Source: Bilabrum cf. latius (taxonomy: Eukaryota). Taken from it: a stretch of DNA of 64,000 bases. The stretch lies in assembly GCA_965178125.1 (NCBI GenBank), contig OZ237751.1, positions 744,001-808,000 on the forward strand, given 5' to 3'. Within the stretch, counting starts at the first letter, position 1. Each line of letters opens with the position of its first letter. The notes beneath the pieces are model-generated. The model had not been told where the DNA came from. It saw nothing but the letters and a program-made list of their open reading frames with translations, and did no database searches. Shown in pieces: positions 1 through 64,000 of the stretch. The position numbers were made by a program, and so were the translations under genes.

Positions 1-2902
1 CGCCAGACGCAGGATGCGAGTCGTACATGAGCACCTGCACGCCAACGCCCTCCGCCTGGGACGCGAAGGTGCGCTGGGCCTCTGCCAGCACGCCGGGCAC
101 GAGCGGGTTGGGTCTCTTGGTGATCTTGAGCCTGCCGGTCTCGATGTGCTGTAGGTCTAGCACATCGTTGAGGGTGGTCTGCATGGCCTCGGCGGCAGCA
201 TCGAGCGAGGGCAGGGTCTCGTCGAAGATCTCCACGGCCTCTCTCAACAGCTGAGTAGGTCCATCAGCAAGACCCAGGACAAACGCCGCGCCCATTTTGT
301 CATCCGTAACATCGCCAACAACTTGAACGTTGTCCGACCCTCGGCGTCGAGAACCGCGTCGTCGAATTGGATCTGTGGTGGATTGACGTCCAACTTGTCT
401 AGCGGCTATCTCTTTTTGCTGCAGTGCTGCTTCCAGTGCAAGCCTCACCGTCTTGGCTCCCTCCTGGCAGAAGTCTAGCCCTAGCACTACTGAGTTCAGA
501 GGCACCCTGCACTCGTGCGACAGGAACCGAACCCTCGACTGCAACGCAGCCCTCTGTTTCTCCGAGATGTCCATGGCGCGCTCCAGGTCATGCGATTGCC
601 TTGCGTACACATACACGCATCCAAGCAGCAGAGTTCTGAGAGCAAACATTATGAAACGAAGTGTAATGTCGACCGCAACGCTGGTGCGAGTGTACTCGGC
701 AGCCTTCACTCGAAGAAGTTGATCCACCGGTGCAGCCATCGTTGCTTCGGTGCAAGATTCTGACAGGGAGTCAACACCGGCAATCCTGGCCTGTGCGCAA
801 GCGCACAGCTCTGTCATGCGGAAGAGCGTCGCAGACATGATGGGAGTGAACAGCAGCTGCTCTGCCAGAATGAGCACGCATAAAGTCTTCAGCACCGAGC
901 CCAGCTGCGCAGATCTGTCCATACCGGCCTGTACGAGCGGGGATACTGACATTCGAATACCCTTTTGCACCCCGTCTTGCTTGCGCATCGACAGCAAATG
1001 CCTGGCCTCCATAGTTCCTGAACCCTCGCCACAGCAAGCGAGGGATCGCCGAGCAGTCACACATATCTCATGAAAGCTCTGGATGCCTTTCCATTCGAAA
1101 CGGCTCAGCGCAGCCCTCGATTCCGACAGAGTACTTTGAGTTGGAGGTGAAGGCATAGAAATGCGGACAGCTGGCCGACACCACTTCGGTAACCTGCCAC
1201 AGCAGCAGCACAAGCACCATCGCGCCAGGCGGGCCTCAACATCAAGAAGCTGACAAGGCCTATCGGCTCGCTTGTCGTTGTACCAGCGGTATACCTCCAT
1301 AGAAGCGTCCTGCGTCGCTTCATCCATGCCTCGGCTAGGTGTTGCCAACAGGACCAGGACACATACGACAGACACGGGGAACATGACGAACACACACACG
1401 CAGAATAGAGCCCAAAGAATCGTGAAAGCGCTCACGATGCTGAGGTCAAGAGCGCTAGGCACACTTTGGGATGCGATAGTGGCGTTAATGCCGCATAGCG
1501 TTAACTAGCCGTCATTATGAACCCCAATAGGCAACGCATTCGCTCGATTCTGGGGTGACATGGGACGCAGGACTTCAAGGAGGCTAAATACTAGCTGCGT
1601 CTCATCCAGCGAGGCAGTGCGCCCGCACAGGTGATTCTGATCCGCAAGAGCGACGCGATTCCAGAGAGGATTCAGATCAATAGACTGGCCATCGCCACCG
1701 TCGCCGCTACTATCACCACTGCCTCCGGAGCCGTCGCCTTGGACCATGCAGGCAGCACCGCCGTATCCAGAAGACATGGTCCACAGCTTGTTTGCGTGAT
1801 CAAACCACTGATCTACCTGGTACGCCGACCCATTGAAGTCGGCATTCTGTTCTTGCATATCGTCAATAGCACCAGTGAGCTCTGCCTGTCGTAGCAGCGA
1901 CAGGAACAGCACCGGCCTCCCGTTGCTGCCTCTGATGTCTGTGAGCATAGAGGCGGGTTTACCGGAGTACGTCGCGTTATCCAGACCATCAAACATAGAC
2001 TCCAGCTCCAAGAGTCCAGCGAGGCCCCCCTCCGCCACTGTATAGGACGCAGCGAACCTCGACAAGCCCACCGTCGCCGCTGCACCAAGATAGGCAAGGG
2101 ATGCGATGATGGCGGTTGCGGTGATGCACACAGTCCGACGAGCCTTCAGCTTGAACTCTACCGCTGGACGGGTAGCAGTTGTAGAACCTATAATCATCGA
2201 AATTACGATGGCGACGATGAAGGTCACCGTGGTGGTCCACGGCTAACCGAGCGTGGACTGCTTCAGCAGGTTGATAGACCGAATATCACCGACAGTGGCG
2301 GATTTTCCCGACAGTACCGCTGCTGTAATGGACAAAGAACCGATCAGGTACTGTAGAGGAGACCCCAAGCCGGTCACGATTGGCCCCGCGCCGAGAACAC
2401 CACCGCCAACAGACGTTGGCACATAAAAGAAGTACGACTCGGCCACGAACGCTGTGCATAGTAGCCACATCAAGACTGTCATGAGTGCATGTCGATCCCA
2501 CGTCGAGCAATCGATTGCTACAGACCTTGTCGTTCGATTCTATATCTCAATCAAGAGCAAGGCAGAGCTGCCGCACAACGCGAGTATCGTCATTGCTACG
2601 ACTAGTACCGACGTCGTTCCGATTGCTGTCTGGGCAGTACCAACAGCTTCTAAGTCGATTGAAGCCGATTCAAGCGTTTCTGTATCCCTTGGTACAGCAT
2701 CGGGCATATCAAAGTCGATGCTATAGCCGACGTCATAGCGCCATGTCGTCGAAACGCCAAACAGCGAAGCAATCGAGTCGATCAAGAAGACTGCCCCGAT
2801 CGTGAACGAAATTGCCCCTATAACTATACACCCGGCATAGCTAAATGTTGCCTAGCGCACCATTGTATCAAGCATATCAGCTCTCTCAACACTGGATTGC
2901 AT
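1..2902 (-). CDS. Membrane-bound histidine kinase, paralog A (3' end runs off the window)
   Basis: One frame from gccATG at 2902 (MQSSVERADML) to the window edge, interrupted only by 4 TAGs (2852, 2540, 2243, 1505). It has several TM segments and the H-box RVRFLSHECRVPLNSV (His codon 515-517), followed by TLNDVLDLQHIETG. Colinear with paralog B at 4601-9355. Confidence 0.9.
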
Positions 2903-3008
2903 GGCGGAACTTGATGGGCGACTCCCGCGAAACGATTGGCCTTTGCTTAACAAGCGCCGGCACGTCTCAGTGAATATTCGAAAGACTTAAATTTGGATGG
3001 AGTTCTTG

Positions 3009-3148
3009 TCGCTTAGGTGGGCCTCGAGTGATGAAACAATGAAGACTCAACAAGTGGGCGGTCGCAACCGCTCCGGTTGATCCGATTGGTCGCATCCGCC
3101 CACTTGTTGATCTTGTAAGTGCCACTCAGTGAGGATCTAATTAGGCGA
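3009..3148. repeat. Imperfect palindrome / possible MITE-like fold-back remnant
   Basis: Perfect 15-bp inverted repeat TCAACAAGTGGGCGG (3047-3061) / CCGCCCACTTGTTGA (3096-3110), with degenerate pairing extending outward to about 3009/3148. No TSD identified. Confidence 0.6.
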
Positions 3149-4190
3149 AATCGTCATTGCATTTCTGGTCCATCTGACACTCATCGAGGCGTCCTTTGGT
3201 TTGATGACCTGCACCGACCTGTCACCGGATGTGAATCTGGCTCAAGGTGACGATGACTTGATGAGGGAGGCAGGAAGTGCTGGCTACGGGCTGCACCTGA
3301 CCCCCAGCGTGCCAGACGACTGCCCCGCAGGAACAGCAAGCAGGCAACTATTGTCGGGCATTGATGTGTGCTGCTACATCCAGAAGGCATTGAATATCAT
3401 GTTTGGGGTGGGGATACCTGCCGTGGTGCTGCTGGCAGTGGGAATCCCTCTCGTGTCAGGGATCGGGCTGTGGTGCGTACGATACCGATTGGGGGAACTA
3501 GAAGTGCTAGCAACTCTAGGCTTTCTGATGAACGGATTCAGGCCAGAGACGAACTACTGGGAAGTGGTTATTATGGCACGAAAACTGGCCGTGGTGGCCA
3601 TCACGGTGCTTGTGGAGCCGTGGGGGGTGAGGGTGCAGACGTATTCGGCTCTGGCTGTCATCTTCGCCGCCGGGGTTCTGCGCGCCTTGCACTTCCCCTT
3701 TTCGAACCGTGAGCTAAATGCGCTGGAGCTGACTGCGCTGTGTTGCGCCTTTGTGACGTTTGAGGGAGGCTTGTTCCTCAAAGACCCGAACTCGGGCACG
3801 ACAACTGTGGTTGCGGCTACTGTAATGGTATTCTTCTCGAATTTTGCCGTGTTCTGCTCCGGCTTGTTCGTGATTCGGTCGCAGCTGTGGTCCTGTGCCA
3901 TGAGGTTCTGCCACGCATGCCAGCCGCGAGGGCGCCGCTGGCAGCAACGGCAGGCAGGTAGCCTCAATCCACAGGGACTGGGCAGGCGGCCAGACCCGGA
4001 ACAGTTCTCCTCCCAGCCAGACATTACGACACGCAACCCGTTGAATGCAGCAATTATGGTGCATTAGATGTCGAGTAGTAGCGGCGAAGTCGACGGTGTG
4101 GTTGGCAGGGGTGCTCGAGCTGCTGGGATGAGCGCCAGCGGCAGTAACGCGGACGGCGGGAGGGGCTGGTGCGGGGGCACAGTTCACTGA
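3141..4190 (+). pseudogene. 5'-truncated multi-TM protein (C-terminal membrane domain of protist large surface/TRP-like proteins)
   Basis: Motifs FLVHLTLIEASFGLMTC, GFLMNGFRPETNYWEVVIMARKLAVV and FPFSNRELNALEL. The homologous-looking sequence begins right after an in-frame TAA (3138-3140), upstream of the first ATG (3204), with no N-terminal domain. Reads through TAG 4065 to TGA 4188-4190. Could be a short functional gene instead. Confidence 0.55.
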
Positions 4191-4600
4191 ACGATGCTGA
4201 TGCGGCGGTCGGATACTTTCTGGTTGGAATGGCTAGCGGTCCGGGATGGCCCATTGCGCTAGGGGGGGGTGGCATGCTTTTCGGATGGATGAGGAATCCA
4301 TTGAGGATGCCGACGAGTTTCTTGAAGTCAGACGATTGTTTAGGCAGTGGCATAGCCGTGGTGTATTTGCTCAAAGCGCAACATTTGGTGTCGTCAGCTG
4401 CAGCAATTCAGGAGGCGATAATTTGTCGCAGTCTCGGCGTGTCCCAAAGTGTGAAAAATGAAGATATTTACAACGGAAAGGTGACACAGATTTCAATTGC
4501 TGTCCAACCTGAAGACGTAGAACTGGCCTTGTCAGTTTGATACGAAGCCGTTTGTTTTTCTATCCTTAGTTCTGCGTGGTGATTGCACTTGCGCAAGAAA

Positions 4601-7600
4601 ATGATTCAATCCAGTCGAGCAGCGGAATTGAACCGGATGGTCCGAAGAGCAACTTGCAGTGTTGCAGGCTTTCTGCTCTTGTTCATCGTAATTGTCATGT
4701 TTATAGTAACAATTTTAGTTGAGGTTGTGGCAGATGGCTTTCCTGAGGCGACAACATGGCACCAAAGCAAGGCATACTCAGCAGAATTTACAATTCCAAG
4801 CTTGCTGCCCCTTGATGGCTCCAAGTATCCGCATCCGGACGGATTCGTCGGTGGTGTTCAAGCCGGCTAGTCTGCTGTCGCAACTGCGGGATGGCTTGTG
4901 ATCTGCTGGGGCATAGCGGGGTTCGTCGGCAGCTCCGTTCTACTGTGCAACGAAATCTGGAAAAGGCGAACCTTTGCCTCGGACTGCAATGAATGCACCA
5001 GCGAGACAGTGTGGGACAGACATGGCTTAATGACTGTATTGTTGTGGCTGGTTTGCGTAAGTCTCTTGTGCGAGAGCTACTACTGGTACATGCCCCAAAC
5101 TTCTGCTGGAGGAGTCCTCGGCAATGGGGCAGTGATCGCATATTAGCCGTCTGCACAGAGCCAGTACGATCTCTTTGGATCCATTATGTCGGCTTGGGCA
5201 AGAGGGGCCGCTGCTACGGTGGGGGAGATCGCAGTGGCGGACGTGTCTCAGATCGGCACCGTGGTGCAGCTCTGGGCAATGGCGTCAACGATCGCGCTTG
5301 CTCTAGTGGTATCAATGATTATCGGCGCAACAACTGCCGCACGCCCTACTGTGGAGTTTGCACTGAAGCGCAGCAGAGCCATCTGGATCATTGTCGCAGC
5401 GTCGCTGACCGGGTGCATTTACGTGGGGACTGCTGTTGCCCTCGGCACCACCAGGCTGGGCTCATCATTAGCAGTCGCAGACACAGGCGTGCAGGCATTG
5501 GACTATGTTGAGTCACACCTAAGCCAATTGGGCAACGCGACTTACTCCGGTAAACCCGCCTCTATGCTCACAGACATCAGAGGCAGCAACGGGAGGCCGG
5601 TGCTGTTCCTGACGATGCTACGACAGGCAGAACTCACGGAGAGGGAATCCCTCAATGAATCCAGTGTATCATTATTGGGAGCTGCTCGAGCTATATCTTC
5701 CATCGCTGAGCTCGATGCTCGAGGTCACCCTGATCCTGACTTGCTTGTCGCCCCGCTATACAACAGGCAGGCTGCAGGCGACCACCTGCAGTGGTGCATG
5801 TCGTACGCCACACAAGCCGAAGCAGCCGCAGCCCTGTATGCTAAGCATGTCATTCAGAAAGCTGCTGATCGAGGCGTCAATGTTAGTCTTCCTATCGTCA
5901 TTCCTGGTCTCGCAACGACTGGCGCCCCTGATGCCCACACGTACGGCAGGCAAGCGATCCTTGAAATAGAGGCAAATGACAGCTCCGGGTCACAGGCAAT
6001 GTTCGCAATATTTACATTGTTAGGCCTTCCAAACACTATTATTCTACTTTATGTCCTCGTGTTTACTCCCAGTCGCGGCATGGATGAGGCGACCCAAGAT
6101 GCGGCAGCTGAGGTACAAGCATGGGCAGCTGATAGAAATGCACGGGCGGGTCGCAGGTGCCAACTGCTAGACGCAGAGCACGTTTTCGCCTAGTTCGCTA
6201 CATGGACTTGCTGCTGCGGCAAATTGCCACCCATGTGCGCTCCTGCAGTGTCAATTACTGGTCGCTGGCAAGCAGATCGCCACGAGACCGACTGCGGGCC
6301 GTGCAAACCGAATCTTGATGCAACGGCAGCCTTCCACGAGGTCGTCGTGACTTCTGCGCGTGCGGTTTGGTGCTGCGGCTCGGGTATTGCAGGTGCAGAG
6401 GCCCAACATTTCATGTCGCTTCGATCCGACAAGGCAGGCGGTCAACGAGCCTTCCGCTCCACTGTTTCGCCGCTCGTGAAAGCCGGCATGGACAGGGCTG
6501 CATAGCTTGGCTCAACCCTGAAGATCGTAGCTATGCTGATGACTATCGCAATATTTTTGATGAACGAGATCCAATCTAAAGCAACGTTTGATATTATTGA
6601 TGTCTGCACGTGCTCGTACGTCCAAATCGCGGGACTAGAATCCATGTGGGATATGTATCGCTGTCCTGACGCGCTTACTGAACCAGTAGAGCAGTCTATG
6701 GCGGAGCAGGCTAAGATGGGCTTGAACCGGCTCGTGACTGCGGACCTACTCATTCGGATTTTTAGCGTGGCATTGCGTGTTGTTTTTGTGAGCACGGTGT
6801 ATGTGTACGCCCGCCAATCCCGTGAGCTAGAGCGCGCCATGGACATCTCAGAGAGGCAGAGGGCCGCGCTGCAGTCGAGGGTTCGGTTCCTGTCGCACGA
6901 GTGCAGGGTGCCTCTGAACTCAGTAGTGCTAGGGCTGGACTTCTGCCAGGACGGAGCCAAGACGGTGCGTCGTGCTGCCAGCTTGCTTCGCAATAGAGTG
7001 CACAGGCCAGGTCGCCAGCAAATTTCACAAGATGCGATGCCAGGATCTCCGGAATCCGGTGAGCATGCTAGCATTGAAATGTGTACTGAAGTGTCTGGTC
7101 TGCTTCAAGAGGCCGTGGAGATCTTCGACGAGACCCTGCCCTCCCTCGATGCTGCCGCCGAGGCCATGTAGACCACTCTCAACGACGTGCTAGACCTACA
7201 GCACATCGAGACCGGCAGGCTCAAGATCACCAAGAGACCCAACCCGCTCGTGCCCGGCGTGCTGGCAGAGGCCCAGCGCACCTTCGCGTCCCAGGCGGAG
7301 GGCGTTGGCGTGCAGGTGCTCATGTACGACTCGCATCCTGCGTCTGGCGGCAGCTTCACGTGCGACCCTGTGCGGATCCGGGGGGCTCTGTACAACTACG
7401 CATCGAATGCGTTGAAGTGGTCTCGGCCGGACGAGAAGCTGGTGAAGCGTCTGAGCGACCTGCAGGTGCGGGGTCGTGGTGATTCAGCTCAGCGTCCGCG
7501 TATCGTGTTTGGGTCGAGCGAGGTGCCACCTCACCTGTGGGGTGTGTCTGAATGGCAGAAGGCAGTGGGCGGGCTGGGAGAGGACCTAGCAGGTAAGCTG

Positions 7601-9355
7601 CACTCGATAGTGGCATCTAGTAAACAGGGCATGCGTGCACGCATGACAGCCTACGGCTTTGATACCAGTGGAGAAGTAAGTTCAGATCAGTCAACAACCA
7701 AACGAGCTCGAAGAGGTCGTGGAGCGGAGCCCGATGACGGCATCAGTGCTCGATCCATGTCCTCCTCTGTTGCTCCTTTGGATGCCATGGGCTCATCGAT
7801 AGACTCGTGTGCATCGGGGGGCATTTCTGGCGTGTATTCGGACGGGTAGGCAGCTGCACACCAAGGCTCTGTGGATACTTAGCACCAGCCGCCGGGGATT
7901 CGATTCGGAAACATGCCCATGGTACCATCGATGTCGATAGAGGCTGACACTGAGTTGTTGCCTAGTTCAGAGCAGCTAATCGACCCCTAGGTCTAGTCGA
8001 CAGGCGATGGGCCCACCTTGCTTGCAAGCCAGGATGTATCGCATGAATCTGTGGCTCAAATAGCGCCCGACACCATCGATGTCTATGATGGTTTGCGCCA
8101 TGAGTGGCCGTGCCCCGTAGTACAACCGGAGCTAGGCATTCCAAGGCCTCAATCGAGATAGCAGTCAGTGGTTCGTGGAGATTCTAGAGTAGATCGTTCC
8201 GGTGGTGCAGGTCACATCGCGATGCTGCCCACGACGCTTAGTTCGACTTTGCGGCAAGACTCTGACAAGTTTGTGTCTTTGTGGGTGCTCGATGAGGGGC
8301 CCGGCATCCATCGCAAGGACTGGGGCAAGGTCTTCACCCCCTTCGAGACGCTGCACTCGGGGATCCTCACGGCGGAGGGGCAGGGGTCCGGGCTGGGGCT
8401 GGCCATCACGGCGACGGTGATCCGCATGCACGGGGGCTGCGTGGGCTTTTCGTCTCGTGCTGGAGTGGGCAGCGTGTTCTTTGTATGGCTGAGGATGGGT
8501 GTCCAGCCCCCTGGGCCGCATGATCCCGACTCACGAGGGAGTCCAAGAACACGGCAGCTGGACGAGCTGTCCAGTGCTGTAACAAGTGCTGATGGTGCGC
8601 GAGCGCGAGTATCCCAACCATTCAAGGAAGGTGGCACCTTAGGACAAATGCGGGCTTCTACAAGTGCCAGGCCGGCAGTGGAGCCGACCTAGAGCACAGC
8701 GGCAGACAGTGCCACCCAATCGTCGAACCAATCAACCTCAACAAAACGAAGACGGAGGGTCGTCAAGCGCAAAAAAATCTAGCTAGAAAAGAGAGGCTCT
8801 TAGGGGTATAGTGTTGGCACCTCCGAACCCCAACAAGTATCTCGAATGGCGACTGATGATGCTTCGTCTGGAAAGGCACTACCTAGTTCTGCAGTGGACC
8901 AGGGCACCGTCCTTGTGGTGGACGACAGCCGCACCAACCGGCTCTTCCTCTCCCGCATGGTGCGCACCGTGGATCGATCCATTCAGGTGCTCACGGCCAG
9001 CGACGGGCAGGAGGGGCTGGACCTGCTGAGGCAGAGGGCCAGGGAGCAGCAGGCCGAGGAGACTGGTGTTGAGGGTGCTGCTGGCGGTGGCAGTGCGGCT
9101 GCCTTGAAGCCCGTGGTGGATCTGGTGCTGCTGGACTTCTCGATGCCGCGCATGTCGGGGCCTGAGATGGCACAGGCTGTGCGAGGCGATGGGGACGAGA
9201 GGGTGCGTGGGGTGCGGATTGTGGGTGTGACTGGGAATGCTCTGCCGGAGGATCAGGCTTTGTTCCGATCGAGCGGGGCAGAGGAAATTCTTTGCAAGCC
9301 GGTGCGGAGGGCGCAGATCGAGAAGGTGATTGGGTCATTAGTAGCAAGGGTATAA
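4601..9355 (+). CDS. Hybrid sensor histidine kinase, paralog B (multi-TM sensor, HisKA, HATPase_c, receiver), ~1584 aa
   Basis: Eight tracked ORFs in one frame, joined through 13 TAGs, ending at TAA 9353-9355. H-box FLSHECRVPLN, N-box ALYNYASNALKW, G1 WVLDEGPGI, F-box VFTPF, G2 GSGLGLAI. Receiver motifs VVDDS, LVLLDFSMPRMSG, VTGNA, LCKP. Confidence 0.93.
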
Positions 9356-9532
9356 TCAATTCCATCGCTCAGGACCTAAATTTATTTTTATAGTTGTTTT
9401 TCTGAACTCGCGCAAGTAAATCGCCCGGGTCATGGAGGCCTAAAGGGTACAGTGGGGGAACAATCTAAGCTGATACCAAAAAGTATGAAAGTGTGTGCAC
9501 TATCAGACAAGCAAAAAAGTTCCTGGTCCAAT

Positions 9533-12500
9533 TCAATCTCGGTCAATGTATGAATCGTCACTATCGCTCTCCTCCGAGTCGCTGCCTAACTCGGACACGC
9601 CTGCATCTGCCTCTTCGGCGTCGCCATCAAAACCACCGATGGCGTCGTCTTGTGACTGCATGCGTGGGTGCTGCAACAACAGCACCTTCGCCTACTCCGC
9701 CGTGACCTCCTCTACCTCCTCATCATCGTCATCTGAGTCAATGCCGCTCCCCTGTCCCGCATCCTCTTCGTCGTCGGCTTCTAGCCGAGCCTTACCACTG
9801 GTTGCTTCACCCTCATCTTCATCTTGGCCGCTTCGCTCGTCCTCATCCTCCATCGCATGCTGGCCTGAGGCATCCTGGAGCTGCCTGCTCTAGAGCCCAC
9901 TGGATCTAGATCGCCTTGGGAAGGCCACTGCACTCATCAGTGCGACCGATGCTGGACCGAGCCCTAGCAGATAGTTGGCGTCCTGAGCCACACGGGCTTC
10001 GTCGCTGGTAGGCTCGTGCAGGTCGGGCACCTCAGTGTCGCCCTGTGGCTCCGACCTGGCCATGCAGCAGTACAATCGTCGGGACGCCGACTAAAACGCG
10101 GACTGTAGCTCTTCCTCTCCAGAAATCCCGCCCAGATTCTACTGGAGCCATTCAGGCATGGCCGCGAGAAGCAAAATAGCAGGTCGCGAGACGACCAATC
10201 CTTCAGCAAGTGGTCTCCAGCTTCGTTTGCACTCGCTGATAGAATCGTCGACACTGCATTCGCTGTACTGGCTTGACAGCCACATGCAATGGCCGCCAAG
10301 AATGGCCTCCCTGGCGAGAGCGAATTCTGTGCGGGGCTAGCATCCTGTTGGTGTGTCGCACGCTATCAAGCCCCCGCAGTGCAGGATAAGAAGTAGTCCG
10401 TGTACATCCGTTGGCGACAGCCAGGGGAACAAGTTGCGCAGCTCAGATTCCGGCGCAGACGGATAGGCTCTGACAGCGCGGTACATCCCGTGCAGCAGAC
10501 CAGCGAGGAGCCGCACATTCCACCTTGACCCTCCGCGAGGGTCCGTCCAGACGCGAGCAGGCCGCAGCCCGTCTGCTAGTACGCGTGCCCTGCATGCCAC
10601 CCTGGCAGGGTTTGGGATGTACACAGTAGGACTTGAAAAGTCCTTCGTCGTTGATCGCGCTACCACGTCCAGCTCTCGAAACGCCAAACTACCAGTCTAT
10701 GCCATACCTGCTAGATTGGCCACACTGCGGCGATCCACGGCTTGACTGACAAGCTCGATGCCATACTGTACAATACCACCGGATGACCTGCCCATTGCCT
10801 CCTCTCTATCCGCATGGCTCTGGGCAGAGTCAGTCCTCTCCAATTTGGCTGTCTCATCAAGTTCGCTCTTGTCTGACACTGCGACGGTCCTGCTCCCGTG
10901 GAAAGAGGCGTGGGAGGCCTCGACCAGCAGTGGCCCATGCATGCCGCAGACAACTTGCGCTTGACCCCGCAGCACCAGCACTGCCCAAGCCTGCTTGCAC
11001 GGCTTAAAGTACCGAAGCAGGTCGATTGCGTCAGAGCTGCTGCTCACTGCGGACGCGGCGGACGCACCTCGTTGCAGTGATTCCCTGACAAGTTCCATGG
11101 CACGTCGCAGCGCCAGGCCTTCCAAGCCGCGAGACGCGCACGCGCTCATCACAGCAGAAACGACAGCATCCATACTGCTGCTGTCCAAGCCTTCCAAGGA
11201 AAGCTCGCCAGCGTCCGATGGTGACGTTCGAGGCTTCTTCTGGGCAGATGCCATTGCGCTGGCCGTGGGACCACATCTAATCTCGGATCCGCTTCTTCCA
11301 CGCTTGCTGCCCAGAGCGGGGCTGCGTGCTCCGTCCGAAGTTATCGAAGCATGATCTGTGCCGCCGGTCGATTGCCTTCTTTCTCGAGCTATGGCAAGCT
11401 GCCGTACAACATAGTCTGGCCTCTGCATTGCGACATACTGTGCTTTGCTGCCCTGAGCGGTACTGTGCAGAATGACCCTGAGATCGTGCGCTGCTGCCGC
11501 CCGCGTGCGAATCAGTCGATCTGCCAGCCTCGTGTTGCTGTCAATCAGGAAGGAAACATGACCATTCACAGGCGGGAGTATCTCCAGTGTCTCAAAGCCA
11601 CTCGAAAGCAGTCGGTTGAACACGGCAGAAGTTGCCAGGTCGATAGAGACCGAATCGTTCGCGACGAGATCAACGTAAGGTACTCGGTTGCCAACTGCGC
11701 TTCTGCCGCCGGCTGCATCGCGGATGACAGACATGTGTACCGATGCCCGACTCGGCGGACTAGATGCACCCAAAGCCGCTCCCGATGAGCGGGTTGAACC
11801 TGACTGCTACGGGGCCACTTGCCTTTGGAGGTGCCTCAGCACGGAGGAAGTCACCGCCCTGGCTGCAACCAAGGACAAACGCTTGCTCTGCGGGGAAGTG
11901 GCGTCACGGATGAGCCTGGCTAGCATCGCAATATCTGCGGCGCGGTCGTTCAAGCCCGGCTTGACCTGCATAGGATGACCCGCCAGAGCCAGTGCAACCT
12001 GGGCGGCAATCTCGCAGTGGACAGATGGAAGTACATCGTGCAGCCAATCAGTCTTGTGGACCGAAGACGATAATACAGTCGTGTATCCCAGCATGCCTGC
12101 GGTTCCTGGGGGCGACTCTGCAGGCCAGGACGGCACTATGGCTGCGGCGAGCTCACTCGAAGCGGCAGGTGCAATCCCGCTGGTGATCGCATCGATCTGG
12201 GCTGCGTTGCCTCGGCTTGCAAGTGGCACCAATCGAGCCAACCTATGCGATGCGCTGGCAGTTCGGCGGCTGTCAAGTCTGAAGGCCAACTCGTGCGAGG
12301 TCCTCACGTCTGCCGGCACTGCTACGGCGGAGCCTGCTCCTCGCGCAGGAGCAGCCGGCATGTTGGCACTCCTTGGTGGACTCGAAGGCAAGAAGGCTCC
12401 AATGCCACCGATCGTGCCTAGAGCCGAGTCCTCGCTGCCCTGCCCAGCTGCAGAGGCCGATGCGGCGTCTGCATCAGCCCGTCCCACTTGTGGCTAGGTT

Positions 12501-15500
12501 TCCACGAATGCGACAAGCGCTGGCTTTGGGACAGATTGTGCATCAAACCTGGCCAGCATCTTCGCTTGGGATCGGAACGACGCCAGAACCGAGGCTTCCG
12601 CTCCGAGGCCGTGGTCTGTCTCAAGCCTCCGCACTGCGGACTCTACGCCCCCCCCTGCAGCTTCGCCCAAGGCAGACCAGTCCGCGTCTAACCGCGCCGA
12701 CTCGCCGGCAACGTGACGCATTGCAACCAGCGCGTGGGGGGCTCTTACGGTCAACTCAAACTTGCTAGACGGCTGCAGCAAGATCATGAGTGGAACCAGG
12801 TCTGCACCGGCGATCTCGCGCACCTTAGGGGCCGCCTAGATGGCTCCGCGCGGACCAAGCGACACAGCGGCATGCACGTAGGAGGCTGGCCACACCTGCA
12901 AGAAGGTGGATCCTTCTTGTTCCTGGTTGAGGCCAAGTCGGTTGGAGGCGTTGGAATTGCCACGGTCGCCGAACGCACGCGTTCGCACGTCGGCGATGCC
13001 GCTGGCAATCAGACGTGCGAACCCATGCCTGATCCCGGCAAGTGGCAGCGCGGTCTTGCATCCGAGCTTAAAGGCCGTGGCATCGCTGGAGACCAGCCCT
13101 GCCTCCTAAATGATCGCGTCGTCTTCATCCATGATGGCAGCGGATAGCGTCGCTGCTTCCTCCATCGAGCGGAAGGCAGCAGGTAGCAAGGTAGCAGGAG
13201 GGACTGATGCGGAGGATGCGCCTGCACCTGACGCCGCCAGGCCAAAGCCATCACTTCCAATCTGCGGAGGCCTGACGTACTCGAGAACTGTACGAGCTGC
13301 ATCGGGGGAAGGGGGCAGACAACTGCTGAAAAAGAGGCGAAGCGCAGTCCGGAAACCTGCCGCGTGCGTCTCAAGCGCAACTAACCCACCTTCTGCCGAT
13401 TTCAGCGCGTCATGGGGCCGATGGAGCACAGGGCCAAAAGGAGAATGGACGCATGGCAGTCTCATTGTGCGTAGCAGGCCTGCTGCCGGGCCACAGCCGT
13501 AGTCCCAGGGGCGATCCGCTGCTGCGTGCCCAAAGACGCCAGCCGTACCACCATCTGCTACGGGGCCGCTGTGATGCTCCATGTTCTCGAGAGTAGACTT
13601 GAGCCTTGCAGCGGTTGGATGTTGGCTCGCTCTCATGTCCTAGCTATCTGCTGTGTTGGAACGCGACTTAGTGTAGGAAGCAGGAGCTGACGATGCGACT
13701 GCAGACTACACCAGATCACCGTCGACAGAGTCGCTGTCGTCCATGTTGCCTGCAGCCACCGCAAGCGCGTCTGGGACGGCGTGCCACGGAGCATCCGGAT
13801 CCTGAATCATCCGAATCCCATGGCTGCCAACCCTGCGGTGTCCCACGTCGACCTGCATGTCGAGAGAGACAGAGCTATGGCTCGCCCTATATCTCCCAGA
13901 GGGTTTCGGGAGCGACGGCACTGGCCGATGCTGGAGAGATAGTCGGTCCAGCTCCAGCCCATCCCACGCGGTCTAGAAGCCCTAAATTTCAACCTCTTCC
14001 TCCGGTATGACAGCCGTCTGCGAGTGCTGCAGGACGCGCGGTGCCCCGTAGCTGTGGAAGAGCTGCGTATCCACGAACCCGCCTTGCTCGATTCCGTGCC
14101 AACCGTCGGCCTGTTGCAGTAGGAGCCCGGCCCCAGCAAACGACGTAGCAGCGTCCTGCTGAGAGGAAGCGCTGCCCTACCTGTCTGAATCGGGTGCGCG
14201 TGTTTCCGAACCAAATAGACCAGCCGACTGCATGGAACGTATCGCAGGTGCTGATGACGATGATGCGGCTGTTGCAGCCGCCGCGGCACCGGCAGCCCTG
14301 GCCGCGGCATTTATTGTCCAGGTAGACGATACCTTCTTGGGCTAGCCCGGCATACTGACCAGGCTGCGTCGGCGAGCATTAGAACCCTTTCCAAAGCTGA
14401 TTGGCAAGAGTGACAGAGCCGCTTTGCCGTCCCTGGCCTTTCTTCCGAGCGAGAGCATGTAGCCCTCGGAGGCAGGGATAATGGACATGGCGTGGGCCAG
14501 ATCGAGCAAGGCTCGCTTGTGTGTGCTAGCAAGCCTGATGGTCGAAGCCAACGCTGTTGTTCGAGATTGCAGCGGAGCGATAGAGCTAGCAAACAGCTCA
14601 GTACCAATGCTGCAGCGCGTCTTCTGGTCTGCATGTCTCGTGTACTTCCTGACATCGTCGCGAAGTTCGCGAATCGTGTTGTGCGGCCTGAGTTGCTGCT
14701 CCAGCTCCCTAAATCCCTCCCTGGTCCACCCACAGAGCTGCGAGAATGCGACCATCAGGTTGAGGGGCAGCGCAATGCAGATCTTGGTGCTGCCGATCTA
14801 GTCTTCGTGCACACGCGTGTCCGCGTGTCTGAGGGCTGGGGTGGACGACGAGGCACTCGATGTTTGACGACGACTGCCAAAGTTGAGAGTGGCACCGACT
14901 CCCTGCATGACTGATGGGTGCGTGCAGGTGAATGCCCCAATGGCAGCACGAGAAGTAACCGCCTTCGCGAATGATCGTGCTGAGTGATGCCTAGTGAAGG
15001 CCCTAAAGATAGCCCCGTGCTGCTGGCGTGACCATTTCATGAACGAGCTCTCACCGGCGGCGGCATCCGATCCATCCCAATTCAGCAGTTTGCTGACATT
15101 CGACGATGCTGTGGCTGCAGGATTGTCCCCGGTGGCATCAGCAAGGACACAAGCAGCCACGGCGGCCGACATGGTGGCAGCCGAATGCATGCTGCAGCGC
15201 ATGAGCTCCCTGTGCAAGCGAGCGTCCACGCCGGTCACTCTGCCCCTCTTCTTTGTGCGGGCCCCGTGCTTATTTGAGGGAGACTGCACAAGCATTCCGG
15301 GCAGCTTGGAGTAGGCAACTAGCTGCTTGGCCAGAGTAGCCACCTGATACGCAGTTGAGGCCTCCTGAATTCGGCTGGACCATGTCTGCTCCTACGCCCG
15401 CCTCACTGCCCACGTCCGCAGCCCCTGACTCAGGATCGTGTCGTTTCCCCTCGCTGGCAGCCCAAACAGGAAATCGTACATTTCAAACGTCGGGTACCCG

Positions 15501-18500
15501 AAGAGCTCCTGCGCAGACATGCCTTCAACCGCGGGGCGGAGCAGCGCCACCCTGTCCTCTGTGCGCATGCAGTGGTGCGACTTGATCCACAGGTGGACAG
15601 CAAACTGGCCCACCGCCACGTCCTTGCCCTGGTACTCCCCGTGCAGCACGGAGCGCACATCTCCGTTAAATCGCGCGAGCTCTAGCGTCTCCTTAGTGTT
15701 CTTTTTGACGCCTGTCTCGACGGGGATGCCCATTTGTTCCTCAAGCTCGCTCCCCAGCCGGCGCGCCTCTTCGCTCCTGAGACAAGCCTGCACGTTCAGC
15801 TTCAACCAGGAACTCTAGCCACCGCCTCCAAACTTGGTCGCTGCTTCACGCGGGTTGCTTCCCAGGAGCGTCTGCGATAGACCACTGGCTGCCTCATGCT
15901 TCGAAATCTATGACAAGGTGCGGCCGGGCAGGGCAACCTCACGCCACTGCTGCAGGCTTCCAACGCAGCTTGGGGAGGCAAGTCGGACTGGTTGATTAAA
16001 GGCTGATGAGCTATCCACCCAGACGCTGTCCAGAGATAGAACACTGCGAGCTCGGGTACATTCACGCATGAAGTAGCTTGTCATTCGCTTGCCATGCGCC
16101 GCGAGACTGAAGAGGCCACCTGCAAAATCGACAGATGGCACCCGGATGCCGCCCAGCCGCATGCCCCGACGCGATTCCACTTCCGCACCGTACAGCACGG
16201 TGGGACTTTCAATCTCACGCATGCTGAGGGGTGGTACCAGGGTGCTGTGCGGGTGCATCGGGCTGCCACGCGCCTGCCTCTGGGCGTCGAACCTAGAGTG
16301 CGAGGTCGCGCATATATGCTCCTGGGCCTCATCCTGGTGCATGGACGCGTGGAGAGCCTCCCAGTAGGAGTCGGCGTCCTGGCCCGAGAGATGCACCCAC
16401 CTAGGGCTCGCTAAAACCAGCTGCAGCAAGCCCTGTCGGAGCACCCGCAGCTTCCTGCTCTCACAAGCAACCGAGACGCCACCGCTGCTCTCAGCACGGG
16501 CAATGCCGGCGGGTCGGAGTAGAGAGTCGCCCGGCTGGCTCATAGACTCCTCGAGCTGGCTTGCCTGCATGCTGTCGTTAAAGTGAGAGGACCCTGCATC
16601 GCTTGCTGGCATCCGATCGCGAGCGTCACGAGCCGCCCCCAGCTCCGGGTGAGATTCCTCGTACGACACGATCTTCTCGCCGAGTGCTGTGATCAGCTTG
16701 CCCATGCCAAACAGCCTCACATTATCCACGAAACGGTTGCCGTAACGTGCCCTAGCGCGTTTCTGCTTCCTATCGGAGCTCCCAGCCTGTTGGGATGGTG
16801 AGTCAGCATCGCCTGCCCCAGAGGCAGCTGGGAGCAGTGTGGATCGCTTTGGGACAGCAAGGGCTGCGGCTCTTGCAGCTGCCGCAGCAGCTGATTTGCG
16901 GGCAACGGGTGCGCTGTTTTGCTTCGCCTGCTACTTCTAAACCTTTGCCTTGGAACGAACGCGTCGCTCTCTAGCAAAGCGACCCTTGTATTGCGCCTTG
17001 AGACCAGATAGTGTTGTCTGGAAGGTTGGTGTCGACGGGACGGGGATCCCAGCAGCGATGCAAAGCATGACGGCGTGACGAATCTTGCCTAGGTCCTTGA
17101 TCTGCCTGCTCTCGTCTGCGTACATCGTCAGCAAAGTAGGAGACTTAAGCCCCACTTCAACTTTCGCCAGCGAGGCACCGGATGCGATTGTAGCTGCACG
17201 CTGCGCCGGCAGGGGCATGGGAACAGGACCAGAGACCAGCTGCTCGAATCCTAGCTAGTCGAACATTTGCAAAGTGGGTGTAGAGCACAGGGAGACCCAG
17301 TAAGCATGCATGGATGAATGGTTGTTCACCATGCCGGGAGGCACGCTGCTTGCCGATACGACCCTTGCTGTCTCATGGGCAGACCGGAGGGCTCGCTCGG
17401 CCGCAACAGCACCGGATCCCAAGTCGTTCTCAGCCGCAGCCAAGCTTGAGGACGACGCAGAGGATGGTCCCTTGCGTGATCTACCAGAAATACTCTCCGG
17501 GGGAATCTAGAAGGATGCAACTAGGCCCCGATACAGGTAGGCCTCGAGCGCGGTACCTGGGGACTGCACCACAAGCCGCTACTCTCTTAAGAGCTCCATT
17601 GCAGCTTTGCGGGCACCCCTGGTATGCTGCGCCCAGCGCCTGCATGTCATTTCGTGCAAATGCGACACTCTAAAGGTTGCGCTGCCATCGCGCGCAGCTG
17701 CCCGCACGGTCGGTGGGAGGGACGACAGAGTGGCTGAGAGCGGGCCGCTGGGCACCTCGGATACGCCAGCCTGCTTGCACGCATCGACGACTGCAGCAGC
17801 CAGCAGGAAATCCGCAAGCCTGTTGGAGACCTGCTGCATCAGATCGTCCCTGTCGGGGAGCCCGAATGACTGCAGGGCTTCTCCAATCTCTAGCCTTGCG
17901 AAGGCGTCCGTGTCCTCTACCCAGCGATCCACCAGACTAGAGCCTGGAGCACCCTGGCCCGCCAGTAGGCCCACCCAGTTATTCGAATTGACGGACGGTG
18001 ATTTGCTGCATGCGGCTTCAACAAAAGCTCGGTGCAGCGATCGTGCGGCCAATACCACGCCGCATTGGTAGGCATGGAACGGTTCGTCCGCCCTTGGATC
18101 GGTTCGCCCAACAGACGCGAACGGAGACACGGATGCTTTGGCTGCGTACAAGGCCCACTACCGAACGACACCAAGCGCCTGATCTTGCCTTTGGCCCGAC
18201 CGCAAAGCGAGAGCGAGGGTATCTATCGCTGCCACTCTATCCTTGATCTTGGATTGGTCCACAACGCCTGAAGGGTGATCCGGGAATGGGTGCCTGGCCA
18301 GCATGTTGGCCAGGTAGGCGTCGAGCTCTGCCTGGTCAAAGTCAGTGCTCAGCCAGGGCCTGTCAGATTCCACGGCTGCCGCAGTAGTCTTCCGCGAGGA
18401 CTTTGCAGTCCCTGTTGCTGCCTTGGTTCGCCTCTGCTTCGACTGCGAGCTTATCGCTGCAGAAGCGGCAACCAATTCTGCAACTGTTTCACTCACCTTG

Positions 18501-21500
18501 CTCCTCTTCGAAGCGCTGTCACCAAACGATGATCGCCTGGATCTCATCCCAACCGACAAGCGGCGCGAAGCAGCCGGTAGGATGAAATCGTACTTGGGTT
18601 GGTTCGGCAGCCGAGCAACTTGCGTCCAGCGATCCCCCACGTCCAGAAGTACACGCTGCAGCGACCTATGGTTGGATGCTACCGTACTGCCCTGACCGCC
18701 AGGTTCCACCCGGCTGCTCAGCAACCCCGCATCGCCCAGCAGCTGGAACGTCGGGACGACAAAGCCACGCGCGCGGTTCTCCACGATCGACTTGGCAATG
18801 TGCTGCACCTGCACGACCTCAGACCCCGCCGCGAAGGACCCAGCAATGAACTTGTCCAGCTACGCCGGGTCTGCGATCTTCTTGAGGGACCAATAGAGGG
18901 CCAGAAGGTTTTCTTTCTGAGTGATCCCGCTCCGCTCCGGCACGCAGCAGGCCAGCAAGACCTCAGGGTCGCGGTCGGCGGCGTCGAGCAGCTCCGAATC
19001 GGCCGCATCGCGGAACGGCTTGCCCAGCACGTCCTGTGCCCCACGAACTCGGCGTGCGATCCACCCCCGGAACCACCTGCGCGCGTTGCTCCCCGCCTTC
19101 GTCTCAAGGCTCATAGTGAAGCTTGGTTTGCCCGTGGTGTCGAGGTACTGCTGCAAGACGACTGCTTTGACGGCCTCCAGCCCAGGCCCCTGCACAGCGC
19201 TCGCAATCCGCTGGTTGGAGTCGAAGGGAACCATCGTGTAGCTCGGGGAGGAGGTCTTATACAGCAGCATGCTGTGAACGAATACAATCACTGGAGCTTT
19301 CTTTGTATTTTTCTTGCCCTTGTTGATGTCAACGGCACATCGGAGGCGGATGCACTCGCTGCCGAATCGATGGTTGCCCTGGTTATGATTTTCGCACAGA
19401 GGCTCGATCAGCCTCCTTACGGTGCTCTTGTCAGGCTTGGTGCCGATACATCGCTTTAGCTGCTGGGCAGCATCCGCTTGCTCCGTCGTGAAGGGACGCC
19501 TGCCGTCTTGTTCGCCAGGGGCATTCTGCGCGATGATATGAAGCGACCTCCACAGGGTGACGTCCAGCCTGTGCTCTGCCATGACTCCCACCATGCAAAG
19601 CACCATCCGGGCTGCCAGCTGGATGGCTTGCTCTCGAGTACGCACGTGTCGGCTGAGGTTTCCAGTGATTGGGATGGACGCAGCGGGGCCAACCTCGCAG
19701 CCGACCACTCCAGGTGCCATCATCAGCGATGCTGGGGCGACTCTCGTAGGCAGCATGAGGTGCATGGAGTTCACGCAGCTCACCCGAGCTGCTTCCGCGA
19801 GACCGAGCGGCCCCGTGGGTCTACCCAACGCAAGCTGGAGAAGCGTTGTGGCGTCACCTGCGGGGGCAGACACAGCCACCCGTGGGAATCGCCTCATGGT
19901 ACTCCAGTCCGACAGCGGGTGGCATAGCGCTGCCCGAACCGCTGGGCAGGATTGTCCTTCGCTCTGGTGAGGCATATTCGCAGTTACCTGAACCCCGAAA
20001 GGCCGTGGCAAAATGTAGGCCTGCGCAGGCCTCGCACCGTACTGCAGGGGCGCTGCATCCATGGCGACGCCAAGCTCCTCCAGCCCGCTGCTACTCTGCA
20101 GCTGCTTCACCAGCCGTGGGGCCAGGTAGGTGTCCAGTGAATTCACCGGCAGGCCGAAAGGCCCATGCATGCAGGCCAGCTGCACGATCTGTGCCGTGCT
20201 GTGCAGCTCCATGACTGCCTGGGGGCCCAGACCAAGAGTCCCCGAGCTCGCAATGGGTAGACCGTCGCTGTACACGCTTGGCAGCGGTGTCCTTCCCAGC
20301 CTGGTGGCAGCCAGCGCGCCTCGATTGGCAATCAGCTCGGTGCCCGGCAGTGCGGAATCTGCGGCAACTGGTGCACCAGACTCAGGTCGCGCGGCAGGTG
20401 TTGAACCACCAGAGGCACGGAGGCATTCACGGTCCCATAGCCAGCCCTCCACCTGTGATATAGTCCCAAGCATTGCTACCTGGTCGAGCAGTGACCCCGG
20501 CCCTTCGCCTGCAGTGTTTTTGCCGACCACATTGCGGTGCGTGAGCGAGCCTGCCGAGCCGCGGGTTGGTCGCACCTGGCTGCCTGGAATGCCCTGATCG
20601 TAGCCTGCAAGCAGTGCAGGGGACAGCGAGAGCTTTGCCAAAGAGGCGTAGTTGGGCCCAAGTTGCTCCCACCCCTGCAAGACGCAGAAGACCACGTCGT
20701 TGGCGAGGCTTTTGCTCTTGCTGGACTTGCTGCTCAGCGGTAACGATGAAGAAGAGCCCGACGGAGACTCGGGAAAAGACACATTCTTGGAATACGCAAT
20801 CTACCAGTGGTCCTGGCCCCGCACCGTAAGGCACTGCACCCACGGGTTCTCCATTGCCTGCACCGGCATCTCGTCGAGCAGCTGTCGGACCAGCACGCGA
20901 TCGCCGCACACCCCATCGAGAAGCATGTACCCGGCAGACTCTGGCACAGCAAGCACGTCGTGCACCACTTGGGTGACGGGGTGCGAGCTTTCGAATTCGG
21001 CGGGGCTGGCAGTGGTGCTCGCGACGAGCTCTCTGTCCACCACGATCCCCTTGGCATGCATGCTGCCCGCCTCCTCGCGAAGGCTCCTGTTCCTCGACCC
21101 CCTGTGCTTCTCGAGAAACCTCTACTCCACGTCGTGTAAGCTCGAATTCATCGCATGGACGTCCTTTGAGACGCTGAGAAGACCAGCAGCTGTAACAAAC
21201 AGAGAGCCCCGGCCCTCCATCCGAGAGCATGCACCAGGCCGCAGATGATCCAGCCAGTGCTGGTCGAGGACGGCTGCGGGGGCAGTGCTCCACCTGTCCA
21301 AGTCGGTCGCCGCCGCTGAAGTGTCGGTGGAAGCGCCGCTAGGTGCCGAGCGGGATCCGGAGAACTGGGGCGCGAGCCCGAGCATCCCTGCAGCCCCCGT
21401 GTGAGAAGGGCCATCGCTAGGGGCGTTCGACGCTCCGATAGATAGCACGTCGACCGCCCTGCCGTCAGCCGCGGCACCCCCCGTTGCGGAACCAATGCGG

Positions 21501-23190
21501 CTCTTGGCTCGAATGGCTCGGGGATACAAACGCGCCCGCCTGAGCATCACAAGCCCGAAGTGCCCGGCAACATGAGCCCGGCCAGCCTGTGACATGTGTG
21601 TGGAGCTGAAGCTGCCCTTTCCATCATGTCTGGCAACCTCCAGCCTTTCTGCTTGATTGCGGATGAGCGCACTCGCCCTGAACATGATCCGCTCATCGCC
21701 ATCAGCGGCACTGATCTCCCCTGGGGGGCTCGGCCGGAGCCGAGTGGTTCCCATGCATTCAGCAGACCGCACCAGGCCGCATGCCGGCCACAACCAAGGG
21801 GCTTCGGAGCCCGACCTGCGGGAGAAGCCGTCAGCTATCCTCATAATTGGCAGCATTTGGCCCCGCGCGTACCGAAGCAGGGTAGTGGATCGCGACTTGT
21901 TTCCGCTCGTAGAGTTGACCGTCAGCTGCTTCACGTTGTCCACGATCTGCGTGGCAACTTTCGCCTACATCTTTTGCTGGGCCTTGCTACGCGCCTGCTA
22001 CCTCTTCTTCTCGCTCTCTGGAGTGCTGCTGGTGGGCCTGCCTCGAAGCACGGTGAACACGGTGCTGGAGGACTCGACGGGGGCGCCGCGCCGTGCCGCG
22101 GCCGCATTGCCAGAGGGCGCACCACCCGCGAGATCCCTTGCGATGGAACCCGCAGCATCCGTGTACTTGTATCCGGACATGGTACAGCTCCGGATTGTGG
22201 CAGCCGCGCGCTGCTGCGCGTGCGTGGCGCCTACGACGCGAAGGATGCGGGTTCCCAGCACGTCTGCGAACTTGGTGTGGATCTCTGACGTGATACCCTG
22301 TCGGCCGTTTGCCAGGAGCATGCAAAGTAGGTAGTAGAGGAAGGAGGGCTCGTGAGACTGCTCGGTCTTCGGTCCGGTGCTTGCTAGAGGGGTAGAGGCG
22401 CCTGCGAGCACGACGGGGTCTAGAAGAAGCTGATCGGCTTGGGTCTACGCCGAAGCGGAGTCCATTCCTGCCGACGCGCCTGCCGAAATTGAGTTGAGAT
22501 CAAGGTACCCAGCCATGCCTGCGTTTTTGCTCCCGCTTGGTGATTCTTTATTGGAGTTGGGCGGCCCCGATGCTCGCTGCAACTGCGATGTTCGTACAGC
22601 CGCACCCCAGAACGATCGGCAATGGCCATGAAGGACATCTCTAGTCTCCAATATCATGTTAGATGCAGTGCTTCCGACAGACTGGATCGCCGCATCCTCG
22701 GTTGGGAAGAACCAAATGCAGAGCTTCGGTATTCGCCGACTTCGAATCGATCTGACGTTGCCAGACAGAACTGCAAGCAATGGAGCACCCGGAAGCGCTG
22801 GCATGCACTTAAACAATTTCGAAGTACGGGAAAGGCTAGAACGCTATTTAGCTCCCAGCACTCGGGCGTGGTCCTGCGTGGCGGAACTGGAAAACTTCAA
22901 ACTGCAACAGCACGTACCGGCTACTCGCACCAGGGAGCAAGCACCGGTCTACGTCACGGACTCACGCTAGACTCGTTGGCTAAACCAACTTTTACTGTAA
23001 CTGACGGGTTCGTAAGCAATCTCTTCAACAGAATGGCTGCAGCTACGGATACCTGCTTCGAGCTCGCAGTCAACACCTTGCCAGAGTACGCCTCCAGCTG
23101 CTCAACAAGAAGTTGAACCAATGAATACCAGTCATAACCCTCGTATGCACCATTTAAGGAAGAAATACAGGATTGGACAATCCTATTCAT
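9533..23190 (-). CDS. RNA polymerase III transcription factor TFIIIC subunit 1-like (GTF3C1/Tfc3), ~4,520 aa
   Basis: About 20 tracked ORFs in one frame (9533-22873) joined through ~33 TAGs, ending at TGA 9533-9535. Predicted exon 1 is 22966-23190, with intron ~22874-22965 (GTGAGT...ACGCAG; acceptor uncertain). The C-terminal WTDPRGGSRWNVRLLAGLLHGMYRAVRAYPSAPESELRNLFPWLSPTDVHGLLLILHCGGLI resembles the GTF3C1 C-terminal winged helix. Also YYLLCMLLANGRQGI (B-block-binding-like) and PDKSTVRRLIEPL. Confidence 0.75.
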
Positions 23191-23361
23191 GACGTAATTC
23201 TCTTCGGAGTGCCTCCCGAGCAAGTTCTCATTCTCGTTAGTTGCGTGTGGTTTAGGATACAAAAATACGAATTGGTCGAGCTCCTCTCCGCGAATGTAAA
23301 CTCATTGCGATTGAACCATTAAATCATGGAAACGATACGAGATTGAGTAGCCACTGTACGG

Positions 23362-25842
23362 ATGAATGAACCGGAGCGTCCTAGTTTGGAACATACCGTC
23401 GGGTACAGAAGACGTCCGTTAGGAGCAAGTCAGCGCCTGACCTTCGGGCTGCCTTCAAGTCCCTCCCCGTCCACAAAAAGGAGCAAATCAAAGAGTCAAG
23501 CTGTTTGTGCTGCAGAAACTATTCATGGCAGGACCAAGGAAAAGTCTAATCGAGTTGGACGGTGGAGTCAGGCCGAACGCCAGCGCCGCGTGTTGATAAG
23601 CTCGATTATGCAAGGAAGCAGACCTTTGATGCAGGCGTCTGAGCATACCATAGGTTTGATTGGTAATACTACGCTGTCTGCATATGCGAGACCCAAGTCG
23701 GCATCGTTTGGATACCGCCGTGAGAGCACGCCTGCGCGAGCGGCACCTGAAGGCCCTCTCGTACGACCGCCATAGAGAAATTCACCGAGCAAAGGAGCGG
23801 CGCAGCGGCCCATGTCTTAGCCGTCTGGCCAAATGCTGCAGGTCCTGCGAGGTGCTCACTAGCAAACTATCTGGAAGGACTCCCGTGCCGCGCAGCAGCG
23901 CCGCTCCTCAGCAACTGCTAGCAGCATGCTTGAAGCCACGAACGGCTCAAGAGAACGAGTACTGCCGCGACACCGCTCAGTTCAGAGAGATGCGAGCGGA
24001 TGTAGCCCCCCAAAGAAACGGACATCGCAGGGAACAGACCGCAGGACAAAGCGGCAATCGCGCCAGCGAAGAAGTAACAGGGCTGTCGCAAAGCAGCCTG
24101 CGCAACGTACAGAGCGAAGATATCAGCCGGGCACCAGACGAGCGCTATCAGCATCGAGCAAGAGCGCTACATCAACGGGTGCACACAAAGGGCTACCTAG
24201 CACCCCCCGAATCTCCGGGTTAGCTAGACGAAGTGACCCTAGGCCAATTTAGCAAACCAGGCAAGTGTAGCATTCCTTGCTTGGAATAGGGCTGTTGCGG
24301 TCCCACCAATCGATCGAGCACCTCGTTCAAGCCTCCTCTGGCAGATCATCGAGATCGCGACGGAGAGGACAACACAGCTTGCACGGGTCCAAACTGGCTT
24401 GCACGAGAGGCACAGGCACGGCTGACTTTGCCACTCGGCGTGCGCCTTCACGACAGAGTCCACCCGAGGTGCGCACCGCCCTTCCACGGATACAGACGGC
24501 AGGCGCAGCTTCCTTAGAGTCCGCTCGCCATGGCCGACGTCGACAACATCCGCAATTAATGCCAGGGTAGCCTAGTAATGGTAGACACAGAGGGCGGTCC
24601 AGGGCGCGACCTCGTGCACATCGCTAGCTAGGATTGCTCGAATCACCGCTGCTGCAGGATCCACGGTTAGTAGCAGGACGGAAACCATCAAGCGCCATGG
24701 AAGGGTAGCACCAGGCATCCGAGCGCATACAGTCGTCGAAGAGAGCGAGAGCGAAAGCTAGCAAACGGCGCCAATCAATGGTAGCGCAGGCTGGTGACTC
24801 GCGGTGGATACAGCCTGTGCTGCCAGGTCTGCTTGGAGCGCATACTCCAGTAGGTAGTCGGCCAGGGACGAGCCGGCTAGGTCGACTACCGAGATTTGAA
24901 GGGCTGCGCGCGGACCATGCAGGCCTGTCGGACCAAGAGGGAAGGAGTCCAGGACAGTGGCTGCAAGGCGAGCCTCCCGTCCCTCAGTTGGCGATACCCA
25001 GTTCACCGGTGTCCACGACAACAAGCTTTGCAGAGATTACGGCCAATGCGCTCCGCAACATCAACCACATGCGCATGGTCACGGCCGCATCTATCCGCAG
25101 CCCCCATGACTCGCCCTTCGGGTCCACACCAGGGGCTGCGTTCTCGCGGGCACATCTGTTTCTGCGATCAGTGTCCGGTCCAATCGGAAGCCACGCCAGA
25201 GCCGGCTACTCACACGGTATCTCGAGCGAGCTACCCAGGACTAGGCAACCGTTCGCGCGTGGGCATCTACCGCAAGATATGGGGTCAAGGTCGGCGGTGC
25301 TGCCAGCGCAGGCACAGGCTAAGCAGAGCCCTTCATGGACCAGTCTCGGTCAAGGCGGTGGCACGTATCTCGAGCGTCCGTTGACTCCCACGTTGGCTGA
25401 GAGGAAGCGCCCTCAGACGGCGAGCGCCTACAAGCCGATCCAGCCGACTGCGGCAGGTGGGCTGTCAGGGCAGAGGCGACACGGTTCCGGCCGCTCCCCA
25501 AAGGGGCGCTCTCACTCTGCCCATTCTGAGTCGCTCAACGCTGCAGCGAGGCAGGCCCTGGTTTCTATCGCTAGCAGAAGCTCGATGGGCTCCGGACTAG
25601 GAGAATTCGGTAGCGAGGGACAAGTCTTGTCGCACGGCTCGCGAGGGGCCGGGAGCGTGCGTGCGGTGTCACCGGGCAGTCCGCTGGCAGGCATGCTTTG
25701 GCCCGTGGGTGGTGTGGACGGGCTGCGTCAAGAGAACAGTGGAGAGGAAGCCGCAAGCGCTGCTATTGGAAATGCCTGCACACCGAATACGCCACGGCCT
25801 GTCCCACCTAAAGCAGCGTTCGATCCAGGGTGTGAATTCTAA
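23362..25842 (+). CDS. Hypothetical Ser/Arg/Pro-rich disordered protein, ~826 aa
   Basis: Four tracked ORFs share one frame. ATG 23362 to TAA 25840-25842 with 8 in-frame TAGs and no TAA/TGA. No recognised domain. Confidence 0.75.
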
Positions 25843-26055
25843 GGAATTTTGATCTTATTATTGTCGATTATACTTTTTTGATCATCCGATAGTGTAACTG
25901 TAAGATACCACATCCATTCACAAGGCGAGAGTCTTGCGACTATCACGACAGTTGGGATCAGAGTCTGGTTGGGATTCACCAGCTACTCCTTGGTATGCAA
26001 CGCGTTAATGTTGCTGTTTCCCAATACTGCAAAGCAGCAGCCCACTGGACTAGTA

Positions 26056-27795
26056 TTACAGCCACATGAACGGCAAAGCTAGCCCACCCTATGCGCAGGG
26101 CTCGTTTTCGAGCGGATCGGTGAGCTTCCCTCGACACATGGGGCACTCAGCTCTCCGTTCCACCCACTGCTGGATGGCGTCCCGGTCGCAGATGTGGCCG
26201 CATTGTAGCTCGACCGGCACATCCGCGACGTCTTGGAGGATGGGGCATTCGGGTCTCCCCCTCGCCTCGTATTGCTGAGGCGTCAGTACCGTGAAATACG
26301 ACGACTGCGACAGCAGCACAAAGCTTCGGACGGCCATGACAAGCTTGTAGATGGCGTACCCGAGAGCGAACAGCTTTAGCCCGATGTATACTACTACAAA
26401 CGGATGCGAGAGAAATGCCAACAGCACTCCATAGGATTTGCTGCTCCGCACGCTGTCGCCAGCCTCCGAGTCACTCGCATGTGTCCCAGGAATGGAATCT
26501 TGCTCGGTCTCCTGTGAACTGGACGCTTTATTGTCGGGTAAGTGCACCCCCGGATGCACAACCACCGTGACCTTTTGTGTACCGAAGGCAGGCTGGGACA
26601 GGTAGACGAGCCACAGCGGCATCACCACAAGGAGCCGCCAAGGGACGGCAGCATGCTCGACCACAGAGAGCATTGAGCGCAGCCTGCGATGCCCCTCGAT
26701 GGCAACCGATGCGTCTTCAGCCGCATCGTTCCCTGCTGCTTCGCCCTCCTCACCTCTCGCACCGGCACCTGCCTGGCCAGTGGCAGCCGCAGCAGCACCC
26801 TCGTGGCCTGCTCCACCTGGTGACCCCGACCCCAGGCCCTGGCCATGGCTCAACCCATCGCTGCTTCCAACTTCAGGATCCTAGTCTCCACGGACACGAA
26901 GGGCGCCTGCACCGGCTCCATTGCCACCCACCAGCGGCCTGTCTTCCCCCGAGCCGTCCTCCTACTGGTCAGCCGCTCCACTGCCACTGCCAGAGGCACC
27001 GCTCCCCCGGGGCAGTGGCGGTCTGTTCGCTTGCCCCTGCTGGGCAGGCACGCCCCCCTGCCCTCGCAGGACCCTTCCGATCTGCACCATCCACGACGCG
27101 GGCAAGACTGCCATGATGGACTTGAGCCCTAGAACGCTAAACTGGCAGAGCGTGTCAACCATGAAACAGGCGATGGCGGTAGGGATGAACTACTCCCCGA
27201 TGCGTCCTCCCAATAGCGCTCGTTCTGTGACAGAGGGTAGACCCATAGATATCCTAGTTACAGATTCCATTGAATGTGGGAAAATGACATTTTCTCGGGA
27301 CACCTGCCAGTCGTTTGCGCTTGAGGATGACACGGCTCCGATGAGTGACCGCACGTGCCCAAGCGACATGGCATTCAACACGATACGATCCCAATCCAAA
27401 AAGAATGCAACAGCACCAAAATGTAACACGCAGCTAGCGAGAGACATTAACGCATTTCTCCAATTCTTCTCGTGGACGGCTTCTCTCAGGCGAACTGAAG
27501 CCGCTGCGAGGCCTGTGGCCAAGAACGTCATACACAATATCCCGTAGAAGTGGAAAGATATCCCATAGACAAGAAACATAAGGAAAAAAACGATACTGTA
27601 TCTCCATTGCATAAGGTCGAGGACTCCAGGTGGCTGACGCTGACCGTCTTGGCCATCATTCTGATTGACGTTGCCGTTCAGGCCAACTCCCGCCGCAGGG
27701 TTCGCCTGGAACTGCAAATTTCGTAGTCGTTCCTACAGTCCCTAAAACCACCCGACAGCTGGCCTTTCCTAAGCCTCGTTTCTTTGTTCAGCCAT
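26056..27795 (-). CDS. RING finger and transmembrane domain protein (RNFT1/2-like), ~579 aa
   Basis: ATG 27795 (MAEQRNEAQERP) to TAA 26056-26058 through 7 TAGs. Several TM helices, VDTLCQFSVLGLKSIM, YIGLKLF, and C-terminal CPILQD...LQCGHICDRDAIQQWVERRAECPMCR. Confidence 0.8.
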
Positions 27796-28468
27796 TCTTT
27801 TTCCAGTGCGCAGTGACCAGCGAACTCAATGAGATTGGAATGATGAATGGCCCGACGAAAAAGGTGATGTCACCCCTTTATATCGCTGACCAAGCTATTG
27901 CTCGACCAAATTCGAAGGATTTCGAAAGTAGCACGATAAATTTCCGGATGTGGTCGCAACCGGTTATAAACCAGAAGTGAACCTCACAAAGAAGTCGTGG
28001 CCCGACGGTCGGGCCTCGACCGAATCCAAGCTGGACCGTATGACAGAGACAGTGGTTACGGATCGTCGCACTTGCCCGTGAGAAGCAGTTATTGGTAAGC
28101 CAACTCAAGCGGTGGTGCCTGGGGGCTGCCAAATGTGCAATTCGGTCCAGCGACCAGCCTTGCATGTGACGAACGCTCGAACGGACAAGCCTGCAATCAT
28201 GGATGGATCGTAGCAAAGCAAATAATAATCAAAGGGCTGCAACACACATGCCAGGAGGACCAACTGCGGCAGCAGCGTCGATTCCGAACATCTCCGCATC
28301 TGGTTACCCAGCGGCTGCCTCCCTCCACCGCCCCCGAACCTCCGAGTCATCCGCGCCCCTGTCGCATCGGCAAACAATGAGAACGCCAGTCCCACAATCC
28401 CGCATAGACTTACACGCTCCTATCTTAACGGCATAGATTCGGAGACCGAGCACGCGCCATGCCGCAGC

Positions 28469-31400
28469 TCACTTGCCCGCGGCCATGTCAAAGAGCACCT
28501 GGTAGTTCCGCTTGGTATGCAGCCATGCCTCGTTGGGGTTGCCATAGGGCTGTGACCCTGATAGCTGCTTGGTCCCCTTCGCCTCTAGCACGCAGGCCAC
28601 CAGGGCCATAATCTGCTCCTGCTGCCGCCACTGCTGAAACTCTCCCGATGCACCGGTGGAACCGAAGTGCTGCTGGTGCTGCTTCTTCTGCTCTTCAAAC
28701 AGGTCCTTCTATTTCTGCTGCTCCTGCTGCCTCCACTGCTGAAAATCTTCCGATGGACCGGTGGAGCCGAAGTGCTGCTGGTGCTGCTTCCTCTGCTGGT
28801 CGAACAGCTTCTTCTGCTCCTGCTGCCTCCACTGCTGAAAATCTTCCGATGGACCGGTGGAGCCGAAGTGCTGCTGGTGCTGCTTCCTCTGCTCTTCAAA
28901 CAGCTCCTTCTACTTCTGCTGCCGCTGCTGCTGTTGTTGCTGCTGCTCCTGCTGCCACTCGAAGAAGCCCTCGGGCATCTATCCCGACTTGGCCGCCAAG
29001 TGTTGCTAGCGGGATCCCTTCCCGCGGCCGTGCCGGAGGTGGGTGAACCCGTTGTTAGCTTCTGCCTGCAGCAGCACGTGGCTCGAGGTCGCATGCGCCC
29101 CTCCGTTCAGCTTGTCCCAGCACTTCACTAGCTCTGAGCTCTCATACCGCCAGTGCTTCTCCTCAGGCGCGCTGTCCAACATCGAGGTGATCCTCTGTTG
29201 TAGGGCCCGGCTCTCCCTCTCTCTCTCGGTAGGAGTGCCCCCAACCAGCGCGATGGGTGCTGCGACGGAAGGGAACACATGCTTCGGTCCGACCTCGCAG
29301 TAGCGTCCCGATCTATCCTTGGGGCAATCACAAGCCCAGCTCATGTGATGGATGCGACGGGTACCGGCCTGTTGCACTGCCTGCTAGCCCGTGGAACTGT
29401 AGTGATGGTCCTGCACGGTCTTCGACAGGTCCATGCTAAGCACGCACCTGCCAACACCGCTGCACATTTCTGCACTAGTACCCTGCTAAGGGCCAATGCA
29501 GCTGTGGCGGGTGAGCGACTCGTACACCCGTTCCATGCTCTTCGTGGCTTCGGCTGCCCTGGCTGTAACGCCGATCTTGCTTGCCTCTCCCTGCAGCACA
29601 AAGTTCTTGGTCACCACCAGGTTGAGCTCTTCGTAGCGCGGGAATTGCTTGGAGCTGTGGTCGCGTAGTTTGCAGCCATCGAACGGGGCCGATGAAATCT
29701 TACCCTCCCTGGACAGCTTGGGCAGGCAAATGCCTTCAAAAGCTCGCATTTCTTCTGTGATCGCCGGTGCCGGTACCACAAGTCGCACTGAGTAGGAAAG
29801 CTTCCCTTGGTCTGCAATTTTGCTCAGCCCATCCAGCGTCGTCTCAATGCTAGCTGCAGGCCGCAGCTGAGGGTTCTGCACCGAGGTCGCCTTGAGGTCT
29901 CCCATGCGAATGATGGCCTGGCCCTGCTTGCCAGGGTTCTGTAGCAGAACGGAGGTAACCGGTGCTCCTTCGCCACTCTCAGCGAAAAAGAACGCCTGTG
30001 CATGATACTTGTGGTCAAGCTGATCGCTGCACCCCACCACGTCTCCGCCGAATGGATCGCCTTTGCCTCGGATTGAATTCCCGATGCTTGAGGACAAGGC
30101 AATCAAATGATCGTCAGCGATATGAATGAGTTCTTCCTCTTCTGCCCACTCCGCAACGCGAGCAAAATCCCAGTTGTCGATGTCACTGCCCGGCTCATCG
30201 CCGATGCCGTAGTACTCGTGCTTGGCCCACCGCGAGGCACCCGCTGCAACCTGATCCGCTGCGCATGCCTTGATAGCAATGCGGGAGTTGTCCTCTTTGG
30301 TGAATGCTCGCGACACTGATGACTTCTTCGCGAACTGCTCTGTTCTACCAGTCATGATCCCGCCGTAAATTCCAGTGATCGAGGCGGAGTCGCCCGTAAC
30401 CGCATCAGTGGGAGCCCCGTACGTGAGCTCAAGCTCGCCGATGAAACTGGACTGGTCGACTAGGGCGCCGTCAGAATCCTGAACGACATACATGTCGTAT
30501 TGATTGCGGCCCCAGCACTACTATGCAAGAGCAATTCGCATGATTCCACCCCCAGACGGCTAGACTGCCCGCGACTGGCACAGGTGTATTGGCACAAAGT
30601 CGTAAGTGGATTGAGGCTCTTGCTGTGAAGACATGCACGCCGCCAGACTATGTAATTTGATGTCCTGCAGAACCGACGTTGGTTGTTCTACACCGCTTCC
30701 AGCATTGCGAACAAAGATGGGCAGAGCTTGCTTGTCATCATCTCTGGGCTGCTTGCCCATGCACATCTTGGAGGCAAGGTCTCCAGCCTCAAGCTCCAGG
30801 GCCACATCCGCGAGACCCTCTGCAGCAGAAGCGATGACGACGGACAAAGCCTTGCCCTTGAGTGACTTAAGCTTCTGCTGGATGGCGACTGCATTTGCGA
30901 TCACGGATTCCCGCTGATCTCGAATGACATGACAGGCTGCGTACAGGGCATCGTTGAACTGGACCGTGTGCTGGAGCGGGGCCGCTTTGTTCAGGCCGGC
31001 CTGGATCATGCGCTCACGGTGCAGCTTGAACGAAGCCTTGATAAGGCTGCCGACCGACTTGATCAGGCCGAGAATTGGGAAGACGGTATTGCCCACGACA
31101 TCTGACGTGTGAGCCAACGCGTGCTGAGCGATGCTGAGACCTGGTCCTTGAGCAAGCCACATCCCAGCCCCGAGAGATTCCGTCCGAAAGTTTTTCACCC
31201 TGTCTTTGACAAAGCTCGAAGCAGCAGACTTAAACTTTTGCCATCGCGACCTAGTGTCGTGACTCGGAACATAGTTGCCCAGCGCCATGACCACTTCATC
31301 GCAGCCCTTGCCGTGCAGAGAGTGCGAGCCTCCCGGCACCATCTTCAGGGGCTCGGGGCTCTTGTCCCCATAAGCAAGGACGGCAGCAAAGTCATGTAGA

Positions 31401-33764
31401 ACTACGCGCGAGATGGGCAACCCCCCTCGCACTGCCTGCGTGCAGCGCTGCAGCTGCACGAGAAGGTCTGCCTCATGCACGTCTGATGTTGATAGGCCCG
31501 GAACGCCCTGGATGAAATCTGGGACGGCCATTGTGAGGTCGCTGGCAGCGTCGGACTGACCCGCCAGAGCGAGCGCATGGTCGAGCGCAGACTCGCCAGC
31601 ACTTGCTTCCACGTCGATCCTACTCATCATCGCCGTGCTGACAGGGAAATCCAGGGCACCGTTCGCAATCAAGTCGAAGGCCACTCCTTTCCACCCGCCC
31701 CCGCCGTGAACCAGCTTTTTCATGCGTGCTCGACCTTGAGGGTCTGCCAAGGTGAATATCCCGGCCTGCAACAGCGAAGCCCCTGCCAGGATGGAGTATT
31801 TGGCTGCCTCACTACCTCCACTTTCCTCGGCGAGCTTTGCCGCGTAGTTCGATCCCATGCAGCCCATCGCAGCGCCGTTCACGGCAGTGCTTGCTGCCAC
31901 CCTTCCCAGGCTCAAGGCTGCCTGCCCCTTGACCCAGGCATGCATGCTATCTTCAAGCTGCTTGCTCTGCTTGCGGCTTCGAACGGCTTGCACTGCAGCC
32001 TTTGCATTTCCGACTAGACGCGCGACGTTCTCGCTGGGATCAAAGTAGTCGGACGGCTTCTCCATGCGGCTGAACGTGTCGGCACGAGCACCCACAGCAA
32101 ACTGCATAAGAGAAAGGACGTCGTTGACCGGCTCGGGGATGTCGACAGTGCTTGGATCAAAATCACCGGAGCACCCATTCTTGGCACGCTTGGACGCAGA
32201 CTGCTTGGAGCACTGCGCGTGCTTCTCTCGAGCCTCTTCCATGGTCAATCGCATGGTCTGATACGCTTGGCCGAAGATGTCATGCGAGGGTACTTGCACG
32301 CCTGCCGAGAACAGCAGCGCATCGACAGAGATAGGGACATTTAGCAGCGACTACACAGCTGAAGACGTCTTGACGGCGTCAGGTACAATGCCCAGCTTGT
32401 TGAGGGTCGTGGTACCGACCAGGTTGGAGTCCTGCGGGTCCTCTGGACGCACCTTGGACCGCTGACCGAACATGAGGCAGTCACGCATGGCCTGCACTGT
32501 GTCCGCGTAGCCGACCTTGGCATTGCGCACGTTTTTATCGTTCTTCGTTGAAAGGCTCTTCCCGTCATCCAACAGCCCGTGAAAGGCCTTCGTCTTGAGG
32601 CTATCCGTCCAGAGGTAGTGGTACGACCTGAGCTTTCCGCACCACGTGGACTGCCAGTTGGCTGACAAGCTAGACCGCGCGAAGGGAAGGTTGGCAGTCA
32701 TAGCACCGGACCTGAAGATGTTGCGGAGGGGTGCAGTGTTGCCCTACCGCATGGCGTAGTCAGCCAGCGACACCTGCTGGTTGCCTCTGCCCTTCTGATC
32801 GAAGAGCACGAGCGAGGGGTTCCTGAAGGCTACATTCTAGATCTCGGCGTCCGACACGAAATGCTGCATGCATGTAGTCTGCAGGGGCTGAGCAACAAGC
32901 TGCTTTGTATCGTACGAGCACCCAGGAATGGCTGACGCTGCCAAGATGCCGGCCACCTGGCCTTCGAAGAGCTCTTCCCGCGCGGCCTGACGCAGCCCAT
33001 CTTCCACCGATTGGAGGACGGCCGCCTTCCATTCGTTGTGCATAAGCACAGATGTACCGCGCCGGTTGTAGCGGTGCTCTAATGCTTCCGGGTTCATCCA
33101 GTCAGGCAGAGATGGCAGGAAGGTTTGCGGGCAGACGTGCTGCAGCACCTCAACAAGCGCCTGTCGCTGGGTATCATCCAGTTTGACCCCAGCGCCACTC
33201 GGAGTTGCATCAGCAACAATGATCTACTGGATGGGAGCACATATTTTTTCTCTTTCCAATTGTTGTGCCTTTGACAGGATCGTGGAAATCTGCTCGTGTA
33301 CTGCTTGTACCTGACCCGACTGAACGGCTCGCTGGCGACGCTACGAGCCCTAGATCAAGTGCCTTACCATATCAAGAGAGGCTGTCAATGCGTCGACTGC
33401 AAGTTTCGAAGCTAGAATCGGCAACTAGGCTCCGGTGACCTCGCTCAAGGCTCGAACCAGTGCAGAATTGGCGTCAGCCTGAAGTAGGCTTGGATCCAGC
33501 GCATCGGATTTGAATCCAGTACGAAACGTGTCGTTCCTCTGGTGTTGCCCTCGGCTAATTTTTTCGAAGGGTGCCTGCGAATCTAGCGTTGAGGAGAGCT
33601 GTTCGCGGCAGCTAGGAGGTGCGTCATCGTGTTTGTTGAAACACGAAGCAAGCGCTTGCAATGCATTTGACAAATGAAAGTATTAATGCAAATGCAAAGA
33701 ACGAATGCGAACTTACAAGCGCGCACGCCAACGATGCGAGAGCTGCCAGAGCCAAGCTTCTCAT
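28469..33764 (-). CDS. Large secreted protein with EGF-like domain and Gln-rich C-terminal repeats, ~1725 aa
   Basis: Exon 1 (33717-33764) encodes the signal-peptide-like MRSLALAALASLACAL followed by GTAAGT. The likely acceptor is CAG at 33599-33601, with an alternative 24 nt downstream. Exon 2 is open through 16 TAGs to TGA 28469-28471. EGF-like CSGVGRC...CDCPKDRSGRYCE. Confidence 0.8.
28614..28930 (-). repeat. Coding tandem repeat, ~3 copies of 96-105 bp (QQEQKKLFDQQRKQHQQHFGSTGPSEDFQQWR)
   Basis: Unit anchors CCACTGCTGAAA at 28628, 28733 and 28829. Confidence 0.9.
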
Positions 33765-34421
33765 TCCCGTCAGATCAATATGTGCAGGGCTCAAAACTAC
33801 TGTTACGGTGCACCGGCGAGTACACCCACTGCCAATTAAATGGCTTTGTACTCCTAGAGTGACTCTAACTTTGCAGTGCTAGGATGCGAATCGCTCTGAG
33901 TGATAAAGCCAGCACCATGGTCCGATCTGATTTTCTGCCAGCATGGCTATTGTCGCACAACAATGCCAGTGGTCGCACTGCGACCGTCGCAGTAGACGTC
34001 TAGATATCTATCTAGCGCTTGTGTTGCCAGCGAGTATCGCAGCAAGAAGTATCATGTATTGGATGGTGGTGCATATGGGCTGCTCGATGTCTGAGTGAGA
34101 CCAACCATTAATTAGCTTCTGCAGTACAGGCCGACTGCCTCCCAGGCAACCCTGCATTGCCAGCATGGCAGCCAGTAGCCCACACAATCCCTCCTAGCAC
34201 CGGTGCGAGTCTGTAATGCAGTACGCCGCAATTCTGAAGCTTAAGCAGCGTAGCCCTCGAACAATTGGAGAGCTGAGCCCAGCCTGAGGGGCTGTCGATC
34301 TCGACGCCGGAGCGCAAGGCTTGGTCATTCCTTGTTGATCGGCTGGTTGGTGGCTCATTCCAGGGAGATCAATAGGTCATTTCCAGAATACCAGAATACC
34401 AGAATAATTTGTGGATTTCGG

Positions 34422-36992
34422 CAAGCCTATGCAATTTGGGGACCGTCCCCAAATAATCCCCAAATCCGTCGAATGTAACGGAACAATACACAATTTACTG
34501 GTTTTTGCCGGTTCCGGATCAGCAATTTGCGCGGCGCCCAGATAATTCGGAGAAGAAATCATGATGCAATTCGATTCAGCGCGCTCTTGCGAGTCTGCTG
34601 GTGCGCCTTTCAACTCCATACGATGAGATTAAGTCTGTTAACATGCCATTCAAAGAATTGGCCTCTAGCAGGGAGCTGCAGCTTTGCGCGGCGCCAAAAC
34701 TGTGTGATTAGTGTCGCACGACACCCCGACACTGCCCGCATACCCCTTTCTAGTCTACAAAATAGACCTAAAAATATACCTGTATGATAATGATGCTAAA
34801 TTATACGCTGCTGTGCAGACGAATGTCTGAATAAGATTCATTTGGACACGACAGGGTCCACGGTCATCCCTCTGGCAGCCGCAACAAACTTGCTTCGATT
34901 GGCCCTCTGAGATACTGAATTTGATTACACTCCTCATAATTCTGAGCAAATTGATGACTTTATTCAAATAAGCGCTCATATTCTGCTGTGCGGTTCATGA
35001 GTAGGGTGTTTCCCGTGAGGATGACTGAACCAGGCCGCAGAGTTAGCTATTGCACATTTACCTCACCAATCTGCAGCTTACCGCGAATTGAGACCAACCA
35101 CTACATTTTTTGTATTGATCGTATTCAGAAAATCGAACAGGAGGCTACTATGGCCATCATTAGGACACGAGCAGCACCAGCAGCTGTGCGGGTGGCCAGA
35201 TCCAGAAGACCTGAAGTACGCCATGCTGTTCTACACCATTGGGACTGAAAATCCGTACACTGCCTTTTATTAGGTATATTAATACCATGATTAGTCTCAA
35301 ACTAGTACTGGCCTCATAGATTTGACACAATTGTGTTCTGAATGGTACCAAACCACTGGAAACAGCCACAACTTGCGAAATTGTAGGACCTGTACAAATA
35401 CAGTACCATACACAAACAAATCGTATGTATAAATAAACTATAAGTGTATCAGGACAGTGGTGAATTGGATTCTGCCCAAAATGAATCGAGATCTGACGTC
35501 AAATGAGACCATCCTCGGTTCTAATGGACTCTCTGTGACATACTGGAGCGGTGATTTGTTTTAAATACCTATTTGATCTGTAATGAAGTCGACCAATAGC
35601 GCATTCTATTCGTCGAAATGATTGCACAATAGGGATGCAGCGTGGACTGTGGTTTCAGTGGCATTTGGATCAGCGTGCTGCTCCTCTCGTTAGCCTTACG
35701 GTGGTTGTATGGTAATTCACTAATTACACAATGAAAAAACCTCATTACATGGAAGATACGCTATTGATGTCGCGTGATAATCGACGAGTTGTATTGTGTC
35801 GGGGATCGTTGCGGTCAAGAATTGGTGTGATGAATGTGTCGGGGTAAGTTACAACCGACGGATAAGCTTTTGGGGACAGTGACATATATACACGTTACAT
35901 TCATATACGTATTAAATCTGTATTTATTTGGTAGTAATGTGTACTTATATACTGGATCCGGAATCCGGAATCCGGAGCTGGATTCCGGGACCCGGGTATG
36001 CTTGCGTCGTCCTAGACTATGCAACTTATGCCACGTATACTTGCTTTCCTTTTCCTAGGGCGAAGGCGATTCAGATGCGTGAAATCACTGACGATCCTAC
36101 ATCGGAAAGCCTGGGCCAGCTGCTCTTTTCTTGGGTACCCGGCGAGGTTGGTAGGTCAGCTGTCGCGCACTGAGTCTGTGCGTCAGGGGTTCGCGCCTTT
36201 GAGGCTGAGGTTGCGCGCTGGGCGCAGTGCTTGGGCAAGTCGACAAGTCGTGTGGCATGATGGGGGTGAGTCAGAAAGGGGGGTGGGAAATGGAGGGAGA
36301 GGTGGGCAAGGTGGCAGGTGGGCAAAGACAGGGCAGGAATGTGGGAAGGGGTGGTGCGACCCGGAGAGGTTCAGGCCTAGGGCTTGGATTGGGAGAATAG
36401 GAGAGGATACATTCTCCCAGTCCAGAGGCCGTCATCGGAAGATTCGGCAGTCACAGATGTCGGACGCAGCGGTACAGCCGTCAGCGACAAGACAGAGTGG
36501 TGGGGCCCTCTGATCTATTTTTAATCTACCATTGTATCATGCCATCTTCGAAAGGCAAGCAAGGGCCTAGGGAGCCTACCATTGCCCGTGCAAGAACGCG
36601 AGCGTTGGCACAAGTATAGGCTGCCGGTGCCAGGGCGCCCCAAGGTGGGCGCTGGGGGGTCCCCCCTGGACTCGTCGTCTTTAGGAAGTGTACCCACGCT
36701 GTCTGTAGGTAATGGCCGGTACCATGAGGCGCTTAGGAAGCAGTACCCGGATGTTCTGGCACACACACGAGTGTCCTGCATTGGATCGCAAGGAGCTCCA
36801 CCACGCTGCTACCCCTCGGCCTGCCGATCGGAAGGGCCAGTGAGACGTCCCTGGATCGTCCCCAAATAACCCCCAAATAATAGTTTCCTGCCAAATCAGG
36901 CCGTCCCCAAATAAACCCCAAATAATTGTTTTCGGAAAGGCTTGTTTGGGGATTTGGGGACACATTTGGTGTCCCCAAATTGCATAGGCTTG
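34422..36992. mobile_element. Non-autonomous hAT-like DNA transposon, 2571 bp
   Basis: Perfect 22-bp TIRs CAAGCCTATGCAATTTGGGGAC (34422-34443) and GTCCCCAAATTGCATAGGCTTG (36971-36992). Identical 8-bp flanks GATTTCGG (34414-34421 and 36993-37000) form a TSD. Subterminal CCCCAAAT motifs occur at both ends. No transposase recognised. Confidence 0.85.
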
Positions 36993-37071
36993 GATTTCGG
37001 TGCGATATGTTTGTAGCGTGTGCTTACAACTTTACTCTGGTATATACCGACAACGGAAAGAAGCAACAAAA

Positions 37072-38788
37072 ATGTCCGCCTCTCGTCGAAGTAGGTCTAG
37101 CGAAGATCCATCTAGAGCAATTTGGGAGCGAAGATAGCGCGAAAAAGAACGAGTGAGCCCAGATGCTCTGATACATGCCAGGACTGTGGTGCATGGTTGG
37201 TGGACGTGAGTTGCACTTTAATATGTCATATTTTCTGCAGGTTAGAGCACGAATTGAGAATGAAAGGAGGCACATTAAGGCAATGTCACAGTACGGCAAG
37301 CTGAAAAAGCAGGCTGAGTGGAAGCGCAAGCTTGCTGCGTCACCATTTGCCGTTGACCAGCTCGCCGAGCACGAACGCATCGATGAAGAGAACAGGATAC
37401 GCTTGCTGGAAGAGCAGCGACGGCAACAAATGATGGAGAAGCGAAAAGAGGCAATTAAGACTCAAATCATCGTTAAAGCTCTCTCAGAAGCCTCCGATAT
37501 AGAGTCGCTACGAGCTGAGAAGCGAGCCATCCAACTCGAGGAGCGCAGGTTGAAGGCTCTTTTGGAGATTGAGCGAGTCAAGCAGCACAAAAAAGCAGAT
37601 CATTAGGCGGCAGTCCGTGCCGAGTAGGTGCGGCACCGAGAAAAGAAGGAATTCCGAAAAGACAAGTTTTCGGTGCTGCAGCAGCAGCGTCAGAATACCC
37701 TGCGAGAGGCCAAAATGGCAAAGGAAGGCCTCGTGGATGACCCGACCACTGGAAGAGCGGTTCCAATCATGTCAAAAGAGGGCGAGTATGCCGTCAAGTT
37801 TCTTCGAAAAGCTGGCAGGCTGCCCCCTTACGTGGACCGGTACATTGCTATGCGAAAGGAGCGCGAGATAGCCATCGACCCTGACCTCGGGCCAGTGCGC
37901 ATGCCGCCAGCGGTAGCGGATCGTGCCACGGGTCAGGCCATGGCGGCGGAGATTGCGGCGGGATACGGGTATGAGTAGCAGATGCCGCATCCAGGGCTCG
38001 CCGGTGCCGGTGCCGGCTTGCCGTCAGGTGCCGAGGCCGGTGTTAGTGCCGGTGGCGCTCCGCCGGGGTACGGGTACGGTTCTATGGGATATGCCGGAGA
38101 CCAGGTGCAGCCGGGGAGCTATGGGCCCGGGCCAGTGCACGGTCAGATGTAGGGGCCTGGGCAATACGACGCGGCTGCGCTCGCTGCTGGTGCAGACCCC
38201 AGCGGGTATGGCATGGGCCCTGGGCCTAGTGGCGGTGCTGTTGGGTATGCCGGTCAAGGCAGCGAGGGTGCGCCGTTTGAGAGCGATGGCAGTGCAGGGA
38301 TGATGGGCATGGGCATGGGGATGGGGATGGGCAGCGGAAGTGGAATGCGGGCCGGGGAGGGAAGCAGTCGGGGGGTGCTGGCGGCGGCGGTGGAAGAGGC
38401 CGATGAGGAGGAGGAAGGCGATGAAGACGAGTACGATGGCGACGATGGGGAAAGAGATGCCGATGGAGATGGAGACGGTGGGCAGCGTTAGGATCAGGAG
38501 GCCGAGGAGGAAGACGGGGAGTATGGCGACGACGAGTTCGAGTCTGGGAGCCCGGTGAAACGGGCGACGAGCGGGGTTTCGGGTGGGGACGTTGAAGACG
38601 GGGGCTACGAAGATGATGATTTCGAGCTGTCCTAGACAGGGACCGGACTGCCATCGATGGGGGGCGAGCGGGGTCAGGATAGAGGGTCCGGAGCTGGCAC
38701 GGATCATGATGGCGGCAGTAGAGAGGGGGGAGGAGGCAAGTCCGAGGCCAATGAGGATGGCTATGGCGATGATGACTTTGAGGGGTGA
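37072..38788 (+). CDS. Coiled-coil protein with Gly/acidic low-complexity tail
   Basis: Exon 1 37072-37152, intron 37153-37240 (GTGAGC...TTTTCTGCAG), exon 2 to TGA 38786-38788; 7 TAGs. Charged coiled coil, e.g. SPFAVDQLAEHERIDEENRIRL. Confidence 0.82.
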
Positions 38789-38954
38789 ATGCACTGCCTT
38801 CTTGCATCAAGTAAAGCCGTGCCGCGAACGATGCGTTTGGCAGAGCTTGTAGTGGACGCTGAGAGTGCTGGCGTTGGCCTGTTGAATGCTTGTAAGAGAA
38901 TACTAATAGGATTTGAGTTCGTTATTTCGAAGGGGCCATCGATTTTCAAGCACA

Positions 38955-39566
38955 TTATTCTGCCCATGAGGCCTTGTCTGCCCCGTTTGCTTGCATTGCC
39001 GCTAGCCACGCCTCGTGCGTGTCAGTGTCCTCGCAGTCGAACTCCCATACTCGCTTCCCGGGGTCGACCGGTTTCAGAATGATATGATTAGGAGTCTCAT
39101 CCCGGTTCTCAACAATGTACTAGTCCAGATCAATTACATTGCCCTTGACAGGATACGCTCCACTTGCTGCCTACGCCTTTGTCTCATGGTAGCTCAGCTT
39201 GCCATCCGCGACCCGAACATACCTCAATTTCCATGTGTAGCCCATCAATCCAGGGATGTTTCCTTTCTTTCTTAGAGTTCCAACTTTGGTGACTGCATGG
39301 CTCGATTCAGTCTCAGCTCCTGGAGCTGGCGGGCTCGCTGGAGCGGCTGAACCCCCAAACGGGTTCCCTGCGCCAGCGGTTGCCGGTGCTGGCTCTTCTT
39401 CTGTTCCTTTCTAAGGTACTTTGTATTCAGGAAGGACGGCAGGGGGGGGTTCTGTGTCTGGCGCTGCTACTGTGCTCTCTTCGGGCAGAGCTTCTGCTTG
39501 CGCTGGCGGAGGGGCTGAATAATCACCCGATACATCTCCAAACGGGTTGCCCGCAGCTGATGCCAT
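38955..39566 (-). CDS. PH-domain protein with two NPF motifs, 203 aa
   Basis: ATG 39566 to TAA 38955-38957 through TAGs at 39411, 39171 and 39120. PH signature KVGTLRKKG...TWKLRYVRVADGKLSYHE...KGNVIDL...RVWEFDCEDTDTHEAWLAAM, plus GNPFG twice. Confidence 0.85.
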
Positions 39567-39734
39567 ACAAGCAGTCAATACTACACCTCTTTAGGAGGTC
39601 ACAACAGGTGTTTAATGCGTACATATTCGAACAAGGACGATTACTTGGTTGGTGACGAGTGCACTGATCCAACCGGAAGTAACGTGGCAATGTTGCTCCC
39701 ACGAGACACACAGCCACGAGAGCCTAAGCGACAC

Positions 39735-42700
39735 TCATCCGGGACCTCTTCGACTCCCGCGAGTGGCCTGGCTACGCAGCAGCGACTGCGACTAGGGCTG
39801 CTACGAAGGCGCAGCAGCCGAAGCCGCGGCAGTGTGCCCTCCAAGCACCGCCTCTAGTCGCGCCTTGGCCCTTGCTGCCGGCACCTCGGCTGTGGGTACC
39901 CCCTGCCCGATGGCACCCACCACCTGCAGCAGTGCGGCGTGCAACTGCAAGCAGCGGACTTCCTGCCAGGCCCCAAACTGCACCGCGCTGCAGCTCATTG
40001 AGGCCGAACATCGGATCGACTCTGCCACCAGCCGCAGCTGCATGGCCACAGGGGGCTCTACGAGCAGAGGATGCTGCGGAGGTACCTGCCCAGTGAACTC
40101 GAAAGGGCCCTTGAAAAGATCAGCAGCACCAGAGGCAGAGCTTGCCGCGCCTGCTGCTCCTGAACCTGCCCGCCCACGCCCGCGCCCACCTGATCTCGAT
40201 CCTGCACTAGCCCCCCTTGTTCCCTAACCGTCGGACGTGCCCTCCATGGGTGCTTGCCCGCTGGCTGCATCTTCTGCGACCCCAACTCGCCCATCCAAGA
40301 TGGCCTGTACCGCTTGTTTGACCCTGCTGCTGCTGCTGGTGGTCCCAACGGCACCTCCGTGCTTCCCTGCCTGCACTCCCTCCACCTCGAGGGGGTCAGC
40401 GCCGTCCGCCAGCCGCTGTAGATCTACTTCAGACAACCCAGATCGGCGGGCCCCTGCCTCCGAAGCAAGGATCAGGCCCGCCCCGCGAAGCATGGAAATG
40501 CCGCGAGAATCTCCCACCGTCAACTTGCTTGCCATTGACTGTGACGAGCTCGCTGCGATCGATGCCGATGCCGATGCCGATGGCAACACTGTGGATTGTC
40601 TCAGCATTCCCGTCCTGCGGATTGAAGAGGGGGGCTTACCACCGCCTTTGCGGCCTTTGCGGCCTCTGTGCGCCCTGGGCTCGCCCATCTCATCCTCGTC
40701 CTGATCGTCATCGTTCTCGTCATCTTCGTCCCCCTCTCCGTCACCATCAACCGTACCGGAGGCATCCTCTTGCAAGGCTTCGAACGCCTCGGCTGCTGCG
40801 TCCCTGGGGTCAGTCCCCATGGCTGATGCATAGTCCTCGCAGTCTGCATCGGCCAGCATACCGGCGATGCGGCCGGCAGTCAGGTGGGTCACGCACGACT
40901 CGAGCAGCTCTGCAGCAGCGAGCACGGCGCGAGACGCTTGCTTGGCATACCTTACCACGGCAGCGCTGGGCACGCCGGACTCATCACCAAGGGACTCTGG
41001 CAGCTAGCAGACGGGGTGCCTGGCTGGATCTAATAGCCAGCCAATTGCAGCGTTGCTCGATGCCTTGATCCAACGAGTGCTAAGTTGCCAGCGAGGGTGC
41101 CGCTACTCGCCATTCGGACCGCGAGTCGCAGGGCCATCCACTTTACTGAGCAGATGCGTGAGGCCCCGATCCAGAGCCCATCGCTTGACCAAGACCGAAG
41201 CCCTGATGGCGCCATGGATGTGGCCCGCAGCGGCATCAATGGCGGTCCGTAGAGTTCCCTGGACCCACGCCCGGTGGAACGATCCGGGGAACAAAGACGG
41301 AGCGGCCTATGCATGCTGTGCCTATAGTCTCGCCTGCTTCATTTCAACGGGGACGCCAGCGGCCATTGCAGCCCCCGGCAGTCCGTGCAGTCTCACGACT
41401 GTTGCAAACATTCCGACGACATCGCCCTGAATTCGAGTGGCATGTTCGGATGATGCCCGCAGGCAGTCGACAGCAGCACCGCATGCCGTCTCGAGCTTGC
41501 CCACCTCCCCAGCAGCACCCCGCCATCTAGCCCACTCGATCGCGTGCTGCATTGCCACGGGGTCCCCAGCCCCAGCCCCAGCCTCAGCCCTGGTCTCTCC
41601 ACCGGTGTTGAATGGAGACCGTCCCATTGTACCGGACCAACCAAAGCGGCCTTGTGAGCGCACAACCCCCAAGGCTAGCTCTTGCTGCTTGGCTCCTGGC
41701 ATGGACAGTGCTCGCTCAGCCAGGTGCACCAGCCACTCGCACTCGTGTGCCAGGCAGGTAGCCCAGCCGAGGCACCGCACGAGGCGGTATCCCGCGAGCC
41801 CTTTCTTCACTTCTATGGCGGCCTAGGCGCCGGATACTGACTTCAGTACGGCAGCAGTGGATCCGACGCATGCAGAGATTGCGGATAAAGTCCGGACTGC
41901 GGCCTCCAGCTCCGACACGGTGGCATGCAGCGCATCAGACACTTGCTACTGAGCCGCAGACACTATCCGGATAATCTCGGTGTCTGTCTCTGCTTGCATC
42001 GCAAGCTCACGTACCCTTTCATCCAACGCAGCTTGCTCCTATTCCCGCAGAGACGTTTTGCTTCTGAACGAGGACTTGGTCGGGGTGACTGCACTGGCTG
42101 CCCGGCCGGTGGTGCTGGGTGCTGCGGCGGGGCGGGCGCGCTTGCTGCCAGGGACTTCTCTGCGGGAAGCACCCGCACCGTCTCCAGCCACTGACTAAAC
42201 TTGGTCTTTCTCGCCTGCGTCCGCCGAATCATCATTATCTTCCATTGGTTTGGATCCGTACCCAAGCCTGCGGGACACTTGGCTACGTCCGGACCCAGCG
42301 GATTCATTCTAGCCTTCAACGTCAGAATTTCTCTTTGACTTCATCAATGCGCCCCGCAGCACCTCGCACGCATATCTCTCGCTAGTTCGAGCCTCTACGA
42401 TGCTGCAGCTGCAGCGTCCCAGCCTTGCAATGGACGAGAGCAGCTTCCTTGTCCATTGCACCGTCTGCCGCTGGGCCACTACCAGGCCCTGCATCACCAC
42501 CTCGAGCAAATAGAGAGGGGTGTCTGGCCTGGGGCACACGGCCAGTGCATCATGCTTTCGCTCCGTATCCTGCTGGGAATGATCCGCACCTGGTAGCAAA
42601 CCGACACTGCTATGCGCTCGCTGCGAGCCCGTCGCAAGGCCCTTGTCTGACTGCAGGCCGAGGCTGGAAGGTTCCGCCCGACCCAAGCTTGCATTCAGCC

Positions 42701-45509
42701 GAGGCGCAGGGCGCACGCTTTCAGGAAGCAGGTCTGGCTGCATGAGCGGCACACTGGTGAAGAGCCACCGTTGCGCCTGCTCAGAGCGGCCGGGCCCTGA
42801 CACTAGCTGCGCTGCCAGGGACATGCAAGCAGCTGCCCGGCCCACCCAGTGCTGGTCTCCTTCCCGTGATTGAGTGGTTGCATGCAGCAAATCGTGGGCT
42901 CGCATACCCGGAGCAGGTGCTTCCAACGGGCTCTTCCCGTGCGAAGAATGGAAAAGGCGCGATTCTGCATCGATGAAGTCGTCAACAGCCACAGGTACCG
43001 CAGCAGCAGCAGCGGTTAGCGCAGTGTGAAGGTACCTGCGCCGGAACGCGTTCCCAACGATTGCAAGCGACGGCCGGACACGTACCGGACTAGAACCATC
43101 GAGCCTAGATCTGATTCTCTCAATTCGTCTGCGCTGGCGTTCTAACTTGCTGCCATGGCCGCCACTGTACCCGGTGCCCCTGCCCTTTAGCCGATCTCCC
43201 CCCTGCTCGGAATCAGAGCTTACGATCGACGAATCGTCACTATCACTCTCGCTGCCTGCCGCGGCAGGTTCGCGAGTTTCCTCCATGTCATTGGAAGCGG
43301 CGTGTAAGCTGCAGAGTGACCGCGAAGCTGCAGCTGCCAATTCAACCCCGCAAGACGGCGACGTGACGACGGCCAGCAATGCATCGCACAGCCGGGCAAC
43401 CGATCGTCGAAGTATCGCTAGCGAGTCAGTCGAAGCGGCAGGTGCATCGCCGGGGCACGCAAGCAATGCCGTGAACGCGCGGTCAACTGCGGCACACAGT
43501 CGCACCGCGCTAGAAAGGTCCTGGTCCCGACCGTGTCCATCGCCACTGGCTGCGAGGCTGCCTTCGTCGGATTGCATGGACGGCTGCATGCTCTGCCCGC
43601 TGCTGCCCTGGGTGCGCTGACCCGAAGCTCCAGATGACGCATTCACCGCACAATCAGACTCTCGCGTGGAGCCCTCTAGTGCGCCTGGATTCGAGAGTCC
43701 TTGGTCCCTGGCGCGTGATAGCATCTCCTCCTGGCTCATCCGCTTGGCTCCAGACCCTGTCCCGCCATCGCCTGCCTTCGCTGGACCAAGGCCATCCCAT
43801 ACCATGCGATACAGCGTGCCAGGCCTTCCTGAGCACAATGGCGACGTGTCAGCCCGAACCGCGTGTACAAGCTGCTCTGAGAAGCTCACCTAAGCTTCAG
43901 CGTCCTGCTGGCCTCTTGCGATGCCGGCAGCATCCGAACCAGCAGACACAAGTCCCCTGCCTACGGCAACCAGCAAGTCAAGCCCAGAGGCTGACCGCTC
44001 AGTGCCGACCTGTGCCTGTGCTTTGCTCTACTCGGCGTCCCTGGTCCCCCCCAAAGCGATCGGGCCCGCTCCTCGACGAGCTGGCATGCAGGCTCGGACC
44101 ATGCGTCCCCAGGCCAGCTGAAACGCGTCTCCGCGCAGAGCACCCACTCCCCCACCTGAACCGTCCCCCAAGGCCCCACCGGCCTCAAGTGACCCGCCCA
44201 CACCCGCCCCTATTTCATCATCGGATTGCTCCAGCTCCTCCAGGCCACCCACTCCAGGGGAGCGCCCACCGGAAGCGGACGATCTCCTTCTCGCGCGAGC
44301 CCGTACGCTCTCGACGGCTGATCCGTGCTGTGCGCGTGCAGCTAATGCCTCGCGCACCCTTCGCTCGATCTCAGCCTGCATTCCCTTGCGCTGGGATTCA
44401 TCAGTGGCCCTCTTCTGCGAGGAGGCAGCCAGTTCCTGCAGCCGCGCGTGGGCGTTGTGCAGCTGTTTCTGCAGGGCGGCGGCACGTTTTTCAGCCCTTC
44501 GCCTGCCCCTCGTTGCCTCATCCAGATCGGCCATCGTGCCTTGCTACGCAGATGTCGCCTTTTGAACAGTTACTTCAGCCTGGTCCTTGGCCTCCTGCAC
44601 GGCTGCGTGCATATCCGTTTCGCTCGCCACTAGCCTGAGGTTGAGGATCTCTATCTCACGCTGGGCCTCTGCCGCTGCGCGCCTGGCCTTCTCTGCGTCA
44701 TCGCGGGCGACCCTTGCCTTCTTTCGCATAAGCGCGAGCTCTTTCCGCAGGGCTATCGCGTCGGATAGGCTGGACGTGCCTGAGGAAGGGGCAGGGGACG
44801 GGGCGCGAGCGGGCATTCCTGTGGCTGGAGACGGCGTTCTGGCAGGGCCCGACGATGCGGTACCTGCATACGAAGAAGAAGCAGACGATGTCGCATCGTG
44901 CGACGGTGGCCCGCCGTGGAGTGGAGGTGGTGGCTGTGCCGACGAGTGCGCCCCCACCCCCGCCCTCGCCCCCGTCCATGCGCCAGCCTAGCCTTTCCCT
45001 GGCGTCGCGCTGCTCCCCCTCAGCATTTGCGTCGGAACAAGTCCAGGAAACTCCCCATCAGCCGTTTGCATGACCGGGGGATGGGGCCGAGCCTTGGGAT
45101 GCGCTGCTTGGGTTGGCCGAGCAGATGCCGCAGACATTGGCGCTTGCGTTCCGTCGGGCTGTTTCGGCGCGATGCTCGTGGCCGCAACGCTTTGCGTTGC
45201 ACTTGCGCTTAGAGGTGATGGATTATCCTAAGAGGACCCATTAGGTAACTTTGGGCCCGATTCGCCGGCCATGTGCTCGTTTTCAAGCATGACTGCAAGG
45301 TTGTGCATATGCTCTAGCTCCTCCTCATCGAGGTCTCCATGCTGTGTCGTACCGACCCCATTACCATCAAATTCGTTACTTATGCTCTTCATTTCGTTCA
45401 AAACGCTGCTATCGGAATCTTTAGCTTGCGCAAATTGCAGCATAGGTCCCCGTGGTTTTGGCCGGTTGGGGCCAGGTGGGCCCTTTCGGCCTTTCTTGGA
45501 TCCAAACAT
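39735..45509 (-). CDS. Hypothetical large protein with N-terminal coiled coil, ~1924 aa
   Basis: Eight tracked ORFs in one frame. ATG 45509 (MFGSKKGRK) to TGA 39735-39737 through 17 TAGs. No family recognised. Confidence 0.78.
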
Positions 45510-45705
45510 CCAGATCTGCACGTATAATTAGATTTCTAATTGAGAAAACCAACTCATGTCGCAGCGAATTGCTCAGGTCAAGGTTAAATACAGGTCTCTG
45601 AAAACTTTTTGAGTTGCGGTCCGCAGCACAGTGCCCTGCATCCAAAGCGAGCGCCAGCACTGTTTGGGACGGATGCACTGCACAGCCTCTACAGACTTTA
45701 AAACC

Positions 45706-47008
45706 ATGGCTGCTGCGGCTGCGACGCGCGCAACAGATGTCGAAGAGGCAGATGCTGGAGAAGAAGTGAGAAGCACACGTACATTGGTACAGCTGCGCTA
45801 CGGAGAAGCATGCAAGCACTACTCGCTCCTTTTTTCCGTTCCTGGCGTTCGCAACCGCAGGAGGGAGGACCACAGCCTGTCGGACGGCTGCAGGAGCAGG
45901 GAATCAATGCCTCAGATATTAGAAAATTGATGGAAGGTGGTTTGCACACAGTTGAAGCCGTGAGGTAGAATGCACGTGAACTAAACGCCGTGGCTTTGAA
46001 TTCTTGCGCAGTTGCTCCGGCGCAAGCCTTGGCTGCACGGATAGATTGGATACCTTAGCCTGCTGATGTGAATTGTAATTGCAGTGCATACACTTTAGGA
46101 CTGCACGATAGTACCGTGGCGCCTGATCCATGCTGTGCACGCAGGTTGCGTACGCGACGAAGAAGCAACTCACATCTATCAAGGGAATCAGCGATGCCAA
46201 GGCCGACAAGATCGTGGATGCTGCTTCCAAGTTGGTAGATATGGGATTTACCACGGCAGCAGAGTACGCGAAGCATCGAGAGGACATAATCAACATCTCG
46301 ACAGGCTCCAAGGACCTGGACACGCTCCTCGCCGGGGGCATCGAGACAGGATCGATCACGGAGCTCTTTGGAGAGTTCAGAACAGGCAAGACCCAGCTGT
46401 GCCACACCCTGTGCGTCACGTGCCAGCTACCGGTGGAGCAGGGTGGCGGCGAGGGCAAGGCGCTCTACATCGACACAGAGGGGACCTTCCGGCCCGAGCG
46501 CCTCATGAAAATCGCCGAGCGGTACGGACTCAACGCAGACGACGTGCTCGACAACGTGTCGTACGCCAGAGCCTACAACTCTGACCACCAGAACGCGCTT
46601 CTGGAGCAGGCGTGCGGCATGATGGCAGAGTCCAGGTACGCCATCGTGGTGGTAGACAGCGCGACCAACCTATACCGTACAGACTACACGGGGCGGGGGG
46701 AGCTAGCCGAGCGACAGATGAAGCTGGCGCAGTTCCTGCGGCGGCTGATGCGGCTGGCGGACGAGTTCGGAGTGGCAGTGGTGATGACCAACCAGGTGGT
46801 TGCAACCGTGGACGGCGCGCTGTCGTTCGGGCCCCAGTTCAAGCCCATCGGCGGCAACATCGTGGCCCACGCCTCCACCACGAGGCTGATGCTCAGGAAG
46901 GGGAGGGGTGAGAACCGCATCTGCAAGATATACGACTCGCCCACGCTACCCGAGTCGGAGGCAGTATTTTCCATCACGGACAAGGGCGTGGACGACGGAA
47001 GCGACTGA
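45706..47008 (+). CDS. RAD51: DNA recombinase RAD51, 340 aa
   Basis: Exons 45706-45765, 45861-45959 and 46145-47008 with GT-AG introns. [21 protein letters not shown], Walker A GEFRTGKT, Walker B IVVVDS, and [12 protein letters not shown] (GGN as in RAD51, not GGH as in DMC1). TGA stop, no TAG. Confidence 0.97.
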
Positions 47009-47101
47009 TGGTGGTGTATTGTGCTGCGTTGTGGTGCAAGCGATGTTTGACTTTGAGCGTTTGCTTGATGATTCTAGCCTACCAGATCCAGCGCGCGCAA
47101 T

Positions 47102-48214
47102 TCAAGTCGCGCTGCTTCCTCCTTCGCCTCCTTCCGAATTCCCAATGCTTTCTGTAGGAACAGCACCGGTAGACCTGGATGCGCTCGGTGCTGCATCGTT
47201 CTCAGCGCCCTACACTGCAACGCTCTATTCCGCGGGATGGCCCGGACCCTAGGCGTCCGACACGTCGGTCGAGCCATACTGGCTGTGGGAGGCGCGTGCT
47301 TGGGAGGATTCTGAGCGAGCATCCTGCGGGGCAGGAGCACCTGCTCGATCCCCAGACGCGGCGTGCACGCGCTGCTCGCGACTCTGCAATGGATTCGTCC
47401 GAATTGTTCCCTGGAGGGCTTCGGTCTCTCCTTCCTCCCCACCGGCTGGACAGCAGCCGCAACACAGCCTGCCGCACAACGACCAGGACCGGCGCGGGTC
47501 CGAATCCCTGAGAGAGTCTCTGGCCTCCCAGTCCTTCGGCGGCGGGGTCCAGCAAAACGCACAGCACATTATAGAGAAGCAAGTGCTCCGGTGGCATCCG
47601 CACTCGTGCTCGCTCACGTAGCACGCCGTGCCCGCAGGCGATGGGTCGATCCAGCCTCGCTCCGAGCAGTGGTCCACCCAGCGGTCCAACCGGAACTTCA
47701 TCCTTGTCAGAACGCTACTGCTTTGACCTAAAACCTTATCGTCCGCAGGGAGCCGTTCTTTCTGCTCAAACGCGTAGTATATGTATCTGTGTCCGCCGGT
47801 GTTCATCGGTGGGCCAGGAGGGCCATGCCAAAACACGGTCGTCGATTCTTCGGAGGACGCCGGAGCTCCAAGCACTATATTGTATCTGAGCATATGAATG
47901 ATCTGCCCAAGACCTAGCGGGGGATCCGGATCGATGCAGATCACGGTGTATAGGCCCACTGTCGAAGATCCTGCCGCGCCCTTTTCGGCAGTGGCAAGCG
48001 GTAGTACCGCTACGGCCGGAGGCTCGAGAGCATCGTACGGGCTAATATAGGTCCCATATCCAACGTGGAGTTTGCCTCGGAAGGATACCTGCAGCCTGAC
48101 TCGTTCTGCTGGGAGTGAATCAGCCCCAAGGAATCCGTGCAGGTTTAACGCAGACTTTCTGGTGGCTGGAGCAGCCGCTGGGCCGCTGGAAAGCAACGAA
48201 ATTTTGTTTTCCAT
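47102..48214 (-). CDS. PEBP/RKIP family protein with Cys-rich segment, ~370 aa
   Basis: YTVICIDPDPP, IHMLRYNI and GPPGPPMNTGGHRYIYYAFEQ. Extends through 3 TAGs to TGA 47102-47104. Confidence 0.85.
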
Positions 48215-48333
48215 GGCCTAGCTATGAGCCCTTGGTCCTGCAGAGGAATGCAACTCTCTTTCTCATCGATTCCGTGCGATCTCACCCGGAGCCAGTCGCA
48301 CCTGTCGCGCCGCCTTCACATATCACGCAAAGC

Positions 48334-51300
48334 ATGCGACTCATCCAATTGGTCAGCGCTTTATGTAGCCTCCAAGTAGTCATTGCCGATCAGGGCATCA
48401 CCACAAAGTCGCCTTGCAGCAGCAGTAGCCCGACGTAGATTTGGCAATTGTCAAGTGCAACAGGGTCCAATACTACAATTTCGCAACTCGTGAGCGGCTC
48501 ACCATACACTGGAATTGCATCCAAGTATGGAATTGAGTGGTATGGCATGGCACCGCCTGCGGCGCCACAGGCCCGTCTGTGCCTGGCCGCCGCGTCGTGC
48601 GATCCAGCAGGAACTGAAACTGCGGTTGTGCTGCGCGACTGCGGTGAAGAGTCGCAATGCCCGGCAAATGCCGATGTTTCATGGCAGTACAATCCTTCCA
48701 GCGGGCATGTGGTGTCTGCAATCAGCTCTAGTGCGCCTGGGCCCTTGTGCTTGACCCTCTCTCACGTGTCCGGACCCGGCGTGAACTTATTTTCGTGTGA
48801 CAATACCGTGCCCAACGGACAATGGGACCTCGTTGCCTCGACCAATACTGAATCGGGAGAAAGCGGTCTGATTCGATCGAGGTATCCTCCCGGCAAGCCG
48901 CAAGACGAGCACGCGTGCCTGGCGAGCGTCCCGCCGCCGCCACCTGCACAGCACACGATTCCCGTGAACTCGTCAGCGATCGGGGCGCGCTTCGACGGAG
49001 TCGGAGGTCTCGCAGCTGTTGGGGGCGCCCGTCTCCTGTACGAGTACCCCGAGCAGCAGAGGGAAGAGATCCTCGACCTCATGTTCCTGCCGGACCGAGG
49101 TCTCGCCACACAGATCCTCAAGACGGAGCAGCCCGGGGACGGGGACTCGTCGTACGGGAGCGGCCCCTCCTGGCAGCACTCGCCGGACCCCTCATCCCGC
49201 AACTTGAACAGCAGCATCTACCTTACGTGGCTTATCGGAGAGGCGAAGAAACGCAACCCAGACGTGGTCACCTACACTCTGTCGTGGACGGCGCCCGGCT
49301 GGATCGGAGACTACCTGTCCCCTGCAGGGGTCTAGTACCATGTGGACTACATGGAGGCAGTGCGGGACCAGCTGGGCATCACGTTTGATTACGCGGGTGT
49401 GCACAACGAGGCCAGCTGGACCAGAGACTACATCAAGCAGCTGAGGGCTGCCATGGACGCGAAGGGACTGAACGAGACGACCATCGTGATGCCTGATGGA
49501 GGCGACAAGGGGTGCAAGGATTGCCCGCCCTCGTGGGGCGACAAGGCCTCCACGGCCCTGGTCAAAGATCCTGACCTGGCCAAAGCCGTGGGCGTCCTGG
49601 GGATCCATGGCTCCAACCCGGAAGGCATCGGCGGTTCTGGCGAGTACCAAGGGACGTACTGGAACAGCGAGCAGAACATGATCGACGGGCCCATGCCGCA
49701 GGCGGATCCGGTCGCTTAGAACCCGTACGGCAGCGCGCTGGGGTGGCCAAGGCTGTTCCTAGCCAACTACGTGAGATCAAGGGCCACCGCCACGATTCTC
49801 TGCCCGCTGATGCACGCCTGGACCTGGGGTTATGGCAGGCAGAATCACGGGCTGGCGCAGGTGGCCCAGCCATGGAGCGGGCACTACGAGCTCGGTTCGG
49901 CGTTTTGGAGCCAGGGGCATGTGACTGCTCTCACCCGCGTCGGGTGGCATTTCATGGACGGAGGCGCGTCTGGCCAGAACTGCGAGAGCGTGGAGGACGC
50001 CTCCTCCTGTGACCAGCTGTGGGGCACGTTTGTCGAGCTTGCGAACCCAGAGGGCCTTGATCCTGCGGGGTAGAACAAGCTAGTGAACGTGACCACGGTC
50101 ATCGTGAACACTGGCAACAGCGACACCGTGTTCACGCTGCAAGCGGTGGACTCTGGCGCCCGTGGTGTCCTTGAGCCCGGCAGACAGCTGGACGTGTGGA
50201 TCACTTCCAGGGAGAAACGCAGCTGGTTCCAGCCAGCGCCTCCCGTCACGGTTGCCGCAAATGGCACGGTCACTGTTCCAGTTCCAGCAGGCACTGTAGT
50301 GTCGGTGTCGACCGTCAAAGCCGCAAGGCCGGATGAGCCCAGTGCACCGCTGCGACAGCCGTTCCACATCCCGTTTCACGACAGCTTTAACGAGCAAAAC
50401 ATCGGCGACCCGGGGCGGTCATTCTCCGATTTATTCGGAGCCTTTGAAGTGCATCCTGCTCCGCCCACGATGCGCTCAGCTCTGAAGCCGGTGGTTTCCG
50501 CAAACGCGCTTCGCCAGTCCGCGCTGATGGACCCCTCGGCGTGGCACGGGACGGGGGACGGAAGCCCCTTCACGTCTCTCCCGCACGGGGCGGAGTGGAG
50601 CAACTACAACGCGTCTGCGGTAGCCTACTTGCCCAAAAACCGTACCTACAGCGCGGACTAGGGTTGCGTGAGGCTGTGCGGTCGGGTGCAGATGCTGCAG
50701 CCCGAGTCGTTCGCACCTTACAACGCCACGCCGGGCGTGTGCCTGGAGGTGTGGGAGCTACCTAAGGTGGATGATTTCTTTGTGTGGAGGCTGGTGGAGA
50801 CTCAATCCCCGTCTCGTGTTGATTCAACCCCCAGGTATTCCATCGGGCCGCATCGGTTCTCACAAAAGGAGCTGGCTTCTGGGCCTGTGCAAGGCAGCAA
50901 CAGCAGGGTCTGGTCTCTGTCGCTGTCGTTTGACGATGATGCAGTGTCTGCCAGCATCGATGGATCAGCCGTTGCCAAGGCCGCTGTGAGTCCTCCATTC
51001 ATGGCAGGGACGGTCGGACTGTCCAGCAACTTCCACGAGGCATGGTTCAGCAGCGTGCACGTGTCCGCGCTGGGCGAGGAGAGGGGCTACAGCACAGGGA
51101 CATTCATGCAGGCGGTGCAGCCTGGGCACGTCCTCGTAAACAACTTCACCGGGCAAGCCGGTATGCTCCTTGACCTCACCGGCGCGACTGACCCGCTGCC
51201 GGTGGTGGGGCTTGGCAGGTACAAGGCCTCTGGAAACAGCGGCACGCACGACCTAGATATCGTAGACGCAGACACCTAGAAGTCTGTGCTGCAGAAATCG

Positions 51301-51693
51301 GTGAGCGTGGACATGGCAGCGTGCCAGAGCGATCTACTAGGGTTCTGCTATGGAGCAGGGGCAGGTGAATTGCGTGGGTCCGCTGGAAGTTTTCTTTCCA
51401 AGGACAAGCAGTCCGTGCTCGCCACTCTCCAGCCCGGCAAGCAGTACTACGTCGTGTCGTCGGAGAAGAGTGGCGGCGATGCGTTTGCTAACATGGACGA
51501 CCCGGCTGCCATGACCACGCACGCACACCGAGACGGGGCATGCATCATGGTACACGCGGGGCCGGGCAAAGGCACAGTGGCGGGAGGGGTGCGCAGGGCA
51601 GCGGGAAGCGAGTCGTTTGAGGTGTCCAGGTAGATCCACGGGGCGTATGGGCCGCTGAACCTGCTGCTGGGTGCGCCTCGGGAATCGGAGTAA
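48334..51693 (+). CDS. Secreted GH59 galactocerebrosidase-like glycoside hydrolase with N-terminal ricin-type lectin-like region, ~1119 aa
   Basis: Signal peptide MRLIQLVSALCSLQVVIA. GH59 motifs FDGVGGLAAVGGARLLYEYPEQQREEILDLMF...QILKTEQPGDG, FDYAGVHNE and YWNSE. Seven in-frame TAGs; TAA stop at 51691-51693. Confidence 0.88.
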
Positions 51694-51971
51694 GTGGCAA
51701 GGGCACGCGCCCCTCTTTGACTGCAGCCAGCTTGTCGCGGATCTGATGACTTGGGCTTGTGGCTGCTGTGCGCCGTCATGCCCCCCATGGCAAGGTAGTG
51801 GATGTCGGTCACGGGGCTCAGCTAAGAAGTACTATTCATAGTAACAATTTCCGTTTTTGACTTCAATAAGCGTCGATAATTTAGCATTAGACCAACCCCG
51901 CCCGCCTTGGTTGACACTCCCAATCGAGATCGGCCGCCTCATCAGGACCCCCCTACACCTTCGTTGCCACT

Positions 51972-53495
51972 TCAGTCGTGCATGCACCCCTCCACACCGC
52001 CCCGACTCGCGGGCAGCGGACCGATGAAGAAGCGCTGCCTCCCGTCGTACGCAAATGACCCTCTCGGGTATGCCGGTATCATCTCCTCTCCGCTATGACG
52101 AGTGCCATCGTCTGCTGCTCTCCGGTCGACCTGATTATCAGTGCCTGGCACTGGATCAATGTCCATGTCAGCCGCTGAAGGAGAACCTGCCGCGCTACCG
52201 ACCCGCGGCATCGCGCTGCTCCAGAACCGCAGCACGGAATCAGAGACAGACAGTAGCCGCCCCCAGATGCCCCCGAATAGGTGGTGCATGGGGATGGCTT
52301 CCACCGAGCTGGCCAGGCCGAGAGGAACAGCATCGGCATGCACGCCTGCAACTGCGGCAGAAGCAGCAGCGGCTGCCGTGTGTTTATCCCTCACCTGTCC
52401 CTCCCCTGCTGATGCTCGGCTTGAGGCTTGTGCAGTAGCTTGTGCAGTAGCTTGTGCAGTAGCTTGCGCAGTAGCTTGTGCGGGTGCTTGCAGCGGCGGT
52501 TCCTGCTGCGGACCTGCCTGCATTGGCTCAGCTGAGTCTTGCCTTGCTCTCAGGATAGAAGCCTCTTTCGCGTGCTACTCCTCCAGTAGCAGCCTCCTGA
52601 GCTCCTGGTCGATGGCAGTCACGGCCTCCAGGCAGCCGGTTGCAACCGCAACCGTGGAGTCGTCTTTCATTCCCGATGGGATGTGGGTGTCCCTTGGGTT
52701 GATGCGAATCAGAGACCCATTACTGCGGGTAGCCATAGACTCTCCCGTAACTCTCACCGTTGGAACCGCTGTGCCGGCTCCGATCTCCACGACGGCCACC
52801 CGATGCTCGCCCTGAGCACCTGCTCGGACCGCCTCCTTGGCCCACTCTTTGAACCGCTCGTGCTGCTCGTCGGTTCTAGTCGAGACCCAGTCTCCGTCAC
52901 CAAACATTAGCACGTTTGGTCGTGCAATAAATTCCGAGTCTCCGCACGGACACACCGGAATGGAATCGGGAGAGGCTCGAAAGGACTCCATGTCCACGTT
53001 CGGACGCACTTGGTCTGCCGATTCGATGCGATGTCCCGCCTCGCCGCACACCCATGGGTTGCAGCACTATATGTAATGGATAGACCCGTGACACTCGACT
53101 ATTTTATCATTGTCCCACCCTGATTTCTGCCAGTGACCATCCACGTTGCTCGTAAAACTAAACATACTAGCGTTTAACAGCTTTCCCCATTCTCGAATGA
53201 TACCAAAACCAGCGTGCGGGTCGATATTCCTATATTGGTGCAACCTATGACCGTAAAATGCCCAGGCTAGTTCAGGATCACTCGCAAACCATGCTGGGTT
53301 TGCAGCACGCTGGAAGCTAATTCCTCTATTCTTGAATGCAGGATAAGCATTCCAAAAACCCTCTCTCCCGCGAAAGTCTCTTAGACCAGAATCGACGCCC
53401 ATACCTGCTCCACTGGTGACAAGGACGTGTCTAGCAGTGGCAAGAAGCCGGGCGGCTCTACGAACGCTCAATGACACATTCGCAGAGGCGGCCAT
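51972..53495 (-). CDS. NAD-dependent deacylase, Sir2 family, with low-complexity C-terminal extension, ~507 aa
   Basis: GAGMGVDSGLRDFRG, FTSNVDGHW, ECHGSIHYI(TAG)C, ARPNVLMFGD, EIGAGTAVPTV and LIRINP. Two TAGs; TGA at 51972-51974. Contains a short AQAT repeat near 52425-52480. Confidence 0.92.
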
Positions 53496-53711
53496 GGGAT
53501 ACCGACAAATTCGCTGCGCTTCTACCGGTAGCACACACACACAATTGCACACAGTATGTGCAGGGGAATTCAATTAGTATTCTGCACTTGCGATTATTGT
53601 GATCAAGATACACTTGGAGACGTTAGAAATATCTTCATCTTTATATATTGCCAGTCGTCCGGATAGTTGCAACCGCTCAAAATTCCAATATAAAATAATT
53701 AGATTGTTGAG

Positions 53712-56621
53712 ATGGATGAGGATGCGGAGTCTTTCGAGTACGAAGCATCGTTTGGGGGGACTGCAAGCATCGAAGAAGGGTGCAGACCTTTTGAATTGGA
53801 AACAGATGTGACCGTCTCAACTCTGAGCCAGGTTGAGGCTGATTGCGAACTGATAAACCAGTGCGTTCCAGGAATCAATGCGGCATCTTTTGCAGCGTCA
53901 CCTTTATCAAGCTTCGTTTGGCTCAGTATTTCGTTTCGTCGCCTGAAGCTCGGTAGTGAGCAAGCCATTGCTCTGGGGCTCTACCCGGAGTTCCCATATA
54001 TTGCAATTCGCCTCACTTTCAACCGCTCGTACGAGCACTAGACACACAGCATGTCAGAGCCAATGGTAAGCCCTGACGACATTATTCAGACAAAAGACCC
54101 TAGTAAGCTGGGTGAGGGCCTGGATTTCGCCCCGTATCACTGCCGATGCGGCCTTGCCGGTCTCATCGCGGATCGCCTTGGTACCTTTCTAAGCGGCAGG
54201 CCCAAGGCGGCCGCCACGGCCCACACAAAACCAGGCTTAAAAAATGAGAATAAGCATATCTCATGGGTGGATATCTTGTTTGGGCTCAATCGGCACCGCT
54301 CCGAATCCAGGTTGGATTGGGGGGAAAAGACGGCTGCTGGAGCTTCGGGCGCCACTACCAAGGCGCACAAGTACGAAGGCAAGCACGAAGGCAAGCACGA
54401 AGGCAAGCACAAAGGCAAGCACGAAGGCAAGCACAAAGGCAAGCGCAAAGGCAAGCGCAAGGGCAAGCTGTCTAGGGCCGCTGATTAGGGAGCCGAAAAG
54501 GGTGGCCAAAGCCGCACAAAAGCGGCAAGCAGTGCCGCTGGATCGCACGGTGGCACTCGGCAGCACGATATAGGTCACGATACTGGCGGCTTCGATGGAG
54601 ACTTGCACCGTAATCTCAGCGGGTGCATGCACACGGATCTGCTGTGGCCAGTGACTCGAGCGCATGCCCTGACTTCAGTTGAGGCAGGACCTCATAGCCT
54701 TGCCGACGCGTTAGCGTCCCAGATAGAGTCGGGTGCGAGCACCTGCGGGTTCTCATACGCCGTGATGCCTCGGTGGGTAGCTGCCGATATAGACGGAGCA
54801 ATGGCTGCTTTTCTCCATGAGCATGGGGATGCAGGAGTGGCTGCCGAGCCAGCAATAGAAAAGTACAGTCCTTCTTCAGCGGCTGCAGGTATGTCCAGTA
54901 TGGGATCCTTTGGAGAAGACTCTTTCCCTTTCGGGTATGCGAGCATGCCGCACCCCGAGGCCATGGCAAAGGTTGCTCGCGCGCAAGGTGGACGCTCATC
55001 TGAAAGCAAGTACGCACGCCACGGCGCAGATCCGTCGTTAATGTCTAGTCCTAGTTCGGCCGCTGTACCAGGGTAGAGTGCCGGCGCTGGATAGAGTGCT
55101 AGTGCTAGCAAGCATGTTGCAGCAGATGGCTCAGGAACTGTTCACACAGCGGCACCCGCTCTGACTGACGAGCCACCACTGATGACCCGCGCTCTGTCCG
55201 GTTCCTCCGAGCGCTCGACAGGCCCCGTCGTGCACCCCATGTTGCTGAGGACACAGATGGAGCCATATCTGTCAACCTTCAACCCGCTCGTATCGATCTA
55301 TCTGTTTGTTGAAGCGGTTGTGCAGAATGCCCACCGGTGCTGCCTCAGCTGCGGGATACCCCTGCGGATGTCAGGCATGAAGCCGTCCATTTGTGGCAGC
55401 TCGTTGTGCACGCATCGCTACACCGAGCTGGGGCTGGGCATGACGCTAGACAGCATGGTGCTGCAGCAGCCACAGGTGGTGGACCTCTTGATCTCTCTGT
55501 TCTATTCATTCCTTGCGAACAGCCACCGCAAGGAACTCAGGTGGGACGCTGACATGATGGCGCAGGTTCTCAGCCACGACAAAGCGAAGAAAACAGCGTA
55601 TGCCGGGCCTAGCACTAGCGCGGCGACTGGGGGGGCCAGCTCTGGTGAGGGCCCGACTCGTGCTGCCGTCCTAGCCAGCATAAAGAAGGACAAGCGCAGG
55701 CACGCCAAGCTCAAGTCGATCGATGTAGAAGAGGCGGCTGCGCGGCTCCTCCGTGCACTGGACGCGTGTCCGAGCCTCGGACAATTGCAGGTGCTAGCTA
55801 AAAAATATGGGCTAGATGGCCTAGTGGCCAAGCTGAATTAGTTGGACCCGTTGATAGTGCCGATTCTGCGCATGCTCGTGGTAGACACGCCCGCACACAT
55901 CCGGGGCCTGACGCTGGGCGGCGAGACTATTCCGGGTTGCGACAAGGGATGGGTCTTTGTGTTCAAGGCAGGGGAGCTGAGCAGGGAGGCAGAATTCCAG
56001 GACATGCGCGAGAGACATGGGTCGTTTTTCGCTTTCCACGGGAGCCACGCGGCCAACTGGCACGTCATTCTTAAGACGGGGCTCAAGAACATGTCTGGTT
56101 CCAGGTACATGTCGGCTGGGGCCGCATTTGGGTCCGGCATCTACTTCGCAAACAGCTCCAGCCTTTCCTCTTGCTATGCGCGCGAGGAATCAACTTGGCC
56201 GAGCTCCATGTTTGCCATGGACCCCAAAACCTACAAGAGTCTACCGCATGCAGCAACGCAGGGCGGACCAAGAACGGAAAAGCGTTTGCGGGGACTGGCT
56301 AGGGAGTGCAAGGGCGTTGCCAAGTCATCTCCAGACATCGCCGCTGTTTCGGTGATGGCGCTGTGCGAGCTGATTCCGGTGGGCGAGGGCGAGACTGACT
56401 ACTCGTATGGTGGTCACTTGCCAAAGGAGGGGGAAAGCAGCAGAACAAATGCTGCCGGCGTTCATGTGCTGAAGGACGAGAGCAAAGTGGTGACTCGTTA
56501 CCTCATTGTTTCACCTGGTGGGACTCCTGGCCACAGCATTGACTTGCAGCCGACTGAAGAGTACTACTCTGTAGCATTGCACGACCTTACGAAGCGAATG
56601 GTTGCAAAGGTTCAAGCTTGA
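53712..56621 (+). CDS. PARP6/PARP8-like mono-ADP-ribosyltransferase, ~969 aa
   Basis: C4 finger CLSCG...KPSICGSSLC, VVDLLI, and the catalytic FAFHGSHAANWHVILKTGL...GAAFGSGIYFA. Five TAGs; TGA at 56619-56621. Confidence 0.88.
54369..54467 (+). repeat. 12-bp coding minisatellite (KHEG/KHKG/KRKG), ~8 copies, inside the PARP gene
   Basis: AAGCACGAAGGC-type units are directly visible. Confidence 0.9.
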
Positions 56622-56760
56622 TTGATTATTTGGGTGCATCCATCGATTGTATACGCAGCCTGTACGGCCTGTTCCACCGGCGCCAGGCTGAGCAGGATCA
56701 GTAGCTGTGCGGCTAGAGGGCCAGTCGGTTGCGGAGTTGTTGGGAAGCGAAGGGGCGGGA

Positions 56761-56826
56761 GAAGTAGGCTGGGATAGCGTGTCTGGTTGGGGAGAAGTAG
56801 GCTGGGATAGTGCGTCTGGTTGGGGC
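56761..56826. repeat. 33-bp tandem duplication in convergent intergenic region
   Basis: GAAGTAGGCTGGGATAG(C/T)G(T/C)GTCTGGTTGGGG occurs twice, at 56761 and 56794. Confidence 0.85.
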
Positions 56827-56924
56827 AGACTGGGCCGAGTGAGCCCAGCGCCTCACCGTCGCAATACAGTTGAAATCTTCTTCTTCTCCGAATCCAATTA
56901 AAGGCTACACATGTGCTGCGACAT

Positions 56925-59510
56925 TCAGATTCTCATAGCAGCTGCGACACACCGAGGAAGAGACCAGAGCGACAGTCCGTTGGAGCCATTCCGCAAAATA
57001 CTGCCGGTGCCAAGCTCCCTCCAGGCAGCGCCATCAGCGGATGGGCGAGTCCCGCCTCCATCCGCCGATTCGAAGGCAGCATTCATAGCAGCCGCCGCAG
57101 GAATCCTCCCTTCACTGGTACCAGTCCATGATTCTACATCAGTTCGAGATACTGTAGCGCACGCAATCTCGCACTGGACCGATGCTGCGGCAGCTCCATC
57201 GCTCGTTGCAGCTGTCGCACCATCTGGCTGCAACACCCGCACACGGAGCATCACAGCATCGCTCCATTGCATGGACGCCTCGCAATCATCACTAGTTACG
57301 CCTAGTGCAAAGGCTCGAATTTCTGCCAGGAAACTGCGCAGCGAACCGCCCCCCGACGATGACGGAGCAGGTGCCCCAGACGGAGCTTGCTCCCCGTCGC
57401 AGACCCAGGCAAAGCACCTCGCCGCAGCGCTCACAGCAGGGCCACTCACGGAAGAGGCAGAGCCAACGGCACTATCAGGTTCGAGTTTCTTTGAATCATC
57501 CTGTTCCATGGGCGGCTGAGAGTCTGTCGACGGCTTTGAACAAGGCGGGCCGACGATGCAGCTAGCAGCGAATGCAGCGCTCCGCACGATGCTCCCAAGC
57601 ACCTGTGCGGCTTCCAAGGCAATCATTGATCGACGAGTTGCTGGCTCAAGCCCTGCTCCCGCGAGCTTGGACCATTCGACGGGATCAGATTCTGCCTCTG
57701 CAGCTCCACGTGCTGGGCGAACAAGACCGAGGTCGATGGACCGGAGGAAAGGCGCATCCGTGCAGCGCTGGTCCGTTCCGGGCCACATTTCTTTGCCTTC
57801 TTCTTCTACACGCGCTCGCTTACTTGAGGGGCTTCCATCGGTTCGTGGCTAGGAGCTTGCGCTTGAACCTGCCCGGCCGCACAGCCCCGCCCATGTGAGC
57901 AGCTCTATCCGAGCAAGTGCTCTGACAGGAGACGGCACTCCCTCCGGTTGCATCCCCACCAGGTGCATGCATCGCGCCCATCCACTCGTCACACATTCGT
58001 CCCGAACCTTCTGGTGGAGCACGAGTCCCATCGGTACCACCGCTGCCTAGGCTGATGGGGCGTGAGCCGCAGAAGCAGCAGAAGCACCACCACCTGCACC
58101 CACTGCCAGAGACGCCGAGCCGCCCGCCATTCTTGCAATGCTCGGAGTGGTTGGAATCGGCGCACGAAGCTGCATCGCGGCGCCGATCCCGGAGGGCCTG
58201 GTTCCGTACGCCACCACCCCGGAGCATGCCCTCCGCGCCATGGCCAGTTCTCCTTCGGCCCCTCGCTGGCACACGGCCCCCGCCTCCAAGGCGAGCACAG
58301 GGTCAACGGAACTGCTGGTAGACTTGCCACTCGCGATCACGAGCATGGACTGCGCCCGTCCACTCGTCACACTTATCACCTCCTCGCTGCTGAGAGGGCT
58401 GGACAGATCCACCCACGCCCCATGCATGGCCAGTGTCCTTGCCTCTACTCCGTCAGGGCAGAATGCGAGGCCAGTCCCCACACCCGCATCCTGGGCAAGG
58501 AGACCCTCGTCCACGTGCGGGAGCAGCGGCACAGTGGTCCCTGGTGCCTCAAACATCCCGGTTGCAACCGCGTGCCTGCTGAGCTCCCTGAGCAGCATCG
58601 CCTAGATGCCCTCCCATGCGCCCGCCCGCGCTGTCGCAAGTGCCGATTCGTCCAAGTGGTCTGCAGACAACACGCCGTCGTCATCGTCATCATCATCGCC
58701 GCCGTCCTCCATTGCTTGTCCATCTCCTGCGCCCGGCTTCGCCTCTGCTCCACCGCTTGCACCTGTGCTGGCGGGGGCCTGTCCCGCGCTGCCACCCCCG
58801 GATATGCTGCATCGCGCCGCTTCCTAGAGAACTAAAAAGCTCGCAGAGTCCCATGATGCGGTTGTTTCACCGAGCAGCTCAGTTTCCGGGTGCCTTTTTG
58901 GTGGAGTGACGGAAAGCTGCAGCTCGAGTGCGAACGACGAGTGCCCGATTGTGATCTCAATTTTCCGGGGGCTCTAGCCATTTGGCACGTCGGAACTAGC
59001 TGAGTCGCTCTCTTCCATTTCTGCCGAGCCGACTGCAGCACCACCGTCATCCACTGCGGCAGCTGACAGCTCCAGTTCGTGCCCCTCTGCAATAAGGGAT
59101 TCTGTCGCTCTCACCACGGGCTCCAAGGCAATAATCGCTGCTTGCCGTGACATTTCGTCCTGAAATATGGATCGCACTGCCTGCAACACGGCTTGAGCTC
59201 CAACCATTCCCTGTAGACCGACCTTCATGGCATCGTGTCTGGCTGCGATTGCTGCAACAGACGATAGCTCTGCGAGGACCTGCCGCGATATTCTCCCATC
59301 TGGCGGTCCCCACGGGCTCATAATGGTAGACAGCTGCGCAAGGGCACGGCGGATTTGCTTTATTTTGTGCCTCGAGCGGTGAATCGCGAACAAGCTGTCG
59401 CTGGCCGAAACGGTGGACCCAACGCGGCCACATCCCGACGGACCGTCCACAATAACTGCGACATCTGCTAGAATACTGCGCAATGCGTCGCCTATTGTCT
59501 CTACTGCCAT
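56925..59510 (-). CDS. Hypothetical Ala-rich protein, ~861 aa
   Basis: Four tracked ORFs in one frame. ATG 59510 (MAVETIGDAL) to TGA 56925-56927 through 5 TAGs. Confidence 0.72.
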
Positions 59511-59673
59511 GAGTTTTACCTGAAATTGTTGAATAGATGTAGACCAAGTGCCTGCCAGCCGCTTCTGAATCTGCGTGCGGTGCACCCCGGAAGGGATTTC
59601 AAGAAAAAGAATAAATGTAAGAATTGGACACAGTGTGAGAACAAACATAACTCCTTAGCACACAATAGAATTG

Positions 59674-61713
59674 TCAACCATTCGTCAGCGCCCTCGGTCC
59701 CTTGGTGGCCATCTCCTTGCCCCAGCGGACCACCTCGGCCTCCCGCAGCCGCTGATCGAACGCGAACTGCGGACTTGTAAGCCGCTTCGTGTAATCCTTT
59801 GCGACAAGCTAAGCTGGGGTCACGCTTGCAGAAGACACCCCACCACCGCTGCCCCCTCCAGAGCCCGCAGAGGCGCGCTACGACTTGGCGGCCAGCGAGG
59901 CGTCGTACTCGCGACCATAGCCCCAGAACCAGTCGGACGAGTAATCGTCGAGCGGAACGAATGACGTCACTACAATCCGATCCCCAAACGCCCGCCCGGA
60001 CAGCTCCTGCTGCAGCTTCACCGCGGTTGCAACCGATTCCAGCTCGAGGAACAGCGAGCCCATGCCCGCCACCTGCATGCGCGGTCCCCTCTTTCGGTCG
60101 ACTGCCGCGAGGAATCGGTCCCCTGTAACCGACTGCACCACGGACTTGCCTCCAAACACCGTCATGGTCTCCGTGTCGGGTTCGCCTAGCCTGCACCTCT
60201 CGTCCCACGCGTGGGTGGCGGCATCGTCCCAAGCAAAGGGGGGCAGCCGGCGGGCCCAAGTGGCGCGCGGTGCCTTCCAAGACATCAGCGCGGCGCCGCT
60301 CTTGGCGGACCCTCCCCCGCTGCCGGCCTCCCACCTCCTCCTCTTCTTGCCTAGCTCTGCCCCAGCAATACCATCCGCTCCTTGCCCCGCCCTCGCACCA
60401 GCAACATCACCATCACCATCAGCCCCTGCTTCAGTCTCCTCTCCCTCACGCTCCTCTCGCCAGCCCTTGAGCAGCTGCTCCACGTGCGCGACCGCGTCTT
60501 CCAAAATGTCGTCGAATAGAGCCGCATCTTTGATCTGCGCATCGCTCGCTAGATTGTGCAGCGCGAGGACTCGAGTCGACGCGCCCACCAGGCTGCGCTG
60601 GGCCAGCCCCGGCACACCCCTCAGGTGCAGTGGCACTGAGGGCCCCTCCGCGGACGTGGGCTGCAGCTGTTCCCTGAGCGCAGGGGTGAGCGAGTCCGCG
60701 GGGGCACCCGCCCTGCCCGCCCGCCTGTAGGTCTCTACCCATGGGGATCCCGGCTCGGGGCCTCCCAGGAGGACGTGTGCCTGGGCGGGCTGCGGGGGAC
60801 GCGGGGGCAAATCGAGCACGCCCTGGTCCTGGTGCAGCTCAACGGATACCTTGGGTTCCCCCTGGATGCCTCTGATGGGAACCCCGCCAGCGACTGCCGC
60901 CGCGGCGCATGCCGCCACCATCGAGGGCACGCCAGGGAGGCCAGTCCCGAAGGCAGATGCGGCGCAGGCTGCCACTGCAGTGCTCTGTTCCGGGGCCAGT
61001 CCCAGGTTCGGATCCCGGAGGGCGGCCCGCCGCTGCAGCAGGGATTGCACGGCGGCACCCGCTTCCTCCCGGGGAACAAATGCCTCCCCGGTGCGCACCA
61101 TCGAGGGGAGGTGGGCCTGGGCCTGTACCGCGGCGGAGGATGCAGCCGACTGAGAGGACGAAGTGGGCGCTTGCATTCCCGTGGCCATTCGAAGGAGCGG
61201 ATTGTCAGATGCAGCCGCTGCTGAGGCCGCAGCAGAGCTTAGCACCATGGTGGGAGCACCAGCATCCTGCTATGCTTTGCCTGCAGGGCCCATGTCGTAC
61301 TCTTTGGTTCGCTGCACTCGAATGAGGATGCCGGCGATTTTCAACCCACTAAACGATATGGCCACTGAAGCCGCCAGCGAATGGGTAAATTCTACAAAAC
61401 GGAACGTTTGGTCACTTCTACCGGTCGACTGCACGTCAATGACCGGGCCAGGTTGCTGGAATAGGCCTGTGCCAACCAGCAAAGCATTGAAGACGGAACG
61501 AATCACAGCATCGTGCATGTCAGGTGGCGCCCCGCCAACGTAGACTCGCCTTGCTTCTCGAGCACACACTTGAGCGGCGGCGGCTTCAGCTCTCTGCCTT
61601 TCAGCCCTCTCGGCGAGCATTTGCTGCACTTTATACTTCATGTCATCCGAAATCATTGGAACTTGGGCAGCCGGTGCCGTGCCAGCGGGGCCAGGCAGAT
61701 CACTTGATGACAT
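59674..61713 (-). CDS. Divergent U2AF65 (U2AF large subunit)-like RRM/UHM protein, ~679 aa
   Basis: RRM1 ARRVYVGG...FRFVEF...FSGLKIAGILIRVQRTKEY. The UHM is split into STRVLALHNL...FDDILED and GMGSLFLEL...LSGRAFGDRIVVTSF. Three TAGs; TGA at 59674-59676. Confidence 0.75.
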
Positions 61714-62055
61714 AGTTCACACTAGCAGGCGAGAGCAATCAAGTATACGCGACCTGCTTTCAAGATTGCAAGAAGTTGCATCGCTGCCAATCCCGTGCTA
61801 TCATTGTAACGTGCAGGTTATTCAGACTGCCAGATTCGTAAAATGTGGCATGCACGGGACCATCCTCAGTACTACAGAAATATTTAGAATAGTATGATAC
61901 AATGGCTGTAGTAATCTCCCACACTAGATGAAGTAGGCCAGAATCCACCCGATTTCAAGAAAATCAGAATTGGCAACTCGGAGCCATTCGGGGGAAATCC
62001 ACTGCTGGTCGGGAATATCAAACCTTGCAGTCCCCTCGCCGAGATAGCCGGAATC

Positions 62056-63737
62056 ATGAGCAGAAACTCGCGGCAGTGGCCTGTGACAAGTTTTGGGTGT
62101 TCGCCTAGGTTTGAGCCGACCAGTTATCAGCGCTCTGGCGACACGGAACCGGGACCAGAAACACGAGGCCACCTCGACTTGACTCGGTCCTCCCACAATC
62201 GCGCTGTTCAAGTCGGCATGGTAAGATCATCTCGATACGTGAAACAGAACTAACATGAAGTTTCTGTGGTTCGTAGTATGTGTCGAAGGCCCATGGAAAC
62301 TAGCGTGTGCCTACCATCTCCTTGTTTTTGCAGCAAGCGTTCGGCTCTTTCCAGCAAAGAGAAGTTTCTGACTACGACAAGGCGTTCCCCAAAATGCGAG
62401 CTACTAGTAGGGCAGTGCATCCTTCTGATGTCATGGGCGTGCCGCAGAAGTTTGTCCAATCCATTCAACGCGGCATGGAAGCAGCCACAACCACAACCTT
62501 GCGACCGCAGTCAACTTCGGCTACCGCCGCGCGGCACAGCCCGACTCACTTGCAACCAACAGTGTCGAGTGCGAGACGCCGCCAGCTCGCTGTCTCCAGG
62601 CGAAGGTTCCTTGAGAGCACAGGGAGGGTGCGCCCGTCCTCGGCAGCGACCAATGCCGCCACCGCCACCGCCGGGACGAGGAGCCCGTCGTCCAGGGCCT
62701 CTTCGGCCGCGGGTGACGCGGGGAGGCTGAGCTCTAGCAGCGCGTGGTTGTCGCCTGCCACGGTGCAGGGAGATGCCGGCGCTGTACCGGAACTGGAGCC
62801 GAGCGAGCAGCTGCAAAGGTCGGTCTACGCCACGCAGTCAGGCGCCAACCGCCCCCACCCTCACTCGTCACACACCTTTGGCAGGATGGCGGTGGACCTG
62901 GCGGCCCCCGAGGCTGAAGAGCCGGGCCCCGGGGCGTACTACCCCGAGTGGGCCGTCCCCGGGGGTGGTGGGGTGGCCACTCTGGCAGCCGACTGCTTCT
63001 CCTCTACCAGCCGAAGGTACGCCATGCGGGGCACCATTGGGTTCGGCAAGAGGTGGTGCACGGACGGAGCGAGAAATGCAGCCGTGCCTGCGGGGACTTA
63101 CGTCAGTAATGACGCAAGGGCGCATCCGAGTCCCCACAACTATGACGTCATGGGAAGTGAAGCGGCAATGAAAGCCAGGAAGGGCTGGAGGCCGCCGCCA
63201 CCAGACGCCATGCAGGCCACCAGAGCCAGGGCCAGGGTCTCAGCAATCGCCAGGAAGGCGATCGGGCTGGGGCCTGTCGCTACGGAACATGCTCCGCGCG
63301 GCGCCGCGGCTGCAGTGGTGGCAGCGCTCCCAGCCTCGCCCCTCGGCTGCATATCGCAGGATGGTGACCCGATGGAAGGCGCAGGCGGTGGGGCGGCGGG
63401 CCTTGTCACAGACACAGGCACCGGGACAGGCACAGGCACAGGCAGCGGGCGCGCCCTTGTTGATGATAAGCTGCCTGGCAAGCTGCAAGGACAGGGGGCC
63501 TGGGCGAGGCTTGGGGTGCCGGAACTGTCTTTGGCTGCAGAGAGTGATAGCAGGGGTACAGGGCCTACAAGAGTCCGCGAGACCGCTGGGAAGGGGGATG
63601 CAGCGCGTGCTGCGGCCGTTCCGGTTCCGGCCGACTCGAAGCAGGAGGAGCTGCGGCGCGTGCAGGCGGAGCTCGACCGAGCCAGGCGCGAGGTAGCGGC
63701 TTTGGAGAAGGCTATGAAGTAGAATTCGCGGTATTGA
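62056..63737 (+). CDS. ODF3/SHIPPO-repeat-like protein, ~522 aa
   Basis: Exon 1 62056-62220, intron 62221-62333 (GTAAGA...TTTTTGCAG), exon 2 reading through TAG 63720 to TGA 63735-63737, which is followed by TAA. Motifs EPGPGAYY, PSPHNYDV and FGCSPRF. Confidence 0.6.
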
Positions 63738-63839
63738 TAAGGTTATCGCGTTTCGTCATCGATTGCCCAGAATGAGCGAACCGCTGGAACGAACCTTCAT
63801 CGAATTCTTGGAAATTGCCAAAATCACATATTTGACACC

Positions 63840-63956
63840 ATGGGGTTCCTCTTCTCCAAGCCAAAGCCCCCGCCGCCTCCTGAACCATCTCCCAAAGAAA
63901 AAGCCGAGCTGGAGTTGCGACGTCAGATGGTCAAGGTTGAGAGAATAGCTAGAAAG
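63840..63956 (+). CDS. First exon of a probable ESCRT-III Vps20/CHMP6-like protein (continues beyond window)
   Basis: MGFLFSKPKPPPPPEPSPKEKAELELRRQMVKVERIARK followed by a GTAAGC donor. Myristoylation-type MGxxxS start and a KAxLxL+xQ helix. Only 39 aa are visible. Confidence 0.5.
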
Positions 63957-64000
63957 GTAAGCAAAGTGTTACTTGGCAAATTGCAAACAGCACTGATGAG

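Follow-up and report, generated by a model that had tools for sequence, protein, structure and literature searches.

UAA and UAG are both read by a single tRNA carrying a modified wobble base and by a single eRF1 pocket, and for this reason the two codons almost always change their meaning jointly. Lineages that split UAG from UAA are natural experiments on eRF1 discrimination, and few of them are documented. According to two studies, UAA and UAG usually change together and reassignment of UAG alone is rare; where it occurs, UAG encodes glutamine in the fornicate Iotanema spirale, the ciliate Protocruzia tuzeti and two phyllopharyngean ciliate lineages, leucine in the rhizarian exLh and some ciliates, and serine in Scotinosphaera (PMC5304391, PMC11687900). 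An earlier note on the DNA studied here had summarized the field in the same way (UAG-only changes rare, Gln in Iotanema and some ciliates, Leu in a rhizarian), and these studies agree with it. In crAss-like and Lak phages, TAG is reported to be recoded as glutamine (code 15), a code switch inside bacteria. For the aphelid Amoeboaphelidium protococcarum, which belongs to the sister group of Fungi, citing papers give both UAA and UAG as glutamine codons.

We analyzed one window of 64 kb (the whole stretch of DNA under study, to which all counts refer), which consists of gene-dense nuclear eukaryotic DNA with 58.5% GC. Open reading frames of at least 150 amino acids were collected from all six frames. 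With the standard code this resulted in 106 ORFs with 24,229 amino acids in total, the longest having 647 amino acids. Reading TAG as a sense codon yielded 151 ORFs with 48,288 amino acids in total, the longest with 4523, 1931, 1738 and 1591 amino acids. Reading TAA alone or TGA alone as sense brought no gain in this survey, the longest ORF staying at 647 amino acids in both cases. Annotation of this organism or of its metagenome bins with the standard code shatters genes.

Eighteen gene models were delimited (Table 1), 17 of them uninterrupted. The eighteenth, RAD51, is spliced: its exons (45706-45765, 45861-45959 and 46145-47008, read from the sequence) are separated by two introns with GT-AG borders, 95 and 185 nt long, and the model reaches 463.7 bits to human RAD51 versus about 330 to DMC1. 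The region is intron-poor, as had been claimed, yet introns are present.

Table 1. Gene models in the 64-kb window, with TAG read as sense.
Feature	Position	Strand	Codons	In-frame TAG	End	Remarks
Hybrid histidine kinase paralogue 1	2..2902	-	966	4		Pfam HisKA; 3' end off window
Possible membrane protein, uncertain as gene	3204..4190	+	328	1	TGA	Weak sub-threshold ThrE match
Hybrid histidine kinase paralogue 2	4601..9355	+	1584	13	TAA	Pfam HisKA, HATPase_c, receiver domain
Gene without Pfam domain	9533..22804	-	4423	32	TGA	
Arg/Ser/Pro-rich ORF, coding status uncertain	23362..25842	+	826	8	TAA	
RING-finger protein	26056..27795	-	579	7	TAA	Pfam zf-RING_2, residues 515-554
Gene with C-terminal Gln-rich tandem repeat	28469..33370	-	1633	15	TGA	
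Coiled-coil, low-complexity protein	37175..38788	+	537	6	TGA	
PH-domain protein, start undefined	38955..39590	-		3	TAA	Pfam PH, residues 102-201, E 2.3e-8
Gene without Pfam domain	39735..45509	-	1924	17	TGA	
RAD51	45706..47008	+	340	0	TGA	Pfam Rad51, E 1.4e-129
PEBP-family protein	47102..48214	-	370	3	TGA	Pfam PBP; syntenic orthologue in L001
Secreted-type ricin lectin + GH59 galactocerebrosidase-like enzyme	48334..51693	+	1119	7	TAA	Pfam GH59, E 1.9e-59
Sirtuin (SIR2 family)	51972..53495	-	507	2	TGA	Pfam SIR2, PDB sirtuins
PARP catalytic-domain protein	53712..56621	+	969	5	TGA	Pfam PARP
Gene without Pfam domain	56925..59648	-	907	5	TGA	
Gene without Pfam domain	59674..61713	-	679	3	TGA	
Gene without Pfam domain	62394..63737	+	447	1	TGA	TAG 4 codons ahead of the stop

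The 17 uninterrupted models contain 132 in-frame TAGs in 18,009 codons (7.3 per 1000), and the 340 further codons of RAD51 contain none. The abundance of internal TAGs reported in the earlier note was thus confirmed, with its figure of about 135 corrected to 132. In-frame TAA and TGA are both absent from the 18,009 codons, a result that is partly circular by construction because these ORFs were delimited by TAA and TGA. The two other frames within the genes were used for comparison. Their rates per 1000 are 3.0 and 3.9 for TAA, 15.3 and 21.8 for TGA, and 9.6 and 7.7 for TAG. The coding frame thus shows no depletion of TAG, whereas it lacks TAA and TGA. At the off-frame rates, arithmetic from these counts gives a chance of about e^-81 for a frame of 4423 codons without TAA or TGA. 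In the GH59, PH, sirtuin and kinase domains the reading frame continues through the TAGs. Two of the three TAGs of the PH protein (residues 60, 140 and 157) lie within the PH domain, and the GH59 protein aligns to mouse GALC over residues 212-710 without a break at TAG334, TAG462 and TAG580.

Such breaks could in principle be untranslated, stemming from assembly errors, RNA editing, introns or pseudogenes, and nothing in favor of this was found. In contigs of four runs, each from a different study, every letter agrees over 10 kb (47000-57000) except for one difference in an intergenic repeat; there are no reported joints and no change at any TAG. Two sets of these contigs (X5 and X8) end in intergenic gaps and vary in depth gene by gene; they are transcript-like, their status as RNA being a guess by software, and contigs cannot reveal rare variants. 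Every TAG of three genes is retained in them and no splice joints are reported. The whole sirtuin ORF, the only gene covered by X8 (at 11x), is present in both sets with 0 differences. Together with the continuous domain alignments, TAG positions common to relatives at 61-96% identity and 132 breaks of one kind with none of the other two, unlike pseudogene decay, these data leave untranslated TAGs a very small probability.

Taken together, we infer that the window follows a nuclear code in which UAG was reassigned from stop to glutamine and UAA and UGA are still stops (table-15 type), with a probability of about 0.88. In-frame UAGs occur in conserved genes, UAG stands opposite glutamine, and UAA and UGA serve solely as terminators in this one 64-kb window. 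This is the reading put forward in the earlier note, and it was borne out by ORF statistics, paralogues, conserved Gln columns, the syntenic relative L001, TAG-sharing relatives and the assemblies of four studies.

Which residue TAG stands for was investigated with paralogues and relatives. The two hybrid histidine kinases are identical at 416 of 890 positions, and CAG stands opposite TAG at four of nine aligned sites, as had been stated for paralogues (the others are three Arg, one Trp and one Leu). In family-conserved columns of kinase paralogue 2, Gln is present at TAG90 in 3/3 and at TAG857 in 6/6 fragments (9/9), supporting the claim that TAG occurs at conserved glutamines, and the kinase paralogue in the window has Gln in both columns as well. 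A further claim, that TAG aligns to CAG in internal repeats, did not hold: the two TAGs in the tandem repeat of gene 28469..33370 (units of 96-105 nt, positions 28613-28931) stand opposite one another, at a place where the third copy has a deletion.

The syntenic metagenome relative L001 allowed a comparison of orthologues. Its GH59 orthologue (668 of 1088 positions identical) forms a single frame of 1128 codons only with TAG as sense, containing 14 TAGs and ending in TGA. In the syntenic orthologues of the window and L001, 17 aligned sites have TAG on one side only, and the partner is Gln at 5 of them (three CAA, two CAG); at two further sites TAG is found in both. Gln is enriched 8.9-fold at these 17 sites (Fisher p=0.0002), and no other residue is significant. 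Gln or TAG stands opposite a window TAG in 4/7 cases, comparable to ordinary Gln codons (25/54).

Many TAG sites are variable positions, and some observations speak for UAG encoding something else, with Lys, Glu, Arg and Leu as candidates. In close relatives Lys is found at TAG334 (P0024, P0026, L001) and TAG2820 (P0031), and Asp at TAG2875; Arg occurs at the three kinase paralogue sites mentioned above. No Gln is found in the TAG635 column among nine kinase-family fragments, distant GH59 homologues prefer Gly, Asp or Glu at the TAG columns, and generic histidine kinases have Leu in the TAG857 column in 102 of 132 matches. Against this, neither Lys (2/17, p=0.064) nor Leu (2/17, p=0.38) is enriched opposite one-sided TAGs in the comparison with L001, Ser likewise accounting for 2/17, and at TAG90 and TAG857 the family-specific fragments and the paralogue agree on Gln, the latter column not being Leu in them. 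Summing BLOSUM62 scores crudely for 85 aligned residues, with rows from generic kinases beyond P0065 left out, gives 56 for Gln, 22 for Glu, -13 for Lys and -172 for Leu. Another residue is thus very unlikely. A UAG=Leu code was tried for the window and rejected on the L001 count and on Gln at TAG857 in the family fragments. UAG is, as judged from these alignments, a translated sense codon, and glutamine is the residue that fits.

Relatives at 59-96% protein identity have genes likewise broken by TAG, and in a collection of 15 billion proteins every relative is present as short fragments only. Fragments P0024, P0030, P0031 and P0036 (87-96% identical) end directly before TAG462, TAG2668, TAG2940 and TAG90 of the window, respectively. 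P0030 is 93% identical to the protein of the 4423-codon gene and has Gln at TAG2470; P0031 is 88% identical to the same protein. Judged by these breaks, relatives as distant as about 60% protein identity share the UAG trait.

The gene ends were analyzed with respect to TAA and TGA. Twelve genes end in TGA and five in TAA, exactly reproducing the earlier tally, and one gene runs off the window. TAA might also encode glutamine (table 6) and merely be rare in a GC-rich genome: UAA and UAG usually change jointly (PMC5304391, PMC11687900), and among the three triplets TAA is the least frequent on the plus strand (254, versus 572 TAG and 873 TGA). However, the gene models contain 228 CAA and 571 CAG, so that CAA is 40% as frequent as CAG, and not one TAA is found in the 18,009 coding-frame codons. 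All five TAA-ended ORFs have another in-frame TAA or TGA 2-16 codons on, and adding TAA to TAG as sense makes ORFs hardly longer (e.g., 1930 to 1945) and merges none. In the kinase and RING proteins TAA lies directly past the terminal domain; in kinase paralogue 2 it follows the receiver domain by seven residues, with the next in-frame stop eight codons after it. Joint reassignment is, on this evidence, extremely unlikely. UAA and UGA appear still to terminate, both being confined to gene ends in the window.

UAG itself might be ambiguous, encoding glutamine inside genes and acting as a stop near some 3' ends by context, as in the ambiguous stop/sense codes of some ciliates (Condylostoma, karyorelicts). 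A TAG is present in the last 20 codons of three of 17 complete genes (4 codons from the stop in 62394-63737, 10 in 26056-27795 and 18 in 39735-45509), and the GH59 orthologue in L001 has one two codons ahead of its TGA. By our own arithmetic, chance alone would produce about 2.5 such genes at 7.3 TAGs per 1000 codons, and thus near-terminal TAGs are not enriched. In addition, TAA and TGA are never in frame, unlike in codes without a dedicated stop, and wherever it can be judged one of them follows soon after the last conserved domain. Context-dependent termination is therefore unlikely, and a few genes could really end at TAG.

Under the preferred code, with UAG as glutamine, a tRNA-Gln with the anticodon CUA would decode UAG, and eRF1 would have lost recognition of UAG while keeping that of UAA and UGA; both steps are suggested by analogy with other such codes. 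Searches for tRNA genes in the window and in L001 found none, Rfam gave no matches in the window (no rRNA), and eRF1 is not among the 18 gene models. For the Arg/Ser/Pro-rich ORF, the antisense ORF at 23606-24718 is likewise without a Pfam match.

A code with UAG alone as glutamine is already known as a kind, and the window resembles Iotanema, Protocruzia and the phyllopharyngeans in the codon changed, in the two retained stops and in UAG at Gln positions. It differs from Iotanema, in which UAA is the predominant stop, in having TGA predominant (12/17). Macronuclear genomes of ciliates are generally AT-rich, whereas the window has 58.5% GC and carries long chromosomal gene arrays of the ordinary kind on both strands. 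The cases of exLh, the ciliates with UAG=Leu and Scotinosphaera have in common with the window a change of UAG only, with UAA retained as stop, but they use Leu or Ser, neither of which is enriched here, compared with Gln at 5/17. The phages agree in codon and residue, whereas the genes of the window are eukaryotic (spliced RAD51, PARP, RING, PH, sirtuin, GH59).

Aphelids have compact genomes, for instance 18.9 Mb in Aphelidium insulamus, where the mean gene measures 1664 nt and the mean protein 484 amino acids. Two sequencing runs, one with the label 'algae metagenome' and the other with 'protist metagenome', contained a small fraction (0.06) of the words sampled, only a hint toward an aphelid. 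The organism of the window could represent a new lineage or belong to the aphelids. Were it to lie outside ciliates and fornicates, it would also be a case in which genomic contigs span tens of kilobases, as they do here. Amoeboaphelidium, as portrayed in the citing papers, is like the window in being a non-ciliate with a stop-to-Gln change, but UAA is cited as Gln there and TAA is a stop here; the earlier note had not named this aphelid as a candidate. We tentatively consider, at somewhat less than even odds, that the UAG-only glutamine code arose independently outside ciliates and fornicates, as the earlier note had guardedly suggested, in a GC-rich genome with TGA as main stop and in a lineage so far represented by fragments from metagenomes and run assemblies over at least 59-96% protein identity, or that aphelids of the Amoeboaphelidium type have a UAG-only code rather than UAR=Gln; either way UAG and UAA would be uncoupled beyond the documented groups.

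Under the standard code, the longest open reading frame (ORF) in the six frames of the window, which has a G+C content of 58.5%, is 647 aa. With TAG alone read as sense, the longest ORFs reach 4523, 1931, 1738 and 1591 aa, and ORFs of at least 150 aa, which sum to 24,229 aa under the standard code, then sum to 48,288 aa, twice as much. If instead only TAA or only TGA is taken as sense, the longest ORF stays at 647 aa. Seventeen uninterrupted gene models were built with TAG as sense, and the spliced RAD51 gene was added later as the eighteenth. The 18 models contain 132 in-frame TAGs (7.3 per 1000 over the 18,009 codons of the 17 uninterrupted models); TGA terminates 12 of them and TAA five, and one extends beyond the window. 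An earlier note on this DNA had counted about 135 TAGs and the same 5 TAA and 12 TGA ends, and its observation that the genes are broken by TAG and end at TAA or TGA is confirmed. TAG occurs at 7.3 per 1000 in the coding frame and at 9.6 and 7.7 per 1000 in the other two frames of the genes, where TAA is present at 3.0-3.9 and TGA at 15.3-21.8 per 1000. Since TAG is similarly frequent in all frames, it is not counter-selected in the reading frame, from which TAA and TGA are excluded. By our own arithmetic, a frame of 4423 codons free of TAA and TGA has a chance of about e^-81 at the off-frame rates, ruling out a chance origin.

In the gene models CAA reaches 40% of the frequency of CAG, so that a sense TAA should occur dozens of times; no in-frame TAA was found in the gene models of the window. 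All TAA-ended ORFs meet the next in-frame TAA or TGA 2-16 codons on, and reading TAA additionally as sense makes ORFs barely longer and merges none. One kinase ends with a TAA 7 residues past its receiver domain, the RING protein with a TAA 25 residues past the RING, and the ends of the GH59 protein and of its orthologue on L001 (a metagenome contig with syntenic orthologues) lie no more than a few residues apart. These results bear out the proposal that TAA and TGA are kept as stops. The code might also be ambiguous, and a few genes may end at TAG; a near-terminal TAG is found within the last 20 codons of 3 of 17 genes, where about 2.5 are expected.

The genes of the window are eukaryotic and real. 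Pfam matches comprise two hybrid histidine kinases, a RING finger, a PH domain, a PEBP protein, a sirtuin, a PARP domain, a ricin-lectin domain together with a GH59 enzyme (GH59 E 1.9e-59) and RAD51 (E 1.4e-129). The RAD51 protein scores 463.7 bits with human RAD51, about 417 with yeast Rad51 and about 330 with DMC1. Compared to a protein atlas, its exon 3 falls among generic RAD51/RadA clusters, with Ascomycota commonest, and is uninformative for the taxon. Because this gene has two GT-AG introns, the genome is intron-poor, as the earlier note had described it, but not intron-free. The eukaryotic nature of the genes and the splicing of RAD51 led us to reject a phage or giant virus as source, and a trypanosomatid-like organisation was rejected since gene strands alternate.

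The GH59 protein aligns with mouse galactocerebrosidase over residues 212-710 in one frame, across the in-frame TAGs at residues 334, 462 and 580 (TAG334, TAG462 and TAG580); its catalytic domain can therefore exist only if these TAGs are translated. A collection of 15 billion proteins contains no full-length TAG=Gln version of it; the best full-length matches are 39-44% identical, share the ricin-GH59 architecture and are intact under the standard code. For one of these relatives, the nearest atlas entries are actinobacterial GH59 clusters (scores under 0.9); the atlas matches of the protein P0002 are bacterial GH59 clusters only (under 0.9). The gene was possibly acquired by transfer. The N-terminal membrane region of the kinases has homologues only among TAG-fragmented proteins, and may represent a lineage-specific sensor family.

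Features of the window
Feature	Coordinates (strand)	Observation
Kinase paralogues	2-9355: 2-2902 (-), 4601-9355 (+)	Divergent orientation; large multi-pass membrane N-terminal region in common
4423-codon gene	9533-22804 (-)	
Region of lower G+C	33400-37100	About 3.7 kb; ORFs of 250 aa at most with either code; G+C 41-45% vs 58% elsewhere; no Rfam match; possibly one long regulatory or structural element
RAD51	45706-47008	Two canonical GT-AG introns (95 and 185 nt), both beginning GTGAG; 0 TAG in 340 codons
Antisense ORF over RAD51	45919-47322	Long but spurious; such antisense ORFs are common in the window
PEBP-GH59 pair	47102-51693	Divergent
Ricin-GH59 gene	48334-51693 (+)	
Repeat in PARP gene	54368-54468	12-nt tandem repeat, translated as a stretch of Lys, Gly, His and Glu; copy number differs, or contigs are interrupted, in the assemblies of three runs
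Dispersed repeat	56732-56850	Intergenic; depth up to 49 (contig set X1) and 18 (X5); loose ends coincide in all four runs
Tandem repeat	56757-56825	33-nt unit, inside the dispersed repeat

Contigs of four sequencing runs from four studies (sets X1, X5, X6 and X8) were compared over positions 47000-57000. They show one difference only (56762 A>T, in an intergenic repeat) and no insertions, deletions or joints; with a single difference in 10 kb among four studies, an artefactual origin of the TAGs was rejected. X1 and X6 are DNA-like, with long or tiling contigs. The contigs of X5 and X8 break at intergenic gaps and their depth varies gene by gene; X8 covers the sirtuin gene only, at 11x, extending 70-90 nt past the ORF on both sides. 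Our guess is that X5 and X8 stem from RNA, the source runs being listed without an RNA label. Read as RNA, they would mean that transcripts keep their TAGs (two in the sirtuin, seven in the GH59 and three in the PEBP gene) and that these genes are intron-free.

L001 (4918 nt, 56.6% G+C) also has the PEBP-GH59 pair in divergent orientation, with protein identities of 51% for PEBP and 61% for GH59 (668 of 1088 positions). Its GH59 gene has 1128 codons in one frame only with TAG as sense, the longest ORF of that strand under the standard code being 237 aa; it contains 14 TAGs and ends with TGA, and the PEBP gene has one TAG and a TGA end. Four fragments from the protein collection that are 87-96% identical to window proteins end directly before window TAGs (P0024 at TAG462, P0030 at TAG2668, P0031 at TAG2940 and P0036 at TAG90), so those organisms have a standard-code stop at the same places. 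A RAD51 fragment with 96.8% identity, P0194, ends with GELAER, and the next residue is a Gln conserved between window and human RAD51; we infer that P0194 stops at a TAG opposite this Gln. P0194 and the GH59 fragments P0029 and P0192 are each listed with a longest contig of 7906 nt, which suggests that the RAD51-PEBP-GH59 order is conserved too. A metagenome scan with the 4423-aa protein returned no matches. Including L001, whose identity is about 60%, the use of TAG as sense spans a clade of some depth.

Regarding the residue inserted, the earlier note had aligned TAG to CAG in paralogues, in internal repeats and at a conserved Gln. The two kinases, the only paralogue pair in an all-against-all comparison of the gene models, share 416 of 890 aligned positions. 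At nine sites TAG is present in one copy; the other has CAG at four, which are the best-conserved contexts, and Arg codons (three), TGG (one) or TTG (one) at the remaining five, so the alignment with CAG holds for four sites. It does not hold for the internal repeats: in the Q-rich repeat, one TAG is aligned to the other.

A full HMMER scan of kinase residues 1-1200 against 1.84 billion representatives yielded about 25 family-specific matches, fragments of 63-460 aa. Gln stands opposite TAG90 in all three covering fragments (26-32% identical) and opposite TAG857 in all six (29-68% identical), a column with Leu in 102 of 132 matches to generic histidine kinases. At both sites Gln is conserved within the family; at TAG182 it is present in one of three fragments and at TAG635 in none of nine.

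In the GH59 and PEBP pairs, 17 TAGs are present in either the window or L001 alone and two in both organisms. Opposite the 17 are Gln five times (CAA three, CAG two), Lys, Leu, Arg and Ser twice each, and Thr, Val, Phe and Asp once each; Gln is 8.9-fold enriched (Fisher p=0.0002), the other residues not significantly. As a calibration, window TAGs are met by Gln or TAG in L001 at 4 of 7 sites and ordinary Gln codons at 25 of 54, which is alike. In the 4423-codon gene, TAG2470 corresponds to Gln in P0030 (93% identical) in an otherwise identical context; P0031 has Lys at TAG2820 and Asp at TAG2875. TAG334 corresponds to Lys in P0024, P0026 and L001. When BLOSUM62 scores are crudely summed over 85 aligned residues, excluding rows from generic kinases beyond P0065, Gln reaches 56, Glu 22, Lys -13 and Leu -172. 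Neither the PDB homologues of GH59 and the sirtuin nor nine GH59 homologues (30-44% identity) are close enough to indicate the residue at TAG sites.

The data show that UAG is translated, and glutamine fits as the residue. ORF statistics, Gln matches to TAG, the TAA and TGA tests and the relatives support the code originally proposed, UAG for glutamine with UAA and UGA as stops, to which we assign a probability of roughly 0.9. From what is established about stop-codon reassignment, a tRNA-Gln(CUA) would decode UAG, and an eRF1 without UAG recognition would still read UAA and UGA. Scans found no tRNA genes in the window or L001, no Rfam match in the window and no eRF1 gene in these 64 kb.

A literature search, covering few subscription journals and no supplements, found no GC-rich non-ciliate UAG-only Gln code besides that of Iotanema. 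This kind of code is already known: passages of PMC5304391 and PMC11687900 describe UAG as Gln with UAA kept in Iotanema spirale (UAA being the main stop), Protocruzia tuzeti and two phyllopharyngean lineages, and UAG as Leu in a rhizarian and as Ser in Scotinosphaera. Aphelids are parasitoids of algae with compact genomes, and a small share of the words of the window also occurs in two runs labelled as algae and protist metagenomes. On these weak hints we guess that an aphelid origin is about as likely as not. For the aphelid Amoeboaphelidium protococcarum, five citing papers, PMC5304391 and PMC11687900 among them, give both UAA and UAG as Gln; the window differs from the code so cited in that TAA is a stop.

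Follow-up and report, generated by a model that had tools for sequence, protein, structure and literature searches.

Changes of the nuclear genetic code that affect UAG alone have been described from few lineages, namely Iotanema, Protocruzia, two phyllopharyngean ciliates, Scotinosphaera and one rhizarian, as far as the accessible parts of two papers extend (PMC11687900, PMC5304391). The fornicate Iotanema spirale reads UAG as Gln and retains UAA and UGA as stops, which is a code of the table 15 type (Panek et al. 2017, PMC5304391), and UAG is likewise listed as a Gln codon in the ciliates Hartmannula sinica, Trochilia petrani and Protocruzia tuzeti (McGowan et al. 2024, PMC11687900). UAG alone was assigned to other residues in the green alga Scotinosphaera (Ser) and the rhizarian exLh (Leu), according to the accessible text of the same two papers (PMC11687900, PMC5304391). 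Joint use of both UAR codons for Gln (table 6) is recorded in the available portion of PMC11687900 for many ciliates, ulvophycean green algae, hexamitid diplomonads, Streblomastix and Amoeboaphelidium. Outside cellular genomes, phages with code 15 and metagenome-assembled genomes (MAGs) of giant viruses with alternative codes are reported in the excerpts available from PMC9523058 and PMC13524828.

Here, we analysed a stretch of DNA of 64,000 nucleotides (referred to as the window), which very probably originates from the nucleus of a microbial eukaryote with few introns and a high GC content, in which TAG serves as a third Gln codon and TAA and TGA are the only stops (NCBI table 15). We found no paper on a GC-rich non-ciliate genome with UAG as a Gln codon in the full-text literature outside subscription journals and bioRxiv supplements.

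Reading frames and terminators of the window

The window is contiguous over at least 64 kb, belongs to a contig with a length of up to 212 kb and has a GC content of about 58%, with long, intron-poor genes on both strands. Seven sequencing runs, none of them recorded as RNA, contain the stretch; the four compared with it consist of assembled contigs, and runs X6 and X7 cover it only patchily, which allows no conclusion. Over the 17,578 codons of a curated set of 16 genes, we counted 125 in-frame TAG codons, and neither TAA nor TGA occurred internally in the same codons. TAG is present in 15 of the 16 genes, including those for a GH59 glycosidase, a Sir2 protein, a PARP, a PEBP-family protein and a hybrid kinase. 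In these 16 genes, the frequency of TAG in frame (125) is comparable to those in the other two frames (164 and 129), whereas TGA, with 279 and 377 occurrences in those two frames, is absent from the reading frame itself. Reading TAG as a sense codon yields ORFs of 4474, 1928, 1734 and 1590 codons, while translation with table 11 gives a longest ORF of just 640 amino acids, and accepting TAA as an additional sense codon (table 6) hardly lengthens the ORFs any further. The longest gene (9533..22957, minus strand) is an orphan of 4474 codons with 34 in-frame TAG, no TAA or TGA inside and a TGA at its end; no homolog of its product was found among proteins of 2460–7830 amino acids.

Domains located downstream of in-frame TAGs are intact in the GH59, Sir2, PARP, PEBP and hybrid kinase genes. 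The Sir2-family gene (51972..53573, minus strand; assigned by Pfam and alignment) contains two TAGs and the PARP6/8-like gene (53712..56621, plus strand; assigned by Pfam and its relatives) five, the best named relatives of the latter being 31–35% identical and scattered over Nolandella, Chattonella, a heterolobosean and Reticulomyxa. The PEBP-family gene (47102..48217, minus strand; Pfam PBP, E 2.4e-7) contains three TAGs, shows 47% identity to an ORF on the metagenomic locus L001 and is syntenic with the gene upstream of the GH59 gene at that locus. Two further ORFs were not retained as genes: the ORF at 45919-47562 (minus strand) was rejected as an antisense shadow of the Rad51 gene, and the ORF at 23362-25842 (plus strand) was dropped as its strand is uncertain. 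Judged from the DNA alone, with translation being predicted from it, TAG acts as a sense codon throughout the window.

The 15 complete genes of the curated set terminate with TGA (12) or TAA (3), and none of the set requires TAG as a terminator. As TAG was treated as sense when the ORFs were delimited, the missing TAG terminators are partly a product of the method, which would overlook a genuine terminal TAG if a TGA or TAA happened to occur further downstream. TAG may therefore have a double meaning depending on context, as in codes of the Condylostoma or Blastocrithidia type, being read as Gln inside genes and as a stop at some of their ends. Such a meaning could apply to the last TAGs of three genes, which precede the assigned stops by 4 codons (62280-63737), 10 codons (26056-27795) and 18 codons (39735-45521), respectively, and to an ORF for a TM protein (3201-4190), whose single TAG is 40 codons upstream of the drawn end and could be the real terminator. 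However, TAG does not pile up strongly towards the 3' ends: the counts per decile of gene length are 17, 9, 10, 10, 12, 13, 19, 12, 11 and 17, as obtained from 15 ORFs of an earlier gene set, two of which were later judged doubtful, and this even spread resembles those of CAG and CAA. In the GH59 gene, a C-terminal motif common to the homologs is encoded after the last TAG (codon 1173), which precedes the stop by 19 codons, and the genes for Rad51, GH59 and kinase paralog B as well as the GH59 gene of L001 end with TGA or TAA. A double meaning was also judged unlikely for Iotanema and for the recoded phyllopharyngean ciliates in the accessible text of the respective papers (PMC5304391, PMC11687900), and we consider it improbable for the window.

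The amino acid predicted at TAG

Assuming that TAG is translated, the residue was assessed from two histidine-kinase paralogs in the window and from homologs of further genes. Paralog A (2..2953, minus strand) runs off the start of the window, leaving 984 N-terminal codons with four in-frame TAGs; its ORF is open only if TAG is read, and it shows a weak match to HisKA. Paralog B (4583..9355, plus strand) codes for a hybrid histidine kinase of 1590 codons with 13 in-frame TAGs and a TAA at the end. Its Pfam domains HATPase_c (E 6e-11) and Response_reg (E 3e-12) both follow after 9 of the 13 TAGs and are located downstream of the TAG at 7169, so paralog B is not truncated there. Aligning the two proteins with MAFFT gave 896 aligned columns, of which 418 are identical, at an overall amino acid identity of 42–47%.

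A repeat search revealed that the inverted arms at 1..242 (paralog A, minus strand) and 7108..7349 (paralog B, plus strand, coding for the second helix of the phospho-acceptor domain) are 98% complementary over 242 nt, this length being the part visible here since the match reaches the left edge of the window. The comparison of 80 codons showed exactly four differences, all in frame in both copies: TCC/TCG at 7142 (Ser), TAG/CAG at 7169, ACT/ACC at 7175 (Thr) and GAC/GAT at 7184 (Asp). This confirms the sequence-only reading that had preceded our analysis, which had reported four mismatches between 7109-7349 (plus) and 241-1 (minus), three of them synonymous and the fourth consisting of the TAG at 7169..7171 opposite the CAG at 179..181 (minus strand). 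The same reading had placed this TAG inside a HisKA domain; the position is correct, as the codon corresponds to residue 863 within the matched residues 840–878 of paralog B, but the domain call is weak, with a Pfam score of 19.6 bits (E 9e-4) below the curated cut-off of 26.9 bits.

Three more TAG/CAG pairs that it had listed were all recovered in the protein alignment, namely the TAG of paralog B at 6503..6505 (plus strand) opposite CAG 907-905 of paralog A, the TAG of B at 4868..4870 (plus strand) opposite CAG 2632-2630 of A, and the TAG of A at 2243..2245 (minus strand) opposite CAG 5267-5269 of B. Among the four pairs, only those of 7169 (20 of 21 neighbouring columns identical) and 6503 (13 of 21) are in a well-aligned context; the other two, with 5 and 3 of 21 identical columns, respectively, are in diverged stretches where the pairing depends on the alignment. 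The remaining aligned TAGs of the kinases face Arg three times (2854, 1507 and 6191) and Trp once (2542), as had been noted before, as well as Leu once (5144), which had been missed, and two more TAGs of paralog B are without a partner. Thus, Gln stands opposite TAG in four of nine aligned cases, and the kinase alignment by itself puts Gln ahead of the next residue, Arg, by about 7 nats if the substitution frequencies are taken from the same alignment.

The near-identical block taken by itself is thin evidence, as it represents a single TAG/CAG event next to three synonymous changes. It is one of three tracts of near-identity between the paralogs (98%, 91% and 94% at the nucleotide level), which together contain 14 synonymous differences, 8 non-synonymous ones and the TAG/CAG difference. 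Near-identical tracts that include the synonymous sites in otherwise diverged, inverted copies are the pattern by which we recognise gene conversion. If TAG is read as Gln, the difference between the kinases is synonymous and would represent a C-to-T transition in a recently homogenised block.

The GH59 gene (48115..51693, plus strand) served as the main source of homolog-based decoding. It codes for a GH59 glycosidase with a ricin-type lectin domain (Pfam GH59, E 2e-59, and homologs) and consists of 1192 codons with seven in-frame TAGs and a TAA at the end. A sister ortholog with 61% amino acid identity (support 100) is present at the metagenomic locus L001, which has a GC content of 57%; this gene contains 14 in-frame TAGs and ends with TGA. 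Two of its TAGs are at the same positions as TAGs of the window gene, and at least one related organism therefore has the TAG trait as well, with two identical TAG positions. Scans with the single protein detected no close GH59 relatives in metagenome_contigs or viral_contigs, and scans with the alignment gave nothing in viral_contigs or genome_contigs. At TAG codon 108 (48436..48438, plus strand), seven of eight TAG-free homologs with a residue at this site have Gln and the L001 gene has CAA; we take this residue to be the Gln of the ricin-type Q-x-W motif. The alignment contains 314 columns with at least 70% conservation among TAG-free homologs, 9 of them with Gln. TAG falls on five conserved columns with the consensus residues Gln (two), Arg, Thr and Gly (one each). 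For comparison, true Gln codons are on a Gln-consensus column in 11 of 24 cases, whereas codons for Arg, Ser, Glu, Lys, Gly and Thr are there in 0 of 246.

All pairwise comparisons were then pooled, consisting of kinase A versus B, the GH59 and PEBP genes of the window versus those of L001, and an orphan gene versus fragments from its relatives (n = 36). The latter gene (28469..33673, minus strand) has 1734 codons with 16 in-frame TAGs, and fragments from close relatives show Gln opposite TAG 310, 441 and 150, those with Gln at TAG 310 and 441 being 86–88% identical and derived from a closer relative. A 105-nt tandem repeat in this gene was discarded as decoding evidence, as TAG is at the same place in two units and is uninformative. 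The partners of TAG are Gln in 12 comparisons, followed by Arg (5), Leu (3), Ser (3), Thr, Val and Lys (2 each) and seven singletons. The preferential pairing with CAG or CAA, which the earlier reading had named as a genome-wide test, is thus seen in 12 of these 36 comparisons. In the same alignments, Gln is found opposite 47% of true Gln codons and opposite 0.8 to 7.2% of the codons for Arg, Ser, Glu, Lys, Leu and Trp. Setting a minimum for the local identity leaves Gln in first place, with 7 of 19 partners at a threshold of 0.4 and 4 of 8 at 0.6. At the former threshold, the share of Gln partners is 37% for TAG versus 67% for true Gln codons, conservation being lower at the TAG positions than at genuine Gln positions. 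The neighbouring composition showed a Gln enrichment of only 1.4-fold around TAG, which is too weak for use. The resulting log-odds for TAG are +14.5 nats for Gln, −6.6 for Arg, −7.2 for Lys and −22.8 for Ser, and Leu does not rank within the top five residues. Gln, which had been proposed earlier from the kinase paralogs with the near-identical block as the key example, is thus most likely the residue at TAG, now on a broader set of comparisons, in which it is the best-fitting one by far.

TAG could alternatively code for another residue, with Arg, Ser, Lys, Glu or Leu as candidates, and precedents for UAG as Ser or Leu codon in other eukaryotes are given in the accessible text of PMC11687900 and PMC5304391. 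Arg is the second commonest partner, and its 5 of 36 cases exceed the value of about 6% expected if TAG is Gln. It is opposite TAG in the PEBP gene, at TAG 169 of the Sir2 gene in two solved sirtuins, and in an invariant GH59 column which contains Arg in 11 of 11 TAG-free homologs with a residue present as well as in the window; another counter-example is TAG 1055 of the window GH59 gene, which is opposite a mostly Gly column. Yet true Arg codons face Arg in 64% and Gln in 4.8% of the cases, whereas the values for TAG are 14% and 33%, and Arg opposite TAG could be reached via Gln by two transitions (CGG to CAG to TAG). Ser came close to a tie in a BLOSUM column score over 21 GH59 TAG columns, with 0.45 for Gln versus 0.39 for Ser and with Gln and Ser leading in 53% and 42% of the bootstraps, so the score does not separate the two. 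However, true Ser codons reach a Ser score of 1.26, while the Gln score of TAG matches those of CAG (0.48) and CAA (0.50), and the column score was superseded by the pairwise likelihood and the conserved-column calibration. Based on these comparisons, a residue other than Gln is as improbable as a double meaning of TAG.

That TAG is not translated as such, but represents U-to-C editing of the RNA to CAG, pseudogenes or assembly errors, is hardly credible, since the one observation in its favour, a variant contig from runs X5 and X6 with C at 7169, shows 12 further differences from the window and hence derives from another copy or strain rather than from an edited transcript, while the DNA contigs of run X2 (about 42–110x depth) agree with the window and have T at 7169, decay or errors are not expected to leave 125 TAG but 0 TAA or TGA in 17,578 codons, TAGs recur at the same sites in an ortholog that is 61% identical, and editing would keep TAG usable as a stop, yet no TAG terminators were seen. 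To our knowledge, nuclear U-to-C editing on such a scale has no precedent.

Source of the DNA and implications

The Rad51 gene of the window (45706..47008, plus strand; Pfam Rad51, E 1.4e-129) consists of three exons at 45706-45765, 45861-45959 and 46145-47008 with two GT..AG introns, the exon boundaries being read from the sequence and exon 1 being predicted only. Exon 2 matches residues 21–51 of human RAD51 (E 3.6e-9), the last exon is free of TAG, and an Atlas search with this TAG-free exon returned only generic Rad51/RadA clusters. The predicted spliceosomal introns in this core gene show that the source is a cellular eukaryote, and RING, PARP and Sir2 domains are present as well. The Pfam families matched in the window are HisKA, HATPase_c, receiver, RING, GH59, ricin lectin, Sir2, PARP, PBP and Rad51, and capsid or viral polymerase families are absent from these matches. 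The window also contains a candidate U2AF65-like splicing factor, judged from its translation and without a Pfam match. As far as we assume, the GC content and the long genes running contiguously on both strands over at least 64 kb are unlike ciliate DNA.

Neither the window nor the loci L001–L009 contained tRNA genes, and an eRF1 gene was absent from the 64-kb window. By analogy with other lineages that changed UAG to Gln, the organism would be expected to possess a tRNA-Gln whose anticodon changed from CUG to CUA, and an eRF1 that has lost the recognition of UAG.

Tentatively, the source may be an undescribed non-ciliate lineage, to which environmental relatives show protein identities of 61% and about 87%, and which made UAG a Gln codon independently. 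If so, this would be a free-standing reassignment of UAG only, of which eukaryotes have very few, and it would be accessible through a contiguous genome instead of a transcriptome. The organism would also be a candidate host for giant viruses whose genomes, with TAG as Gln, imply a host of unknown kind. Reassigning UAG while UAA remains a stop separates two codons that are normally coupled, and such a GC-rich, gene-dense and intron-poor genome would be a convenient system for studying how eRF1 loses UAG but not UAA and how a tRNA-Gln(CUA) becomes chargeable. Annotation of the source organism and its metagenomic relatives with the standard code fragments nearly every gene, making genes of 4474 codons appear as dozens of short ORFs, and the protein collections searched already contain such gene fragments.

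Comparison with known reassignments

The window shares TAG as Gln and TAA and TGA as stops with the code-15 phages and giant-virus MAGs, as far as these are characterised in the available excerpts (PMC9523058, PMC13524828), but differs from them in its cellular nature, as indicated by the Rad51 gene with spliceosomal introns. With the UAR codes it has in common that a stop was reassigned to Gln, presumably by a mutated tRNA-Gln; unlike them, it keeps TAA, with none internally and three genes ending on it. Scotinosphaera and exLh resemble the window in that UAG was uncoupled from UAA in a non-ciliate eukaryote, as described in the accessible text (PMC11687900, PMC5304391), but their residues are poor fits here, with the log-odds given above for Ser and 3 of 36 partners for Leu.

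The UAG=Gln ciliates are similar in that UAG alone was recoded to Gln and is distributed like the other Gln codons, and 78–84% of their genes carry at least one UAG according to the available part of PMC11687900, compared to 15 of 16 in the window. Iotanema was described from a transcriptome, its main terminator is UAA and UAG accounts for about 8% of its Gln codons according to the accessible text (PMC5304391), whereas the window is a DNA contig in which TGA (12 genes) exceeds TAA (3) and TAG makes up 13.9% of the Gln codons; in both, UAG is a minority Gln codon. No feature of the window points to Fornicata, and its Rad51 is conventional. The likeness to the code of Iotanema, as reported in the same text, consists in TAG being the only reassigned codon, with TAA and TGA as the sole terminators here as far as testable, and in Gln being the best-fitting residue.

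Reading TAG through in the window

Under translation table 11 the longest ORF comprised 640 amino acids, and reading TAG through yielded ORFs of 4474, 1928, 1734, 1590 and 1192 codons on both strands, separated by gaps of a few hundred bases; ORFs gained almost nothing when TAA was also read as sense. We curated a set of 16 genes (17,578 codons), which leaves out two doubtful ORFs and includes two later-found genes. It contained 125 in-frame TAG codons, spread over 15 genes, and neither TAA nor TGA occurred internally; TAG made up 13.9% of all TAG, CAG and CAA codons. The 125 in-frame TAGs compare with 164 and 129 in the other two frames, a similar frequency, and TGA, absent in frame, was counted 279 and 377 times in the others. 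The 15 complete genes ended in TGA (12) or TAA (3), and the TAG codons were distributed evenly along the genes, as analyzed on 15 ORFs of an earlier gene set.

The window has a GC content of about 58% and belongs to a cellular eukaryote whose introns are few and 5'-placed. Pfam matches included RING, PARP, Sir2, GH59 with a ricin lectin domain, PEBP and the hybrid kinase, and no capsid or viral polymerase family was among them; neither tRNA genes nor Rfam matches were present in the window. The Rad51 gene (45706-47008, +) carries two short 5' introns of 95 and 185 nt with the donors GTGAGA and GTGAGG and CAG acceptors. Its last exon lies in ORF 46130-47008 (Rad51 by Pfam, E 1.4e-129) and is separated by the 185-nt GT..AG intron from an N-terminal piece at 45861-45959, which matches residues 21-51 of human RAD51 (E 3.6e-9); the 95-nt intron and the short exon 1 before it are predicted from the sequence. 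Unlike every other gene of the window, the last Rad51 exon lacks TAG (287 codons) and has a GC3 of 0.82; TAG may be avoided here because the gene is conserved or highly expressed. ORF 45919-47562 (-), which is long if TAG is read, is probably no gene but an antisense shadow of Rad51. The ORFs 23362-25842 (+) and 23606-25024 (-) are probably not genes either; their GC by codon position is atypical, Pfam gives no match and the coding strand is ambiguous.

The relatives of GH59 were environmental or transcriptome sequences, and the best named relatives of the PARP protein were 31-35% identical and scattered across supergroups. The gene of 4474 codons (9533-22957, -) codes for low-complexity stretches rich in Ala, Ser and Gly and for an acidic tail at the C terminus; it lacked Pfam domains, and none of 5.8 billion clustered proteins was a full-length homolog. 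A 3.5 kb stretch without a convincing ORF (33674-37174) falls to 46% GC, compared to 55-63% elsewhere in the otherwise gene-dense window. By eye, the product of 59674-61713 (-) starts like RRM1 and ends like a UHM, which we take as a likeness to the splicing factor U2AF65; no Pfam RRM match was obtained for it even at E 0.5, which means either strong divergence or a misreading.

The kinase paralogs and their near-identical tracts

A repeat search of the window returned inverted arms at 1-242 and 7108-7349, which are 98% complementary over 242 nt and into whose match the left window edge cuts. Each arm is coding sequence, from one of a divergently arranged pair of paralogs encoding membrane-bound hybrid histidine kinases: copy A (2-2953, -; incomplete at the window edge) and copy B (4583-9355, +; 1590 codons). 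The sequence-only reading had taken this block as a sign that TAG and CAG are interchangeable, and its four mismatches were recovered exactly in the 80 codons compared: TCC/TCG, ACT/ACC, GAC/GAT and TAG 7169 versus CAG 181-179. Its three further TAG/CAG pairs also reappeared when the two proteins were aligned with MAFFT (418 identities in 896 aligned columns), TAG 6503 being well aligned and TAGs 4868 and 2245 lying in diverged segments; only 7169 and 6503 among the four pairs thus have a well-aligned context. The other five aligned kinase TAGs stand opposite Arg (three) and Trp (one), as had been described, and additionally opposite Leu (one). The placement of TAG 7169 within the HisKA domain is weak: a Pfam match spans this residue (863), yet with 19.6 bits the match stays under the curated cut-off. 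The domains past TAGs are intact, including HATPase_c and the receiver domain 3' of TAG 7169 by Pfam, and copy B is therefore no truncated pseudogene.

Near identity extends to three inverted tracts, 1-242/7108-7349, 438-616/6797-6975 and 1875-1983/5529-5637, with nucleotide identities of 98%, 91% and 94%, and the paralogs share 42-47% protein identity outside of them. The tracts differ by 14 synonymous and 8 non-synonymous changes and the one TAG/CAG pair. Such a mosaic is typical of, and points to, gene conversion between the inverted copies rather than constraint at the protein level, because synonymous sites are identical as well. A variant contig in sequencing runs X5 and X6 has C at 7169 and seven other changes within 7110-7460, all of them synonymous. 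This C probably traces to the same single CAG-to-TAG event and therefore adds no independent support. Contig depth over 6671-9338 was 2-4 times that of the flanks, suggesting further copies of the C-terminal half of the kinase in the genome.

Relatives carrying in-frame TAG

Scanning metagenome contigs with the GH59 alignment yielded nine loci. One of them, L001 (4918 nt, 57% GC), contains a GH59 ORF of 1128 codons with 14 in-frame TAGs and a TGA end, which is the sister ortholog of the window GH59 (61% amino acid identity, branch support 100); two of its TAGs share alignment columns with TAGs 535 and 849 of the window gene. The gene upstream of GH59 in L001 is the ortholog of the window PEBP gene, and the loci are therefore syntenic. 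Both PEBP genes show an in-frame TAG two codons 5' of the start Met (48218-48220, -, in the window), which could be part of a conserved N-terminal extension, a 5'-UTR feature or a coincidence. A third TAG-bearing GH59 gene, at locus L007 (261-1301, +), has two in-frame TAGs, one of them at a near-invariant Gln of the family. It clusters on a long branch with the TAG-free homolog P0009 instead of the window and L001 genes, and is therefore perhaps a separate case; TAG may have been recoded independently there, or the grouping may be an artefact of the long branch. For the 1734-codon orphan gene (28469-33673, -), residues 1-1200 were used in a library-wide HMMER search that gave 12 matches, including five short fragments of 75-89% identity; such fragments are the expected output of a standard-code gene caller on a TAG-bearing relative.

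The encoded amino acid and known code variants

We pooled the residues opposite TAG from kinase A/B, window/L001 GH59, window/L001 PEBP and comparison of the orphan gene with 11 fragments. Among 36 cases, Gln occurred 12 times, followed by Arg (5), Leu and Ser (3 each), Thr, Val and Lys (2 each) and seven residues found once each. Within these alignments, Gln stood opposite 47% of the true Gln codons and 0.8 to 7.2% of the R, S, E, K, L and W codons, and log-odds based on these substitution frequencies were +14.5 nats for Gln, -6.6 for Arg, -7.2 for Lys and -22.8 for Ser. Gln still ranked first in well-aligned contexts, with 7 of 19 cases where local identity was 0.4 or higher and 4 of 8 where it reached 0.6.

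Ser came close behind Gln by BLOSUM column score on GH59 alone. The TAG-free GH59 homologs show 314 columns conserved to at least 70%, nine of which are Gln, and TAG falls on conserved columns of Gln twice and of Arg, Thr and Gly once each. The Gln columns are those of window codon 108 (+), in what we take to be a ricin-type Q-x-W motif, and of L007 codon 171 (+), with Gln in 13 of 14 homologs as well as in the window and L001. True Gln codons of the window, L001 and L007 genes coincide with a Gln consensus in 11 of 24 cases, and R, S, E, K, G and T codons in none of 246.

Arg is the next most frequent residue and is over-represented, at 5 of 36 versus about 6% expected for a Gln codon. It is found opposite kinase TAGs 2854, 1507 and 6191, L001 GH59 codon 257, L001 PEBP codon 188 and window Sir2 codon 169; one of these cases is an invariant Arg column of GH59, and two solved sirtuins have Arg at the position of the Sir2 codon. 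These sites may have arisen by Arg-to-Gln replacement via two transitions, CGG to CAG to TAG. True Gln positions are better conserved than TAG positions, one GH59 TAG occupies a column that is mostly Gly, and eight homologs have T, E, K, R, Q, E, M and K opposite PARP TAG 710. The earlier assignment to Gln is supported by the pooled counts and log-odds and by two of the five conserved GH59 columns, and TAG is very probably a plain sense codon for Gln.

The window pattern matches NCBI table 15 (UAG as Gln, UAA and UGA as stops) in every testable feature, and the codes of Scotinosphaera (UAG=Ser) and the rhizarian exLh (UAG=Leu) are a bad fit to the data. The genome does not look ciliate-like. 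Full-text literature searches gave no description of such a genome, and one may still have been published; unless the source organism has already been described, this is a further case of the known UAG=Gln variant. Table 15 has been reported from the fornicate Iotanema spirale (PMC5304391) and from Protocruzia, Hartmannula and Trochilia (PMC11687900). The mechanism proposed for these lineages combines a tRNA-Gln(CUA) derived from tRNA-Gln(CUG) with an altered eRF1. The window differs from Iotanema in its terminators, which are predominantly TGA instead of UAA.
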